From the NCBI RefSeq assembly GCF_030684315.1, contig NC_081370.1, positions 37,962,728 through 38,026,727 of the forward strand: 64,000 nt of DNA, written 5' to 3'. A model generated the notes under the pieces. It was not told the origin of the DNA. It did not search any database and worked only from the letters and a program-made list of their open reading frames with translations. Made by a program: the position numbers and the translations under genes. This document shows positions 1 through 64,000 of the stretch, piece by piece (within the stretch, counting starts at the first letter, position 1; every line of letters begins with the position of its first letter). The stretch comes from Stegostoma tigrinum (lineage: Eukaryota).

Positions 1-1076
1 AACCATTGTTTTAATGTTAAAAAAAACTCAACATTTCCAACAATAGTCTTTATTGATGATGAAGCACTGAGGATCCTTAAGAACAAGCAAAGTGTTAGAT
101 AAGTGCAATCAATTTCAGTCTCTATTCCTCTAAATGGAACTTCAAACCAAGCTGATCACCACAACATCACGTTGCAAACCTTTGCAAAGTAGGCTACAAA
201 ATGGAATCTTGCTGGGAGACAAAATGATCAGCATGTCACATTTGTAGCAGGTACGAGGGGAGGTGCAGGCTGGAAGGTGAAATCATTGCAGCTTTCTCTT
301 CAGTCGCCAAAAGGTCCAGCCATCCTTTGTCTCACACAAAGGATTCAGAAAACACTTACTTGGGACTCTGCCAAAACTATCAAACTATCTTGAAGACTGG
401 TCCACCTTCTAATGTATTCAGCAGGTCCTTAATACCTTTGGCATGCCCCATCAATACATTTGTTTTGACACAGCAAAAAAGTGGAAAATCAAATGATACA
501 GTACTTGAAGTATATCCACATAGAAATCACTAACTCAGACAGAAATGCAAGAAAGATGAGGCCAAAAAAAATTACTATATAGTGTGTGATAGACCCTTTG
601 AATATTAGAAGTTGGAGCTTGCGAAGACATTCGTCCAAAAATGGGATAAGGGAAATGATTTATTTAAAAATTCTGCTGGATCTATATTTAGAGACATTTG
701 AACAGGATGAGTTTGCTTTCAATGTAAAAGGGACAGAGTGTAAGAATTATTGGTCCCTGACTTGCAGCATCCCTTGCCCTGGAAACAATACCAGCAGGAA
801 GGAAAGAAAAAGTCACGTGGCCAGACAGAGACAACAGGCTAAGAAGTTGCTGCGGTAAAGACAAAGGCAGTGAGCACAGAGTGAAAGCATTCAGAAATAG
901 AGGAGCACAGAATCTTGTAAGGAAAGGAAGCAAATCTCTCTCAGGAAGAACTAATTTTTCTATTTGGAAGAATAGCAACAGGGCTTCTTGGAGGAAATCT
1001 GGAAAGTAGAGAAAATAGCTCAGAAACATCACAGAGTTGGATGTTTTCCTGGAGATGGGCCAAACTATGAACTGAA

Positions 1077-1752
1077 TTTGAGGTAACAAGGTGTAGAGCT
1101 GGATGAACTCAGCAGGCCAAGCAGCATCAGAGGAACAGGAAGGCTGACATTTCAGGCCTAGATCCTCCTTCAGAAATGAGGGAGGGAAAGGGGATTCTGA
1201 AATAAATAGGGAGAGAGGGGGAGGCGAATAGAAGATGGATAGAGAAGATACATAGAAAGGAGATAAACAGGTCAAAGAGGTGGGATGCAAGCAGGAAAGG
1301 CGGGTGTAGCTGGGGAGTTAGGTCAGTCCAGGGAGGATGGACAGGTCAAGGGGGCGGGATGAGGTTAGTAGGTAGGAAGTGGGGGTGGGGCTTGAGGTGG
1401 GAGGAAGGACAGGTTAGGCAGGTAGGTGGGGACAAGCTGTGCTGGTTTTGGGATGCGGCGGGGTGGGGGTGGGGGCAGGGGGGGGGGGGGGGGGGGGAAG
1501 ATGTTTGAAGCTTGTGAAGTCTACTTTGATACCATTGGGCTGCAGGGTTCCCAAGCGGAATACGAGTTGCTGTTCCTGCAACCTTCGGTTAGCATCGTTG
1601 TGGCACTGCAGGATGCCCAGGTTGGACATGTCGTCTGAGGAATGGGAGGGGGAGTTGAAATGTCTCGCGACTGGGAGATGTAGTTGTTTAGTTCCAACCG
1701 AGCGCAGGTGTTCTGCAAAGCTTTGCAGAACCAAGTGGAGGCTTGGGAACCT
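1077..1752 (-). mobile_element. PLE 3' fragment (GIY-YIG C-terminus plus terminus) with a small inversion at the truncation point
   Basis: ORF 1414-1734 matches FAEHLRSV...RRLQEQQL...LGTLQPNGI. Terminus motif GCTGGATGAACTCAGCAGGCCAAGCAGCATC. Confidence 0.88.
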
Positions 1753-2067
1753 GATGGGAGTCGTACCTATGCAACTGGTAGTTCAGTATTGTCAGATAAG
1801 ATTATTGGCCTACTCTAAGTAAAGACAAAAAGAACAGTATAAATAGCAGAACTATGTAACTATGCAGTACCTTGTGTTTATGGGAGTAAATAGGGATAAG
1901 ATCTGTAGCATCAGCTTAAAAACAAACTTTATCTAATTCAAAGCATCATTTGCCCATTAATTCATGTTTAACTTATATTGGTACTTTGAAATTTAAAATG
2001 ATTCCGAATCAGATAGATAAAAATCTTGCCTTAACATCTGAACTTGGGAAAAAAAAATGAATGCTAG

Positions 2068-2260
2068 AAATCAAACAAAAACAGAAATTGCTGGAAAAGC
2101 TCAGCAGTTAGTGTTTCAGGGCCAGTGATCTTTTCAGAGTTCTGAGTGAATGGCAGATTTGAGGAAGGGTCATGGGACTCAAAAAGTTAACATTGATTTG
2201 CCTCCATAGATGCAGCCAGACCTGCTGAGATTTGCCATCACTGGTTTTTGTTTCTGGATT
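2068..2260. mobile_element. Old fold-back PLE-terminus mini-element (family B)
   Basis: AAACAAAAACAGAAATTGCTGGAAAAGCTCAGCAG pairs imperfectly with CTGCTGAGATTTGCCATCACTGGTTTTTGTTT. Confidence 0.65.
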
Positions 2261-4276
2261 TAAGAGTTGTTTTGTGAATTTGGTTAGCTTTCTTTGCTCC
2301 TGCCTCCCAAAAGAAAAAGGGAGAGCCTAGGTGGGGAGCAAGGAAGAACAGTGGAAATAAACTGACCAAGAAAGTGAATGAAATGTCAGTGCTGAATGAC
2401 ATGAGAGTGAGTTCATGTGTGTGCTTGTGCCTGCATGTGTATGGGGTGAGTGAGTGATGGAAAAAATACCCCATATTATCCATAGCATAAATAAAACAGC
2501 AATAACTAAAATCAAAATTTAATCTGAGAAATAGAAGGGCTGAATAATCCAGGGAAGAAATTTTTCACTCATCACTAGTAACAGGAGAAGAGAGAAAACT
2601 TGAGTAATAGGAAATAACTTTTGGCAACTCAGGTTGTTTAGTAAAATCCCACACTCCTGGAGAGCTGAGAATGATGCATGTCGACAGTGCACATTAAAGT
2701 AGTATCATTAAACACAACATGAACAATGCTGATAGGAACCATCTGGTGACTGACATTATCAGGAACAGTCTCATGGGGGAGGATATTTTAATTTGGCCCA
2801 TGCAAGCAAGGTGTAACTTTCCAGTTGAACAGGCTGTACGCTAGATTTTGACAAACATCATTTAAAAAAAATTGTTCACTATACATGAAACTTGTTGACA
2901 AGACAACTCGTGTACTGTCACCCTTAGAAGGTTGGTGCATCGAAAATGAACAATTAGAGATTTCATGCGACGACCCCCCACATTTCTGATGTGGAGCTGC
3001 CTCCATGCCTGAACCTGGAGATGAGAATTCTCATTCTGGTTGGTCCAAGGCACTTTGTTTTATTTTAAATAGTATAAGTCAACAGCTGTGCTGTAGCAAG
3101 AGCAGTCAATTGGCGCACAGTATGCTCCCACAAACAGCATTGGGAAATAATCAGTTAATTTGTTAATTTTTTTATTGTGTTGGCTCAGGGATAGATAATG
3201 GGCCAGGAGTGGTCTTCTGCCCCTACAATTGTGTCTTGGAACATTTGCTGGACAGTCTTTTTACTAATGGCATCTCCAACAGTGCAGCACTCACTTGGTA
3301 CAGCACTTGGAAAATCAGCACAGATTAACAGGGTGAGGCTTGAACCCATGACCTTCTAACAAAATAGAAAAAGAGTGCTACCACTGAGTGGGTAATAGTG
3401 TCAAAAATTCATGAGTGTCACAAGTAATGCCATAATTTTATTGTCTACAATGATTAAATTACCCTCAAGATGATGTAGTGAGTTGCTTTCTTGAACCACT
3501 AGGTACAAATTGCAGAGTACTGTTCAGAAGGGAGTTCCTGGATTTGACAGTGAAGGAACAGCAATATATTTCCAAGTCTGGATGGTGTGACTCGAAAAAG
3601 GAACTTGCTGATGGTGGTGCTCCATTGCACCTATTGACCACGTCCTCCTGGGTGACAGAGACAGAGTGTGGAGGGTGTTGTCAAAGCAGCCTTGGTAAGT
3701 TGTTGCAGGGATTCTTTTAGATAGTATATACTGCTGCCACATTGCACTGGTGATTTTTGGAATGTGTCTTTAAGTTGGTGGATGGAGTGCCAATCAAGCA
3801 GGCTCCTTAGTCCTCAACTTTGAGCTTCTCAACTCCTCTCGATGGAGCTATTCTCCACCTGCCTGGGTCTCTGCATCTTCTCAGTCTTGACCTTTACATT
3901 GCAGATGGAGGACAGGCATGGGGGAAGTCACTAGATAAGTTACCTAGCTTGGAATTCCTCAGAGTCTGACCTATTCTCATAGCTGCAGTATTTCAGTGGT
4001 TGGGTCTAATCCAGTTCAGTTTCTTGCAAAGACAGACCACAAACCCTGAGCACCCCCCGTCTGGAAGGCATGATCAGAATAGTAGGCTTCCCTCCCAAAA
4101 GAATGACCAAGTAGTAGCTTCACAGTCAACTTCTGCTATCAGCTAATAAACTGACGTGAATTATTGAACACATTACATGGCTGAGAGTGCACACTCTGGG
4201 CCTTGGATACACCATGGTACCCATCTGCACAGACATCTACTGACAACCAACAACAGAAAGGCAATGTTGTACATAC

Positions 4277-4394
4277 ACATCGACAGGAATCCTGAGCAGG
4301 GTGGGAAGCAGCACAGAAACGTCAGACATAGCAAGTAGGCGGGGTTCCAGCAGCTGCAGAATACACAGGCCAGTGCTGAACATTACATTGATAC
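4277..4394 (-). CDS. TBC gene exon 9 (GINVMFSTGLCILQLLEPRLLAMSDVSVLLPTLLRIPVDV)
   Basis: Strong acceptor TTTCTTTTGCTTTTCACCCCCTAG. Phase 1 completes the Gly after IWD...D and resembles the usual C-terminal TBC helix. Probable donor GT|GTATGT. Follows a 21-kb intron; absent from the ORF track. Confidence 0.85.
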
Positions 4395-5569
4395 CTAGGG
4401 GGTGAAAAGCAAAAGAAATAGGACTTAAAAAAAAAACAGCAGTAATTCAAACTAAATAACGTTCCCTCCCATCTCTCAGCTAGGGTAGCATGTTTTCCAC
4501 GGAGTCAGAACTTTAGGTCTAAATCCTAAACACAAAAGACTGTGAAATCACCTTGATAACAATCAAATATGGTGTTTATCCACATCAAACTGAAATGCAG
4601 CAATAATTTGTTAATGCTTTAAGATCAGCTTGCACCAGGGTGTCCTGTTCAATCAAACTCTGTAATCATATTTAAAAGGAGACACTGCTTAATGAAACTT
4701 AGGTAGTTTCTACAAAATATCAAGCCGTTCAGCTCCTTCCCTTCTGTGGGAAGGCTTTGAACAAACTTGAATATATTTGCAGGGCACTGTCAGAGAAATG
4801 GGGGAGGAGAATGCTTATCTTTAAAACACAATGAAAGGTTGTGGTCTGGAATGTGCTACCTGAACAACTAGTAGAGAGAGATTCTGGAGTAACTTTCAAA
4901 AAGGAGTTGGATAAATACTTGAAGGGAATAGCTTTGCAGCACTGCAGGGGAAAACGCAGAGGGGACAACTTATGCCTTTTCAAAGAGCTGGCACAGACAT
5001 AAATCAAATAGGCTCCTTCTGTACTTCAGGATTCTATAATTTGTCCCTCAGAGGCCCTCACCCTGCAAGCAATCTCGCTCAGTGGAATTTTGACTTGATC
5101 ATGCAAACAGAGTCAGACTGCAGTACAAACGGGTTTTACAAACTGTCAAAGTCTGTTTTCTGGTGTTTCCTCCACATCTTGGTGCACACCCTCAAAGTAA
5201 TATTGCTCCTCCAAAAATTCCACATTCTCCTTACTCACCACGCAAAAACATTTTTCCCCAAACACCTACTATTTCTTTCTTGACAAGGGAACAATGTCAA
5301 AAATTAGAGTAAGCCCATTCAGAGTGAAACCAGGAAGTTATTACTCCCACACAAAGGGAGTCAAAGTATGATTTTTGTTTTAAAACAGTGCAATCAAAAT
5401 CAGGACCATCTAGGAGAGGATTGGCCCAGATTATAACATAAACAACACGGAGTGGCCATTCAACCCAACAGATCCATGCTGGCATTAATGTTCCATACAA
5501 GCTTCTACTCAACCCATCCCCCATCACCCTATTAGTATATACCTACTCCTTTCTGCCTCATGTTTATCC

Positions 5570-8500
5570 AGAATCAGAGTTGTAGTGTAATACAGTATGG
5601 AAACAGGTCCTTTGGTCCAAACTGGTCTATGCTGGCCACGGAGCCCACCCAGCTAGCTCCAATTGCCCACATATTTGGTTCATTTCCCTCTAAAAACTCT
5701 TCCCATCCATGTACCTATCCAATTGTCTTTTTAAAAAATGTTGTTATTAGCACCTGTCTCAACTACTCTCTCTGGAAACCCATTCCATACAGCACCATCC
5801 TCTGCATGAAGAGGTTGCACCCGAGGTCCTTCTTAAAGCTTTCCCAACTCATCTTATACTTGTGCCGTCTAGTGTTTTACCCAGGGATGGGGAATTGAAG
5901 ACTATGCATTCATCCTATCTATGCCCCTCATGATTTTACACACCTGAATAAGATCACCTCTCATTCTCTTACATTCCTTGGAATAAAGTCCCATCACTGA
6001 CAACCTCTTCCCATGACTCAGACCTACTAGTCCTGGCAACATCCTCGCAAATCTTTTCACACTTTCCAGTTTAACTATGTCTTTCCCATTATAGACAGTG
6101 GCCAAAAGTGTGCACAATAATCTAAGTGCAGCCTCACCAACGACTTACGCAACAATAACAACTTCCCAACTCCTATACTCATTGCCATGACCAATGAAGG
6201 CCAGCAAGCTAAACGCCTTCTTCACCACCGTGAATACCTGCGATGCTGCTTTCAATGAAATATGTACTAGTACTCCTAGACCCCTGTTCCACACACTCTT
6301 CAGGACCTTACCATTTACCATATATTTCGTACCTTCGTTTGACCTTCCAAAATGCAAAACCTCATTTATCCACATTAAATTGCATTTGCCAACCTTCAGC
6401 CCACTTCCCGTTCTGATCAAGATCCTTCTGTAATTTTTGATAATCTTCCTCACTATCAACAATACCTCTTAATTTTTTATCACCTGCAAACATTCTAATC
6501 ATGCCTTGTATATTCACATCCACATCATTTATGTAAATAACAAATAACAAAGATCCCAGCACCAACCCATGAGGCACATACTAGTCACAGGCCTCCAGTC
6601 TGAGAAACAACCTTCAACCATCACCCTCTCCTTCCTACCATCAAGCCAATTTTGAATCCAATTAGCTAGCTCTCCCTGGATTTCATGCAGCCTAACCTTC
6701 ATGACATGACCTTGTCAAAGGCCTTACTAAAGTCCATAGGATAGGCCAGTGGACAATATCCACTGGCCTCTCCTGATCTATCATCTTGCTTATCTCTTGG
6801 AAAAATCTAAAAGATTTGTCAAACATGAACTCCAGGCACACAAATCCATGTTGCTAATTGCTAATCAGACCTTGACTGTCCAAAGGAGGTAGACAAAAGA
6901 GGAGGCTGGAAGAACACAGCAAGCCAGGCAGCATCTGGAGGAAAGGAGAAGTCAACATTTCAGGTATTACCCTTCTTCAGGAATGGATGTGGTGCGTAGA
7001 GGGAGCTGCAGATAAAGAGGGGTGGGGGGGGGCACAGGGGAATGGCAGTGATAAGGGGCTACTAGTAGGTACAACCTGGTTTCTTGGTGGGAGGGACAAA
7101 TCTAGTTGGTAGCTAGATGGGAGAATCAGTAGGTGGAATGGAAGGTTTGATGGGGGTGGTGCAAGGGGCAGGGAGCAGAGACTGGAAAAGGGAGCTGGGG
7201 ATGGGAGGGAAGGTTATTTGAAATTAGGGAACTCAATGTTGTCACCCTCCAGGATGCAGGGTGCCCAGGTGGAAGAAACAGTGTTGTTCTCAAATTTGCA
7301 TTCTGAATCACCATGACACTGGGGAAAGTCAAGGACAGACATGTCAGATGGGGAGTGGGGTGGGGGCACGATGGAGTCGAAATGGGTGGTAACAGTTATG
7401 GTCCAGGCATAGATGCTTGGTGTTAAGCAAGCATCTAGTCCATGTTTGGTCTCACCGACGTAGAGAAGACCACATCAGGAGCACTGGAAGCAGTAGACTG
7501 GACTGGTGAAGCTCTGTCTCACCTGGAAGGACTCAGCAGATGCGACAAAGATAGAGGAATTAAGAAAATGTGATGGAGATTTTGCAGGATATAGGGTGGG
7601 AGGTAGTGTAATCTAGGTAGCGATGGGAATCTGTGGGTTCATATTAAATGTTGGTCTGTAAACGGTCACCAGAAATGGTGATAAAGAGGTCAAGGAAGGG
7701 GAGGGAGTGGCTGAGCCCAAATGAATTGAGAGCAGGGAGGAAGTTGTTAATGAAGTTGATTAACTTCTCCAGTTCAGTCTGGGTGCATAATGCAGTCAGT
7801 CATCGATGTAACGGCAGAAGAGTTGGGGAACAGTACAAGTGTTTGCACTGAAGAGGGATTGTTCGAAATAACCGACAAAGAGGGAGGCATAGCTGGGGCC
7901 CATGTGAGTGCCCATGGCAACCCACTGGATTCAGAGAAAGTAGGAAGAATTGAAGTAAAAATTATCATAAGTGAGGACATAAGAGCAGAGTGTTGGTGGG
8001 GTCGATGAGAGAAGAGAAAACCAAGGGCCTGCAGGCCATCCTTTTGGGGTATAGACGTGTATAGGAACTGCGTATACACAGTAAAGCTGAAGGGCTGGGG
8101 AGGAGGGGCAGGGGAATGGCAGGGCATAGTGTCCTGGATGTCAGTGGGGAATGCCTGGACCAACTGAGAGAGAATGGAGTTGAGGTAGGAAGAGAGGAGT
8201 TCGGTGGGGCAGGAGCATGTGGAGATGATGGGTCAGCTGGGTGAATTGGGCTTGTGGATCTTGGGGAGCAGGTAGATCTGGGCAGTACAAGGCTATCCAA
8301 AATGTTGGTTGATCCTGTCTCTCAGTTTCCTCTCCAGTAACATGCCTACCACTGATGTCAGACTCATTGACCTGTAGCTTCCTGGCTTGTCTTTGCTATC
8401 TCTCAAGCGATGGAACAACATTAGCCACCTTCCAGTTTTCTGGAACTTCACCAGTAGCTAAAGATGAAGCAAAAATCTCTGCAAGAGCCTCTGCAATTTC

Positions 8501-8610
8501 TTCCCAAGCCTCCCACAATGTCCAAGAATGGGCTTGAACAGGCCCAGGGGATTTATCCACCTTAATGTGAGCTAAAGGCCCCCAACTCTTCCTCTCTGAT
8601 AACATGTACA
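5570..8610 (-). mobile_element. CR1 LINE 3' part, split by the PLE at 6893-8320
   Basis: KSPGP...WKVANVVP, P.GLVLGSLLFVIYIND...FAGD, and MRGDLIQVCKIMRGIDR. Confidence 0.85.
6893..8320 (-). mobile_element. Decayed PLE (RT and EN remnants) nested in a CR1 relic
   Basis: RT remnants in ORFs 7774-8163 and 7965-8300. Terminus motif GCTGGAAGAACACAGCAAGCCAGGCAGCATC at about 6905. CR1 sequence resumes on the far side. Confidence 0.75.
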
Positions 8611-9225
8611 TTTACAATGCATTTATACCATTTGCCTGAACCATTCTGGTAGGACCAAGTTCTACATTCTCAACGCTCTTCTGGTAAAGAGGTTTCATCC
8701 AAATTCTCTGTTAGATATATTACCTTATATTTGCGGCCCTGAGTACTGGCGCCAGATAGCAAAGGTGAAAAATCTTCTCCCTCTGCCCGTGCAAACTCTT
8801 CTGTAATCTTAAATTTCTCAAATCACCCCTCAGTTTTCTGTATGCTGAAGAAAAAAGCTCCAACCGATGCAGACTTTCCTAATGGCTATACCTTTCCCTT
8901 CTGTCTTCCTAATACTGTGCACTGTACCTGCAATTGCTGCAGCATCAGCAGAATCCAGCATTGATGTTGGCCATTCTCCAACAACTACATTTTCCCATGA
9001 TCCAGCTTCACAATCTCTTTAGGAAGTGTTATATTTTGACAACTGCTGATGTGATGTCCTTTCCAACTCTTGAGCTGATTAGTGTCAGGGCTGTTTTCAA
9101 TTTGCTTTATCTGTGGATCACAGACAACTGTCTTCAGTTGCAAAAACCCTCTGCACAATGTCACCGAGTCAAAAGTAGTAGATTGATTGAGATTGGACTG
9201 TTATTTAACTATAGTCCTAGTGTCA

Positions 9226-9410
9226 TAAACACAAAAACAGAAGTTGCTGGAAAGCTCAGCAGGTCTGGCAGCATCTATGAAGAAGAAAAAAAAAATCTGC
9301 ATTAGCGTTTCGGGTCTGGTGACCCTTCATAAGTGCTGCAAGACCTGCTGAGCATTTCTAGCAACTGTTTTTTCCAATGTACAGCATCCGTAGTTCTTTC
9401 AGTTTTTTTT
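9226..9410. mobile_element. Fold-back PLE-terminus mini-element (family B)
   Basis: GTTGCTGGAAAGCTCAGCAGGTCTGGCAGCA pairs with TGCTGCAAGACCTGCTGAGCATTTCTAGCAAC. Hammerhead stem II remnant GAAGGGTCACCAGACCCGAAAC on the minus strand. Confidence 0.75.
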
Positions 9411-10229
9411 CCCCTGGAGTACAGCACAGAAACAGACCCTTCAGTCCAACTCCTCCATGCAGGCCAGATATCCTAAATTGAACTAGTTCCATTTGCCAGC
9501 ATTTGATCCATATCCCTCAAAACCCTTCCTATTCACATACCTATCCAGGTGCCTGTTAATGTACTTGTAGAAGACTCCACCACAAATGGAGAGAAATAGG
9601 GGACAACAGTGTCACTTTTCTGCATTTTCCGAGAACCTTATCCCCCAGTTACATCCATACAGGCCCAATGGGAGGGGAAGCAGTTTTAAATACATTCTTA
9701 GGAAATGAATGTGGAGAGGTGAATGAAGTAGTGGTGGGTGGCCATTTTGGAAACAGTGATAATAATAATGTTGGATGTCATAGCATTATGAAAAGATAAA
9801 ACGGATGTTCAAATTCTAAAGTTTTGTGTGCACGTGTTGCAAATGGCAAATTTTCCAAAGTGGTGATAACTAGCAAAAATAGACTGAATACAGCTCCTTG
9901 AAGGAAAATCTGAGGCATTCAACCAATGCAGTGTTGTGGACAGCGTGGACATGTCCCTGCACTGTGTTACTGCCAAATCTAGAGCACTCAATTACCCAGA
10001 AGCAAACAGGGCAAGAAAAAGCAGAAAGTAAAACTTGGGATAATCTAAAAAAAACCTTCAGGAATTTTGAGCATAGAAGACACAGAGGTGAAGTGAAACA
10101 GGGAATTAAGAAAGCAAAAAAGAGGATACAAAAAAAGCAAAGGAAAATCCGTACGTATTTTATTTGTGCAATGAGAGCTAGAAAATGACGAAGGGAAGGT
10201 GGATAAATAACAGGGCCAGATGAATTGTA

Positions 10230-11490
10230 TATAATGCTGTTAAAAGAAGGCAGAGAGAAAATAGCAGATGCTCTGAGCATTTTGCAATGGAGAATTAGAG
10301 GTCTACAACACATTGCACCATCACTCAAAAATGATGCTTGAAACAGGTCAAATAATTAGACGCAAGTCAGTATGACCTCTGTGGGCAAATTACTAGAAAT
10401 AATACTGAGATAGGATTAACTTAATTAAAAAGGTAAAGATAAATCAAGGGCAGCAAGATTTTAGTTAGTGGAAAGTAATGTCTTACAAACTTAATTCAAT
10501 TTTTTCAGGGAGGAACAAGGAGTGGTGACGAGGTTTGTGTAGTCGATAGCATCTATACGGATTTCAGTAAGGCATTTGACAAGGTTGCAAATGGCATACT
10601 GAACAGGAAAGTAAATTCCATGGGACACAGTAATGTGACAAGTTGCGTCCAAAATTGGATCTGTGACAGCAATAAAGTCTGTGCAACTGAAAAGCAATTT
10701 TTAATGGCATACCATAGGGCTCAATTTTATTATGTATTAATGACAGACTTGATTGTGGGAGGCATGATTGGGAAAATTTCAGGTAACAGAAGTTGGCAAG
10801 TAATTACTAATGAAAAGAATGGCTGTCGACTGCAGAATGGTATCAATGGTTTGGATGAGTAGATACAGAAGTTTTAAATGGAATTCAATCCAGAGAAATG
10901 TAAGGTTATGCAAAGGAGGGGAGCCACAAAGTGGAGAACATTCGGGGGGGGGGGGGGGGAGAAGTACAGGAAGAGAGAGACCTTAAGTATATATCCACCG
11001 GCCCCCGAAGGTAGCAGCACAGGTAGAGAAAAGAGGAGATTTACACCAAGGATCGAAAATAGCAGCTATGAGGAAAGATTGGATAAGTTAGGGCTATCCT
11101 TAGAGCTGGGGCAGCTCACAGATGCTTTAAAAATTGAGGGGAATAAAATCATGAGTTGGATGGAGTGGACTCGGAAGACATTTTTCCCCTGGTGTAAGGA
11201 TCAATTACCAGGGGGCACAGGTTAAAGGTACAGGAATTAGAGGGGTCATGAAGGAAAACTTTTACACGCAGAGAGACTTTGCAGCTTGTCTAGTTGGAGG
11301 CAGACACCTTCAACCTACTTAAGAGGAATCAGAGTCTGTACCTATAGCACTGTAACCTGCAAAAGCTACACAGACCAGGAACCAGAATGAGAGATTAGAA
11401 TAGATGGCTAGTGTGCCCTGGCTGAATAAGTGTGATGAGCTGAACGATCTCTGTCTGTGCAGTCAATTTTCCTTTGGTTCTACATGAATG
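10230..11490 (+). mobile_element. CR1 LINE relic
   Basis: DFSKAFDKV, MEFNPEKCKVM and SYEERLDKLGL remnants. Confidence 0.75.
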
Positions 11491-11845
11491 GCTGCTAATG
11501 CGCTTCGCTACTCAGGTAAAAACAGCTCTAAAATCGAAAAAGAAATTCAGTAGAAAACTCTTTGCTGTGAAGAAATGGTGACCACACGGAACCTGCTACT
11601 ATAAAAAAGTCAATGTAAATACACTAGATGCATTTAAAGCTAAAGAGAAATTGGAAAGGAATAAGTTATGTTGATAGGATGAGATGAAGTGTATAGGTCT
11701 GGGAATGTTATACAAGAGCATAAGCACTTGGAGCAGACATTTGTACGTACAATCGTATATTCTTTACTTTTTAAGTTACTATGCAAGTGAACCATTGAGC
11801 TATTTGATCCTGCTCAGCCATGCAATAAGACTATGGCTGATCTGA

Positions 11846-12068
11846 AACAAAACACAAAAAACTGTCAAAATTCAGCAGGTCTGGCAGCATCTGAGGGGAC
11901 AAAACATAGAGTTAATGTTTCAAGCCCAGTCACTGGACAACACTTGTGAAGAATCACTGGCCTTGAAACATTAACTCAGTTTTCTCTACACAGATGCTGC
12001 CAGACCTGCTGAGTTTCTCCAGGATTTGTTTCAAATCACCAGCATCTGCAGTTCTTTGCTCAAATTTC
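11846..12068. mobile_element. Fold-back PLE-terminus mini-element (family B)
   Basis: CAGCAGGTCTGGCAGCATCTG pairs with CAGATGCTGCCAGACCTGCTG. Near-TSD ATGGCTGATCTGA / ATGACTGATCTGA at 11833-45 and 12069-81. Confidence 0.8.
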
Positions 12069-13794
12069 ATGACTGATCTGATTGCCATTTACCACCCAAT
12101 AACTTCTAATCTAAGGGCTCTGTATCTATCTCTGCCTGGAAAAGAGAGTTAATGGCTCCAACTCCACCTGAGGCAGAGAAGCCTAATGCTCCATCACCCT
12201 TCAGAGAAGAGATTTCCCCTCAACTTGGTCTTGAAAAGGCAACTAGTAATTTTACAACAGTACCCCACAGTTGCAAGAGGAATTATCCTTATCAACACCA
12301 TTCAGAATTGAATAGGTTTTAAAATCAAATCATCCCTCACTCTTAAAATGCTAGTAAAAATAAGCCCAGCTTGTCCAATTTATCCTCTTAAGGCAACTGA
12401 TTCACTGCAGGAAATCAAACAATCATCCTCTGAATCAGCTCCACTGCATGTACATCCTTCCTAAAGGAAGGAGACTGAAATCGCCAAACTGTGCTGTAAT
12501 TAATTTTAGATGATATGTTTTCAAAACAGATCAGGTACAAAATCTGTATGATATGAAAACAGATGTTAATAAGACTACACATTTAGCATGTTGGTACAAA
12601 CATTATATTAATCTGATATGTAAAATAATGTATGCACACCTATTTAACTTCCACAATAAACTGAGGCACTGTCTGTCCTCAGGCAGAAGTGAGCGATTGG
12701 TTTCTATAATCAAGGAGGGTAGTTGATTTCTCCTAAGTGTCCTGGGCAATTCTTAATACTTACCACAGAATTGTAGACTGGTTACAGCACAGGAGGCCAT
12801 GTACCTGAGTGAGCTTTTGCCAATTCTTGGGAGGGCATGTATATCATCCTACTCCATGTCCTTTCCACATAGCTCTTCCAAGCTTTTCCTTTTGAAAGCC
12901 ACACTTCAGTTTACAGTACCCAAAGTCACTGCATTACAGATCCTGGCAACTCATTGTGTAAAATGTTTTCCTTATAGTGCCTTTGATACTTTTGCCAATC
13001 ACCTTAACCTAGTGCAATCTGTTTCTCCAGCCTTTCACCAATGGAACCCCCAGGTTCTTGCTCTGTACTTACTTTGTATTGAGTTGAACATCTTGATTGA
13101 ATCAATTTTCAGTTTTCTCTCTGCTTCGAGGGAGATCAGCCCCAGCTTCTCCAATTTACCCACACAACTGAAATCCATCATCCCTGGGACTATTCTCTAC
13201 ATCATTCTGAAAGGCATCACACCATCTCAAAATCCAGGGCACTGAATTGGATGCAAGGCTGCAGCTGAGACCAAACATCGCTTTGTATAGTTTCCTTGTA
13301 ACTTCCTTAATGAATACGAACATTGTTTGTCAATGCTGTGCATGAGGTGACACTCAGCATCAGAGAGATGTGGAAGTATGGGAGGGGGCCATTTGGCCAG
13401 CCTCCAAATGAGCAATTTGCTTAGTGCCAATCTTGATTTTTCACTAATAAGCCTGAATTCTTCTTTCTCACAAGACAATTTGTTTTCCTTTAAATGCTAC
13501 TATTGAACTTGCCTCCACCACACTTTCAGGCATGCATTCCAGATCTCAAAAACTCACCTCATGAAAACAATTTTTTCTTCATGTCTCTATTGCTTCTTTA
13601 ACTGAATTGTCAAAATATGTTCCCTTGTTCTCAAATCCTTAAACCAACAGAAAAATTGTTTTTACCCTATCCACTCTGTTGAGATTGCTCTTGATTTCAC
13701 ATACTTCTCCTTTTAACCATCTCTTCCCCAGGGAAAACAGTCCCAACTTACCAATGTAACAAGTCCTTTATCTCTAGAGCCATTTTCATGAATG

Positions 13795-14506
13795 TGTTAT
13801 GGATCAGACCAGACCCCCTCAAAATATATTAAGGTAGCCTAGACCCTAACCTTTTCTTTTTTTAAAAAAAAATGTAAAAGTCAGGTTTTATGTTCCGGAT
13901 GCAATTCAGTTGCTCAAACTACAACTAAACAAAGCACAATTTATTCAAACACCATAGTTAAACTACAACAAAAGAAAGAAATGCTTAGAATAACTTAACA
14001 GAATAATAGATACAGTAACTATTACTAATTACCTCTTCCAATATAGTGACATCTCCTAAACACACCCTTAGCAACAGGCAAATTCAGAAAACATGCTTGG
14101 GAACTTGGAGGCAGGATCTTCACCAACAGCCTGTTGAAATAGGCTCCAATGCTTCTAAGAGTTATGGCTTCACTTTGCTGTGATGAAGGAGGTAAAGCTG
14201 CACTGTTGGCTTAACACACTTCCAATTAGCACACCAAGGTGGGCCTTCAACACCAGAAGTGGCCATTTTGTCACATGGCTAAACTCAGCTTGTTGAATTG
14301 TTTCAATGGACAATTCTGGGATTTTTAAGTCAGCTGCTGGTCAATTTCAGACTGAATTGACAACCTGCCTCAGATCCTCCATCACTGCTTCCAAGTTGCT
14401 GGATGGAATGAAACCTACATTTTGCCTCATAAAAAGGAGGAAAACTACTGGGACCAGCTCACTGAGGAAACTATTGCTGATTACTGACCTCTGGTGAACT
14501 GCAACA
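13795..14506. mobile_element. Probable solo LTR of another Gypsy-type family
   Basis: TGTTA...CAACA ends, near-TSD AATG/CATG, and composition similar to the 59984 LTR. Confidence 0.5.
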
Positions 14507-16439
14507 CATGAACTGATGTTAATACCTCAAAGTGTAAATGACAAATTATGGTAAATTCATTTGTGTCTTGAGCAGTCTTCCTTAATTTCCCCAACTGTTA
14601 TGTGTAGACAGAATAGACAGAAACAATTTTCCACCCACTCCATTTGAGTGGATGTTAGAAAACACTATATATTTGATCGCATCTTTTAGGATTTTGCTGT
14701 GGGCTTATTTCAAACATTGGAATCTAAGAAAAAAAGAGAGCTCTGGGAACCCCATTTACCCAGCCTCAGTAAGGGACAGAGTAAAAAGGGAAAGCAGTTT
14801 ATCAGGCAGTACCAAGTTGTCTTCTGCTTGAGGGTCAAAGCATTCTTATTAAATTTACTTGATTTACCTTTGTTCATGACCACATCAAAATGAATCACTC
14901 CAGATTCCCTGCATTGTTTCTTCTGATTGCTGTCTGCCCATTTCACCAACTTGTCTTTTGAAGTTTTACACTATTCTCTTGACTGGTCACAATGCTTTCA
15001 AGCTTCATATCGTCCTCAAATTTTCCACTTCCCCAAAAGTATACCAAAGTGTGAGCCATTAATATATATCAGGAAGATCAAGAGTACTAACATGTACCTG
15101 GAAAGGTCCACTATAATCCTCCTTCCAGACTTTTTTTTAAAAAAAAATCCATCATCCACCTTGCTTGCTGTCACTTAGCCAGTTGTATTCATGTAGCTAC
15201 AGTCTTTAATTCCATGATTTCTTCATTTATAACTGTACTTCAATTGTATATAATTGACTGTACAATGTTTTGTCAAGTCCTGAGATTGTGAACATTCCAA
15301 AAAAATAAAGAAAAACTTCTTCCCCACCCCAGTTACTTGGACAGAGAATTTAAGAGCTAAATGTGTAGCGGTATTAGGTGTTTGAGGTAACATTAACAAG
15401 TCTTTTTTTTTTAAGAAAAGCATTTTGTGTATGGGCTAGCTGGGGAGGATGAACTCCAAATGACTAGAAAGGTGTTTCATTAATTTGACTGACCAATTGA
15501 CCCTTGAGGGATTGGAGATATTTCAGCAATGCTATCAGTCAAACCCTGTGGACTGCTATATACAGCAGAAAGGCTACTGGGTCAAAAAGGCAACCTCGCA
15601 CTGCTCAAAGGGTCAACGATGGCATTCTCAGCAATAAGTATTACTCATTGCATCATCACAACACAGTTTGTCAACAGCAGAGAAATAAAAGGAAGATGCT
15701 CAGAAAAGAACGTGCTGAGCTAGCAATCCAAAGTAATAATAATAAAGGTGCAAGCTGGCTTTGAGCTAGTTGAAGGAGGAGAGGAAATGGAATGAGAAGG
15801 GTGGTTTAGGACAAAATGAGAAAGAAAAGCTTGTATTCATATAACACCTTTCATATGCTTTATAGTCAAAGAATTTTTGGCATATGGTTACTTTTATAAT
15901 GTAGGAAACTGACTAGTTAATTTCTGTTCAGCAAATTCCCAACAGAAATATGGGTTAGTGAAGGCTACAGGACATGGAATAACTCCTCAAAGCTTCTTTA
16001 GAATAGTACAATGGGATCTTCTGTAGCCAGTTCAAATTGTCCAAGTGAAGACACCTCTGACAACACAACTCAGTCAGTATTACACTGGGAGTGCCAGCTA
16101 GGATTCTTGCAGTCATGTCTTTGAAGTCAGTCCTGACTGAGAACTACCACTAACTGCTGACATTTGGTGCCATAAAGATTAAAATCAAAATCATTTGGAT
16201 GTGGAGTGTGGGTTTATACAATACTTTTTTGGGACAAATCCAGGAGAGAAAATCATAGCTATGGAGGAGGCACTTGAGAAATGGGAATCTCTCTGCACTG
16301 AAGCAGAAAGGGCAAGTGTGTGCTTAATATTTTGAGCAAGCTGAGGCTTGTTTAAGGTGGATGCAAGGCTGGCCAAGAATTGTTGACATTGGAAGTTCAA
16401 AAGAAGAGGCTTATGTCTTTGAAATGGTTACTTTTAGGA

Positions 16440-17030
16440 GTCACACAAAGACTTAAAGACACAACGAAGTCTTGTTACAACCTTATGAAATATTGGTTAG
16501 GTTGCAGCTGGGGTACTGCGTGCAGTTTGGTCCTCCCTGGGAAGGTTGTTGAGATTCACCAGGGTATTTGCCTGGGCTGGAAAGTGGCAGGTGCATTGAA
16601 GGAGTGGATAGGCTTGCCTTGTTCTCCCTGGAGCTGCAGGGAGGGTGGGGTGTGATCTGATTGAGGTCTACAAAATTGACAGGCTACATTGTGAGAATCC
16701 CACACCTCCTCCCCCCGACCATGGCAGATGCACCGAAGACCAGGAGACATCACTTTAAGGAGAGGGTTAAGTAGCTTATAGGGTTCATCTGAAGAAACAT
16801 TTCCCCACCAACACTCTTACCCCTCAGGGAATGGTAGAAATATGGAACACACTGCCTGAGGGGTTGGAGGAGGCAGGTACTCTTGTAATATTTAAGCAGC
16901 TTCTGGGGAAGCACTTAAAATACCAGGGCATAAAAGACTAGCCCTAAGTGCAGGTAAGTAGGATTGGTGTGCTTTGGTGTTTGTTGGTCAGCATTGTCAT
17001 GATGGGCCAAAAGGCCTGATTCTATGTGGT
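16440..17030 (+). mobile_element. CR1 LINE 3' relic
   Basis: Degenerate C-terminus and a GGGCCAAAAGGCCTG tail. Confidence 0.6.
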
Positions 17031-17134
17031 AACGTTCAAAATATAAGCACCTCCACACGAGAAGGGCATCTCTCTATTTCATTACTGTTACAGATTAGCT
17101 CCCCAGGAATGGCTGAACTGAGTACACTCGACAT

Positions 17135-17480
17135 TTTTTAAATTATTTATTAGATGTGGGAGTGGTTGGTTGGGCTAGCATTTGTTCATCCCTAGTTGCC
17201 AGAGTGGAATCAAGAATCAACCGCATCTGGAGTCACATACTGGCCAGACCAGGTTAGATAGACAGATTACTTGCCTAAAGGTCACATTAATGAACAGATG
17301 AGTTTTCCTGACAATTGACAATATTTTCATGGTCATCATTAGACTCTTAGAATTCATTAAACATTTGAAACGGTTTCCACAATCTGCCACAGCAGGATTC
17401 AAATCCAGATCCTCAGAACATTTCCTTGGTCTCTGGATTAAATTCCAGCAATAACACCACTAGGCCATTGCCTCCCCTTC
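17135..17480 (-). mobile_element. SINE, same family as 30380-30735
   Basis: Reverse-complement similarity, including TCTGGAGTCACATACTGGCCAGACCAGG and ATAACACCACTAGGCCATTGCCTCCCC. Confidence 0.7.
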
Positions 17481-20400
17481 TTTATTTCTTATTGGCGCAA
17501 TTATTTTGGGACTCTGCTCAATATGAGCTAACTGGGGTTACTAAGTTTCAAATCCTCTTCAGAGAGATATAGAAGTTTCCCTAAGATTGGCCACATGTTG
17601 GTCTCTAGTGCTATTCACTGGTTGGTGCATGAACTGCATGGTGTGAAAATAATACAATCACACATTACAGAAGTCAGTCATTTGGCCCATTCAGTTTGTG
17701 CTGTCTCTTTGAAAGGGAGCCCTATTCTCAACAGCAAACTTTTCACATTTCAGCATTTACTCATTTTCCTTTTGTAAATTACTGAATCAAGTTCCATTAC
17801 CCTTGCAGATCAGAACAACATACTACATTGTTTTGTTTTTAAATGTTCGTGTGCTTTTCCATTCTTTTGCCAATAAGCGTAAATTTATGCCCTCAAGGTT
17901 TTCATGCAGAAGGAACAGTTTGTCCATATTCACGCCAAAGTCAGAGTTTTGCTGATTTTGTGTACCACATGATCCTACACAGTTGGTGGAGCTAGGACAG
18001 AAGTAGCAGCTTTCTCTGAATGGAGAATCAAGAACTCAAAAGCTCAATCTCATGTTAAAGGCTCAATCATTTTGGACAAAGACGAAGAGGATATCTTCAC
18101 TACTTTAGAATTCTCTACCTCAGGGGTACTCAATCATCGAGTAGATTTATTCCAAGCCAAGACCATGCAGACATTTTGACTCGAAAGGAATGAGGAGACA
18201 TGGAGATTGGACAAGTGGAGTTAATCTTCTAAATAGGTGAGCAGGTTTGAAGGACTGGTAGGTCAATCCTGCTTGTTACTTATAGTCTTATGCAACTGGA
18301 GTGGCATTGTCACCATGGTACAGTTCAAGATTTTGAATTTAGCCTCTTCAAACATATTCTAGACAGCAGAATACTGTGACCAGTAAGAGTGATCTTGACG
18401 TAGTCAGATTATTAAAACAAAATCCAAGTGATTCATGATGTTTTGAAAGGGAATATAGCCAACTGACACAATGCTAAGTCTTAACAATGTCAATAAGTTT
18501 CCACCCTTAGTGCACTTTCAAACTGCTTAATGGACCATAACACACTTTGGAACATCCTGAGGTTTTGATCGACAGTCAGCAGTCAGGCTCGCCAAGTGCC
18601 TGAAGATTTGGAGTGGTTTTTGGATACGCCTAAAAGGGAGGTGACCACGCCAACAGGAAGATTCCACAATGGTCCCTAAATCGGTTCAGCTCAGCTGCTG
18701 ATCTCAGTTTATATCACAAGCTAATGTTCACTGAGGGCTGGAAACCATTTTGTAGCTACAATGGTGTAATCTGAACACTGCCTAACTGATTTGCCTCAGT
18801 AGACTAAATCCCCCTTGGCAAAATTATTCATGTTATTATTGAGATTGAGAGTTTTTTTTTTAAAAAAGGCTGAATTCAGATTTTAAATATACAATCAGAA
18901 GCTAGGCCAGAGCTAGCACCAACGTCAGAAATGTCACATCTCAGTGAAGAATGCAGACGGTAAAAATATTAAAAAAAATTTTGGCACATTTGCCCCAAAA
19001 TACAATTGTGACTGAAAACCATTTCCCTTATACAGGCTTTTCAGTAGGCAGTAAATGTACAGTGATTTATCAATAGATTGGAATTTCAACAGTATCCACT
19101 CAAGATCCTTTGCTGGCCTGTGGAGTAGATATTATGGGTAGGAGGTATTGTGAATCTGTAATGTATTTATCTTGGAGGCATTAATCCTATTAAAGTCCCT
19201 TCTAAACCTCCACTGCCACATTATTTAAAAAAAAATTGCATTTATATAGTACCTCAGGCCTTCCAACGTCAATAAATAGGTTTTAAAGTACAGTCACTAG
19301 TGTACACTAGCATACTAGTGGAAATGCGGGAGCCAATTTATGGATGGCACCTTCCAATGTGAAAAAGCATGAAATAATGCCAATTCTAGCTGGCTAGGGG
19401 GTAGGGGCAGGATGTTTTCAAAACGCTGAAATAAAAATATTGCCAAGGACAATCAGTACATGGCTAACCACAATGCTTTATTTATAGACCGCTTCCCTAA
19501 CTTGCATAAAATAAAATTGAAAGCATTTTTATTTCTATAGCACCAGTCACAATGTTCAAACCCAAAGTACCTTTGAGGTGCAGTCACTATGTACTGTGGA
19601 AATGGGGAAGCCAAATCATGCACAGCAAACATCAAACAGCAATGTGATTATCAGACAGTTTGTACTCCAGGAGGTTTGAGGGACAGATATTGGCCAGGAC
19701 AGGGCATCAGGTATCACTCCCGGTTTGGTGACAATGTGTCATGGTATCTTTTACAGCCTTCTGAGCGGGCAAACGGGGCCTTATAGTTCAACGTCTATTC
19801 CCAATAAACAGCACCTGCAACACTACAGGACTGCATCAGTGGAGTGTAGGGTAACTTCAAATCAAAACTGCTATTACTACTCGACAGGAAAAATTAAAGT
19901 ATATGTGGTGTTAATTATATATCAATTCTATTTAATGATGTACAGGTAATGGGCATTAACTTTAGCCTCTTAAATAAACACAGGCTAAAGCTACACTTAT
20001 CTGGTCAGGAGGTGTTTGCAATATGAAATTCTGTAAACAAAATATTAAAATTGGCTCTCATCTATCCAGCACCAATTGGCTTTTTTTAAAAAAAATTCAA
20101 ACTCAGGCTGTGGAAACCAGACGCGATATCATACTAAATGGGCAATACCATAGAAGTACAGCGGGGTGGGGGAAAATCTGCTGAGGTCGTCCACACACTA
20201 CCTTCCTCGGATATCCCTTCGCAGAAAACTATTGTATCCACACTGCTGGCCCCATCAAACTACATATGGATCAGAAAGCCAAGTGCAGTTGCAATGTTAC
20301 ATGTTTTAGTATTTCTTTCTGTATTTCAATTCATTCTTGGGACGTCAGCATTTATTCACCAACCCCAACTACCTTTGGAGGAGATGGTGGTGAGCGGTCA

Positions 20401-21324
20401 TGGTGAACTATCACAGCCATCTGCGTGATGGTATATCTACAGTGATGCTAAGGAGGGGCTTCCAAGATTTTTAACTCACTGAAAGTAAAGGAATAATTGA
20501 TGTTGTTTCAAGTCAGGATGGCATACAACTTGGAGTCGTCCCTGGAGATTCCATGAACCTGCTGCTCTCATCTTTCGAGGTGGTCAAGGTCAGAACTTCA
20601 ACAGGTTAACTGCCCCCCCCCCCAAAAAAAGCTGTGTTTGTTTTAATGTATGGTATATGTAACTGGTTGTTTAGAGGGTTAACTCGTCCCTTCAACACAC
20701 TATCCATCACCACACAGAGCTGCAATGGTCAAAGATCCACCTTCCCGGGTGAATATCCAAAAAGTAGTGCCCAAACTGCAGTAAATAAGACAGCGTAAAG
20801 TTGGTTGCTGTGTTTTCTCTTTAGGAAGCTGGGGGCAAGGGTGCTCCCGTTTCCCTCAGAAATATCACAGAATGAGCTGTGGTGTGGAATAGTGAATCGC
20901 AGCTCTCTTCTACTGTAAGCCAAACCAAGCATGAAGTTCCCACTGAACACACAACCCAGGGAAGTAGAGCAACACAATTCTCAAATCATTTCCTTCCTGC
21001 ACTTCACAATTACAAATGGCCGTGCACATCCTCAGGCCATTCCCAAAGCTCTTTAATTATAAATCAGATTTTGGTTGTAATATTGCTATAAAGAGGCAAA
21101 TGTGGCAGTCAACAAAGTCACAGTCGTTGCTCTGGAGGGCAATTGAACAAACCTTGGAAGGATAAGGCAAGTAGAAGAGAACCGTTACCTATTTTTCATT
21201 AGTGCCATCTGCAAGGGCAATAGTCCATTTAATTTAATGCCTCATCAACAACTCTGCTGCACCAAGCAAGTCTCCCCAGGTACAAAGGGAACAACAAACA
21301 AAAACAAAAATCAATCAGGCAACG

Positions 21325-22595
21325 TGCTTTAACGACTATCACCCAGCATCTCTGACATATGGTATAAAGTGCTTCAAGAGGCTAGTAATGGCTCACATTA
21401 GCTCCAACCTCCCAGACCCGCTACAGTTTGCCTACTGTCACGACAGGTCCACAGCAGATGCCATTTCCCTGGCTCTACGTTCAATCTAGGAACATCTCAA
21501 TAATAAAGGACATCTAGGTCAGAGTCCTACTCATTGACTTTAGTTCCAGCTTCAACACAACTGTAGTCCATACTCCAAGACCTAGGACTCTGCAACTGGA
21601 TCCTCTACTTCCTGACTGCAGTGAGGACAGGCAACACCTCCTCCACGATAATCCTCAACACCAGTGGCCCACAAGGCTGCATATTTAGCCCTTTACTATA
21701 CTCCATATGCGCTCATGACTGTGTGGCCCACTTCGGCCCCAACTCCATTTACAAAATTTGCTGATGACAGCACCAGTGGGTCAGATCTCAAACAACAAGA
21801 CAGAGTACAAGAAAGAGATAGTAAGCTTAGTGGCACAGTGTAAATACAGCAATTTCTTGGTCAACTTCAGCAAAACAAAGGGCTGGTCTTCAATTTCAGA
21901 AAGTGGAGTGGGGGACACACCCCTGTCTATATCAACGGTGCTGAGGCAGACATGATCGACAGCTTCAGGTTCCTAGCAGTAAACATCACCAGTCTGTCCT
22001 GGTCCATCTACATTGACTCTACAGTCAACAAAGCACACTAACTCCATCTCCTCACAAGGCTAAAGGAAATTTGGCATTTCCACAATATTTCTTACCGATT
22101 TTTGTTAGATGCACCTCAGAAAGCATCCTATCCAGATACAATCGCAGCTTGGTATGGCAAATGCTCTGCTCAAGACTGCAAGAAATTTAGAGAATTGTGA
22201 ATGGAACCCATTTCATCACGGAAACCAGCCTTCCATCCATTGGCTCAGTCTGTACCACCTACTGCCTCAGAAAAGCAGCAAACATGATCAAAAGACCCCT
22301 TCCAACACAGTAATAGTCTCTTCCATCCAGTTCTAGTGAAACAAGGCACAAACGTTTGAAAACACATACAAATGGATTTAAGAACAGCTTCTTCCCTGCC
22401 ATTATCAGAATTAATAATGGGCCTCTCATATTAGAGTTGATCTTTCTCTGCACCTTTTCTGTAGCTGTAACCTATATTCTGCATTCCGTTCTATTACCCT
22501 GCTGTAATTATGCAAGGTATGATTTGTCTGGATAGCACAAGACAAATGTTTTTCCACTGTATCTCAGTGCATGACCATAACAATAAATCAAATCA
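21325..22595 (+). mobile_element. Rex1/Babar-type LINE 3' fragment
   Basis: Decayed RT (NDY.P..LT...KCFKRLV...[16 protein letters not shown]; PQGC...P; FADD). Ends CAATAAATCAAATCA. Confidence 0.8.
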
Positions 22596-23024
22596 TGTCA
22601 AACCAAGCAATGCATGGTAACACTATGGATGTAGTGCTAAAGATGTACATTCCAGAACTAGCCATGCCAGGGTTAAACCGAACCAGTACAACATGGAAAA
22701 TTGCCAAAGTATACCCTGTTTACAAAACTCTGGCAATTATTACCATATAAGTTAACTCTCAATATTTCATGAAGTAAATGGGAAGTGTCATTGGCATTGA
22801 CATTAAGCAGTACTTTCTCAACGACTCAGTTTGGGTTGTGTCAGAGCTAATCAGCTCCTGGCCTTGGTCCAAACAACATGGTGTTGAAGGTAACTGCCCT
22901 TGATATCAAGGAACAAAAAAGAAAAATCTGAAATCAATGGAAGTGGAGTAGGACACACCTTGTCATGGTACCCAAACAAAAAAAGTGGTTGCAGTTGTTG
23001 GAGAACAATTACCTCAGCTCAGAC

Positions 23025-23264
23025 ATAGTAGGAACTGCCAATGCTGGAGTCCGAGATAACAAGGTGTAGAGCTGGATGAACACAGCAGGCCAGGCAGCAG
23101 AGGAACAGGAAAGTTGATGTTTCGAGTCTGGACCCTTCTCCAGAAAAAAAAAGGGTCCAGACCTGAAACGTCATTGCCCATAGTGTTCAGGGGTGTCAGC
23201 TTTCCTGTTCCACTGATGCTGCCTGGCCTGCTGTTACCATCCAGCTCTACACCTTGTTATCTCA
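23025..23264. mobile_element. Fold-back PLE-terminus mini-element (family A) with a 25-nt insertion
   Basis: GAGATAACAAGGTGTAGAGCTGGATG... pairs with ...CATCCAGCTCTACACCTTGTTATCTC. Confidence 0.85.
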
Positions 23265-24209
23265 GCTTCAAGGCTTGCAACATAATCTTGGAAGAGTCCA
23301 CAGCCTAACCTCCTTTATCGTTGACTTTCCCCTCAAACGTGGTATTTGTCAATACCTGTGCAGCGCTCAGCAATTTGTCGTCAGGTACTGAAACAATCAA
23401 GACATCAACATTCAAAACCTGCGTTCATAAGTGGCAAAAACAAAAGTTAGCTGAACCATACAGCTCAGTTGTGAGGGTATGCTTTGCTACTGTAGCAGCT
23501 TTCATTACAGGTGTTAGAGAGGATGGAATTAAAAAGACCCCATGCCATCATTTTGAATTACAGGAGGGTTGACTAACCAGGGTGAACATCACACAAAGCA
23601 GACAGGAAAAAAAAAAAATCAGACCATTATTACAATGTTGTTTGTGGAAACTTATGGTGCGTGGATTTCTTTCTGCATCTCTTAGGTTGCAACACTGGGC
23701 ACACTCCAAAAATACTCAACTGGGTCTGAAGTGCTTTCAGACATTGTGGTCATGTGCTTGAAATACATTTATTTTTTTAAAAATACCATTGTGGAATCTG
23801 CCTCCAACATGCGGGTGATCACCACTGGCCCAAAAATTACTTGGGCCACAGTGATTCCAAGAACAAGTTCCAAGTCAGAAATTCTGCAGCAAATAACTCA
23901 TTCATCTCCCAATTCCCCAAAACTTGTTCACTATTGACAATGTACGAAACAATATGTGAGATACTTCCTACTTTGCTTTGTGGCGTACAACACTTGCGAA
24001 ACCTAGCACCATTCGAGAGAGAATGGAAATTGCTTCATTGGTGCACCACCTTAAATATTGACTCACGTCACCATCAGTGTATACCATCTGGAAGATGCAC
24101 TGCAGCAAGTCATCAAGGATTCTTCAACAATATCTTTAAACCTGTGACCTTTACTGGAAGAGAGACTAAAGTAGATAAATTCCCGTCCAAGTTATGTGGA
24201 ACATACAAA

Positions 24210-24531
24210 GAATTAGAATCCCTACAGTGTGGAAACAGGCCCTTTGGCTTAGCAAGTCAACACCGACGCTTGGGTCATCCCAACCAGACCCTTCCACCTA
24301 TGGCCCACCTAACCTACACACCCCTGAACACTATGGGCAATTTAGCATGGCCAATCCACCTAGCCTGCACATCTTTGGACTATGGGAGGAAACCAGAGCA
24401 TCCGGAGGAAATTGATGCAGACACAGGGAGAACGTGTAAACTCCACACAGACAGTCGACCGAGGGTGGAATTGAACCCAGGTCCCTGGTGCTGTGAGGCA
24501 GCAGTGCTAACCACTGAGCCACCGTGCTACC
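24210..24531 (-). mobile_element. HE1/V-SINE-like tRNA-derived SINE
   Basis: GTGGCTCAGTGGTTAGCACTGCTGCCTCACAG head, GGGTTCAATTCC B-box, V-domain, and CR1-like tail. Confidence 0.88.
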
Positions 24532-25757
24532 CCGTATGTTGTGGGCCCACCAGGGACCAGGTTATTTTGGGCCATAACATGTAAAGAGGCAGGGTTTATT
24601 CATGACTTAAGGTAAAGCATCATCAACAGGAGTGTGATCATAAAGAATTTCATTTAAAGTTTAAGGGGGAAGAACCTTGAGTTTCTCTTCATTAAATACA
24701 ATTGTTAAGGCTATGAACATAAGTAAAGTAGCCTAACAAATAGTTAAAAGGTAAGATGATCGAGAAGCAGATACTTAAGGAGCTCTAACTCGACAATGAA
24801 AAAGATTCCACAAGAAAGTGGCGATGTAGTTTAATTAGCAAGTTAACAATAGTATCAATTGAAATTTTAAAAATTACATTTGAAACCGCACTAAGTAGTG
24901 GCTTCAAAATTTATCAAAGGATGATTTAAAAAAGTGGAGGGTGAAAGCATAACAGGAGAGCCAACTGACATTAACTCATAAAGACTGAAGAAGTTCTTCT
25001 ACAGTTACATAAAGCAGCAATAGCAAAAGTAAAGCTTAGTCTTTTTAGGACAAGACTTGGGAATTAATAATAGGAAGCAAATAAATAGCAGGGATATTGA
25101 ATGAGTAGGCTGTATCTGTCTTCAAAGTAGAGGAAATTGAAGCATCCTAAGGATAGCAGATGTAGGGGCAAAAGGGGAGAAATGTAATGACAATGAAACC
25201 AGAGGAAATTGGACACTTCACAGGATGATGATGAAATGGAAGACACAAGAATTTTTGATAATAAATGGGTAAAAGCTCTCTCTGGTCATTAGATTATAAA
25301 TTAAGATGATAAAGAAAGAGGTCAGGCAATTTTACAACAAGAAATGCAAGACAGGTAGAGGATTTTAGTAATGTGGAACTTCTGTCCAAAAATATTGATG
25401 GGAACTGAGTTCATGATAGCTTTAAATAGAGAAATGGACACATTTGAAAACGACAAATAAAATGGGGGAAAATATTCAGAAGCAAAGATGGAAGAGAAAG
25501 GAGACTAAGTGGATGCTTCTTTCAGAGAATCTACATGAACATAATTCTCTGAACAATCATCATCTTCGTTGTAACATTCTGTGGTTCTAGACAAAGCATG
25601 ATAAGATAACTTATAGTACCAGCAGTGCACCAATGCCATTAGAACAGTACAATGCTTGTGATATGCAGGCACGCAAGCTTGGAAATTCTATGCAGCTGCA
25701 GAGATGCATTGCATTATTGATTAGTATAAATAATTAGTATTGCAGTATTGATCTTAC

Positions 25758-25872
25758 CATCTAGAATTATTAGATCCCAGATGGCCAACACCGAATCCCA
25801 GCAAGGCAAGGAAGTAAAAAGAGTGAGGAACCAAGTGGTAATGAACAGTAACGGTGCCACTTCCAAATTGTC
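25758..25872 (-). CDS. TBC gene exon 8 (DNLEVAPLLFITTWFLTLFTSLPCWDSVLAIWDLIILD-G)
   Basis: WFLTLF and IWD TBC motifs. GGCAG acceptor and G|GTAAGA donor. 115 nt, phase 0 to 1. Confidence 0.95.
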
Positions 25873-27055
25873 CTGCCAAGGTTTAAACAATGTGTCAATA
25901 AGTACTGTTCCGACAAACATGATAGGAAGGAGTGGTCAAGTATTAGCATTTTCGGATATATTTTGTGATCACAGAATTCCAAACTACTTACTATTAGTTG
26001 GAATTCAAACTTATGTAGAGCAAGCAGCAAACCAGCCTTTCAGCCCTCGAATTAAAACACATCAGAACTGTTGGCCTCAACTCCTTGTGATAGTGAATTC
26101 TACATGTTCAGCACTCTAAAATGGTTTCTCCAGAAAAGTCTCATTTGCTACTTATGATATTTCCTTGAAATAAAGGCTAATATCCAATGTGCTTCTAACT
26201 GATTTTTTTACGTTCTTATGGCGATCTAGACAAAAATATCTGTATTTCTCAACTTTGTTTAAAAAAATTTCATTTTATAAACATTTTCTTGTGACATGAG
26301 GGCACCAACAAGTTAGCATGGATTTACTATCCAACGCTGCCCTGAGGAGAATTCAAGTAGATGCGGTGGAAGATACTTGGATTGAAGAGGAGCTTGTCCC
26401 AATACAAATAGGAGCATGTGTTATGGACCAGACAGAGACCAACAAATGTAACAGTTGCGAAATGCACAGGTCCGACAAAATCAATCAAGTCAAAAGGAGG
26501 AGATGGGGGCGAGAGATTTGGGGCATTGCAGGGGATAACACTGGTACGAAGGAGGAGTTGACACTGATGCAGAGGAACTAGGAGACAGACAAATCTCAAG
26601 GGGTAACAGATTTGTGGAAATGAGCAGACAAGGAACCATAGTATCAACATCAAGAAACAAAAATCACAGATTTACCAGTCACCAGGTTACATTCGTTGTT
26701 TACAAGTGACAAAATCGCTGCAATTTTGGTATGCAAATAAGCCTCTTGCTAATTTCAGAGAGGTAACTGATTTTAAAAAAATATATACATTTAATCTGTA
26801 GAATTGGCCAATATTCCCTAAATTACTCATGCTTCAGCCTCACAGCTTCATATAGAGGAGATCCCAGAGTGAATTGCAATCCTTTTATACATTTATCATC
26901 ATGTTTAGTGCTTTGGAAAGAAAAACACCCTTGACTCTGAACTGAGATAACACAATGCTTATATAACAAGATTGGGTTCTGCTAGAGAAAGCTGGATTAG
27001 TAGCAAAACTGGAGAGAAAGTGGGTTGGGCTTCAGGTCTATTACAAAGTGCTTAC

Positions 27056-27125
27056 CATGTGTTGCCAGAGGCAGGGCATTCGATGTTTCAGCAGCTGTTG
27101 AAAGATTTTGGCATGCCTTTGGATT
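27056..27125 (-). CDS. TBC gene exon 7 (TIQRHAKIFQQLLKHRMPCLWQHM)
   Basis: TTTGCAG acceptor and ATG|GTAAGC donor, with the P-x-L-x-x-H TBC motif. 70 nt, phase 2 to 0. Confidence 0.92.
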
Positions 27126-28176
27126 CTGCAAAGCAAAAACAGTTATCTTTCAGTAAGAATGTACAATGCAATGATATTTAGCAATTTACAAATTTGCATT
27201 TATATGAGCCTCCTTAATGTCCAAAAAGCCCAAAAGGGGGTCTCACAGGTGCATTACTAAACCAAAGTTGATAGAGTCATGGAGGGGAATATTGGGACAG
27301 GTGGCCAAAAGCTTTTGCAAAGATGTAGGGTTTAAAAGAGGATCATATAAGAGGAGAGGGTTACAAATGCAGAGAGATTTAGTGAAGGAATTAAACAGCT
27401 TTGGACACAGGTAAATAAAATTATGGCCAAATGTGGAGCAATTAGATTGGGGCTTTGCAAGATGCTGGAATCCAAGACTCCAAAATTTCCAAAAATTAGC
27501 ATCCATCTTGGACCTCCGACATAGGAAGGCTGTTGCAATGTATCCAGGACAGCTAAAGGAAGCCAATTTGACTCTTAAAATCGTCCAGGAGGTGTAGGGA
27601 GACCAAGAGGTTTAGAAAGGGAATTGCAGAATTTAGGGTGTAGGCAGCATTGGATTGCGACATTAGAGGAGATTAGACATAGAACGTAGTAAGGTCGTGG
27701 AGGGGTTGGATTTTAAAATGTTTATACCTGTGCTGCTTGGCTAGGAGACAACAATGTAGGACGGCACACACAGGCATTATAGATAAACATGGCCTTGCAC
27801 AAGTTAAGCCACAGGCAAGAGTTCTATGACCTAATGATTATAGTAGCTTTAGTCATTTATTCATTGAAATTTATCGGTTTGTTCTGTGCAATGTTACTGC
27901 TTCCTGCATTGCAAGGGTGACTATCAATTACTTTGCTATTTGTGAAGTATTTTGGGATTTGATGAAGCCATAAAAAGTGGTACATAATCTTTGTGATTAA
28001 GTTTGTGATCATAGTTTTGAATCTGATTCCTTCACAACTCACGTTTCAGCAAATTAGCAAGGGCAAGAAATAGAAGCCAGATTGTGAATGACAGACGTGA
28101 TAGACAAAACAGAACCGCAGTGAGACAGAGATACACGCTCAGATGCAATGTTAAGACACATACACAAAGCACGTAC

Positions 28177-28300
28177 GTATCTAATGAGTGTTCATAAAAT
28201 CCAGCCAGGTACTTGGGCTTTTCCAGTAGCACAACGAAAGCCCAGAAAGCATCCTCTTCCTGCATGTTCATTAGGAGCATTGCTGCTATGTAGGACATTC
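28177..28300 (-). CDS. TBC gene exon 6 (GMSYIAAMLLMNMQEEDAFWAFVVLLEKPKYLAGFYEHSLD)
   Basis: Classic TBC segment GMS...EEDAFW. TTTTCCAG acceptor and AC|GTACGT donor. 124 nt, phase 1 to 2. Confidence 0.95.
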
Positions 28301-30379
28301 CTGGAAAAACAAGTCAAATACAAATTGGGTCCAAAATTCACTATTAATAAGCTGAAAGTTAATTTATACTTTTCACAGGAGTCATTTTAACTGACCCCCA
28401 AGCCCCTCCCCACCTGGCTGATGGGCAACATTAAGTTTTATTGTCCGCTAATTTCTTTCATCAAAATCTCACAGGCAGTAAAATGAAAAAGCCTGAACAC
28501 CAAGATTATTCCTACGGAAAAAATGCAGCACAGAAGGACCCCATTGTGCTTTTGCTGGGTCTTTGGAAAAGCTATCAATTAACTGCAATTCCTCAGCTCC
28601 TTCCCATGAACTTATGCATTTTCAAATATTTATCCATTTCCCCGAGAAGTCATTTTTGGGTCCAATTCCCTGCTTGTCCCAAAAACCTGCTGGACAAAAG
28701 ACAAAAAATGCTCTTAGCCTCTTCTTTTGTTCTTTTACTACAGCATCAGTGTAGTTAAGATAATTGGCAACATAACCAGAGGGGAAATGAGGAGACTTTA
28801 TTTAAGAAAGTGTATTATTATGCTTTAGAACGCAGCCTTATGAGCAGTGGAAACCAACTGAGTAACACACACAACTGGATAAGTACAGCACTTGACAGGA
28901 AATAATTTGCAGGGCTCTGTGTGGGGTAGGAGCAGAGGGAGTGGGGCCCATTAAGTTACTTTTCAATGAGCTGCCACAGGCAAGAGGGGCTGAACGGCCT
29001 CCTTTTGCACTGTACCATTTGATTGCATCATTCCACTGGCAAACTCATCAACTACATTAATTTCTCTCAAAAATCTTAACACAATGGAACATTTCTAATA
29101 GATCACCTTGCTACTTCAACAACAGGAGAGCCTTGATGCCCTCATTGTGAGGCTTTTAGTACTCAACCCATTCAGAGCAGAGCAATCTTCTCTCTATGTC
29201 ATTGACCTCCAGGTCTTCCTTAAGTTAATGCACTGAAAGCTGGGTAAAATGCTCAAACCGCATGCTAATCAATAAATTGTGTAGGTTTATCATCACAATA
29301 GAGATAGTAAAATAGAGTGGGAAAGCTAAGTGACATAATAGCTGAAATGACAACAGGTTTGGAGGGGCAATATGACATCTCAATTTACTATTGGAATACA
29401 GATTCAAAAACAGGACCAGATGATTGTAAGGTACATGTGAGTTACCACAAGTTCACAAAGACTTCCCCACTTTTCATAGAAAAAAATTTGTATCCAAGGT
29501 GGGGAGGTAATTAATGGAACAATACCTTTATTGAAAGATGTACGTGCAACGTCTCAGAGCACTTCACTGTAAGTTAGTTACTTTAGAAGGACAACTTCTA
29601 CAATTAGTTTTACACGTAACAAGGCTCCACAAATAGAAAAAAGTGTCATTTTCATAAAATATATCAAAACATGTTGCTAAAAAGGAGGGGTTGCTGACGA
29701 AAAATGTTAGCTCAAAGACTGGGAGAATTCACCTGTTATTTGGCACCAAAGCATTTTCTTCAGTTTATTTTAACAAGTAGCTGGAGCCACAATTTGATGT
29801 TCCAGCTCGATAAAGTTGCTTTGATTATGCAGCCTCCATCAAAAAAAATGTTATCCATTGAGCCATGTTGATAACAAGGACCTGCTCTTTAGGAGAGAAC
29901 ACTGAACACTGAGTTCTCTTATTCTAAACAGCAGACTGTACACGCAGTTCTCTTATTCTAAAGTGCACACTCATTATTAATCAGTTATATTATTCTGAAC
30001 ACAATTATGGGCACCAAAATGGATGATCAGTTGAATGCTGAAAGATTCTGATGCTGTAAATCTTTGCCTCCATTAAATACAGCATGGCCTGTCTAATTGA
30101 AACTCCATCCATAGCACAATAATCACATACTCCCTCCAACACCAGCACAACCTTGGTAGACTATGCACTCGCAAGATACACTGCTGCAGCTCACCAGGCC
30201 TTCTCTAATAGCACCTTTCACACCTGCAACCTGTTACCAAGATGAACAGCAGACTCACATTAACACCACCTGCAATTTCTCCTTCAAGTCACACAGCATC
30301 CTTATCTGGAAATTTAATTGTCATTCTTTTTCTGTCACTGGGTCAAAACTCCCTCTTTAACAATACAGTAAATGTTGCA

Positions 30380-30735
30380 CTGGGGAGGTGATGGCCTAGC
30401 AGTATTATCACTGAACAGTCAATCGAGAGACCCAGATAATGTTCTAGGGCCCCAGGTTCAAATCTCACCATGGCATACAGTAGAATTTGAATTTAATAAA
30501 TATCTGGAATTAAGAGTCTAATGATGACCGTGAATCCATTGTTGTTGATTGTTGGGAAAGCCCATCTGTTTCATTATTGTCATTGATGAAACTGTCGTCC
30601 TTACCTGGTCTGGTCTACACATGACTCTAGACCCACAGCAACTTGGTGGATTCTGAACTTCCCTCTGGGCAATTAGGCATGGGCACTAAATGCTGCTATC
30701 CAGTTGCACCCTCATCCCTTGAATGCATGAAGTAA
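30380..30735 (+). mobile_element. tRNA-derived SINE, second family
   Basis: A-box GATGGCCTAGCAG and B-box GGTTCAAATC. Reverse-complement copies at about 17135-17480 and 63160-63540. Confidence 0.7.
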
Positions 30736-31397
30736 AAAACCTCACTCATTGGCCAATGTCATCACTGCCTTGAAAGGCCTATTCTAGCGTTGGGCAATAG
30801 CGTCATCAAACGTCCTTCTAAGATCAAAAGTGCAAGCATTAGTGACATTCCCGAACCCTAATATTGAGTGAGAAATCATGAGTTTTTTTTTGGTGGGGAT
30901 TGGGGGGGCAGGAGTGTTGTTTCCACCACAATTTTGTACGAAAATAACAGCATGTAGCTGCTTCACTGATGAACTTGCAACAAATGAAAGTCAAAAGAGC
31001 ATGATCAGGGTAGTGTCAGAATGTTGAGACAGGCTGAAAGCAATTTTGGTGTTTGCTGTCCCCAATTTTTGCAAACCCAAAGGTGATCATTGACACTAGT
31101 GACATGAGGCAAAAGTGCAAACATTACTAGAAGATGGGTTAGGCATGGGGAAGCCAATTGAAAGTTTTTCTAAGAAATTAAATCAATATATAAAATAAAA
31201 TTTCAGTGGAAAAATAAACCCTAGAATTAATATTAGCTGTTATAGATTGATCATAAAATCATCTTTGTGGAAAAATTAAAAAAAAATATCAGACTATTTC
31301 AAAGATAATGGGAACTGCAGATGCTGGAGAATTCCAAGATAATAAAATGTGAGGCTGAATGAACACAGCAGGCCAAGCAGCATCTCAGGAGCACAAA

Positions 31398-31433
31398 AGC
31401 TGACGTTTCGGGCCTAGACCCTTCATCAGAGAG
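31398..31433 (-). ncRNA. Minimal hammerhead ribozyme motif, sense to the TBC pre-mRNA
   Basis: Identical core at 31402-31429. Confidence 0.75.
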
Positions 31434-32187
31434 GGGGATGGGGAGAGGGAACTGGCACACCTCCTCCCTCACCCCCATCCCAGGCCCCAAGATGACATTC
31501 CACATTAAGCAGAGGTTCACCTGCACATCTGCCAATGTGGTATACTGCATCCACTGTACCCGGTGCGGCTTCCTCTACATTGGGGAAACCAAGCGGAGGC
31601 TTGGGGACCGCTTTGCAGAACACCTCCGCTCAGTTCGCAACAAACAACTGCACCTCCCAGTCGCAAACCATTTCCACTCCCCCTCCCATTCTCTAGATGA
31701 CATGTCCATCATGGGCCTCCTGCAGTGCCACAATGATGCCACCCGAAGGCTGCAGGAACAGCAACTCATATTCCGCCTGGGAACGCTGCAGCCATATGGT
31801 ATCAATGTGGACTTCACCAGTTTCAAAATCTCCCCTTCCCCTACTGCATCCCTAAACCAGCCCAGTTCGTCCCCTCCCCCCACTGCACCACACAACCAGC
31901 CCAGCTCTTCCCCCGCCCCCCACCCACTGCATCCCAAAACCAGTCCAACCTGTCTCTGCCTCCCTAACCTGTTCTTCCTCTCACCCATCCCTTCCTCCCA
32001 CCCCAAGCCGCACCCCCAGCTACCTACTAACCTCATCCCACCTCCTTGACCTGTTCGTCTTCCCTGGACTGACCTATCCCCTCCCTACCTCCCCACCTAC
32101 ACTCTCTCCACCTATCTTCTTTACTCTCCATCTTCGGTCCGCCTCCCCCTCTCTCCCTATTTATTCCAGTTCCCTCTCCCCATCCCC

Positions 32188-32224
32188 CTCTCTGATGAAG
32201 GGTCTAGGCCCGAAACGTCAGCTT
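32188..32224 (+). ncRNA. Minimal type-I hammerhead ribozyme motif
   Basis: CUGAUGA-A-GGGU(CUAG)GCCC-GAAAC-GUC. The palindromic ACGU suits a dimeric stem III; helix I is weak. Confidence 0.75.
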
Positions 32225-32365
32225 TTGTGCTCCTGAGATGCTGCTTGGCCTGCTGTGTTCATCCAGCCTCACATTTTATTATCAGACTATTTCAATGCAG
32301 TTTTGCAGCCCTATCACCTAAACACTGTCTACATTGTGAGAAAGGAAACAAAGTAATTGTTGATG

Positions 32366-32550
32366 AGATAGTAGGAACTGCAGATGCTGGAGAATCTGAG
32401 GTAACACAGTGTGAAGCTGGATGAACACAGCAGGCCAACCAGCAGAGGAGCAGGAAGGCTGACATTTCGGAAGGGTCTAGGCCTGAGCTTTTCTGTTCCT
32501 AAGATGCTGTTTGGTCTGCTGTGTTCATCCAGCTCTACACCTCGTTATCT
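32366..32550. mobile_element. Fold-back PLE-terminus mini-element (family A)
   Basis: Inverted arms meet at TTTCGG|AAGGGTCTAGG. Degenerate 16-bp TSD AAAGTAATTGTTGATG / AAAGTAATCGCTGATG at 32350-65 and 32551-66. Confidence 0.85.
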
Positions 32551-33699
32551 AAAGTAATCGCTGATGCGAGCGAGGGAGAGCGAGGGAATGAGTGCATGCA
32601 AGTGTGCCTCAACTTAAAACATTTCTACACGTTTTAAAACGGCATCCCAATCCACTTCACGTATTATGAAAGTATGTCCATTATTATTACTTTTTTTTAG
32701 GACTACTGCTTAAAGATCCAAAGATGATGGAAGTACAGGTGTATTTTTGTTTTAAGGAAAGTTTAGAATTAGGATAAGTCAGATTTTATTTTAAAACAGT
32801 TACATGGAAATAACATTACAAGTTAACTGCTTAGATTTGCTCAGTTTATGGTTGTGAGGAGTTATGGATACTTGATATTGTTTGCCTGATTTACAGCCTG
32901 TTGAGAGAAGTAATCAAGCTCATCATCAGCCAGTTTTGACAGGTCTACTTAGAATCTGGTGTAAGAGCTTCCAGGAAGCTTCTGGAAGACTTCCTCACAA
33001 TATCTTGTTAATGAACTGTTTGTGAGAAAGATTCCAGTAACAATTACGTGTCTAACAACACAAGTCGGAGAGTTCCAAAATGTCATATCAAACACTATCC
33101 ATAATACATCATCTCATTTAGCTTTCTTCACAAAACAATTACTGGGATCAAAGCTCTTTCTGAACAGGGAATGTTCCTTCCATTTTTCTTTAAGTGATGG
33201 GTGCACTCATCCGTTATAAATATGTACCCTTTTAAATAAATAAGCTCATTGGCAGATTTGTATTGTGAATTGAATAGATTGGTATATTTCACTGGCTATA
33301 AGGATAATTGGGTAAAACATTTTTGAAAACTCCCTAGTAGAATAGCAAGACTTGAGAGAGTGAACTCCTCACACCTTACACATAACAGATGCTTACTCTT
33401 CATTCACTTTAAAATTTTTATTTATAAAAAGACTGCATTGCAGACTCTACAACTCCAAAAAGAAAACTTCTCAGTGTGTTCCCATATAAATGAGCATAGG
33501 TGAGCAGCCAATTAATACTCACCACTCATACTTACTATCCAACAGATATACAATTAGCACTCACTGAAGGAGTGCTGCATGGTCATGGATGTTGCTTTAT
33601 AACATTAAATTGAGGCCACATTTGCTTCTCTGATAGAAGGCTTCATAGCATTACTTTGAAGAAGAAACAAAGGAGCTCTGCCACTGTTGTGATTAAGCT

Positions 33700-34270
33700 G
33701 TGAAATTATGCCCCAGCTATACAAAAGCCTGGTTTGGCCACATCTGGAGTATTGTGTCCAGCTCCGGTCACCCCATTATAGGAAAGATGTAGAGGCATTG
33801 GAAAAGGTGCAGAGAAGATTTACCAGGATGTTACCTGGAACGGAGGGAAGGTCTTAAGAGGAGAGGTTGAGCACCCTAGGGCTTTTCTCTTTAGAACAAG
33901 GAAGGATGAGAGGTAACTTGATAGAGGTGTACAAAACGATCAGAGGTATAGATAGAGTGGACAGTCAGAGACTTTTTCCTGGGGTGGAGGTAGCTATTAT
34001 GAGGGGGCATGGTTTTAAAGTGAGCGGAGGTAGATATAGGGGAGACAACAGAGGTTGGTTCTTTACTCAGCATGGTCAGGGCATGGAATGCATTGCCAGA
34101 GAGGGTAATGGAATCGGCCTCATTAGGGGCATTTAAGCGGCTATCAGCTAGGCATATGGATGATAGTATAAGGTAGGAGTGGAGGTTAGATAGACCTTAG
34201 GTTTCGGGTAAAAATTCAACACAATGTGGGCCAAAGGGCCTGTATTATGCTGTACTGTACTATTCTATGT
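33700..34270 (+). mobile_element. CR1 LINE 3' end
   Basis: LGLFSLEQGRMRGNLIEVYKTIRGIDRVD, with tail GGGCCAAAGGGCCTGT...CTGTACTATTCTAT. Confidence 0.85.
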
Positions 34271-36270
34271 GCTATAGTATTTATCCCTCAGCTAATGACA
34301 CTGAAAAGGCACATTAACTGGATATTTCTTTGCTGTTTGTGGGACTGTATGAATTCACTTTCATGCTTCCTACATTATAGTGTACAACCCTTTAAAAATT
34401 TGCTGCGTTGGCTGTAAATAACCTTGGCACATACTGTGGTCACAAGAGGCCTGGAGAAATTCCATTCCTTCACTTCACAAATTTAAGTGCTGACGAGTTA
34501 TTTATTGTGCAGAATTCTGCGTGCCACACTATAAAACACAACAAGTTGTGGTATCCTAACCTTGGTGTTTGTGGCTGCCCACAACTCAATCACTGCCACA
34601 TCCTATACACATATGCTGTAAAGAACAAAGACACATCTGTTTTAATTAGAATGCAATCATTCGTATTCCAGCAGCTTCAGTGAACTGAGACTTTGAACTA
34701 AAACTCCTAGTTATTGTATTCTGCAAATCACAAAAAGCAACTTTTCAAAAGTTGGAAATGAATATGCAATCTCATTGCTACATCAGCACTAGAGAATTAC
34801 AGCTCAATTTCAGAAGCCTTTAATGCACCGCAAAACAGAACTTGTAAGCAGCTAACTCAAAGTGTAATTAAAATATTAGCTAATGTAAATATCCTTATCA
34901 TGCCAGGGCTAACTCATCCAAATTGACTTAGTTAGCCAATGCATCCAAATTGGAAGATTCTGTTTTGAGCTCAAAACATTCCATTGTCTGTTCCTCTGAA
35001 ATCTCCTTTAATAGTACACGACTAACTCATATATCCCCACTCTTATTTTGACATCTTTGACATTCCCAATTTTCAACATTTTACCAGCAGCCAGGTCTTC
35101 AGTTGCCTGGGCCGTAGACTCTGGAATTCTTGTCCTAAACCTCCATTAACCTTGTACCTCCCCCAAGATATTGCTCAAAACCTAGTACCTTGACCAAAGT
35201 TTGGTTACATGTCAAATTTAGTTTTGCAATGCACCTCATTAGAGGCACTATGCAAATATAGTTGCTGCAATATTTTATAGAATCAATTCCAAGTTAGGCA
35301 CTTCCAGGTCAGCAATAGGTTGCAGAGTGAGCTGGAGAACATGCCACTGGTTCCTACAATTGTAACATCATCTCTGCCTCAGCTCATTACAGTTCTTACA
35401 TTCCCATATTCTACCATGCTGGCATAGCCTTGATATGCCATTTGGAACTTTCCAAACTGAAATTCCACCTGCTGCTCTCCTCATCATTACCTTAAGGGAG
35501 GACAAATTAATTCCAACACAGTAATGGTTTTACCTTAGTTATATAGAATACAGGAGCAGCACAGAGGAATTTGGATAAACTATTGGCTGGTTCATGTTTG
35601 AAAGACTTAAAGATATTCAACTGTAAATGTTTTTGTAAAAGTAAAATCCACAACACACCTTTTCTGAAATGTGCAACTTATGCTGGAACACTACTGCCCT
35701 CTTTTGGCTAATAACTGTATACATATATAGAGAGGACCGGTGTTTCAGTCAAGTTCTCATATTTCTGCTCGAGGAGGGACTTCTGCAGAAACAGCAAAGG
35801 AGGGCTCAGGGAATCTGTGGAACCATTGTGGCTACTTAATTATTAACATTCTGCTTATGTTTTCCTTCATGCCCTTAAATTTTAAATCCACAAAGAGTAC
35901 ACACTCCCTGGAGATTGAATTGCTGCGGCATAAAGCAGGATACTTAACTGACACTATAGTTCCTCCATCCTTTCTTGACATAGTAGGAAGCTGATACTTA
36001 ACATCACGTAACTTTAAATGGCACACAAGTTTAAAAACAATGAGGCAGATTAATATTTCCATAATAATTCACAACACATGATGTCCTAAAGTACTCGACG
36101 GCCAATGGAATACTTCTTAAAAAGTGCAAGCACTGTTGTAATGAGAGAAACATACCTGCCAATTCACATACAGAAAACTCCTTCCCATAGTGACATGACA
36201 ATTTCTATGATACTTACCCTCATTAAAAGATGTACTGCATATATAGGAGAGAAACAGTAGTGGCTCTTAC

Positions 36271-36396
36271 CTTGGCAGTAGCCTATCTGGGGATTATACT
36301 TGGCATATGCAGAGAGGATCCTAAAAAGTTTCGCCTGGCCTTCTTTTGCTTCTGGATTTTTACCCATCAGGGAACAGTGAGTGGGAAATGATCTCT
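36271..36396 (-). CDS. TBC gene exon 5 (ERSFPTHCSLMGKNPEAKEGQAKLFRILSAYAKYNPQIGYCQ-G)
   Basis: Encodes the catalytic Arg (DVERSF) and the YxQ glutamine finger (GYCQG). TTGCAG acceptor and G|GTAAGA donor. 126 nt, phase 1 to 1. Confidence 0.96.
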
Positions 36397-39300
36397 CTGC
36401 AAGAAACAGAAATATTACAAAGAGTACTTAAAGGAATTGTCTGTTACATATTCCATAAAAATCTCCATATTTGTGCTCATAAAAATCACTAGCTTGTGGC
36501 TTGGTTCCAATAACTGCAGAAGAGATGGTAAATTCTAACCACACTGTTGTTTTTTTCAAAAAAAAACAACAGGAAAGACTGAACAGGTTGACATTACCCC
36601 CCAACCCCAGAAAATACTGAGGGATTACCCAATAGGAACATTAAATTCAACAGAGTAGATACAGATGTTTCTGTGGGTCATCAAAATGATGGGACAATGG
36701 GGGAATAAAGCAATATAGATTTCCTGAAACAAGTACATGTTGACAGTTAGAGACATGAACATATGAAAATATGAATGGATAGTCTAATATCACATTAGTT
36801 TGAATAGGATTGGATGATACAGTCACGTGTACAAACTTAGACACGAATTATGCAACCAGGCTTGAGTAGGGGTCACGGTGAGTAAGGTGTAATTTTTTAT
36901 TGGAAAATATAATCTGTTAGAATGGTCAATTGCAAGTTGACTGTGAAACCAAATTTAAACCTTGGCTGTTGTAATAAAATTTGACCCGCACACCATTTAC
37001 TTGATGTGTACATCTCACACATGAATAAATATTTAAAGAGCCAGAATCTTGTCTGGTCTTAGAGGAAATAAAAGGGTTAAACACGCTCTTTCAAAACTTT
37101 AGGGGGGCACGTATTAAAAAAAAGCATTTTTTTGTGACTATTAGAAATATCAAAAGGAATTACCAAGACTGATGAAAGATAAAAGTTCACTCCCACCTGA
37201 AGCTGTCACAGAGGAACAAATGTTATCAAGGGAAGATAGAAAGGAACACAAGAATATACAGTATTGATAGAATGAGATGGAGTAGAGTTGAATACAACCA
37301 TAGAGCAGTTGAGCTGAATAGCAGATATCTGCGTGTTATAATTCTGCTGCCCACATCCTAACTCATACCAAATACTATTAACCCAGCACAGTTGTGTTCA
37401 CTGACCCAGACTAGCTGAAAAAGTCCATCAATACTTGAAGTTTAAAATTCTCATCCACATTTTCAAATGTTTCCAATGTCCTTGCTTGGCTTTGTCTCTA
37501 ACATTGCTCAGTCCTACAACCCTCTGGGATCTGCGCTCCTCCAGTTTTAATGATGTGCACACCCCAACACTAGCATTACCAGCTGTGTAGTCAGTTACTG
37601 GGAAACTAAGCTTTGGAATTCTCCCTGCAAAAAATTTCTCCTTCATTTACAAGAAAAAGCTCCCAAAAACCAGAGATGCGTATAAGTTTGAGTAATTACG
37701 CTCCTGCAAAACATCTTTAAATGCTATGCCAGAACGAAATGATTTTTTTCAATAACCAAAATACTAATTAAACATCAAATTTATCAAATGATTTCATTGT
37801 TGCAAAAATAGAAAAAATAAACACGTAATCAACAGTATTTAATCGAGGGGACCTTCTTATTCCTCTAAAAAGTGAAATCTGAGGCAAAGAAACCTGAAAC
37901 AAAACACGTGTGTTGGGTTAGGGCTTGAAGTCACACATTTTGGGGTATGAATCCACTTTTGCTGCAACTGTCAGTTCAAACACAATTGGCTCCGACTTGC
38001 TGGGTGTGTGAGCCAATACAGTGGGAGGAGAGCAATTGGGTGAACAGTCATCACTTGGACCCGATTAAGGTTCAAGAAAGAAAGTGAAGCAACAGCAGAA
38101 AATCAGGCGAATTCAAATAGACACAAAGAAAGAAGGAAAAATTGACGAGGCGACAGAAAGGAAACAAGAATAACCAACATCTGACATTTTGAAATCAACA
38201 ATGTTTTAGTTATAGGAATCAGACTAATGGCTTAAATTGTTTGCTTTTTGAGCTAGAAGAGTTCATTAGTATTGCATGAATTATCAATCTATTAAAGGCT
38301 CTCAACTTCCAGCCATAATTTTGCTGCCCCTCTCTTTACCCATGCACTTGTATCAATTAACACCCTAGTCCTGCACTTCCTGTTTTGTTCTGCTTGTATA
38401 CCAGGCTTTCAAGCTAAATTCAGCTGTCAGAAAGGTGCAATGCTAACAAGGTCAGCATCCCGAATTGGCTTAAGGTAGCAGTTGATGAGCTGTTTTATTG
38501 ATCAATGGCAGCATACAGGTACACCCAGTGTTAAGGAAGGATTTCCAATATTATCTCTCCTGACCTTGCCACTCCAAACAGACCTGCATTGATCTCATGT
38601 TCATTTTTTTCATTGCAGCCCTGTCTATCCCAACAGTTCCTACTACCCTACTTCGTATCACCAGTCCTGTGATAATTCAGCTGTACTGCTCCCTCTTGAA
38701 GCAAAACAATGTTTGGCCACAGACTGTCTGCTGAGGACTCAAGTCAAAATACTCAGTGACTGGTTCACTTGTTCCACCCACATTTTCAGCACTCCTCCCA
38801 CCCCTTTTTCACATGCATCAGTCAACCATTGACCAGACAACACACCATTTATGTCAGCGTGGCATTGAGTAGCTGTGCTTGTGTTGTACTAGAGTTGGTA
38901 GCGTAAAGTTAAATCCTTACTTAAATTATAATTACTGATCAGTTATGGTCAACTAGCATGACACCAATCTGCAAATACTGAACATTATTTCAGACAGCCT
39001 ACTACAAACATGTTGTGCAATCAAATACATGGATTACCAATCACCAGGGAACATAGGTTCTGCTTCTCAGGTCACATTTAACATACTTTGTCATATATGC
39101 CACCACACAAGAACAGAAGAAACAGAAGTAGGTGCAGGCCATTCAGTCCGTCCAGTCTGGTCCTGCCACGGCATGACCAATCTCCTGTCCTATTTTCCCA
39201 AGGATCAAAAAAAAATTTAATTGATCTCAATCTGTAACGTACCCAGTGACCAAGGATCCAAAGTTCTTTGTGGTAAAGAAATCCAAATACACATACACAC

Positions 39301-39411
39301 ACCCCTTGATGGAGAAATGTTTCCTCTTAGTCCTGTACGTTTAGCCCTTTTGAACTTCATCACCTGTAAAGCAGGAGCAAAACCATCAAGATTACAACTT
39401 AGCCACCTTAC

Positions 39412-39604
39412 CAACATCTAGGACAATCTGTCTTAATGTTTCAATGGTGATCTCAGGGTTGTAATTAGGCATCAGGTTGGGAGCTGCACTGTCCGTTTCT
39501 GCCCTCTCTTTGTCTGCATTGTCCAGTGTAGAAATGGCCACCTGCACCCCATACTCATTCACGCCAAGGCTTGCCAGCTGACTGCGCAATTCCTGCACAT
39601 ACTC
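39412..39604 (-). CDS. TBC gene exon 4 (EYVQELRSQL...TLRQIVLDV)
   Basis: TTGCAG acceptor and G|GTAAGG donor. 193 nt, phase 0 to 1. Supplies IxxD of the IxxDxxR arginine finger. Confidence 0.92.
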
Positions 39605-41189
39605 CTGCAAGAAACGTTGAGTTGCTTTTAATCCAAATCATCAAGTTAATTTGTCCTCAAGCATTTCTCAATAAAACACCAGTTAGGCCTCAGCTTGAGC
39701 ATTGCGTTCAATTCAGTGCAATACATTTTAAAAAGAATAGCAAACTCCAAGGGAAGGTGTAGAGGGCACTTACTTTCTCAAGAGACGGAGTGTGACAGTT
39801 AGGTCTAACAGACAGGAGATGTTGTAAATGTTCGCCTAAAATCAGGAAAAGTTATGGAGAGATGTACACAAAAAGAGTGCTAAAAATTGAGAGATTGTTA
39901 CAGAGGAAATAAGGGAAACCCTCTTTCGAGTGGCTGAAGATTAGTAACTAAAGGACAACATTTTGAATTTTCGCTCTTGGGAGACAATTCCTCATCTCCA
40001 CCTTGTGGATGACGGCTTACTCCAAGATTATGGCCTCTGGTCCTAAATGCTCCCATAAAGGGGGAGAAAAAACAACCACTTTGCATCTAACTTGTCAAGC
40101 CTAAGTATCTCATGTTTCAATAACATCATCTTTCATTCTTCTAAGCTCCACTTAATACAGACCCCACCTACTCAACTTCTCAGAAAATCCTTCTATACCT
40201 GTGATCAACCTAGTCAATCTTCTCTCGACTGCTCCTTATGCCAGTACATCTTTCCTTAGGTTGGAGGACAAAAATCATTCGAGGTATGGTCTGGCTAGCG
40301 CCCTGAATAGTTTTAGGAATACTTCTCTATTTTTATACTCCATTGTCTATGAAATAAAAGGGTCAATGATGAATGTACCTTTCCTATTACCTGCTGAATT
40401 TGGATGCTATCTTTGAGATTCATGCATAAAAGGACACACTAACCCTTTGTGCTGCAGCTTTCTGCAGTCTTTCACCATTTAAATAATAGTCAGCTCTGCA
40501 TTTCTTCCTGCCAAAGTGCATAACCAGACATTTTCCCCATGTTACATTCCATCTACCAAATTTTCATTTACGTGATCTACCAGTCTATGCCACTCTGCCA
40601 AATGTCACCTTCAATAATTGCCTACCCACTTTTGTCTCATCTGCAAATTTGGTGGTGGCATATTCATTTGTCATTTGTCATTCATCATTCATGTCACTAA
40701 TATAGAATCACAAAATTCTTATAGCAGGCCATTCAACCCATCTAGTCCACACTGAACTTCTGAAGAACAGCCCAGCTTACACTATCCCTGTAATACTGCA
40801 TTTCCCAAGGCTAACACATTTAGCCTATTTACAATACATTTTGAGAACGCTTGTGACCTTACCACACTTCCCTGTTGTACTTCACTTGTTGTGGTTTACC
40901 ATCCTGAAAATACTCTCTCTACCTCTACTGTCTATTAGTTAGAGGATCCTGTCTATTCTAATAAACTATCCCTAATACCATGTTTTACCTTATTATATAG
41001 CCAATGTACGGTACCTTATCAAACGTCTTTTGGATTCCAAATATATTACATTGATTGTTTTCCCCTTATCTGTTTCCTCAAAAGAACTTCAATAATTGAG
41101 ACAGTGTTTGACTTTTATGAAGTCATGCTGACTGTTTTATTAACTAATCTCTCTAAATACACATCTAATGCATGCTTTTTAAACAGATT

Positions 41190-42330
41190 ATTTTAACAGT
41201 AACACACATGGATTTCCAGAAAGCTTTTGTTACAGTGCCACACAGATACACAATGAAACATATGCATCATGGTATAAAAGGGACCGTAACTATATGGATG
41301 CAAAATTGGCTGAATGATTGGAAAAATGTCACCGTGCACTACTGTTCCTTATCTGAAGGTAAGTTTATAGTGGAGCTCCCCAGGGGTTAATATTGGGACC
41401 CTTACTTTTCCTGGTGTATATTCATGATCTCAACCTTGGTGTGTAGAGGGACAATTTCAGGGTTTATAATTGACAAAATTTGGAAGGATTGTAAACAGTG
41501 AGAACAGTGTAGAACTCAAAAGGACATTGACAAGTTAGTGGAGTGGGCAGATAGGTGAGAGATGAGGTTCAATGCAGAGAAGTGGTGACAATGTACTTTG
41601 GTCTAGAGAACATTGAGACATGATATAAAATAGAAGGTATTCTAAATTGGGTGCAGGAGCAGAGGGGTGTGTGTATATGCACACAGATCATCAAAAGGTG
41701 GCAAGAAAGATGGAGAGAGAGCAGTTAATAAAGCATACAGTATGCTCAGCTTTATTAGAGGCAAAGAGCACAAGAGTAAGGAGGTGACGTTGAACTTATA
41801 AAAGGCACATGTTAGACCTCAGCTGCAGTACCATATATAGTTGCAGGCAACATGTTATAGTAAGCGTGTGAATGCACTGGAGACAGAGCAGAAGCAATTT
41901 ACAAGAAAGGTTCCAAGAATGGTAACCTTCAGTGATGAGGACAGAAAAAGTTGGGACTGTTCCCCTTGGACAGGAAGAGGTAGAGAGAAGATTTGATACA
42001 GGTTTTCAAAATCATGAGGGGGCTGGATCTTGCTCATGAAAGAAGTGAATGAGGGGAACATAGATTTAAATTGATATGCAAACAAAGCGAGAGTAATGCA
42101 AGAATAAAAACTTCTTCCCGTACTGTGAATAGTTAGAGCATGGAATGCACTGCCTGGAATTTTGGTGGAGGCAGGTTCAATTGAGGCCTTCAAGAGGGTG
42201 CTTCGTGAATATTTGGTTAGAAAGAGTGTGTAGGGTTTTTGGCAAGGCAGGAGATTGGTACTAGGTGTTAGAACTGGTAAATGTACCATAGGCTGAATGC
42301 TTCCTTCTGCCCTGTAACAATTCTATGACA
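41190..42330 (+). mobile_element. CR1 LINE relic
   Basis: MDFQKAFVTVPH, PQG.ILGP and RPQLQY remnants, plus a CR1 tail. Confidence 0.75.
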
Positions 42331-43490
42331 GACGCTAATTGAACTGGTCCACGGTTAGCTGTTCTTCATCTTTTTTCAAGAGTGAAACATTGGAATGGAA
42401 TTGAATTAGTTTTGTTGTCACATGTACTCAAATGAGTAGAATAAAAAGTTTTAGTCTGCACGTTACAGAGCAATCTTAGGTAGAAAATTATCTAGGTAAA
42501 GATACTTTAGATCAAAGTTTTCTAATTCTCTAGGACATTTCCATGATCTAAAGATTTTTAGAAAATTACTACTAGTGCACCTACCAGCTCTGTAGCTACT
42601 TCTTTTAAAACCTTAGGATGTGAACCATCAGGTCCAGGAAACTTATTGGTTTTTAGCCCCATTAATTTCCCCCAAGTAAGTTTTCTCTTGCAATAGTCAT
42701 CATGTTTCTTTCCTCCCCCACTTTAGTTCCTTCATTATTTAGAATTTTTGGAATACTATTCTTGACTTCTGAAGTGAAGACCGATGCAAAATATTTATTC
42801 AACTCACCAGCCATTTCCTAGTTCCCCATTATTATTTCTTCAGTCTCATCCTCTAAAGGGCCTTGCAAATTTAGCTTCTGATCCAAGTTTCTCCCTCTCA
42901 AATTAAATTCAACCATGCTACGGCCACTACTTCGGAACAGACTTTTTACTCATTTCAGTTAATCAGACCATCTTACTACATCATGCCAGATCCAAAATAG
43001 CCTGATCCCTGGTTGAATCCACATTATTCTAGAAAACTGTCCCAAATATACTATGAAATCTTCCATGTGACTACTTCTGTCAATGTGGTTTTCCCAATGC
43101 ACATGAAAATTAAGGACACCATTTGATTAATTCACTCGATTTTTGCCCCCCTGCCCAAGATGTCATGATAGTATTTAGAAGATTAGCAGGGAAGTGCTCA
43201 GCAACTCTTTGGTAGATATTTGTTCAAACAACAGCATTAAAATTGTAGCAGTGCTGCATATAGAAGAATGCTGTGTGCATATTAACTACTGCATTCAGTG
43301 CCACTGTATTACTACTACTACTACTAATAATAATAATATTTCATTGTCTGTAAAGTATTTTTGGAGATCCAAAAGTTGTGAAAAAGACTGTATAGTGAAT
43401 ATCTGTCTCTTTTCAATAATAATGTATCCAGTACAATATTTTTAAAAACCAACACCCATGCACCATAGATCAAAAAATAGCTTTCCTCAC

Positions 43491-43598
43491 CTGGTAGGTG
43501 TGGGTACTACTCTCTTTAACTAGGTCACTATCCAAAAGGCATTTCCACAGACGACCACGTAGTTTGATGGGAACACCATCTTCAAGCAAGATATGCAT
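43491..43598 (-). CDS. TBC gene exon 3 (MHILLEDGVPIKLRGRLWKCLLDSDLVKESSTHTYQ)
   Basis: TTTTTCAG acceptor and CAG|GTGAGG donor. Contains TBC motif A (G-V-P-x-x-L-R-G-x-L-W). 108 nt, phase 0 to 0. Absent from the ORF track. Confidence 0.93.
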
Positions 43599-44044
43599 CT
43601 GAAAAAGGTTTCAGTTAAAAACAACTGAACACACTACAAAATGATCATGAAGTAGAATACACAAGGAGTGAATTATTTTGCACATTAACAGAGACAGCTT
43701 TTCAAAAAGACTGAACTTTTTGTTAATGGATGAGGATCAGTTTTCCCCTCTCTAATACAGAACAAAGTTGGATCCAGATTACTTGGTAATCCTTATCACT
43801 GTTTAAATATCAAGAATGTCCAGATGTATGTCTTAATAAACTGTAGACCAGGAGCTCATATCGCATTTGAGCAGTTTTTTAAAAAAAATGTTTGAAAACA
43901 CTAAGGTGGGATTGCTAAGTGACATTTATTTGGTTGGATCACATAAAAGAAAAAAAAATCATCAAGTTCACTGTAGCTTTTTAGTGAGGAAACCACCTTA
44001 CTCAGTCTGCACCCAGTGTGACTCCAGACCACACTAATGTTATC

Positions 44045-44280
44045 ATCGTTAGCAACTCCTTTGTCTGTCCAACTGTTGTTCTCTCTCTTTAGGCTCTATC
44101 CTATCATTTTCTCCCTACCCCACTCTCCCTCCCTATTCTTTGCATTTAAACTGATGTTTTCCCAGCCACAATCAGTTCTGAGGAAGGGTCACCAGACCCA
44201 AAATATTAACACTGATTTTTTCTTCACAGATGTTGCCAGACCCGCTGAGCTTTTCCAACAACTTTGTTCTGGTTCTACAA
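44045..44280 (+). mobile_element. PLE 3' terminus (family B) with a degenerate hammerhead
   Basis: CTGAGGAAGGGTCACCAGACCCAAAATATTAAC followed by CACAGATGTTGCCAGACCCGCTGAGCTTTTCC. Confidence 0.7.
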
Positions 44281-45468
44281 AAATGTGGCTTGCATCATAG
44301 AAAAGAAAAATGCTGAGGATAATGGAAACCTGAAATAAAAACAGTATGTGCTGGAATGAACCAAAGTAGAATCATACTGGAGTCAAATGTTAACTGTTTC
44401 TCAGTATATGGACTGGCCATGTTTCTCCAGCACGGGCTTGATCCTAAAACTATTAAAATGGCTTAGCAAGTCACCCTGTTGTACCAAAACTATACAAACC
44501 ACCCAGATTGCAGGGTACGTACACCTACCATCACCTTCTCAAAGACCATGGTGTTCACCCTCGTGCTGTGAATCCAATAACATGGTTATTATGATTTGTC
44601 AATAATTCCAATCTCTATCAATAAACCAAAGCAGACCCAAGGCATGAGGTGATGAAATCCCAAATGCTGGAGAGCTCTGAGAATAATAGATCAAAATTCA
44701 CCTGTTCCCTACATGTTCATTGCACTCTTGTATTGCATCATCACACTCTACCTCCCGTCCTAAAATATGATATACAATGAATCCATCTACTGTGCTTGTT
44801 ATTGAACCAGCACACTGACCTCTCATGTCTCCAGAGATCCCATCGAATACCCTTCACTCACTGAAAATTCTTCCCATAGATTAGTTTTGAATTTATCCCC
44901 TTCAAAACTCAGGCTGATGTCCTCTGGTTCTACTATTCCAGACAAAGTGAAACAATTCGTTGCGTTTCACTGCACAATATTTAGCATAAGTAATGCTGTG
45001 TCATATTGTCTGCTTTTGTGGTCATCATGCCTACACCATTGCTGCTTTGTGACCAACCACGAGAGAGCGATCAGTGCAGGGACTAGTCACCATCTAGTTT
45101 TGTCCACCCTTCTTGGGTTTTGGAATGACCTAGCCGCTGCCAGACCCTTGCCTGCTGACATGGCGAGAGATTAGAAATTTGCAGGCTGACAATACATGGG
45201 ATGAAGTCAATTGCTTCCATGTCATTATGTACACAATGAACTAGACCATTCAAAATGGATCTTCTTGAAAGGGACCGAGGAGCTGGCATTGAGACTATCC
45301 AATATCTTCAGGGGAAAAAAAAAAAGAGAAACAGTCTATAAATTCCCTCCTCGAAAAGGAGAGAGCACACAAGCATCTTTTAGCTTCTTTTTACAGGTCA
45401 GACAAGACCTGAGCTTCAATCACTGTCTCCATTTGGGAGATAATGGCGGTCAAGAAGGAACATGAACT

Positions 45469-45683
45469 GTGTGGAGCTGGATGAACACAGCAGGCCAAGC
45501 AGCATCTCAGGAGCACAAAAGCTGACGTTTCGGCCCTAGACCCCAAAACTCTCTCTGATGAAGGGTCTAGGGCCGAAACATCGGCTTTTGTGCTCCTGAG
45601 ATGCGGTTTGGCCTGCTGTGTTCATCCAGCTCCACACTTTGTTGTCTTGGTTTCTCCAGCATCTGCAGTTCCTATTATCACTC
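45469..45683. mobile_element. Fold-back mini-element made of two inverted PLE termini (family A)
   Basis: Arms 45469-45543 and about 45562-45637 are reverse complements. TSD AAGGAACATGAACT at 45455-68 and 45684-97. Confidence 0.9.
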
Positions 45684-45784
45684 AAGGAACATGAACTTCA
45701 CATTTATGACAAACATGCTTATAACTGGCTCACAACATTTTTTGAAAAAATGCACAGTTTTCTAGTTTACAATATTCACTTTAC

Positions 45785-45872
45785 CTTATCCATGCATGAT
45801 GCACCAGCCTCATTCCAATTGCTAAGCATTTTCTGCCATGATTCTAGCTTGGAAGAATCGACACTTGGGTAA
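45785..45872 (-). CDS. TBC gene exon 2 (YPSVDSSKLESWQKMLSNWNEAGASCMDK)
   Basis: CAG acceptor after a pyrimidine-rich tract, AAG|GTAAAG donor, and a W-x-K-M-L-x-x-W motif. 88 nt, phase 2 to 0. Confidence 0.9.
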
Positions 45873-46279
45873 CTGTGAACCGAGGTAAAAGATGTCAATC
45901 CGGAAGAACAGAGTGAGGGGGAGAAAAAGACAAAGACAGGCAGGGCTGACAGGATAGAAATGGAGAAGGGCACTAACAAAAGGGATTCATGAGGACAGAC
46001 TGAGAAAGAAGGTGGAGGAGTATGAGTTAAACAGAGATACAGGCAAAGAACAGAGGGAGAGAGACAGGGTGTGATTCAAAGGGGGAAATTTAAAAACAGT
46101 CAAGAAATGGAGAGAGAAGAGAAAACATGAGTGAATGTTTTGAATTAAAACAATATCTTTTACAACCTAAAGTTATCCCTAAGCACATTACAGCCAATTA
46201 AGTGAGCACAGTCACTGTTGTAACACAAGGAAACCAGGCAGCCAACTAATGAACCACAAACAGTCACAAAGAACAATGA

Positions 46280-48478
46280 TAATAAAATGTGGGGCTGGAT
46301 GAACACAGCAGGCCAAGCAGCATCTCAGGAGCACAAAAGCTGACGTTTCGGGCCTAGACCCTTCATCAGAGAGGGGGATGGGGGGAGGGAACTGGAATAA
46401 ATAGGGAGAGAGGGGGAGGTGGACCGAAGATGGAGAGTAAAGAAGATAGGTGGAGAGGGTGTAGGTGGGGAGGTAGGGAGGGGATAGGTCAGTCCAGGGA
46501 AGACGGACAGGTCAAGGAGGTGGGATGAGGTTAGTAGGTAGCTGGGGGTGCGGCTTGGGGTGGGAGGAAGGGATGGGTGAGAGGAAGAACCGGTTAGGGA
46601 GGCAGAGACAGGTTGGACTGGTTTTGGGATGCAGTGGGTGGGGGGGAAGAGCTGGGCTGGTTGTGTGGTGCAGTGGGGGGAGGGGATGAACTGGGCTGGT
46701 TTAGGGATGCAGTGGGGGAAGGGGAGATTTTGAAACTGGTGAAGTCCACATTGATACCATATGGCTGCAGGGTTCCCAGGCGGAATATGAGTTGCTGTTC
46801 CTGCAACCTTCGGGTGGCATCATTGTGGCAGTGCAGGAGGCCCATGATGGACATGTCATCAAGAGAATGGGAGGGGGAGTGGAAATGGTTTGCGACTGGG
46901 AGGTGCAGTTGTTGGTTACGAACTGAGCGGAGGTGTTCTGCAAAGCGGTCCCCAAGCCTCCGCTTGGTTTCCCCAATGTAGAGGAAGCCGCACCGGGTAC
47001 AGTGGATGCAGTATACCACATTGGCAGATGTGCAGGTGAACCTCTGCTTAATGTGGAATGTCATCTTGGGGCCTGGGATGGGGGTGAGGGAGGAGGTGTG
47101 GGGACAAGTGTAGCATTTCCTGCGGTTGCAGGGGAAGGTGCCGGGTATGGTGGGGTTGGAGGGCAGTGTGGAGCGAACAAGGGAGTCACGGAGAGAGTGG
47201 TCTCTCCGGAAAGCAGACAGGGGAGGGGATGGAAAAATGTCTTGGGTGGTGGGGTCGGATTGTAAATGGCGGAAGTGTCGGAGGATAATGCGTTGTATCC
47301 GGAGGTTGGTAGGGTGGTGTGTGAGAACGAGGGGGATCCTCTTGGGGCGGTTGTGGCGGGGGCGGGGTGTGAGGGATGTGTCGCGGGAGACGCGGTCAAG
47401 GGCGTTCTCAATCACCGTGGGGGGAAAGTTGCGGTCCTTAAAGAACTTGGACATCTGGGATGTGCGGGAGTGGAATGTCTTATCGTGGGAGCAGATGCGG
47501 CGGAGGCGGAGGAATTGGGAATAGGGGATGGAATTTTTGCAGGAGGGTGGGTGGGAGGAGGTGTATTCTAGGTAGCTGTGGGAGTCGGTGGGCTTGAAAT
47601 GGACATCAGTTACAAGCTGGTTGCCTGAGATGGAGACTGAGAGGTCCAGGAAGGTGAGGGATGTGCTGGAGATGGCCCAGGTGAACTGAAGGTTGGGGTG
47701 GAAGGTGTTGGTGAAGTGGATGAACTGTTCGAGCTCCTCTGGGGAGCAAGAGGCGGCGCCGATACAGTCATCAATGTACCGGAGGAAGAGGTGGGGTTTG
47801 GGGCCTGTGTAGGTGCGGAAGATGGACTGTTCCACGTAACCTACAAAGAGGCAGGCATAGCTGGGGCCCATGCGGGTGCCCATGGCCACCCCCTTAGTCT
47901 GTAGGAAGTGGGAGGAGTCAAAAGAGAAGTTGTTGAGTGTGAGGACGAGTTCCGCTAGGCGGATGAGAGTGTCGGTGGAGGGGGCCTGGTCGGGCCTGCG
48001 GGACAGGAAGAAGCGGAGGGCCTTGAGGCCATCTCCATGCGGAATGCAGGTGTACAGGGACTGGACGTCCATGGTGAATATGAGGTGTTGGGGGCCAGGG
48101 AATTGGAAGTCCTGGAGGAGGTGGAGGGCGTGGGTGGTGTCACGGACATAGGTGGCGAGTTCCTGGACCAAAGGGGAGAAAATGGAGTCCAGATAGGTGG
48201 AGATGAGTTCGGTGGGGCAGGAGCAGGCTGAGACGATGGGTCGACCGGGGCAGGCAGGTTTGTGGATTTTGGGAAGGAGATAGAAACGGGCCGTGCGGGG
48301 TTGGGGAACAATGAGGTTGGAGGCTGTGGGTGGGAGGTCCCCTGAGGTGATGAGGTCATGAATGGTGTTGGAGATGATGGTTTGGTGCTCGGGTGTGGGG
48401 TCATGATCGAGGAGGCGGTAGGAGGTGGTGTCGGAAAGTTGGCGTCTGGCCTCGGCGATGTAGAGGTCAGTACGCCAT
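46280..48478 (-). mobile_element. Penelope-like retroelement (Neptune-like), 5'-truncated, young
   Basis: Open RT (DVQSLY, KGVAMG, YIDD), Cys-rich linker (CNRRKCYTC) and GIY-YIG (VVYCIHC...YIGET), with a hammerhead-bearing 3' end. 14-bp TSD ACAAAGAACAATGA at 46266-79 and 48479-92. Confidence 0.95.
46338..46373 (-). ncRNA. Minimal hammerhead ribozyme motif, sense to the TBC pre-mRNA
   Basis: Reverse complement of CTGATGAAGGGTCTAGGCCCGAAACGTC at 46342-46369. Confidence 0.75.
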
Positions 48479-48480
48479 AC
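46594..48480 (-). CDS. PLE reverse transcriptase plus GIY-YIG endonuclease (N-terminally truncated; no stops or frameshifts)
   Basis: PLE-homologous part of the 733-aa ORF, starting at about VWRTDLYIAEARRQL. The upstream ~105 codons are flanking DNA beyond the TSD. Confidence 0.85.
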   Translation of the reverse strand, partial: VWRTDLYIAEARRQLSDTTSYRLLDHDPTPEHQTIISNTIHDLITSGDLPPTASNLIVPQPRTARFYLLPKIHKPACPGRPIVSACSCPTELISTYLDSIFSPLVQELATYVRDTTHALHLLQDFQFPGPQHLIFTMDVQSLYTCIPHGDGLKALRFFLSRRPDQAPSTDTLIRLAELVLTLNNFSFDSSHFLQTKGVAMGTRMGPSYACLFVGYVEQSIFRTYTGPKPHLFLRYIDDCIGAASCSPEELEQFIHFTNTFHPNLQFTWAISSTSLTFLDLSVSISGNQLVTDVHFKPTDSHSYLEYTSSHPPSCKNSIPYSQFLRLRRICSHDKTFHSRTSQMSKFFKDRNFPPTVIENALDRVSRDTSLTPRPRHNRPKRIPLVLTHHPTNLRIQRIILRHFRHLQSDPTTQDIFPSPPLSAFRRDHSLRDSLVRSTLPSNPTIPGTFPCNRRKCYTCPHTSSLTPIPGPKMTFHIKQRFTCTSANVVYCIHCTRCGFLYIGETKRRLGDRFAEHLRSVRNQQLHLPVANHFHSPSHSLDDMSIMGLLHCHNDATRRLQEQQLIFRLGTLQPYGINVDFTSFKISPSPTASLNQPSSSPPPTAPHNQPSSSPPPTASQNQSNLSLPP

Positions 48481-49745
48481 AAAGAACAATGACATACGTG
48501 AACAGATAACCAGATAGGATTTTCTGGCTCTTCTCCAAAGTGGCAACATGGAATCCACCCGACTGTGTGAGCAAGGCCTTAGTATCATCCACACAGCAGC
48601 CTCTCTCATATTGAATTTTAGCATTGAGGCTGGGAATATCAACCTGGATAATGCACTTGGTTTTTTGCAGTAGGAGCTTTTGGGTGTTTTGAAATTACTA
48701 CTATTAAACCATGATTGACATAGCAGGTGAAAATGGCCCCTGGTGTAGTGTAGAAACAAATGAATGATTGCCAACCCTTTTAACATTCTCACCAAATTTT
48801 CATTTTGAATTCAAAGTGAAAAATCTGGAAGATTGTAAAACAGAAAGCCAATGTGTTTTGTGTTGAAGAGAGAGAGAGAAAAATTATACCATTACGTTTA
48901 GATTTTTCACGAATTGTTCAAGAACGTACATCATTTTTGATTTTAATTCAAAGATTTTGCCAGCTACACTCTCGTTATAAAATCCCAGAGAGATTTAAAG
49001 TAGTAATGTCGACTAAACCTAATACCCTTAATTTTTGCACAGCAGATTGTAACGAGATTCTCAGAAATTTGCGAGAACTTGTCAATGGAAAGTGCTGTTC
49101 TGTCAATTACTGGGCCACATTTCGGGACACCAGGAAGAAAAGAACACAATTTAGCATCGCAAACCGGTCCGGCCATTCTGTGAGATCAAGGGCGATCTTT
49201 AACTTCACCCTTTCCTCATGTGTACTCCTTAAAAAGAAACTGAACAAAAAAAATCTATCAGTTTCAGTTTTAAAATTAAGACCTCTTTTGCTCCGTACTG
49301 AAGAGAATATCTGCTAGTCTTCGACTCTGGAAGCAGGAGCAGTTTCCGCTTCCATTTTCCAATGAAAGTAAAATTATTGGTGAGCAAATTTAGTGACCTG
49401 ATTTCAGAGCAAGGTTATATCGCGCAATAACTGCCAGCCAGATTGCAACCGCTCACACTATTTGCATTCTTTCCCTATAACGAAAACACTTCTACCACAA
49501 AGGGAAGTCACGAATGTAAAACACATTCAACAATTGCACCATTCGACAAATTACGACCGTGCCTTTTCGCGGTTGAGATTAGCAAACCGCACGGGTTTCT
49601 CGCTGGAACCCTGAATGAAACTGTCGAATACACTGCACAATAGTGACAGTTGCGGAACTGAGTAGCTGGTTGTGGACCAGCGACTCGGTCCAGTCCTCAA
49701 ACAACAATAAAGCCTACAGGGCATTCAGCTGCCAACATGATTCCC

Positions 49746-49781
49746 GGCTCTGATGAAGGGTCTAGGCCCGAAACGTCAGCT
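49746..49781 (+). ncRNA. Minimal hammerhead ribozyme motif
   Basis: Identical core at 49750-49777; helix I GGCU/AGCU. Confidence 0.75.
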
Positions 49782-49843
49782 TTTGTGCTCCTGAGATGCT
49801 GCTTGGCTTGCTGTGTTCATCCAGCTTCACACTTTATTATCTT
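49749..49843 (+). mobile_element. 95-bp solo PLE terminus beginning at the hammerhead core (family A)
   Basis: TSD TGATTCCCGGC at 49738-48 and 49844-54. Near-identical to 32191-32283. Confidence 0.92.
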
Positions 49844-49949
49844 TGATTCCCGGCAAGGAATCCGGCTTTCCTGCAACAGGTGCGCCTGTCCAGTCCCTCA
49901 GCCACAACCAATTGTTCCTGAACTGCAGTCTTGATTCATACGGTCACTG

Positions 49950-50420
49950 CAGGCGCTTTTATGTATAGCCGCTAAGTCAGTATAATTGATCGTAGAAGTG
50001 GGGCTTCGGGGTGTGGGTATTTAATGCGAGGATTGGGCAAGGGTCAGTGAGGGACAGACTTGCCTGTATTCGTGGCTGCGATGTTCCTGCTTCCACTTGT
50101 CGCAATTCCTCCGAAACACCGCGAAGCCAAACTGGTCGAAACCCAACACGCATGGCTTCTCGGTCGGGCGGCTGCTCATACTAGCCCGGGAGCTGGTTTC
50201 TCAGGGTTTCCAAGCTTTTTTCCCTGCCCCCAGCAGCGGCACCCAGCTTCACCTCTAGCCGCTGGTCCCCAGTCAAATCAAAAGCACTTTCGAATCTAGC
50301 GCCACTGCCCCTGCCACACCCCCACTCTCTCCGGATTGGACGGGACGCCTGTTTGACAGCGAGGTCCGACCAATAGAAACCGCTGACGGGTGGGACCAAA
50401 CTTCCACACAAACTGAGCCC
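49950..50420 (-). promoter_or_regulatory. CpG-island promoter of the TBC gene with CCAAT boxes and a CDE/CHR-like element
   Basis: CpG-rich. CCAAT at 50335-39 and 50370-74. Minus strand reads TGGCGC-TAGA-TTCGAA at 50304-50289. Confidence 0.7.
50064..50179 (-). CDS. TBC-domain Rab-GAP gene, coding exon 1 (MSSRPTEKPCVLGFDQFGFAVFRRNCDKWKQEHRSHEY-S)
   Basis: ATG lies in a CpG island. The D-x-F-G-F motif is typical of the segment upstream of TBC domains. The exon ends AG|GCAAGT (GC donor) in phase 2, matching exon 2. Confidence 0.85.
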
Positions 50421-51149
50421 TCTTGTTCCTCTGATCTCAGGAAGGAGGATGGAAATTAGCTTTCCAAAACATTTTCTTGCTTCCAATATCTCCCCCCTTT
50501 CTTTTCCAAAATTCTTCTGCTTGCCAAAAAACTTTTCCCCTTCAGTGTTCTCACTGCACGCTGTAGTCATGGAGCTATTCAGCTGCGAACGGTTGGCGAC
50601 AAAGAGACCAGTAAATCCATGCGCTCTTATGTATGATACCCCATATCCAGGTCTCAGCTAAGGTGAGCTGGCAGTTTTATCAATAGAGGTGATACACTTG
50701 ATATCAATATATTTTAAGCTCATATTTATCACTTGGTGCATTTCCACTGTAATGACATCACAATTACAAAGTAACATCACCACCGCTTTCTCTAATGTTA
50801 AGCTTCAAAAAAACATATTTCTTCAGATGCATGTTATCCAAATAAAATTATGGTTTTCTGTTTATAATTTAGATTGTGATTAACTTAAATGCATCTTGCT
50901 CCCCAATGACATGTGGAGATGCATGTAAGGGGGATGGAACTGCTTGTGATTTATCTGTGAAGTGGCACCTGCACGAATATGTATCTCCTTTCTGGATGCC
51001 ATATTTTCTCCAACATAGAACAACTATCGCTGCGAGCAATTTTAGCTGCCAAATTTTTAACAGCTGGTACTTTTGTTTTAATTGGTCTTTGGATTTGGAG
51101 ATTATTACTCAAAGTGGTTGCAACTGTAGAAGGGAGCCACTTCTTCTTA

Positions 51150-52173
51150 GAGTCATAAAGATTCACAGCATGGAAAGAGGCTCCCATGTCTGCAGCAGTC
51201 ATGAAGTATTGTATCTATCTAATCTAATTCCATTTTCTAGTCCTTGGCCTGTCGTCTTCTTTGTGAAGGCACTTCAAGTGATTATCTTATTTGATGCCTC
51301 CTACTCTGACCACTCCGTGAATTCCAGATACCCGCTACTCTCAATGAAATAATTCTTCCTTAATTCCACACTTTCCTTCCCACTCCTTTTATCTCAAATT
51401 TACATCCTGTACGTCTACAAAGCAAAAATCGTTCTTCCTATCTACCTTATGTCCCTCATAATTTTGTACACCTTAATGAGGAGCCCCGCAGCCTTCTCTG
51501 CTCCAAGGAAAACAACGACAACCTAGCTAGTGTCTCCTCATAAATGAAACACTGCAGCCCAGTGAATATCTTGGTGAATCTCCTCTGCACAATGCAATCA
51601 CATCCTTCCCACAGTATGGTGATTAGAACTGCATGCATTATTCCAATTGCGGCACAACTTACACTTTTCCCACACGTTGCCATTTGCCACAGTTCTGTCC
51701 ATCTGACCACCCCATCAACATCATCCTGTAGTCTAAGGTTTTCCTCCTCACCATTTAGCACACCACCAATTTTTATGTGATCTTCAAATTTATTGATCAA
51801 ATCTCCCATATTTGTGTCTGGATCATTAATACATACGACAAACAGCAGGGTACCCAGCATCAAACACTGTGGTACACCACTTGGCAGAGGCTTCTCCTCA
51901 CATAAACAACCTTCAACCATCATCTTTTGCCACATACTGAGCCAATTTTGGATTGAATTTTTAAAAACTGCCCTGGATCCCGTGGACTTCTTGGATCAGT
52001 CTCCCATGGGAGAGCCTTGGCAGAAGACTGACCGAAGTCCACAGAAATAACATCCACTGCACTACCCTCATCCAAACATCTAGTCATCTTCTCAAAAAAT
52101 TCAATCAAACCTGATAGACATGATCTTCCCCGAAAATCCATGCTGATTATTCTTCAATAATCTTGCCTCTCTC
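51150..52173 (-). mobile_element. CR1 LINE relic
   Basis: GRSCLSGLIEFFE, SGVPQCLMLGTLLFVVCIND and LSLFSLEQRRLRG. Confidence 0.8.
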
Positions 52174-52183
52174 AGTAAAAATT

Positions 52184-53173
52184 CTGACCCCCACTAACAA
52201 AGACATTTTTCCATCCCCACCTTTATCTGCTTTCTGGAGGGACCACTCTCTCTGTGACTCCCTTGTCCGCTCCACGCTCCCCACCAGCCCCACTACCTTC
52301 GGCACTTTTCCCTGCAACCACAGGAAGTGCTACACCTGCCCCTACACCGCCCCCCCACATCCCCATCCCAGGCCCCAAGAAGACCTTCCACATCAAACAG
52401 ATATTCAACTACACATCTGCTGATGTGGTATACTGTATCCGCTGTTCCTGATGTGGGCTCCTCTACATCAGGGAAACCAAGTGGAGGCTTGGGGACCACT
52501 TTGTGAAACACCTGTGCTCAGTTCGCAACAAACGACTGCATCTCCCAGTCACAAACCATTTCAACTCTCCCTCCCATTCCTTGGACAACATGTCCATCTT
52601 GGGCCTCCTCCAGTGCCACAACAATGCCGCCCAAAGGTTGCAGGAACAGCACCTCATATTTTGCTTGGGAATCCTGCAGCTCAATGGTATCAATGCGAAC
52701 TTTGCAAGCTTCAAAATCTCCCCTCCCCTGACTGGACCCCAAAATCAGCCCAGCTCATCCCCGTCTCCCTAACCTGTTCTTCCTCCCACCTATCCACTCC
52801 TCCCACCTTAAGTCACATCCCCATCTCCTACCTACCAGCCTCATCCCGCCTCCTTGACCTGTCCATCCTCCCTGGACTGACCAATCCCCTCCTTAACTCC
52901 CCACCTACACTCACCTTTACTGGCTCCATCCCCGCCTCTTTGATCTGTCTGTCTCCTCTCCACCTATCTTCTCCTTTATCCATCTTCTATATGCCTCCCT
53001 CTCTCTCCCTATTTATTTCAGAATCGCCTTCCCATCCCTGATTTCTGAAGAAGGGTCCAGACCCGAAACGTCATCTTTCCTGCTTCGCTGATGCTGCTTG
53101 GCCTGCCGTGTTCATCCAGTTCCTCACCTTATTACCTCAGATTCTCCAGCATCGGCAGTTCCCACTATCTTGA
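52184..53173 (+). mobile_element. Older PLE 3' fragment (linker, GIY-YIG, hammerhead end) next to a CR1 relic
   Basis: Frameshifted homology to the 733-aa ORF. TSD AGTAAAAATT at 52174-83 and 53174-83. Confidence 0.9.
53041..53076 (+). ncRNA. Minimal hammerhead ribozyme motif (variant)
   Basis: CUGAAGA-A-GGGU(CCAG)ACCC-GAAAC-GUC. A U-A pair replaces the U-G pair in stem II. Confidence 0.65.
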
Positions 53174-53302
53174 AGTAAAAATTAAATCTGTCCTTCAGAG
53201 CTTTTTCCAAACGTTTCCCTACCATGTGATGATGTGGTGGAACTACTTTGGCAGTTGCTTAGTAGGAAGTTCCAGGCTGCAATGCTAAAATGACACTGAT
53301 AT

Positions 53303-53304
53303 AA

Positions 53305-53335
<31 letters not shown>
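53303..53335. repeat. (TA)n microsatellite
   Basis: Read directly from the sequence. Confidence 0.9.
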
Positions 53336-53342
<7 letters not shown>

Positions 53343-54734
53343 GGACTAGGCTGTGATTTGAAGGCTATGGTGGCCTCCATCTTGCTGACATTTGAAATAT
53401 GTGAATCCCTTGCAGCACATCATTCGATGCAAACTCCTGCCCTTTTTTTCCTGCACCCTTGCTTTCATCTTCAATTACCTTTGATTTTTCATCACTTACC
53501 CTCTTAGTCAGTACAGACCAAAGTCTAGTTGATGGTTGTGTCAAAAAAAAGTCCTCACAATATCTCTGGTTATTTCACCAATCATAAATCTATGCTGTCT
53601 TGTTATCAGGCCTTTAACCATTGAGGAGAAAATAGAATGCTGGATTTCACAGAATGCTGCCTCTTAGAATCGAATAGAAATTTATTGTCACATGTACTTT
53701 TACATGAGAAATACAATTAAAATGTTTTATGTCATCCCACCACAGACCTGCAATGACAGAAGTCATACATAAGAATAATTTTAACAAAGTAAAATTAAGT
53801 CAAAGTTCCATCACTGTTCGGTTAATGGCTCCTGGGCTCAGGAAAGGCCAATTATGGAATGATGACATACCCTGAAGATGCAGCAGGGAAGACACTGCCA
53901 CGCCAGGGTTCTGGAATACTGGGCCAGAAGCCTCCACCAAAGAAGATCACCATGCTAAGTTGAGGCTGCTTGCCAGGCCGCTGGAATACCGGGACGCGGA
54001 AGATGAAGAAGACCTCTACATGGGGAAGAGACATTTGTGCTGGGACAAGACTGCCACACCAGGCTAAGACTGCCTTTCTTCTCCTTCAGGCACCTGCGTC
54101 TAGCTGCAGACCTGGGGCCTCGGCCTAGTCTGCGTGCCCTTGGAGATTCAACCATGCACCTGTTCCTCACTCACTGGGTGTTCTTGGGTTGGGATGGAGC
54201 CACGTATAGCTCGTCGCGGCATTGCTGCCGGATGCCTCCTCCTTCATCTGCCAGTCTCTAGACTTAAAAGAAATTGAAGAAAATTTTAAAAAAAGAAGAG
54301 TAACAGTAAAAAAGAATAAAAGAAGAAAGAATGTAACTGGAATGGATGAGCCCTGTGCTTAGACCCCCTACTCCACCGCTGTCTTAAAGCATATCTTCTA
54401 ACATAACAGTAATATAGAAAGCATGCAAATATCATAAGGAAATCAGAAGTTGAATTTGGATTTCATCATTTGTAGCAATGGTTGTTGGGGCAACTGAAGC
54501 TTTAAAGACTGTAGGTTGGTAGCTTCTCATTCGGTAAGACCCTAAAAAAATTAAGCAAAAGCCGCAAATAAAGTTGATGTGCTGATTTTCCCTAATCTAT
54601 TTGGCACAGTCTCAGGCAGCGTACTGTATTCAACTGTTGAAAACAAAAAGTTTAATCAAACATCTCTAGCTCTTTTACCAATCATCTGAAATCAGTGTCC
54701 TCTCGTTCTTAACCCTTCCACCAATTATAAAAAG

Positions 54735-55150
54735 GCACGCATGTACAACATTTTTCACGGCCATCACCGTACAGCTCAAGGCTAATGAAGTACTTTTGAA
54801 ATGTAGTCACTGTTATAATGTAGGGAATACAACAGTTAAGATGCCTACAACAAACTCCCAGAAATAGTAATGATAGTGAACAGTAATTGTATTTATAACA
54901 TTGATTACAGAATTAATATTGACTTGAGCATCAGGGATAACTTTCCTCTTCTTCACCATAATGCTAGATATTAAGCAAAAATGAGTAGGCATAAGAGTAG
55001 TAAAAGAAAGTTGGTCCCTACCGCAGTACAACGCTTCCTCAGTACTGCACTGCAGTGTCAGCTTTGATGTCTGCATTCAAGGCCTGGAGTGGGTCTTGCA
55101 CAAAGAGACTCAGAACACAGAGGCAGGAGTGTTACCTGCTGAGCCACACA
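54735..55150 (-). mobile_element. Ancient DeuSINE/SacSINE-like relic (related relics at about 3080-3390, 15830-16160 and 19530-19850)
   Basis: Shared CCTCAGTACTGCACTG...GTGTCAGC...GGAGTGGG...TTG...CTGAGCCA motif with a reversed tRNA-like head. Confidence 0.5.
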
Positions 55151-55623
55151 GACACATTGGGAGATTTCTCTGTATCTAGTCCCTTCCTGATTTTAAGCAA
55201 TCCTTCTCTCAAATCTCTTCGCAAACTTCTCTAAGAACAGCAGAAGGTTTGAAAATCTGTACGCATAACTGAAGTCCTGCTTCATCGGAACTATTATCGT
55301 AAATCTTTTCTGCATCATCTCCAAAATTTTCATAGTATCCTGTCTGCTTTACTTTGTTGCTTTTGTGAGCTACTCTGTTATTTACAATGATTTATGCACA
55401 ATTAGGTGTCTCTATACGAACACTCTCTTTAGAGTTGTATCATTTATTGTACACTGTTTCGCTTCATTCTTTCTGTCAAAGTGTACCACATTTCCCTGCA
55501 TTAAATTTAATCTGTCACACGTCCACTCATTTTCACTGTCTAAGTTAACTTGAAGGCTTTCACCACCTGAATACTTCCACGTTTTTTACAATTTGCAATT
55601 GTGACCTCCATATCTAATCAAGG

Positions 55624-58600
55624 TGTTGCGAAGTTGAATAGAGTACTTATGGATTAGGAGGCAGGAGGTCAGAATTTGGTGTTTGTAAAATGCTAGGGGG
55701 GAAAGCAGTGTGTGGTCTCTTTAAAAGAATGATGTGCTTTTCCCATGTTTAGAAATTTAAGAAGGACGTCTGTGAGCAGCTTGAAAGTTTGAAAGTGCAC
55801 AGAGAGTACCCAAATTCAAATATTTGTATCACCATGTGGCTCGGTGGCTCAGTGGTTAGGACTGCTGCCTCACAGTGCCAGGGACCCAGGTTCAGTTCCA
55901 GCCTTTCAATTCCTATGTGGAGTTTGCACATTCTCCCCATGTCTGCGTGGGTTTCTTCCGGGTGCTCTGGTTTCCTCCTACAGTCTAAAATGTGCAGGTT
56001 ACGTGGATTGGCCACGCTAAAATTGCCTGTAGTGTTCAGGGATGTGTACCTTAGGTGGGTTAAAGGCAGAGGGGTCCGGGTGGAATGCTGCAAGGATCGG
56101 TATAGACTTGTTGGGCCAAAGGACCTGTTTCCACACTGTAGGAATTCTATGAGAAGGCTATACAGTTAGCAGGCCAAGCAGCAATTCTGTTTTGTTACCA
56201 AGACAAGAAGTTTTGAATTTGGCCAAGCAATTTGATCCAGGCATTTGGATACCAAAAATCAGTTAAATTAAACCCGATGGTTTTAACAATATAGGACTAA
56301 TCTTATTGCAAGAAACTGATGTGTCATCAAAAGTATAAAAGAAGATGGCAATTGGACAAAGGCAGAAAAGCGAACTGCCATCTGTCAGAGTTAACAACTC
56401 TCAGCTCTCCAGACAGAATCGCAGGCTGTCACAATCTTTTCTAAGGTTTAGACATAGCACCACATAAATCAATGATACCTACAGCACAACTAACTAATGT
56501 TCTTGCCAGAAAAATCGACAGAACATTCTCGAAGACACAAAACCTGGCTGTAATTTCAAGAGGCTAAATTCTAATTTTTATTTTTGTTTTATAAAAGTGG
56601 GATTTCTATTTATTGGAACAGCACACCATTAGAATCTTGTTTTATTTGGGAATGGTTAGTTAGAAGGGGGTTATTCAGTTTGTTAATAGTGTAGTTAATT
56701 TGTTCAATGTTAGAGTTAGATGAATAACTTGTTACTTGTTGATTATAAAGTGAGTGTCAATGGTTTATTTTATTTAACCACCAGACATTGCTGAAAGGCA
56801 GATTACACCACTTTTCACACTCCTTTTAAACAGATAAGAGGGCGAGGTGCTCCTCTTTGGGTGTTTCAGTTTTAATTCTCAGAGCAGCGTCAACCTCTGC
56901 TTTATGACAGATTGGGGCTCATGTCTGGGATCTGAATGGATTTGAACATATCTGAACAGATTGAACAAATGTGAATGTATTTGGAATGAATCTGAACAGA
57001 TGTGGAAAAACTGAAAGATTTCAGAAGATTTAAACAGACTTGGGAATTAGTATCTTAGACCTTTAAATAAAACTTAAGTGAGATGTGGGAACTCAGTTTA
57101 ATTTAGGTTGCTTGTTATTGGTTGAAACAAACGTGGGGAAATGGCTCTTAACATTGCTTAAGTGGTTTTGGGGGTCGAAGATGCCTCCTAAATTTGCCAA
57201 GAAGGTTTTGAAATACAGAAAACAGGGACACTTCTAGAATTAGCAGAAAGGCTAGAATTGGGTTTAACTAGGGATAAGAAGAAAGCAGAAATTGTAATGG
57301 AGTTAGCCAAGCATTTAGGTATATCAGAGAAACAGTCAAGTGCAGTGGGGTTAGAAAAAATTAAACTGCAAATTAGAGAATTGGAGTTAGAAGATAAAGA
57401 AAGGGAAAGAAAATTCCTAGCTGAGAAAGAAGAAAAGAAAAGAAGGTCCGAGTTTGAGAAGGTGAAGTTGGAACTTAGGAGAAAAATAAACTTCAAATGA
57501 CAGAAGTAAAAGTATAAGACAGAAGTGATGATGAACAAGCTCATCATAACTAACAGTCCGGTGGGGATACATACAAATATGGCAAAACATTACCAAAATC
57601 TGATGAAATAGATGAAGAAGCCTTTTTCATTTCCTTCGAGAAATCAGCTAAACAGATGCACTAGAGGCAATGTGGATAATGTTCATTCAGAACAAGTTGG
57701 GAGGCAGGGCTAGTGAGGTGTTTGCAGCCCTGTCAGAGGAGGTGTAAAGAGAATATGAAGGAATAAAACAGGCTGTTTTACTACGAATTGGTAACAGAAG
57801 CATATAGATAACCATTCAGAAATGTAGGAAAGGAATCAGATCAGACATATATCAAGTTTGGATGAATTAAACAGAGCAACTTCGACAGATGGATGAGAGC
57901 ATTAAAGATAGAAATGACTTATGAGGATCTTAGAGATGTTATTCTGTTTGAGGAGTTTAAAAACCCACTTCCAGAAGTGAGAAGAACTCATGTTGAAGAA
58001 AGGAAAATTGAAACAGTGAGAAGTGCTGTAGAGACGGTGGATGAAAACGCCATCAGTACTTAAATAGAAATCTAGCTTCCGACAGCAATTTTATTCCATG
58101 AGGGATACAAATTGGGAAAGAGGGAGATCCTTCAATGAAAAACAAAAAGTAGACCGCAGTGGGTACAGTTGAATGTGTGAAATGTGTGAAGATAGAAACC
58201 CAAGAGGGTGGGAAAGAGGTGAAAGGCCTCAGGTGTTTCCACTGTAATAAAGTGCTGGTGGTTTAAGGAAGGCACTGGGAAAAGTTGTTTTCACTGCACT
58301 AAGGTGGGACCCACAAAGTCACAGTGCTGGTGGTTTAAGAAAGGCACTGGGAAAAAGACATGGCAAAAGAGGCTACGCCAGCGGGATTAGCTGAGGTAAT
58401 GAAGGAAATCCCAAAGAATTTGAGGAGTTGCAGCAGACTACACAGCCAAGTTACAGACTGGATAGTAAGATGGCACCCTATCTTTTCAAAGACTTCAGCT
58501 GCGTGGGTAAGGATTACTGAAATAGAACAAGGGGATTAGATAAAGAAGTTTACATATTAAGAGATATGGGGGCTGGTCAGCCTATAATAGTAAGAGTTGA

Positions 58601-59075
58601 AAATATTTGCACTCCTTCTGAAATATTGCCTGAGAGAGTAATAATGTAGAATAAACTGAGAGAATTAGTTTTCCCCTGGGTAAGATAGGGCTAGAAAGTC
58701 CAATCAAGACTGGGAAAGTGATAGTAGGAGTGATGCAAAAATTGTTTATTGTGGGATACAATTTGTTCTTGGAAACAATGTAGCTGGATCACAGGTGGCC
58801 TGTTATAGTGGACAAGCCAAAAGAAAACCAGGGAACTGAGGAGTTAAAAGATAAATACCTTGGAACTTTCCTGGACTGTGTGGTAGTAAGATTCCACAGC
58901 CATAAGTTACAACAAGGAGGGAAAATAGAAGAGAAAGATAAAGGAGTTGGGGTCCAGTTAGTTTACGCTCTGTTAGATGAAATGATAAAGGAAAAACCTA
59001 AACAGGTAGAGGATCATGCAGAGGTGTTTAGCTTTGAAAGATTAATGGAGGTACAACAAAAAGATGAGGCAATAA
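55624..59075 (+). mobile_element. Decayed Gypsy (Gmr1-like, SCAN-related gag) element: 5' LTR, PBS, gag and protease remnant; no RT or integrase seen
   Basis: LTR TGTTG...ATGACA at 55624-56909. PBS-like TTGGGGCTCATGTCTGGGAT (tRNA-Pro type). ELVTEAYR*PFRN...FDRW...LRDVILFEEFKN capsid/SCAN segment, CFHC zinc knuckle, and ILRDMGAG protease motif, all with stops. Confidence 0.85.
55836..56150 (+). mobile_element. HE1/V-SINE-like SINE inserted in the Gypsy LTR
   Basis: Same head, V-domain and tail (CTGTTTCCACACTGTAGGAATTCTATG) as the 24210 copy. Confidence 0.88.
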
Positions 59076-59239
59076 ACTTGCACAACTGTTTGCACAGCAA
59101 CAGCTGTTTAGACACATTGGCATCGACACACACGTTATTTGCTAGTTGATTTCTTCTGGCTGTTGCTTCATTTCTACAAGTATGGAGTATTTTTGAAAAT
59201 TGTGTAACATTTCCAAATTATAAGAAGTGATGTGACAAG

Positions 59240-59502
59240 AAAGGTGAAAGGGGAAAGATTTAAAATGGACCTGAGTGGCAACCTTTTTAAACAGAGGGTG
59301 GTGCATGTATGGAATAAGCTGTCAGAGGAAGTGGTAGAGGTGGGTCCAATTACAACATTTAAAAGATATTTGTACAAGTACATGAACAGGAACGGTTTAG
59401 AGGGATATGAGGCAAAAGGTACTAGTTCAGTTTAGGATACCTGGTCAGCATGGATGAGTTAGAATGAAGGGTCTGTGTCTGTGTTGTATGACTGTGACTC
59501 TA
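59240..59502 (+). mobile_element. CR1 LINE 3' tail
   Basis: KVKGERFK...FKQRVVHVWNKL, with tail GAAGGGTCTGTGTCTGTGTTGTATGACT. Confidence 0.8.
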
Positions 59503-59599
59503 AGTACTCTAGGACATTTTGCTGACTTCAATGCTTTTATACAAACCATTGGTTTCCAGATAAGATGCACTAGACATTCTCCTTAGAATACAGCAATCT

Positions 59600-61165
59600 A
59601 CCTACACCTCATTCAATCCAAGCTGCCATACTTGCTGCTCACAATGTGTCTTCAACACTGGGGAGACAAAACAAAGATTTGGTGACTGCCTTGAGGAACA
59701 ACTCTGTTCTGTGCATAAAAATGACCCCAAACTTCCAGTTACCCGCCACTTCAACACACCACTTTGTTCCCATACCAAGATTTCAGTCTCAGTTGTAGTA
59801 CTCCAGCAAAGCTCAATGCAAGCCATAAGAATAACATTTCATCTTCCACCTAGGTACCATAACATATAGTTCAACTTTGAGTTTAACAACTTCAGAGTGT
59901 CCATGTTCACAACCTACCCCCACGGCTCCAGATTCTGTCCACTCAGCACAGCCAGTACACTTTCAACTATTCACACTTCCCATTGTTATAATGCAGAGGT
60001 TGAACCTATCCCTGAGAACTAAAACCAAAACACCTAAAGGGGAACAACTTCTAGTGGTTAAACAAAATAAACCCAAACTCACTTTTACAAACAACAAGTA
60101 ACAATATATTTATCTAAGTCTAACAGTGAACAAATTAACTAAATTATTAACAAAGTGAATAAATCCCTTCTAACTACTAACTATTCATGAATAAAACAAA
60201 GTTCTAATGCTATGCTATTCCAATAAATACAAGTCTCCCACTTATACAACAGAAAAATAAAAATTAGAATTACTGCCAGGTTATGGGTCTTCAGGAATGT
60301 TCTGTGCCTTCTTTGTCAAATGTTCTGTCAGGTATATTAACTAATTGTGTCGTAGGTATCTTTGTCTTAGATAGGGCATTCTCTAAAACTTAAAGAAGAC
60401 TGCGAGAGCCAGCAATTCTCTTTTGAGAGCTGAAAGCTGCTAACTCTGACAGATGGCAGTTTGCTCTCCTGTCTTTGCCCAACTGCCCTTTCTTTTATAA
60501 TCTTGATGACATGCCGATATTTGTGACAAAGGATTGGTCCTGTGGTGTCAAAAGCATTAAATTTAAATTTAATTGGAGTTTTGGTATCAAAGTGCCTGGT
60601 TCAAATTGATTGGCTAAATTCAAAACGTGTTGTTTTGATAAAACAAAACTGCTGCTTGGGCTGCAAACTGTACTGCCTTTTGATACAAATATGTTTCCAT
60701 TCAGGTCCTCTCTGTGCACCTACAAACCCACAAGCTACTGCCCAGTTATCATTTTTGAATCTCTAAGCATAGAAAAAGCATATCATCCTTTAAAGGGACC
60801 CTGCAAGTTTTTTTTCTCCCCCCGCCCTAGCATTTTACCAACACCAAATTCTAATTTTCTGCCTCCCAATCCACAAGTTCTCGACCCAAAAATCACAACA
60901 CCATTAGCACACACCCTGTATTTCTCTTTCTCTCCTGGCTTATCATCAGCCATCCCTTTGCTTCTATATTTTACTCCTCTCGGGCTCTGTGCACCGTCTC
61001 AATTTTTTCAACTCACTCAATCAACCTATGATCAGCATAACATCACGAGTTCCCTCCTGCTTTCACTTATGATGAAGGGTCTTTGGATTCAAAACGTGAA
61101 CTCTGTTTTTCTCTTCATAGATTCTGCCAGACATACCGAGTTTCCCCAGCACACGCTGTTTTAAT
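59600..61165 (+). mobile_element. Decayed PLE 3' remnant (second family) interrupted by a solo LTR
   Basis: GIY-YIG remnant (GETKQRFGDCLEEQLCSV...HFN) at about 59650-59870. Degenerate hammerhead terminus at about 61068-61165. Confidence 0.65.
59984..60900 (-). mobile_element. Solo LTR related to the 55624-56909 LTR, in inverted orientation
   Basis: TGTT...AACA ends, 4-bp TSD CCAT at 59980-83 and 60901-04, and reverse-complement similarity to both ends of the 55624-56909 LTR. Confidence 0.88.
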
Positions 61166-61242
61166 TACAGGTGTCAATCGGGTCACCTCTCAGTTTTGCA
61201 GCATGGGATAAATTTCTGGACTGATCCCAGAGCCTAAAGATT

Positions 61243-61334
61243 GGGGGTCACCTGACGTGAAACGTTAACTCTTATTTTTTTTCACAGATGCTGCCAGGCC
61301 TGCTGAGCTTTTCCAGCACCTTCTGTTGTTGTTT
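61243..61334 (+). mobile_element. 92-bp solo PLE terminus (family B)
   Basis: TSD CCTAAAGATT at 61233-42 and 61335-44. Starts within hammerhead stem II (GGGGTCACCTGACGTGAAACGTTA). Confidence 0.8.
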
Positions 61335-61649
61335 CCTAAAGATTATTCAATTGTAGCAGTTTTAAGATTTTGGTTTGGATGTAGAATTAGAGCAAAGCAC
61401 AACACAGGCAATCAGTCTATTGAATCTATGCCTGTTCTTTCCGAGAGTTCAGTCCACTACATTTTGTTTGATTATTGACAATTTACCTAATTGCCTTTTG
61501 CTAATGAACCTGTGCTCAGCGTCCCATCACCGAATTCTATAACCTGACTGGGATGTTATTGTTTTCTGAATAGTAGAACAGGCACCAGCCCTTACTTCCC
61601 CTATGGACCCACTCTGACCTTTGCTGCCTCCAATCCACCTCTCCAGCTG

Positions 61650-62420
61650 GAGTTCCTTCATTTGTTTTATCCATCACTAACAACGCCCTTCTGCAGCCCG
61701 TTGCTATGGCGACCACCGCCGCCGCCCGTTCCCGAGCCGGGATGGAAAGGAAGCCCCGATTGGTCGACCCAGGACAAACGAGCCGTCTATGCGAGCTGTA
61801 CTCCAATTGGTTTAACTTCCGGCTTGTTGATTGGTTTATTGTCCGTTTTTCTAACAGCATCGCCAATCACCGCGTTGTAACGGTTCTGATTGGCCCGCGT
61901 CCGACGGCGACCGGGTGTCGACTGGTTCGCCCGAATAGGGCGGGGACAGAATTCCACTTCTCCGAAGGTGCGGCTGGCGGTTCGGTGATCCGATTGGTCA
62001 ATATGGCAGCCACGCGTGATGATGGACAGGAAGGGGCGGGATACCAATGGATTCAGGTCAGTGGTTACGTCAGTGGCTGGAAGTAGGTCAGTGGAACCTG
62101 GGTTGCGATATCAGAGCGGTGGGTGTTTGGTGGCTGTACTGTTGTTGCAGCGACGTTTAGAAGCTGGTGACAAGATAGCACACCCGCAGAGGGGAACGCC
62201 TTCCAGCATCCCGTCTATTGCAAGGTGAGTGACCCACTGCCGCAGCTGAAGCTGCAGATATTTCTTGGGCTTGGGCTTGAATACTGTCTCTACATCTGCA
62301 GGTTTATCCAGTTTGCACTCACCTGGAACTAGAGCCAATGGATCCCCCCCTCGTCTCACTTCATTTCCCCCCCCCCCCCCAAATCACCGCACACGTACCT
62401 CCGACAATGTATTTGCACCT
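61650..62420. promoter_or_regulatory. CpG-island promoter with a CCAAT cluster, GC boxes, ETS, CRE-like site and RFX X-box
   Basis: CCAAT/ATTGG at 61759, 61803, 61830, 61863, 61889, 61993 and 62044. GGGCGGG at about 61938 and 62034. GTTGCTATGGCGAC at 61700-61713. TTACGTCA at about 62065. Confidence 0.8.
62085..62224 (+). other. Probable first (5' UTR) exon of an unidentified plus-strand gene; start approximate
   Basis: Consensus donor AAG|GTGAGT at 62224/62225, just downstream of the promoter motif cluster. Confidence 0.55.
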
Positions 62421-63159
62421 TTGCAGACATTGCTTTCAGTTCGAAAAAGGCAAAAGAAAACAAATCGGAGCACATTCGTGCTTTTTCCCTTCCTGTCTTA
62501 ACCAATAAGCCATTTTCTCTCTTTTTAACAGTAAACAACTTTCAACTTGCACCGCATCATTCAGAAGCTACTTTGTGCAATCATGCAATTTGCAGTGGTG
62601 CAAATGCCCTCTTTTTCTGCCGATTGTGATTTTTGTTCCGTTCTGTGGTCTGAAACGGTGTGAATGTGCGTGTGTGTCTGACTTAGCAGTCATCGGTGCT
62701 GGGTTTGCCGACCAAAATCTCTTACTCCCATCAATACTTACATATTGCATCCTTCCTGCTCACTTCGCCTTCGCCATGCTGGCCTTCTGCTGAATAGGCC
62801 TAAAATCAGGAATTCCTTCCTTAAAACCTTAAAAGTGCTGCCTGCCTCAGCACTTCTCAAGGCATTTCTGAAAACTTGGATTTTCTGATAGGTGACCAAA
62901 TGACCTATCTTAATTACTGACATAATTTTCATTTAATACTACTGCTGTGGTGTGCCTTGAAACTTTTTACTCTGTTAAAGATTTTGCATGCGTGCACATT
63001 GTTGCAGATCAAAGGGACTTTTTGGATTGGTGTGACAAGAATAAAATGTATGTGCCAAAATCAAAAATAATCAAGTGATGTTGAAAAGTGACTCCATCAG
63101 TTTTTAAAAAAATGTGGAAAAGTTTGCATTTGGGATATAGACTTTTTTTAAACTTTATT

Positions 63160-63542
63160 TCTTTCAAGGGACATGGGTATCCCTGGCAAGGCCTGCTGCC
63201 CACGATTGACTCGCCTTGAACTGAGTGGCTTGTTAGGCTATTTCAGAGGGCAGTTAAGAATCAACCACGTCTTTGTAAGTCCGAATCACACGTAGGCTAT
63301 GTCAGCTAAACAGAGCAGATTTTCTACCCTGGGTAAAAGTTCATTTAAGAGCCTTTTTTTTTGTTTTTGAAAATTGGTGAAAGTTGGTACTGTTTATTAT
63401 TATTGACACCACTTTTATACGGCAGGTTTATAAACTGAATTCAAATTCTATCAGTTGCAATTGAGGCATTTGAACTTGTGTTCCTTGGAACATTAACTGG
63501 AACCTTTGGATTACCAGTCTAGTGACATTGCTGTTATGCCCT
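63160..63542 (-). mobile_element. SINE, same family as 30380-30735 (older)
   Basis: Degenerate similarity to 17135-17480. Confidence 0.55.
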
Positions 63543-64000
63543 TTTGTGATCTGTAGTGTGCTGTGCCTTGTGTTAGAATTGCTTTTCCAACCATGTTTTT
63601 CTGATTTTTTTCAACTTGAAAAATGTTAATAGCTATAAATAGCTCTGGAAAATGGCAAATGCCTTATTTTACATGTTTGATCTTCATAAGGTTAATATCA
63701 TGTTTTGTATGCTTCCACATCCCAACCCCCCTTGCCTGTAAACATTTGAATAGCATTTCATTTACTACATTGTAAACTTCAGCTGCTTTGACCTAATAAC
63801 CTGGAATATGTCCTCTAAACATGTTCAGTTTCATGCCACTTCTCTTTTAAAATGCTGTAAAGCCTGTATTTGATGAGGATTTTGGTCCCATGTCATTGAT
63901 AACTCACTGCGTGGTTTTGTATGAAGCACTTTATAATGTCCTACCATTGTTATTAAGTATGTTTCTTGTATTTGGGGCTGGTATTCTAAGACTGTGTTGT

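Follow-up and report, generated by a model that had tools for sequence, protein, structure and literature searches.

Coding-free palindromes of Penelope-type termini in Stegostoma tigrinum: probable stubs of RNA front ends copied onto both sides of a target cut

What gives rise, several times over in one stretch of shark DNA, to short palindromes built from the hammerhead-bearing termini of Penelope-type elements (PLEs)? The stretch analysed here, hereafter the window, comprises 64,000 nucleotides of Stegostoma tigrinum contig NC_081370.1 (positions 37,962,728 to 38,026,727), from which six such palindromes in two families, A and B, had been predicted. Here we report that all six are present at the places given for them (Table 1), and we suggest that they are probably stubs, left where a PLE has copied the 5' part of its RNA on each flank of a break in the DNA. 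Positions within a terminus are numbered from the hammerhead core, whose first C is 0, with minus values upstream.

Folding against 40 dinucleotide shuffles each gave z values of -8.3 to -18.5 for five palindromes and of -2.7 for the copy at 2066. An inverted-repeat search of the window returned eight inverted repeats, including five of the six palindromes; the one at 2068, whose left arm is internally deleted, is not among these eight. The original prediction described two inverted termini whose arms meet at or beside the ribozyme core in every case. The copies are indeed inverted, but their arms are unequal, one usually carrying a tail of ~33 nt, and the meeting at the core holds loosely, the right arm of the 9226 pair starting ~52 nt downstream of it. 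Three palindromes had been credited with TSDs, and these are clear at 32366 (16 bp, 2 mismatches; 32350-32365 and 32551-32566), 45469 (14 bp; 45455-45468 and 45684-45697) and 11846 (12-13 bp); the coding PLE, to whose TSD they had been likened in size, has one of 14 bp (46266-46279 and 48479-48492). Inspection of the flanks revealed no TSD at the family B pairs 2068 and 9226. At the 23025 family A pair, whose right arm contains a later insertion of ~21 nt near 23173-23196, the flanks match over 7 bp only. A longer version of the structure, absent from the original prediction, lies at 31303..32283; it has a blunt join between its arms, and its untailed arm extends into the GIY-YIG coding region.

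Table 1. Features of the window, with arm limits given on the hammerhead-core scale
Feature	Position	Strand	Description
Family B head-to-head pair, decayed	2066..2262		Left arm internally deleted; arms to about -2 and -5
Family B pair	9231..9410		Left arm untailed, +5 to +95; right arm tailed, from +52
Family B pair	11846..12065		Left untailed, right tailed; TSD 12-13 bp, 1 mismatch
Older family A pair	23025..23265		Left arm tailed, to -1; A-run at junction; right untailed
Longer version of palindrome structure	31303..32283		Arms to -26 (tailed) and -731 (untailed); TSD 15 bp
Older family A pair	32366..32550		Left tailed, right untailed
Long unpaired family B terminus	44045..44274	+	TATA-like box at -33; initiator-like A at -4
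Family A pair	45469..45683		Left untailed, from +8; 7 untemplated bases; right tailed, from -4
Young 5'-truncated coding PLE	46278..48480	-	RT then GIY-YIG; 3' end untailed; source of family A arms
Minimal type-I hammerhead motif (predicted)	46340..46371	-	Core starts 46369; predicted cut between 46342 and 46341
TATA-like box (putative promoter)	46396..46403	-	34 nt upstream of hammerhead core; predicted transcription start near 46373
Lone family A arm	49748..49843	+	About -2 to untailed end; 11-bp TSD

The arms of family A match the terminus of the coding PLE at 46278-48480. Pfam placed RVT_1 followed by GIY-YIG in one ORF, both in the window (46597-48810) and in the full-length family A copy L103, with both matches below the curated cut-offs (E 3.5e-5 and 0.007), and found only PLE domains in 21 of the 35 window ORFs of at least 120 aa. 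L103 shows the textbook inverted copy and a partial tandem, and locus L104 carries three termini in tandem, 2.6 kb apart, a tandem/pLTR organisation. The 3' ends of family A are concentrated near +92 and +125, which defines an optional tail of 30-40 bp. Judged from domain order and structure, the source of family A would be an EN+ PLE of the Poseidon type. No intact ORF was found for family B; at L072, one of its termini is joined to remains of coding sequence that share 46% identity with the C-terminus of family A. The hammerhead core motif and stem II are present in the family A terminus, and we regard it as a predicted ribozyme on the strength of this motif and of the account of PLE hammerheads in passages of PMC4209133; the cut position follows from canonical hammerhead topology and the same passages. 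Rfam detected no hammerhead in the window, its three weak matches being to microRNA precursors and caused by the hairpins, and the minimum-energy fold of the monomer is not a hammerhead.

Palindromes of this kind are widespread. In 650 kb of randomly sampled genome, holding 146 family A and 58 family B termini, we counted 29 head-to-head pairs of family A and 12 of family B versus no tail-to-tail pair in either. Coding-free short pairs numbered 28 as against ~7 long ones, and the pairs form a continuum with long coding inverted pairs; short direct tandems, separate from the inverted pairs, occur at loci L041 and L048. Extrapolation from the 650 kb gives roughly 140,000 A pairs and 59,000 B pairs in the genome, and a strict single-pattern count of the genome gives 9590 palindromes. 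A tailed arm is combined with an untailed one in 27 of the 29 random family A pairs and clearly so in 8 of the 12 family B pairs, and 39 of 40 young pairs have one arm at each of the two element 3' ends. TSDs of 10-18 bp were present in 36 of these 40, and the TSD match score was at least 9 in 37 of them, whereas none of 40 mismatched flank pairs scored above 8. Unpaired family A ends comprise 50 untailed, 35 tailed and 3 intermediate, and long-copy partner arms occur at -24, -26, -89 and -123.

Most arms traverse the ribozyme and end ~4 nt upstream of its core; among the 80 arms of the young pairs, one goes past -6, in a sample picked by a pattern that allows at most 48 bases between anchors and so disfavours arms far upstream of that point. 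Perfect -4/-4 joins are found in 1035 copies, and 5601 pairs have both arms reaching +1 with at most 12 bases between them. Of 34 unpaired family B ends, 18 begin between -8 and +1 and 2 extend beyond that. A second cluster of starts lies at +25 to +34 (5/33 paired and 4/15 unpaired young starts). In both families the edge sits 29-30 nt below a conserved TATA-like box, the hexamer being found between -33 and -37 in 43 of the 44 long family A copies, while four of the five long copies of family B have it at -33. An initiator-like context with A at -4 occurs in 5/5 long B copies and in 7/44 A copies, which are older; in young family A, -4 is a C within a pyrimidine run, with no canonical initiator. 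This spacing, read against general consensus motifs, makes it likely that the arm edge corresponds to the transcription start, although the internal promoter of Penelope in D. virilis is TATA-less (PMC2377424), which counts against a TATA-directed start. A splice acceptor was rejected as the cause of the edge, family A having no AG there and B arms including the AG; an intron end in D. virilis has been mapped to helix I (passages of PMC4209133). A polyadenylation signal on the antisense strand, which overlaps the TATA-like box, was likewise rejected, as it would place the end near -45 to -65, not -4. Contigs from the second of two runs have many loose ends at 46370 (-1), which cannot show starts and are not independent evidence.

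The junctions had originally been ascribed, as one of two options, to reverse transcriptase stalling or switching template at the folded ribozyme, and would then mark RNA structure rather than an RNA end. They do cluster within ~20 nt of the core, and the second cluster lies on the 3' side of the fold. In family B, hammerhead stem I begins at -4, the very base of the edge, and because of this coincidence family B alone cannot separate the readings. Yet an enzyme moving 3' to 5' should halt before the fold, and the main class of arms has crossed the whole core; in family A, stem I is 2 bp long and the arm edge lies at -4; read-through for hundreds of bases is common, 25 of 88 unpaired family A ends extending to -400 or further; and the monomer, as noted above, is not hammerhead-folded by minimum energy. 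We consider stalling unlikely, and the attribution to the ribozyme fails for the main class, the exception being a minority class that does start at the ribozyme, at its predicted cut site.

Junctions were said to differ between copies, and 36 of the 40 young ones are distinct. Eleven are blunt, 17 have added bases and 12 show microhomology, which spans 2-4 bases in 10 of the 40; later deletions may have moved some of them. One explanation of inverted copies, proposed for rotifer PLEs in passages of PMC3846280, is self-priming, in which cDNA or an antisense template is copied back and the endonuclease trims the tail from one side. The short microhomologies, the alleles usually shared by the two arms and 771 copies centred on a 4-nt palindrome would accord with such fold-back, but 28/40 junctions are blunt or contain added bases, and each arm holds bases absent from the other in 15 of 39 pairs (one of the 40 was unclassified and left out), so that in these neither arm was copied from the other. 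The same is true of the long pair at 31303, with its tailed arm to -26 and untailed arm to -731, and some pairs combine alleles of two subfamilies. Self-priming is in our judgement improbable: it is contradicted for the main class, while the cut-site class may still be explicable by it. We regard independent templating of the two arms as highly likely.

The comparison of alleles between arms covered 43 pairs, 29 of them chosen by similarity to the window copy, and left out pairs below 90% identity, the long-arm pair L075 and a duplicate of the window copy. Tailed and untailed arms have similar allele frequencies at 11 variable sites, with no fixed difference, and arms track the subfamilies of the coding PLE. 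At site +77 there were 4 discordant pairs versus 22.5 expected, so the arms mostly share subfamily alleles. At a T/G source-variant site, where the variant is real (4/44 long copies), 4 of 23 pairs are discordant; the background of 8/1702 transversions predicts 0.11 discordant pairs (3 of the 40 pairs, with a truncated arm, were left out). G/G pairs number 3/23 versus about 1 expected under independent choice, and two-template pairs are therefore a minority; in L145 and in L147 the two arms are set apart by 3-4 linked subfamily sites. A C/G variant at +17, discordant in 11/38 pairs and absent from the 88 unpaired random termini, was dropped as evidence for two templates because picking 29 pairs on similarity to the window copy had enriched it.

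The other origin put forward in the original prediction is a non-autonomous class of hairpin retroposons; such a family would be transcribed in full and would multiply from master copies. A very high copy number and the junctions common to 1035 and to 771 copies would suit such a family, but these recurrent junctions are the ones expected from defined RNA ends, and the variety of the young junctions leaves no single fixed structure. Moreover, there are no fixed left-right differences, the arms track each coding-element subfamily and the upstream TATA-like box is missing from the pairs. Self-amplification is thus very unlikely, and of the two origins it is de novo formation that stands: each palindrome was very probably made anew by PLE machinery. 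Movement as a MITE by a DNA transposase is virtually out of the question, for although the palindromes are short, hairpin-forming and very numerous, their TSDs vary from 10 to 18 bp, their ends are unequal in 39/40 and their centres variable, their arms are up to 100% identical to the terminus of an RT-coding element, and they grade into long coding inverted pairs, the TSD spread and the tail rule being decisive.

The minority class forms a smaller junction peak at the predicted hammerhead cut, with 771 copies versus 154 and 25 at two other internal 4-nt palindromes; among the first 50 matches listed, 39 lie at the cut-site palindrome versus 4 at a palindrome 5 nt upstream. The class is known from 20-28 central bases per copy. 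The chances that it derives from hammerhead-cleaved RNA appear about even, and other possible sources are an enzyme stalled at stem I and a subsequent deletion spanning the tip of the hairpin. Hammerhead mutants of the anole element inserted normally, and its RNA-seq gave no reads ending at the cut (passages of PMC11167929), whereas here the peak at the cut is in DNA. If cleavage is the cause, these junctions would give a first sign that a minimal PLE ribozyme cleaves in vivo.

Based on these observations, we propose the following series of events. The transcript would start at about -4, set by a TATA-like box that the element carries in its 3' UTR at -33/-34. The GIY-YIG endonuclease would nick both target strands ~14 nt apart, a stagger visible in the TSDs; both-strand nicking has been shown in vitro for the anole element (passages of PMC11167929). 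Both target 3' ends would then prime inside the RNA, one near +92 and one near +125, in keeping with the one-of-each tails of the pairs, although the in vitro work described in those passages found the same start sites on either strand, which counts against such an assignment. Where sites at the front of the transcript are used, both cDNAs would run off the RNA 5' end after ~95 and 130 nt; use of a later copy in a tandem transcript would give long arms. The cDNA ends would be joined head to head, possibly by end joining with trimming, microhomology or a few added bases, most pairs drawing on one RNA or one source subfamily and some on two. In a minority the template may be hammerhead-cut RNA, joined through the 4-nt palindrome that starts at the cut. 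Whether a single complex extends both nicked strands in coordinated double priming, with one start site each, to a capped TATA-plus-initiator 5' end 4 nt upstream of the hammerhead and sometimes on hammerhead-cut RNA, is a more tentative proposition, to which we give somewhat less than an even chance.

In L1 twin priming, too, reverse transcription sets out from either target strand, and the products are linked head to head. The two L1 cDNAs copy different parts of a single RNA and yield an inversion, whereas here the same stretch is copied and the outcome is a duplication. For PLEs, an inverted pLTR with a one-sided tail is already known: passages of PMC3846280 and PMC8557442 on the EN+ elements Penelope and Poseidon describe the same head-to-head terminus, a tail of 30-40 bp at one end and a TSD around the whole insert. 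Most inverted pairs here differ in being coding-free and in the defined edge of their junction; the present data run counter to the self-priming model of PMC3846280. PAc, the Poseidon element of Anolis carolinensis, likewise has two internal RT start sites just downstream of the hammerhead that define the tail, has both target strands cut and extended, and encodes a protein predicted to be dimeric; its strands are alike in start site in vitro, unlike the one-of-each pairs here, and its ORF starts inside the hammerhead, that of family A after the tail (passages of PMC11167929). The type-I motif in termini and the dispersed genome-wide copies agree with the minimal PLE hammerheads of PMC4209133, which in a trematode reports hammerheads paired across opposite strands at spacings of 100-700 bp; the passages concerned describe neither a TSD-bounded insertion nor a mechanism, whereas the pairs here are TSD-bounded. 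Non-LTR retrozymes, according to passages of bioRxiv 10.64898/2026.07.22.740005, are also non-coding, hammerhead-bearing and derived from PLE pLTRs, but consist of direct tandem units thought to replicate via circular RNA, unlike the present inverted pairs, each made once. Our literature search, confined to the main text of openly accessible papers, found no published account of inverted pLTR pairs that are coding-free and have such an edge, nor did it find the start-site edge, the cut-site peak or the case against self-priming in print; PMC8969392 and PMC12910113 had nothing specific to contribute. Parts of PMC8557442 and PMC11167929 call the origin of inverted and tailed PLE structures unresolved.

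The abundance of the stubs provides a record of how a poorly understood class of element inserts, and thousands of near-identical independent insertions beside a young, nearly intact coding element allow sharp, testable predictions. They also carry a warning, as such elements are prone to being misfiled in repeat libraries as MITEs or fixed palindromic families. The suggestion that they supply dsRNA is physically plausible, an uninterrupted helix of at least 30 bp being present in 37/40 young copies; if transcribed within host RNAs, the stubs would contribute long hairpins in large amounts.

All six palindromic inserts of the original prediction were located in the window, and the claim that they fold back held for all of them against shuffles and for five in that these are among the window's eight inverted repeats. 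Each is a pair of inverted, head-to-head arms, an arm being one copy of the 3' terminus of a Penelope-like element (PLE). In self-comparison the family A arms match the terminus of the coding PLE and further window copies, as had been proposed, and clear TSDs do flank three of the six; the coding copy is bounded by a 14-bp TSD.

Features of the window and of other genome loci analysed (prefix L)
Feature	Coordinates	Remark
Family A palindromes	23025, 32366, 45469	
Family B palindromes	2068, 9226, 11846	
Coding PLE copy	46278-48480	
ORF of coding PLE	46594-48810	RT then GIY-YIG domains, both weak Pfam matches
Long inverted pair	31303-32283	one arm tailed, one untailed
Segment in right arm of element 23025	23173-23196	24 bases identical to 24318-24341 (another repeat)
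Third, far older PLE remnant	7148-7531, 6905-6990	31% protein identity to family A; own terminus with hammerhead
CpG-rich, promoter-like stretch	49000-50400	CCAAT box near 50370; solo PLE arm within it at 49748
CpG-rich stretch	61700-62230	several CCAAT boxes, possible splice donor next, near 62225; looks like host promoter plus first exon
Family A palindrome in centre region of family B head-to-head pair	L048:2899-3373	like nesting at L096
Short direct tandems of family A terminus, with inverted partner	L041:6750-8434, L048:4982-6181	
ATG in hammerhead core	L103:4260-4305	possible upstream ORF
Head-to-tail array of family A 2.6-kb unit with internal deletion	L104	ORF remains open ~750 codons across the deletion

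Numbering from the first C of the hammerhead core (0), family A arms end near +125 (tailed) or near +92 (untailed), and pairs combine one of each. This was so in 27 of 29 pairs from a random sample (P about 8e-7 versus even odds) and in 39 of 40 young pairs (P about 4e-11), the latter being the first 40 of 9590 places genome-wide matching a single strict pattern (control, 0). Long inverted pairs obey the same rule; of the unpaired family A ends, 50 lack the tail, 35 have it and 3 are intermediate. The random sample (65 stretches of 10 kb picked by round coordinates, 650 kb in total) held 146 family A and 58 family B termini, forming 29 and 12 head-to-head pairs, respectively, and no tail-to-tail pair; three of the 12 family B pairs have gaps of 76-110 bases. 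Family A related sequence makes up 9% of the sample, and rough extrapolation gives ~140,000 A and ~59,000 B pairs. The direct tandems at L041 and L048, whose units start at -123 and -69 and extend beyond the tail, look like non-LTR retrozyme arrays in the making.

In vitro work in PMC11167929 traced the tail to the interval separating two internal sites where reverse transcription starts, and showed cutting and extension of both target strands. From structures, counts, TSDs, allele patterns and conserved motifs we infer this course: staggered nicks would leave the TSD of about 14 bp, and the arms would lie head-to-head because each nicked 3' end primes its own cDNA, one starting near +92 and the other near +125, both extending to the RNA 5' end before being end-joined.

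Amplification from a master copy is ruled against by distinct junctions in 36 of the 40 young pairs, by subfamily alleles shared between two arms far above chance and equally frequent in tailed and untailed arms (43 pairs with 90% identity or more: 29 chosen by similarity to the window copy, 14 random), and by the spread of pairs over all age classes, with identity to the coding element reaching 100%. The Discussion of PMC3846280 has the second arm made by self-priming on an antisense template. Once microhomology is discounted, 39 young pairs divide into 15 in which the untailed arm begins 3 or more bases upstream of where its tailed partner does, 12 in which the tailed arm has that lead, and 12 whose starts lie within 2 bases of each other; where each arm has bases absent from its partner, copy-back cannot have made the pair. 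Arms are also discordant at a real source-variant site in 4 of 23 pairs, against 0.11 expected from background, and those of L145 and of L147 differ at several linked sites, all of which argues for separate templating of the two arms over self-priming. Three of the 23 pairs carry the rare allele in both arms, so most pairs draw on a single RNA or source. Young junctions are blunt (11), carry added bases (17) or show microhomology (12).

The arms have a defined upstream edge. Of 80 young arms a single one extends beyond -6, and -4 is the most frequent start under a pattern restricting the gap to 48 bases. The 33 young paired arms of the random sample include 12 that begin between -6 and -1, with no start from -7 to -12; among unpaired B ends, 18 out of 34 begin between -8 and +1. 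TATA and initiator elements have consensus motifs, with 29-31 nt from TATA to start. Of 44 long A copies (67-100% identity range), 43 have a TATA-like hexamer between -33 and -37, and four of the five long B copies have one at -33. The base at -4 is an A with initiator-like surroundings in family B and the oldest family A copies, and in young family A it is a C in a pyrimidine run resembling a TCT initiator. We infer that -4 is a transcription start and that arms would be run-off copies; the most frequent junction, a blunt -4/-4 join (1035 copies), is what paired full-length copies of an RNA with that end would yield again and again. Against this, -4 in family B coincides with the start of hammerhead stem I, and the D. 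virilis Penelope promoter is internal and TATA-less (PMC2377424).

The suggestion that arms halted at the ribozyme did not hold for the main class, whose arms do not end on the 3' side of its fold. A second class begins at the predicted hammerhead cut, which we place after +27 by canonical topology. A gapped pattern found 710 pairs with both arms starting near it; among the first 50 matches listed, 39 join exactly through the 4-nt palindrome +28 to +31 and 4 through +23 to +26. Counted exactly, the +28 join occurs 771 times, against 154 for joins through the +12 palindrome (CpG decay allowed) and 25 through the +55 palindrome, a true excess. A template of self-cleaved RNA would account for it best, but stalling of synthesis at stem I, or a deletion at a later time, may instead be the cause. 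Minimal PLE ribozymes have low in vitro activity, and trematode opposite-strand hammerhead pairs lie 100-700 bp apart (both PMC4209133); the anole study (PMC11167929) reports no reads ending at the cut.

The family of the coding PLE is very young: 329 bases match at 99-100% in 40 other loci. At L103 a full 3658-bp family A unit is preceded by a truncated copy in inverted orientation and by a partial tandem; its boundary holds the hammerhead motif and both ends (about +92 and about +125), and its ORF begins downstream of the tail. The anole ORF begins within the hammerhead, whereas the corresponding ATG at L103 opens just a 14-codon frame. Family B, whose copies match their consensus at about 75-90%, is the older one; it carries a separate hammerhead, in which stem II is 5 bp long, and is connected to a PLE coding remnant at L072.

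A helix of at least 30 bp occurs in 37 of the 40 young pairs (the first listed of 9590), and young copies, if transcribed, could form long hairpins. The literature searched showed neither the start-site edge nor the cut-site class. The palindromes represent the known inverted-pLTR-plus-tail insertion at its shortest. The one-sided PLE tail was already known (PMC8557442); the counts given here put numbers on the strict pairing of both start sites within a single insertion.

Follow-up and report, generated by a model that had tools for sequence, protein, structure and literature searches.

The locus and its element family

The window, the whole 64,000-nucleotide stretch of Stegostoma tigrinum DNA analyzed here, contains at 23020–23263 a single Penelope-like insertion made up of two arms arranged head to head and flanked on both sides by a 7-bp target-site duplication (TSD). 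The left TSD copy (CTCAGCT, 7 bp) lies at 23013–23019 on the forward strand, and the right copy (23261–23267, forward) overlaps the end of a tail. The left arm (23020–23146, reverse strand) comprises a Penelope-like terminus with a long tail and a decayed hammerhead, in which the core is mutated to CTGGAGA (23137–23143) and GTC has decayed to ATC; this arm lacks the insert and differs at 7 of 85 positions from the consensus of 22 subfamily copies. The arms are joined by a run of nine A residues (23144–23152, forward), which stands where the right arm should have its CUGANGA core. The right arm itself (23151–23263, forward) extends from stem II to a short tail and holds the insert, without which it differs from the consensus at 9 of 88 positions. 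With CUGANGA missing from the right arm and mutated in the left, an intact hammerhead core is present in neither. Three adjacent substitutions at 23229–23232 of the right arm convert GTT to TAC, perhaps in one template-switch event.

The inverted truncated arm, the tail, and the TSD that characterize Penelope-like elements are all present at this locus. Pseudo-LTR insertions with the same two inverted arms and the same long and short tails appear in the available portions of three earlier studies (Cervera and de la Peña 2014, PMC4209133; Frangieh 2024, PMC11167929; Craig 2021, PMC8557442). A long tail on the left and a short one on the right are expected from two reverse transcriptase (RT) start sites and priming on both strands, which has been shown in vitro, as far as the available text of PMC11167929 goes. 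The family is assigned to the EN+ Penelope-like elements because another copy of the terminus adjoins an open frame that matches RT and GIY-YIG. This frame of 738 codons (46597–48810, reverse strand) runs uninterrupted, and the copy carrying it is possibly young. Its Pfam matches, RVT_1 (E=3.5e-5) followed by a C-terminal GIY-YIG (E=0.007), both fall below the curated cut-off, and it ends 248 nt upstream of a terminus copy different from the focal one. RT with a C-terminal GIY-YIG is likewise described in the accessible parts of PMC4209133, PMC11167929, and PMC8557442.

The family consensus contains CUGANGA, GAAA, NUH, an extra base at 9/10.1, and G10.1–C11.1, the features of a minimal type I hammerhead. 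Its helix II folds as 4 bp with a tetraloop, and the palindromic ACGU at 15.2–16.2 pairs with itself. Minimal type I organization, the extra base, and the palindrome are shared with the published elements, to judge from the same portions of PMC4209133, PMC11167929, and PMC8557442. Helix I forms 2 bp in register, short of the 4–5 bp of the usual criterion; a D. virilis hammerhead with a 2-bp helix I is described in the available part of PMC4209133. An Rfam scan found no hammerhead and returned three miRNA hits far below gathering scores.

The focal insert and its junctions

From 23165, the right arm reads GAAAC-GTC-ATTGCCCATAGTGTTCAGGGGTGT-C-AGCTTT. The preliminary description correctly located an insert within 23166–23200 and set the start of GAAAC one base too far to the right. 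The GUC triplet occupies 23170–23172 (forward), and from the sequence and the customary numbering of hammerhead positions (PMC4209133) the cut is predicted 3ʹ of 23172. Next comes a 24-nt SINE-derived insert (23173–23196, forward), the first A and last GT of which are common to the element and constitute microhomology. The duplicated GTC lies at 23195–23197 (forward); C23197 is derived from the element rather than the SINE, and AGCTTT resumes at 23198. The net gain is 25 nt with GTCA duplicated, as initially reported. The left junction can be placed at either of two adjacent positions, since the break may lie after C or after A; a start of the foreign bases immediately after GUC, as originally proposed, is thus one possible reading and not the unique one. 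The right junction retains C, or GTC, from the 5ʹ side of the predicted cut. The insert is 50% GC, with 1–2 nt of microhomology at each end.

The possibility of an assembly artefact, raised with the original observation, is countered by two samples of the species whose contigs span the insert. A contig from run X11 covers 23109–23223 with 0 differences and at single-copy depth, and run X12, from another sample with the same organism label, covers the insert at a depth of 21.6; the two runs belong to a single study, and the assembly may have been built from one of them. The insert junction has a single match in the 3.2-Gb genome with up to 2 mismatches allowed, and an amplified chimeric subfamily was rejected on account of this uniqueness. 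In three runs from a related organism (X1, X2, and X6), the left-arm tail and the 5ʹ end of the SINE are covered and 23174–23185 is not. The unique right flank (23303–23503) likewise has almost no coverage in X1 and X6, whose unique flanks differ from the window by approximately 5–8%. Hairpin contigs that end at 23173 may be paralogues, and the gap in coverage is accordingly taken as evidence neither for nor against the insert in the related organism.

A neighboring SINE as the likely template

A SINE of tRNA type, with A and B boxes and called HE1-like in the preliminary description, occupies 24214–24533 on the reverse strand and differs at 32 of 309 positions from the consensus of carriers of the 24-mer. 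Positions 23173–23196 are the exact reverse complement of 24318–24341 (reverse strand), the likely template, which lies inverted and 1,121 nt from the insert; none of 100 shuffles gave a match. The local alignment scores 48, whereas shuffled sequences reach at most 24. As first noted, the other SINE copy, at 56022, differs from the 24-mer, in this case by 3 mismatches. The insert corresponds to positions 200–223 of a 346-nt SINE query and is therefore internal, with the SINE 3ʹ tail not included.

Whether the 24-mer is simply the SINE consensus receives a divided answer: it is a common variant, with 3,573 exact copies in the genome, and yet it occurs in 0 of 31 unselected SINE copies and in 6 of 32 copies selected by anchors. 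An exact copy would fall by chance within 1,168 nt on either side with P=0.0026, a value to be read with the caveat that picking from a window favors such cases, the insert being prominent in the genome-wide listing as well. A copy so near makes the neighboring SINE the likely template. This probability, the absence of the 24-mer from the 31 unselected copies, the inverted orientation, and the end microhomology bear out the earlier proposal of DNA-level templating, and the template was very probably local DNA. A nascent transcript of the locus may have served instead of DNA. At position 24321, a G variant of this SINE accounts for approximately 50–65% of depth in Stegostoma tigrinum and approximately 10% in the related organism; SINEs with this G form a lineage-expanded subfamily.

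The preliminary description also considered an RNA-level origin. On such a scheme, a piece of SINE RNA would have been joined to both cleavage products by ligation, or RT would have switched to a SINE RNA from another locus. Read in the direction of the ribozyme, the insert has SINE sense, its left junction can be read as exactly after GUC, and the 24-mer is a subfamily-type sequence found 3,573 times. However, an exact copy within 1.2 kb would then be a 0.26% coincidence, and the added C, which is absent from the cleaved 3ʹ product, would go unexplained. Moreover, the fragment is SINE-internal, whereas SINE retroposition by target-primed reverse transcription (TPRT) is expected to bring in the 3ʹ tail. 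No further SINE-internal insert occurs among the listed events, which do include, elsewhere, a SINE tail with a TSD. That copy (L274, G000:C13:37256680–37256758) has a 21-nt SINE 3ʹ tail and a 5-bp duplication inside the terminus and looks like an ordinary target-primed insertion. An RNA-level origin is accordingly very improbable.

A scar hot spot at the predicted cut

An exact-anchor search of the genome recovered 151,101 normal termini together with anchored length variants: 85 at +5 to +11 nt, 74 at +12 to +23, and 73 at +24 to +32. Variants at +12 to +42 nt numbered 261 in all, and 100 of them were listed. Inserts of 1–4 nt, most of the 114 copies at +33 to +42, and copies failing the exact anchors lie outside this search. 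All 159 copies at +5 to +23 were retrieved; 157 of them are distinct, and 94 are near-clean duplications. Copies in which a filler of 4 nt or more is followed by resumption within the interval number 57, a count that leaves out a misaligned duplication (L062) and two segmental copies of L271. In 24 of the 57, the element picks up again precisely at the A that follows GUC (+1); with a two-arm locus merged, the figure is 23 of 56 (p=6e-12, two positions allowed).

The fillers at this hot spot are 60% A, 23 of the 24 are mutually distinct, and both subfamilies contribute. A-rich fillers are mostly 4–12 nt long and sit exactly between GTC and AGCTT (for example, L146, L161, L126, and L241; one run consists of 13 A's). 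By eye, the pattern recurs in approximately 26 of the first 100 of 194 listed matches, a set that overlaps the first. In the filler set, none resumes at the ACGT palindrome and one breaks on the other AGCT strand, so the signal is strand-asymmetric. A control interval yielded 0 A-rich fillers (41 rows by eye, the first 30 by script).

Head-to-head pairs point to the same position. Among 56 events (first 100 of 3,227 listed, by eye), the pair centers fall on AGCT in 32, ACGT in 2, GGCC in 8, and asymmetric sites in 14. The ACGT palindrome lies 5 nt from the AGCT at the predicted cut. The AGCT-centered events are perfect palindromes, for example L342–L344. Additionally, 18 of 24 hot-spot filler copies extend far upstream, compared with 19 of 95 normal copies (p=8e-7), as expected if RT had switched to the 3ʹ end of a cleaved RNA one unit long.

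Several further features of the terminus were observed. Tandem restarts among the matches listed occur overwhelmingly at about −31, just 5ʹ of the core, and a transcript start or an intron end may lie there; 76 of 95 normal terminus copies have no long upstream sequence. A terminus variant recurs at approximately 5.4-kb spacing in a tandem array (L330–L339, G000:C13:8.94–9.01 Mb). In one inverted pair (L166, G000:C15:54443896 and 54444606), both arms bear an identical 9-nt replacement at the cut site; being common to both arms, this scar was already in the template.

The A-rich scars and AGCT-centered pairs likely record in vivo cleavage by the hammerhead. The hot spot probably arises from RT run-off at the cleaved end, after which the cDNA either folds back on A's of its own or jumps across an oligo(A) tail. 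The self-complementary AGCT adjoining a T run could contribute to the hot spot without cleavage. Plain 5ʹ truncations show no peak at the cut (first 100 of 4,208 listed, by eye): that listing holds 24 AGCT-centered palindromes, and its other breaks include 6 at +1, 11 at +7, and 8 at +6. The filter behind this listing lets every palindrome through and about 1 in 5 random junctions, and allowing for this no truncation peak is left. Among 3ʹ breaks, approximately 9 of 32 foreign breaks fall at 0 to +2, a mild excess (first 100 of 784 listed, by eye). The lack of a truncation peak and the mild 3ʹ-break excess speak against cleavage as the dominant cause.

A DNA-level origin for both the insert and the hot spot was also weighed, in which a Harbinger-type transposon once occupied the CAG spanning the cut and its excision break was patched from the SINE. 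The CAG duplication would account for the retained C. However, inspection by eye, with patterns that miss some termini, showed no recurring terminal sequence after GTC or after GTCAG, either among the first 100 of 194 or among the first 100 of 784 listed matches. Resumption with a CAG duplication was found at 0 of 28 correctly centered break loci scanned over 1.5–4.9 kb (4 of 32, centered on the wrong copy, were dropped). PIF/Harbinger excision is generally precise, according to the available part of PMC4561436, and hot-spot fillers resume at +1 rather than −1. This is the least credible of the origins considered, and a highly improbable one.

What is new here is that scars at a Penelope hammerhead concentrate on a single nucleotide; the insert itself is of a known templated-junction type. 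No description of fillers at a Penelope hammerhead cut was found in a literature search of main texts that covered few subscription journals, and related junctions may be present in the supplements of PMC4209133 and PMC11167929. The available portions of PMC4209133, PMC11167929, and PMC8557442 contain no evidence of in vivo cleavage, and one of the three looked for RNA ends at the hammerhead site and found none; in the present genome, scars pile up at that nucleotide.

Long inserts and locally templated fillers

The predicted enrichment of inserts at GUC holds for the short A-rich fillers and does not extend to long foreign inserts. A targeted search returned 20 rows, all self-duplications and none a long foreign insert at GUC (the focal copy fails the search anchor), and the same search at a control position gave 58 rows of self-duplications alone. 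Foreign DNA rejoining at AGC was seen in 0 of the first 100 of 443 listed matches.

Local templates were sought for 16 fillers and 4 more. Among these 20, only the focal copy and L208 have a near-perfect local template. The insert of L208 (G000:C2:111958184–111958253) agrees at 22 of 23 nt with an inverted sequence that is unique and lies 1,336 nt downstream; L208 is also in an inverted pair, of the same subfamily as the focal one, its template lies on the same side, and its left junction is 1–2 nt from the cut. The L264 filler matches a local repeat ambiguously, and the scores of L271, L276, and L248 equal or slightly exceed the shuffle maximum. L175 and L154 have GTC duplicated around a short filler. 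In L357 (G000:C2:36833606), a 27-nt foreign filler directly follows GTC(A) before a restart, and no template for it was found within 4.9 kb.

Origin of the focal insert

The reading preferred here, held at somewhat under an even chance, is that the insert is a DNA-templated fold-back copy of the SINE made during Penelope-like integration, when the cDNA had stalled at or just past the predicted cut. This estimate for the whole is lower than that for the local template because links to integration and to cleavage are added to it. The template lies on the side that primes this arm, so it is the cDNA (bottom) strand that gains the insert when it loops back, and the geometry of both the focal copy and L208 fits a bottom strand looping onto its own flank. 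RT would copy from the tail to the cut, enter 1–3 nt into GUC, and release; the freed 3ʹ end (AC) would anneal to GT in the resected flank beside it; 22 nt would be copied, by RT itself or by a repair polymerase of the host, for instance Pol theta; and the end would rejoin at GUC by 1-nt pairing, duplicating GTC. Priming on both strands, noted above, would supply the arms. For L1, self-annealing of cDNA on a resected flank is described in the available portion of PMC11702581.

A serious contender, rated below even, is a later break or stalled fork in the 240-bp palindrome, repaired from the SINE by a microhomology-mediated pathway (TMEJ or MMBIR type), with GUC as the site by chance. The end microhomology and small duplication require no RNA step, and small duplications are frequent in templated fillers at other positions (L277, L275, and L281). 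The insert is unlike the A-rich filler class and retains 24/24 identity although the arms are 8–10% off consensus. However, the chance of landing at GUC is about 2 in 26, the position is a strong hot spot, and the sole other locally templated case, L208, has the same side and site. Pol theta end joining (Carvajal-Garcia 2020) and MMBIR-type events yield the same kind of short inverted flank copy with 1–2 nt of microhomology. As the accessible part of PMC7165422 has it, Pol theta usually copies from within 30 bp, seldom more than 10 nt per round and with AT-rich products, and distal templates make up <0.1% of repair. The original suggestion of a Pol-theta-like insertion therefore agrees with the flank copy and its microhomology and disagrees with templates at most approximately 30–50 bp away and AT-rich inserts, the focal template being 1,121 nt distant and copied as one 24-nt tract of 50% GC.

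Alternatively, the fold-back may have taken place at integration after RT left an uncleaved RNA at a random point, with GUC an accident. The right junction passes the cut by 1–3 nt, truncations occur at many positions, and the dominant in vitro substrate is uncleaved RNA (PMC11167929, in the portion available). Against this stand the same positional chance of about 2 in 26 and L208, which is likewise at the site; this variant is unlikely.

The focal insert differs from the hot-spot class in several respects. It rejoins at −1 to −3 rather than +1, it is 50% GC against 21%, and it measures 21–24 nt against mostly 4–12. Furthermore, its arm stops 20 nt upstream, unlike most hot-spot copies. Perfect identity of insert and SINE has a chance of 11–23% if both are as old as the arms and of 33–48% for the insert alone, which slightly favors a younger event. 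The left junction, the side, L208, and L175 and L154 are thus set against the retained C, GC content, length, bounding microhomology, short arm, identity, and the lack of enrichment of long foreign inserts at GUC, and this division leaves integration-time fold-back a little short of even and later repair also below it. The earlier view of the insert as a fossil of cleavage finds support genome-wide in the A-rich fillers and AGCT pairs and none in the long foreign inserts; for the focal insert, it is roughly balanced.

A combined account of the genome-wide scars and the two captures is tentative and stands below an even chance. Hammerhead cutting in the germ line would be recorded to the nucleotide. 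RT running off the cut 5ʹ end would jump to the GUC end of the same RNA, often over an oligo(A)-like tail, or the cDNA would instead pair with a second cDNA through AGCT. Occasionally, a free cDNA end would capture DNA approximately 1.1–1.3 kb along its own flank. If the focal insert and L208 arose in this way, ribozyme cleavage would drive the capture of local DNA into a retroelement.

Comparison systems and implications

R2, which has an HDV-like ribozyme, likewise involves RT run-off from ribozyme-cut RNA, with nontemplated bases and microhomology marking the junction, so that genomic R2 junctions reveal the ribozyme cut (Eickbush 2013, PMC3774820, available portion). The R2 scar lies at the junction of element and target (PMC3774820), whereas the Penelope scar is internal, between two cleavage products, and A-rich. 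Fold-back junctions of L1 TPRT, in the available part of PMC11702581, share a cDNA-extended end that self-anneals on a kilobase-scale resected flank; they involve another element class, no ribozyme, and somatic cell lines.

The single insert is a modest curiosity, valuable because it pointed the way to the hot spot. It may show how integration intermediates pick up neighboring DNA. Because the scars can be counted in assemblies, in vivo cleavage, tailing, and end-to-end jumping become testable in any Penelope-rich genome.
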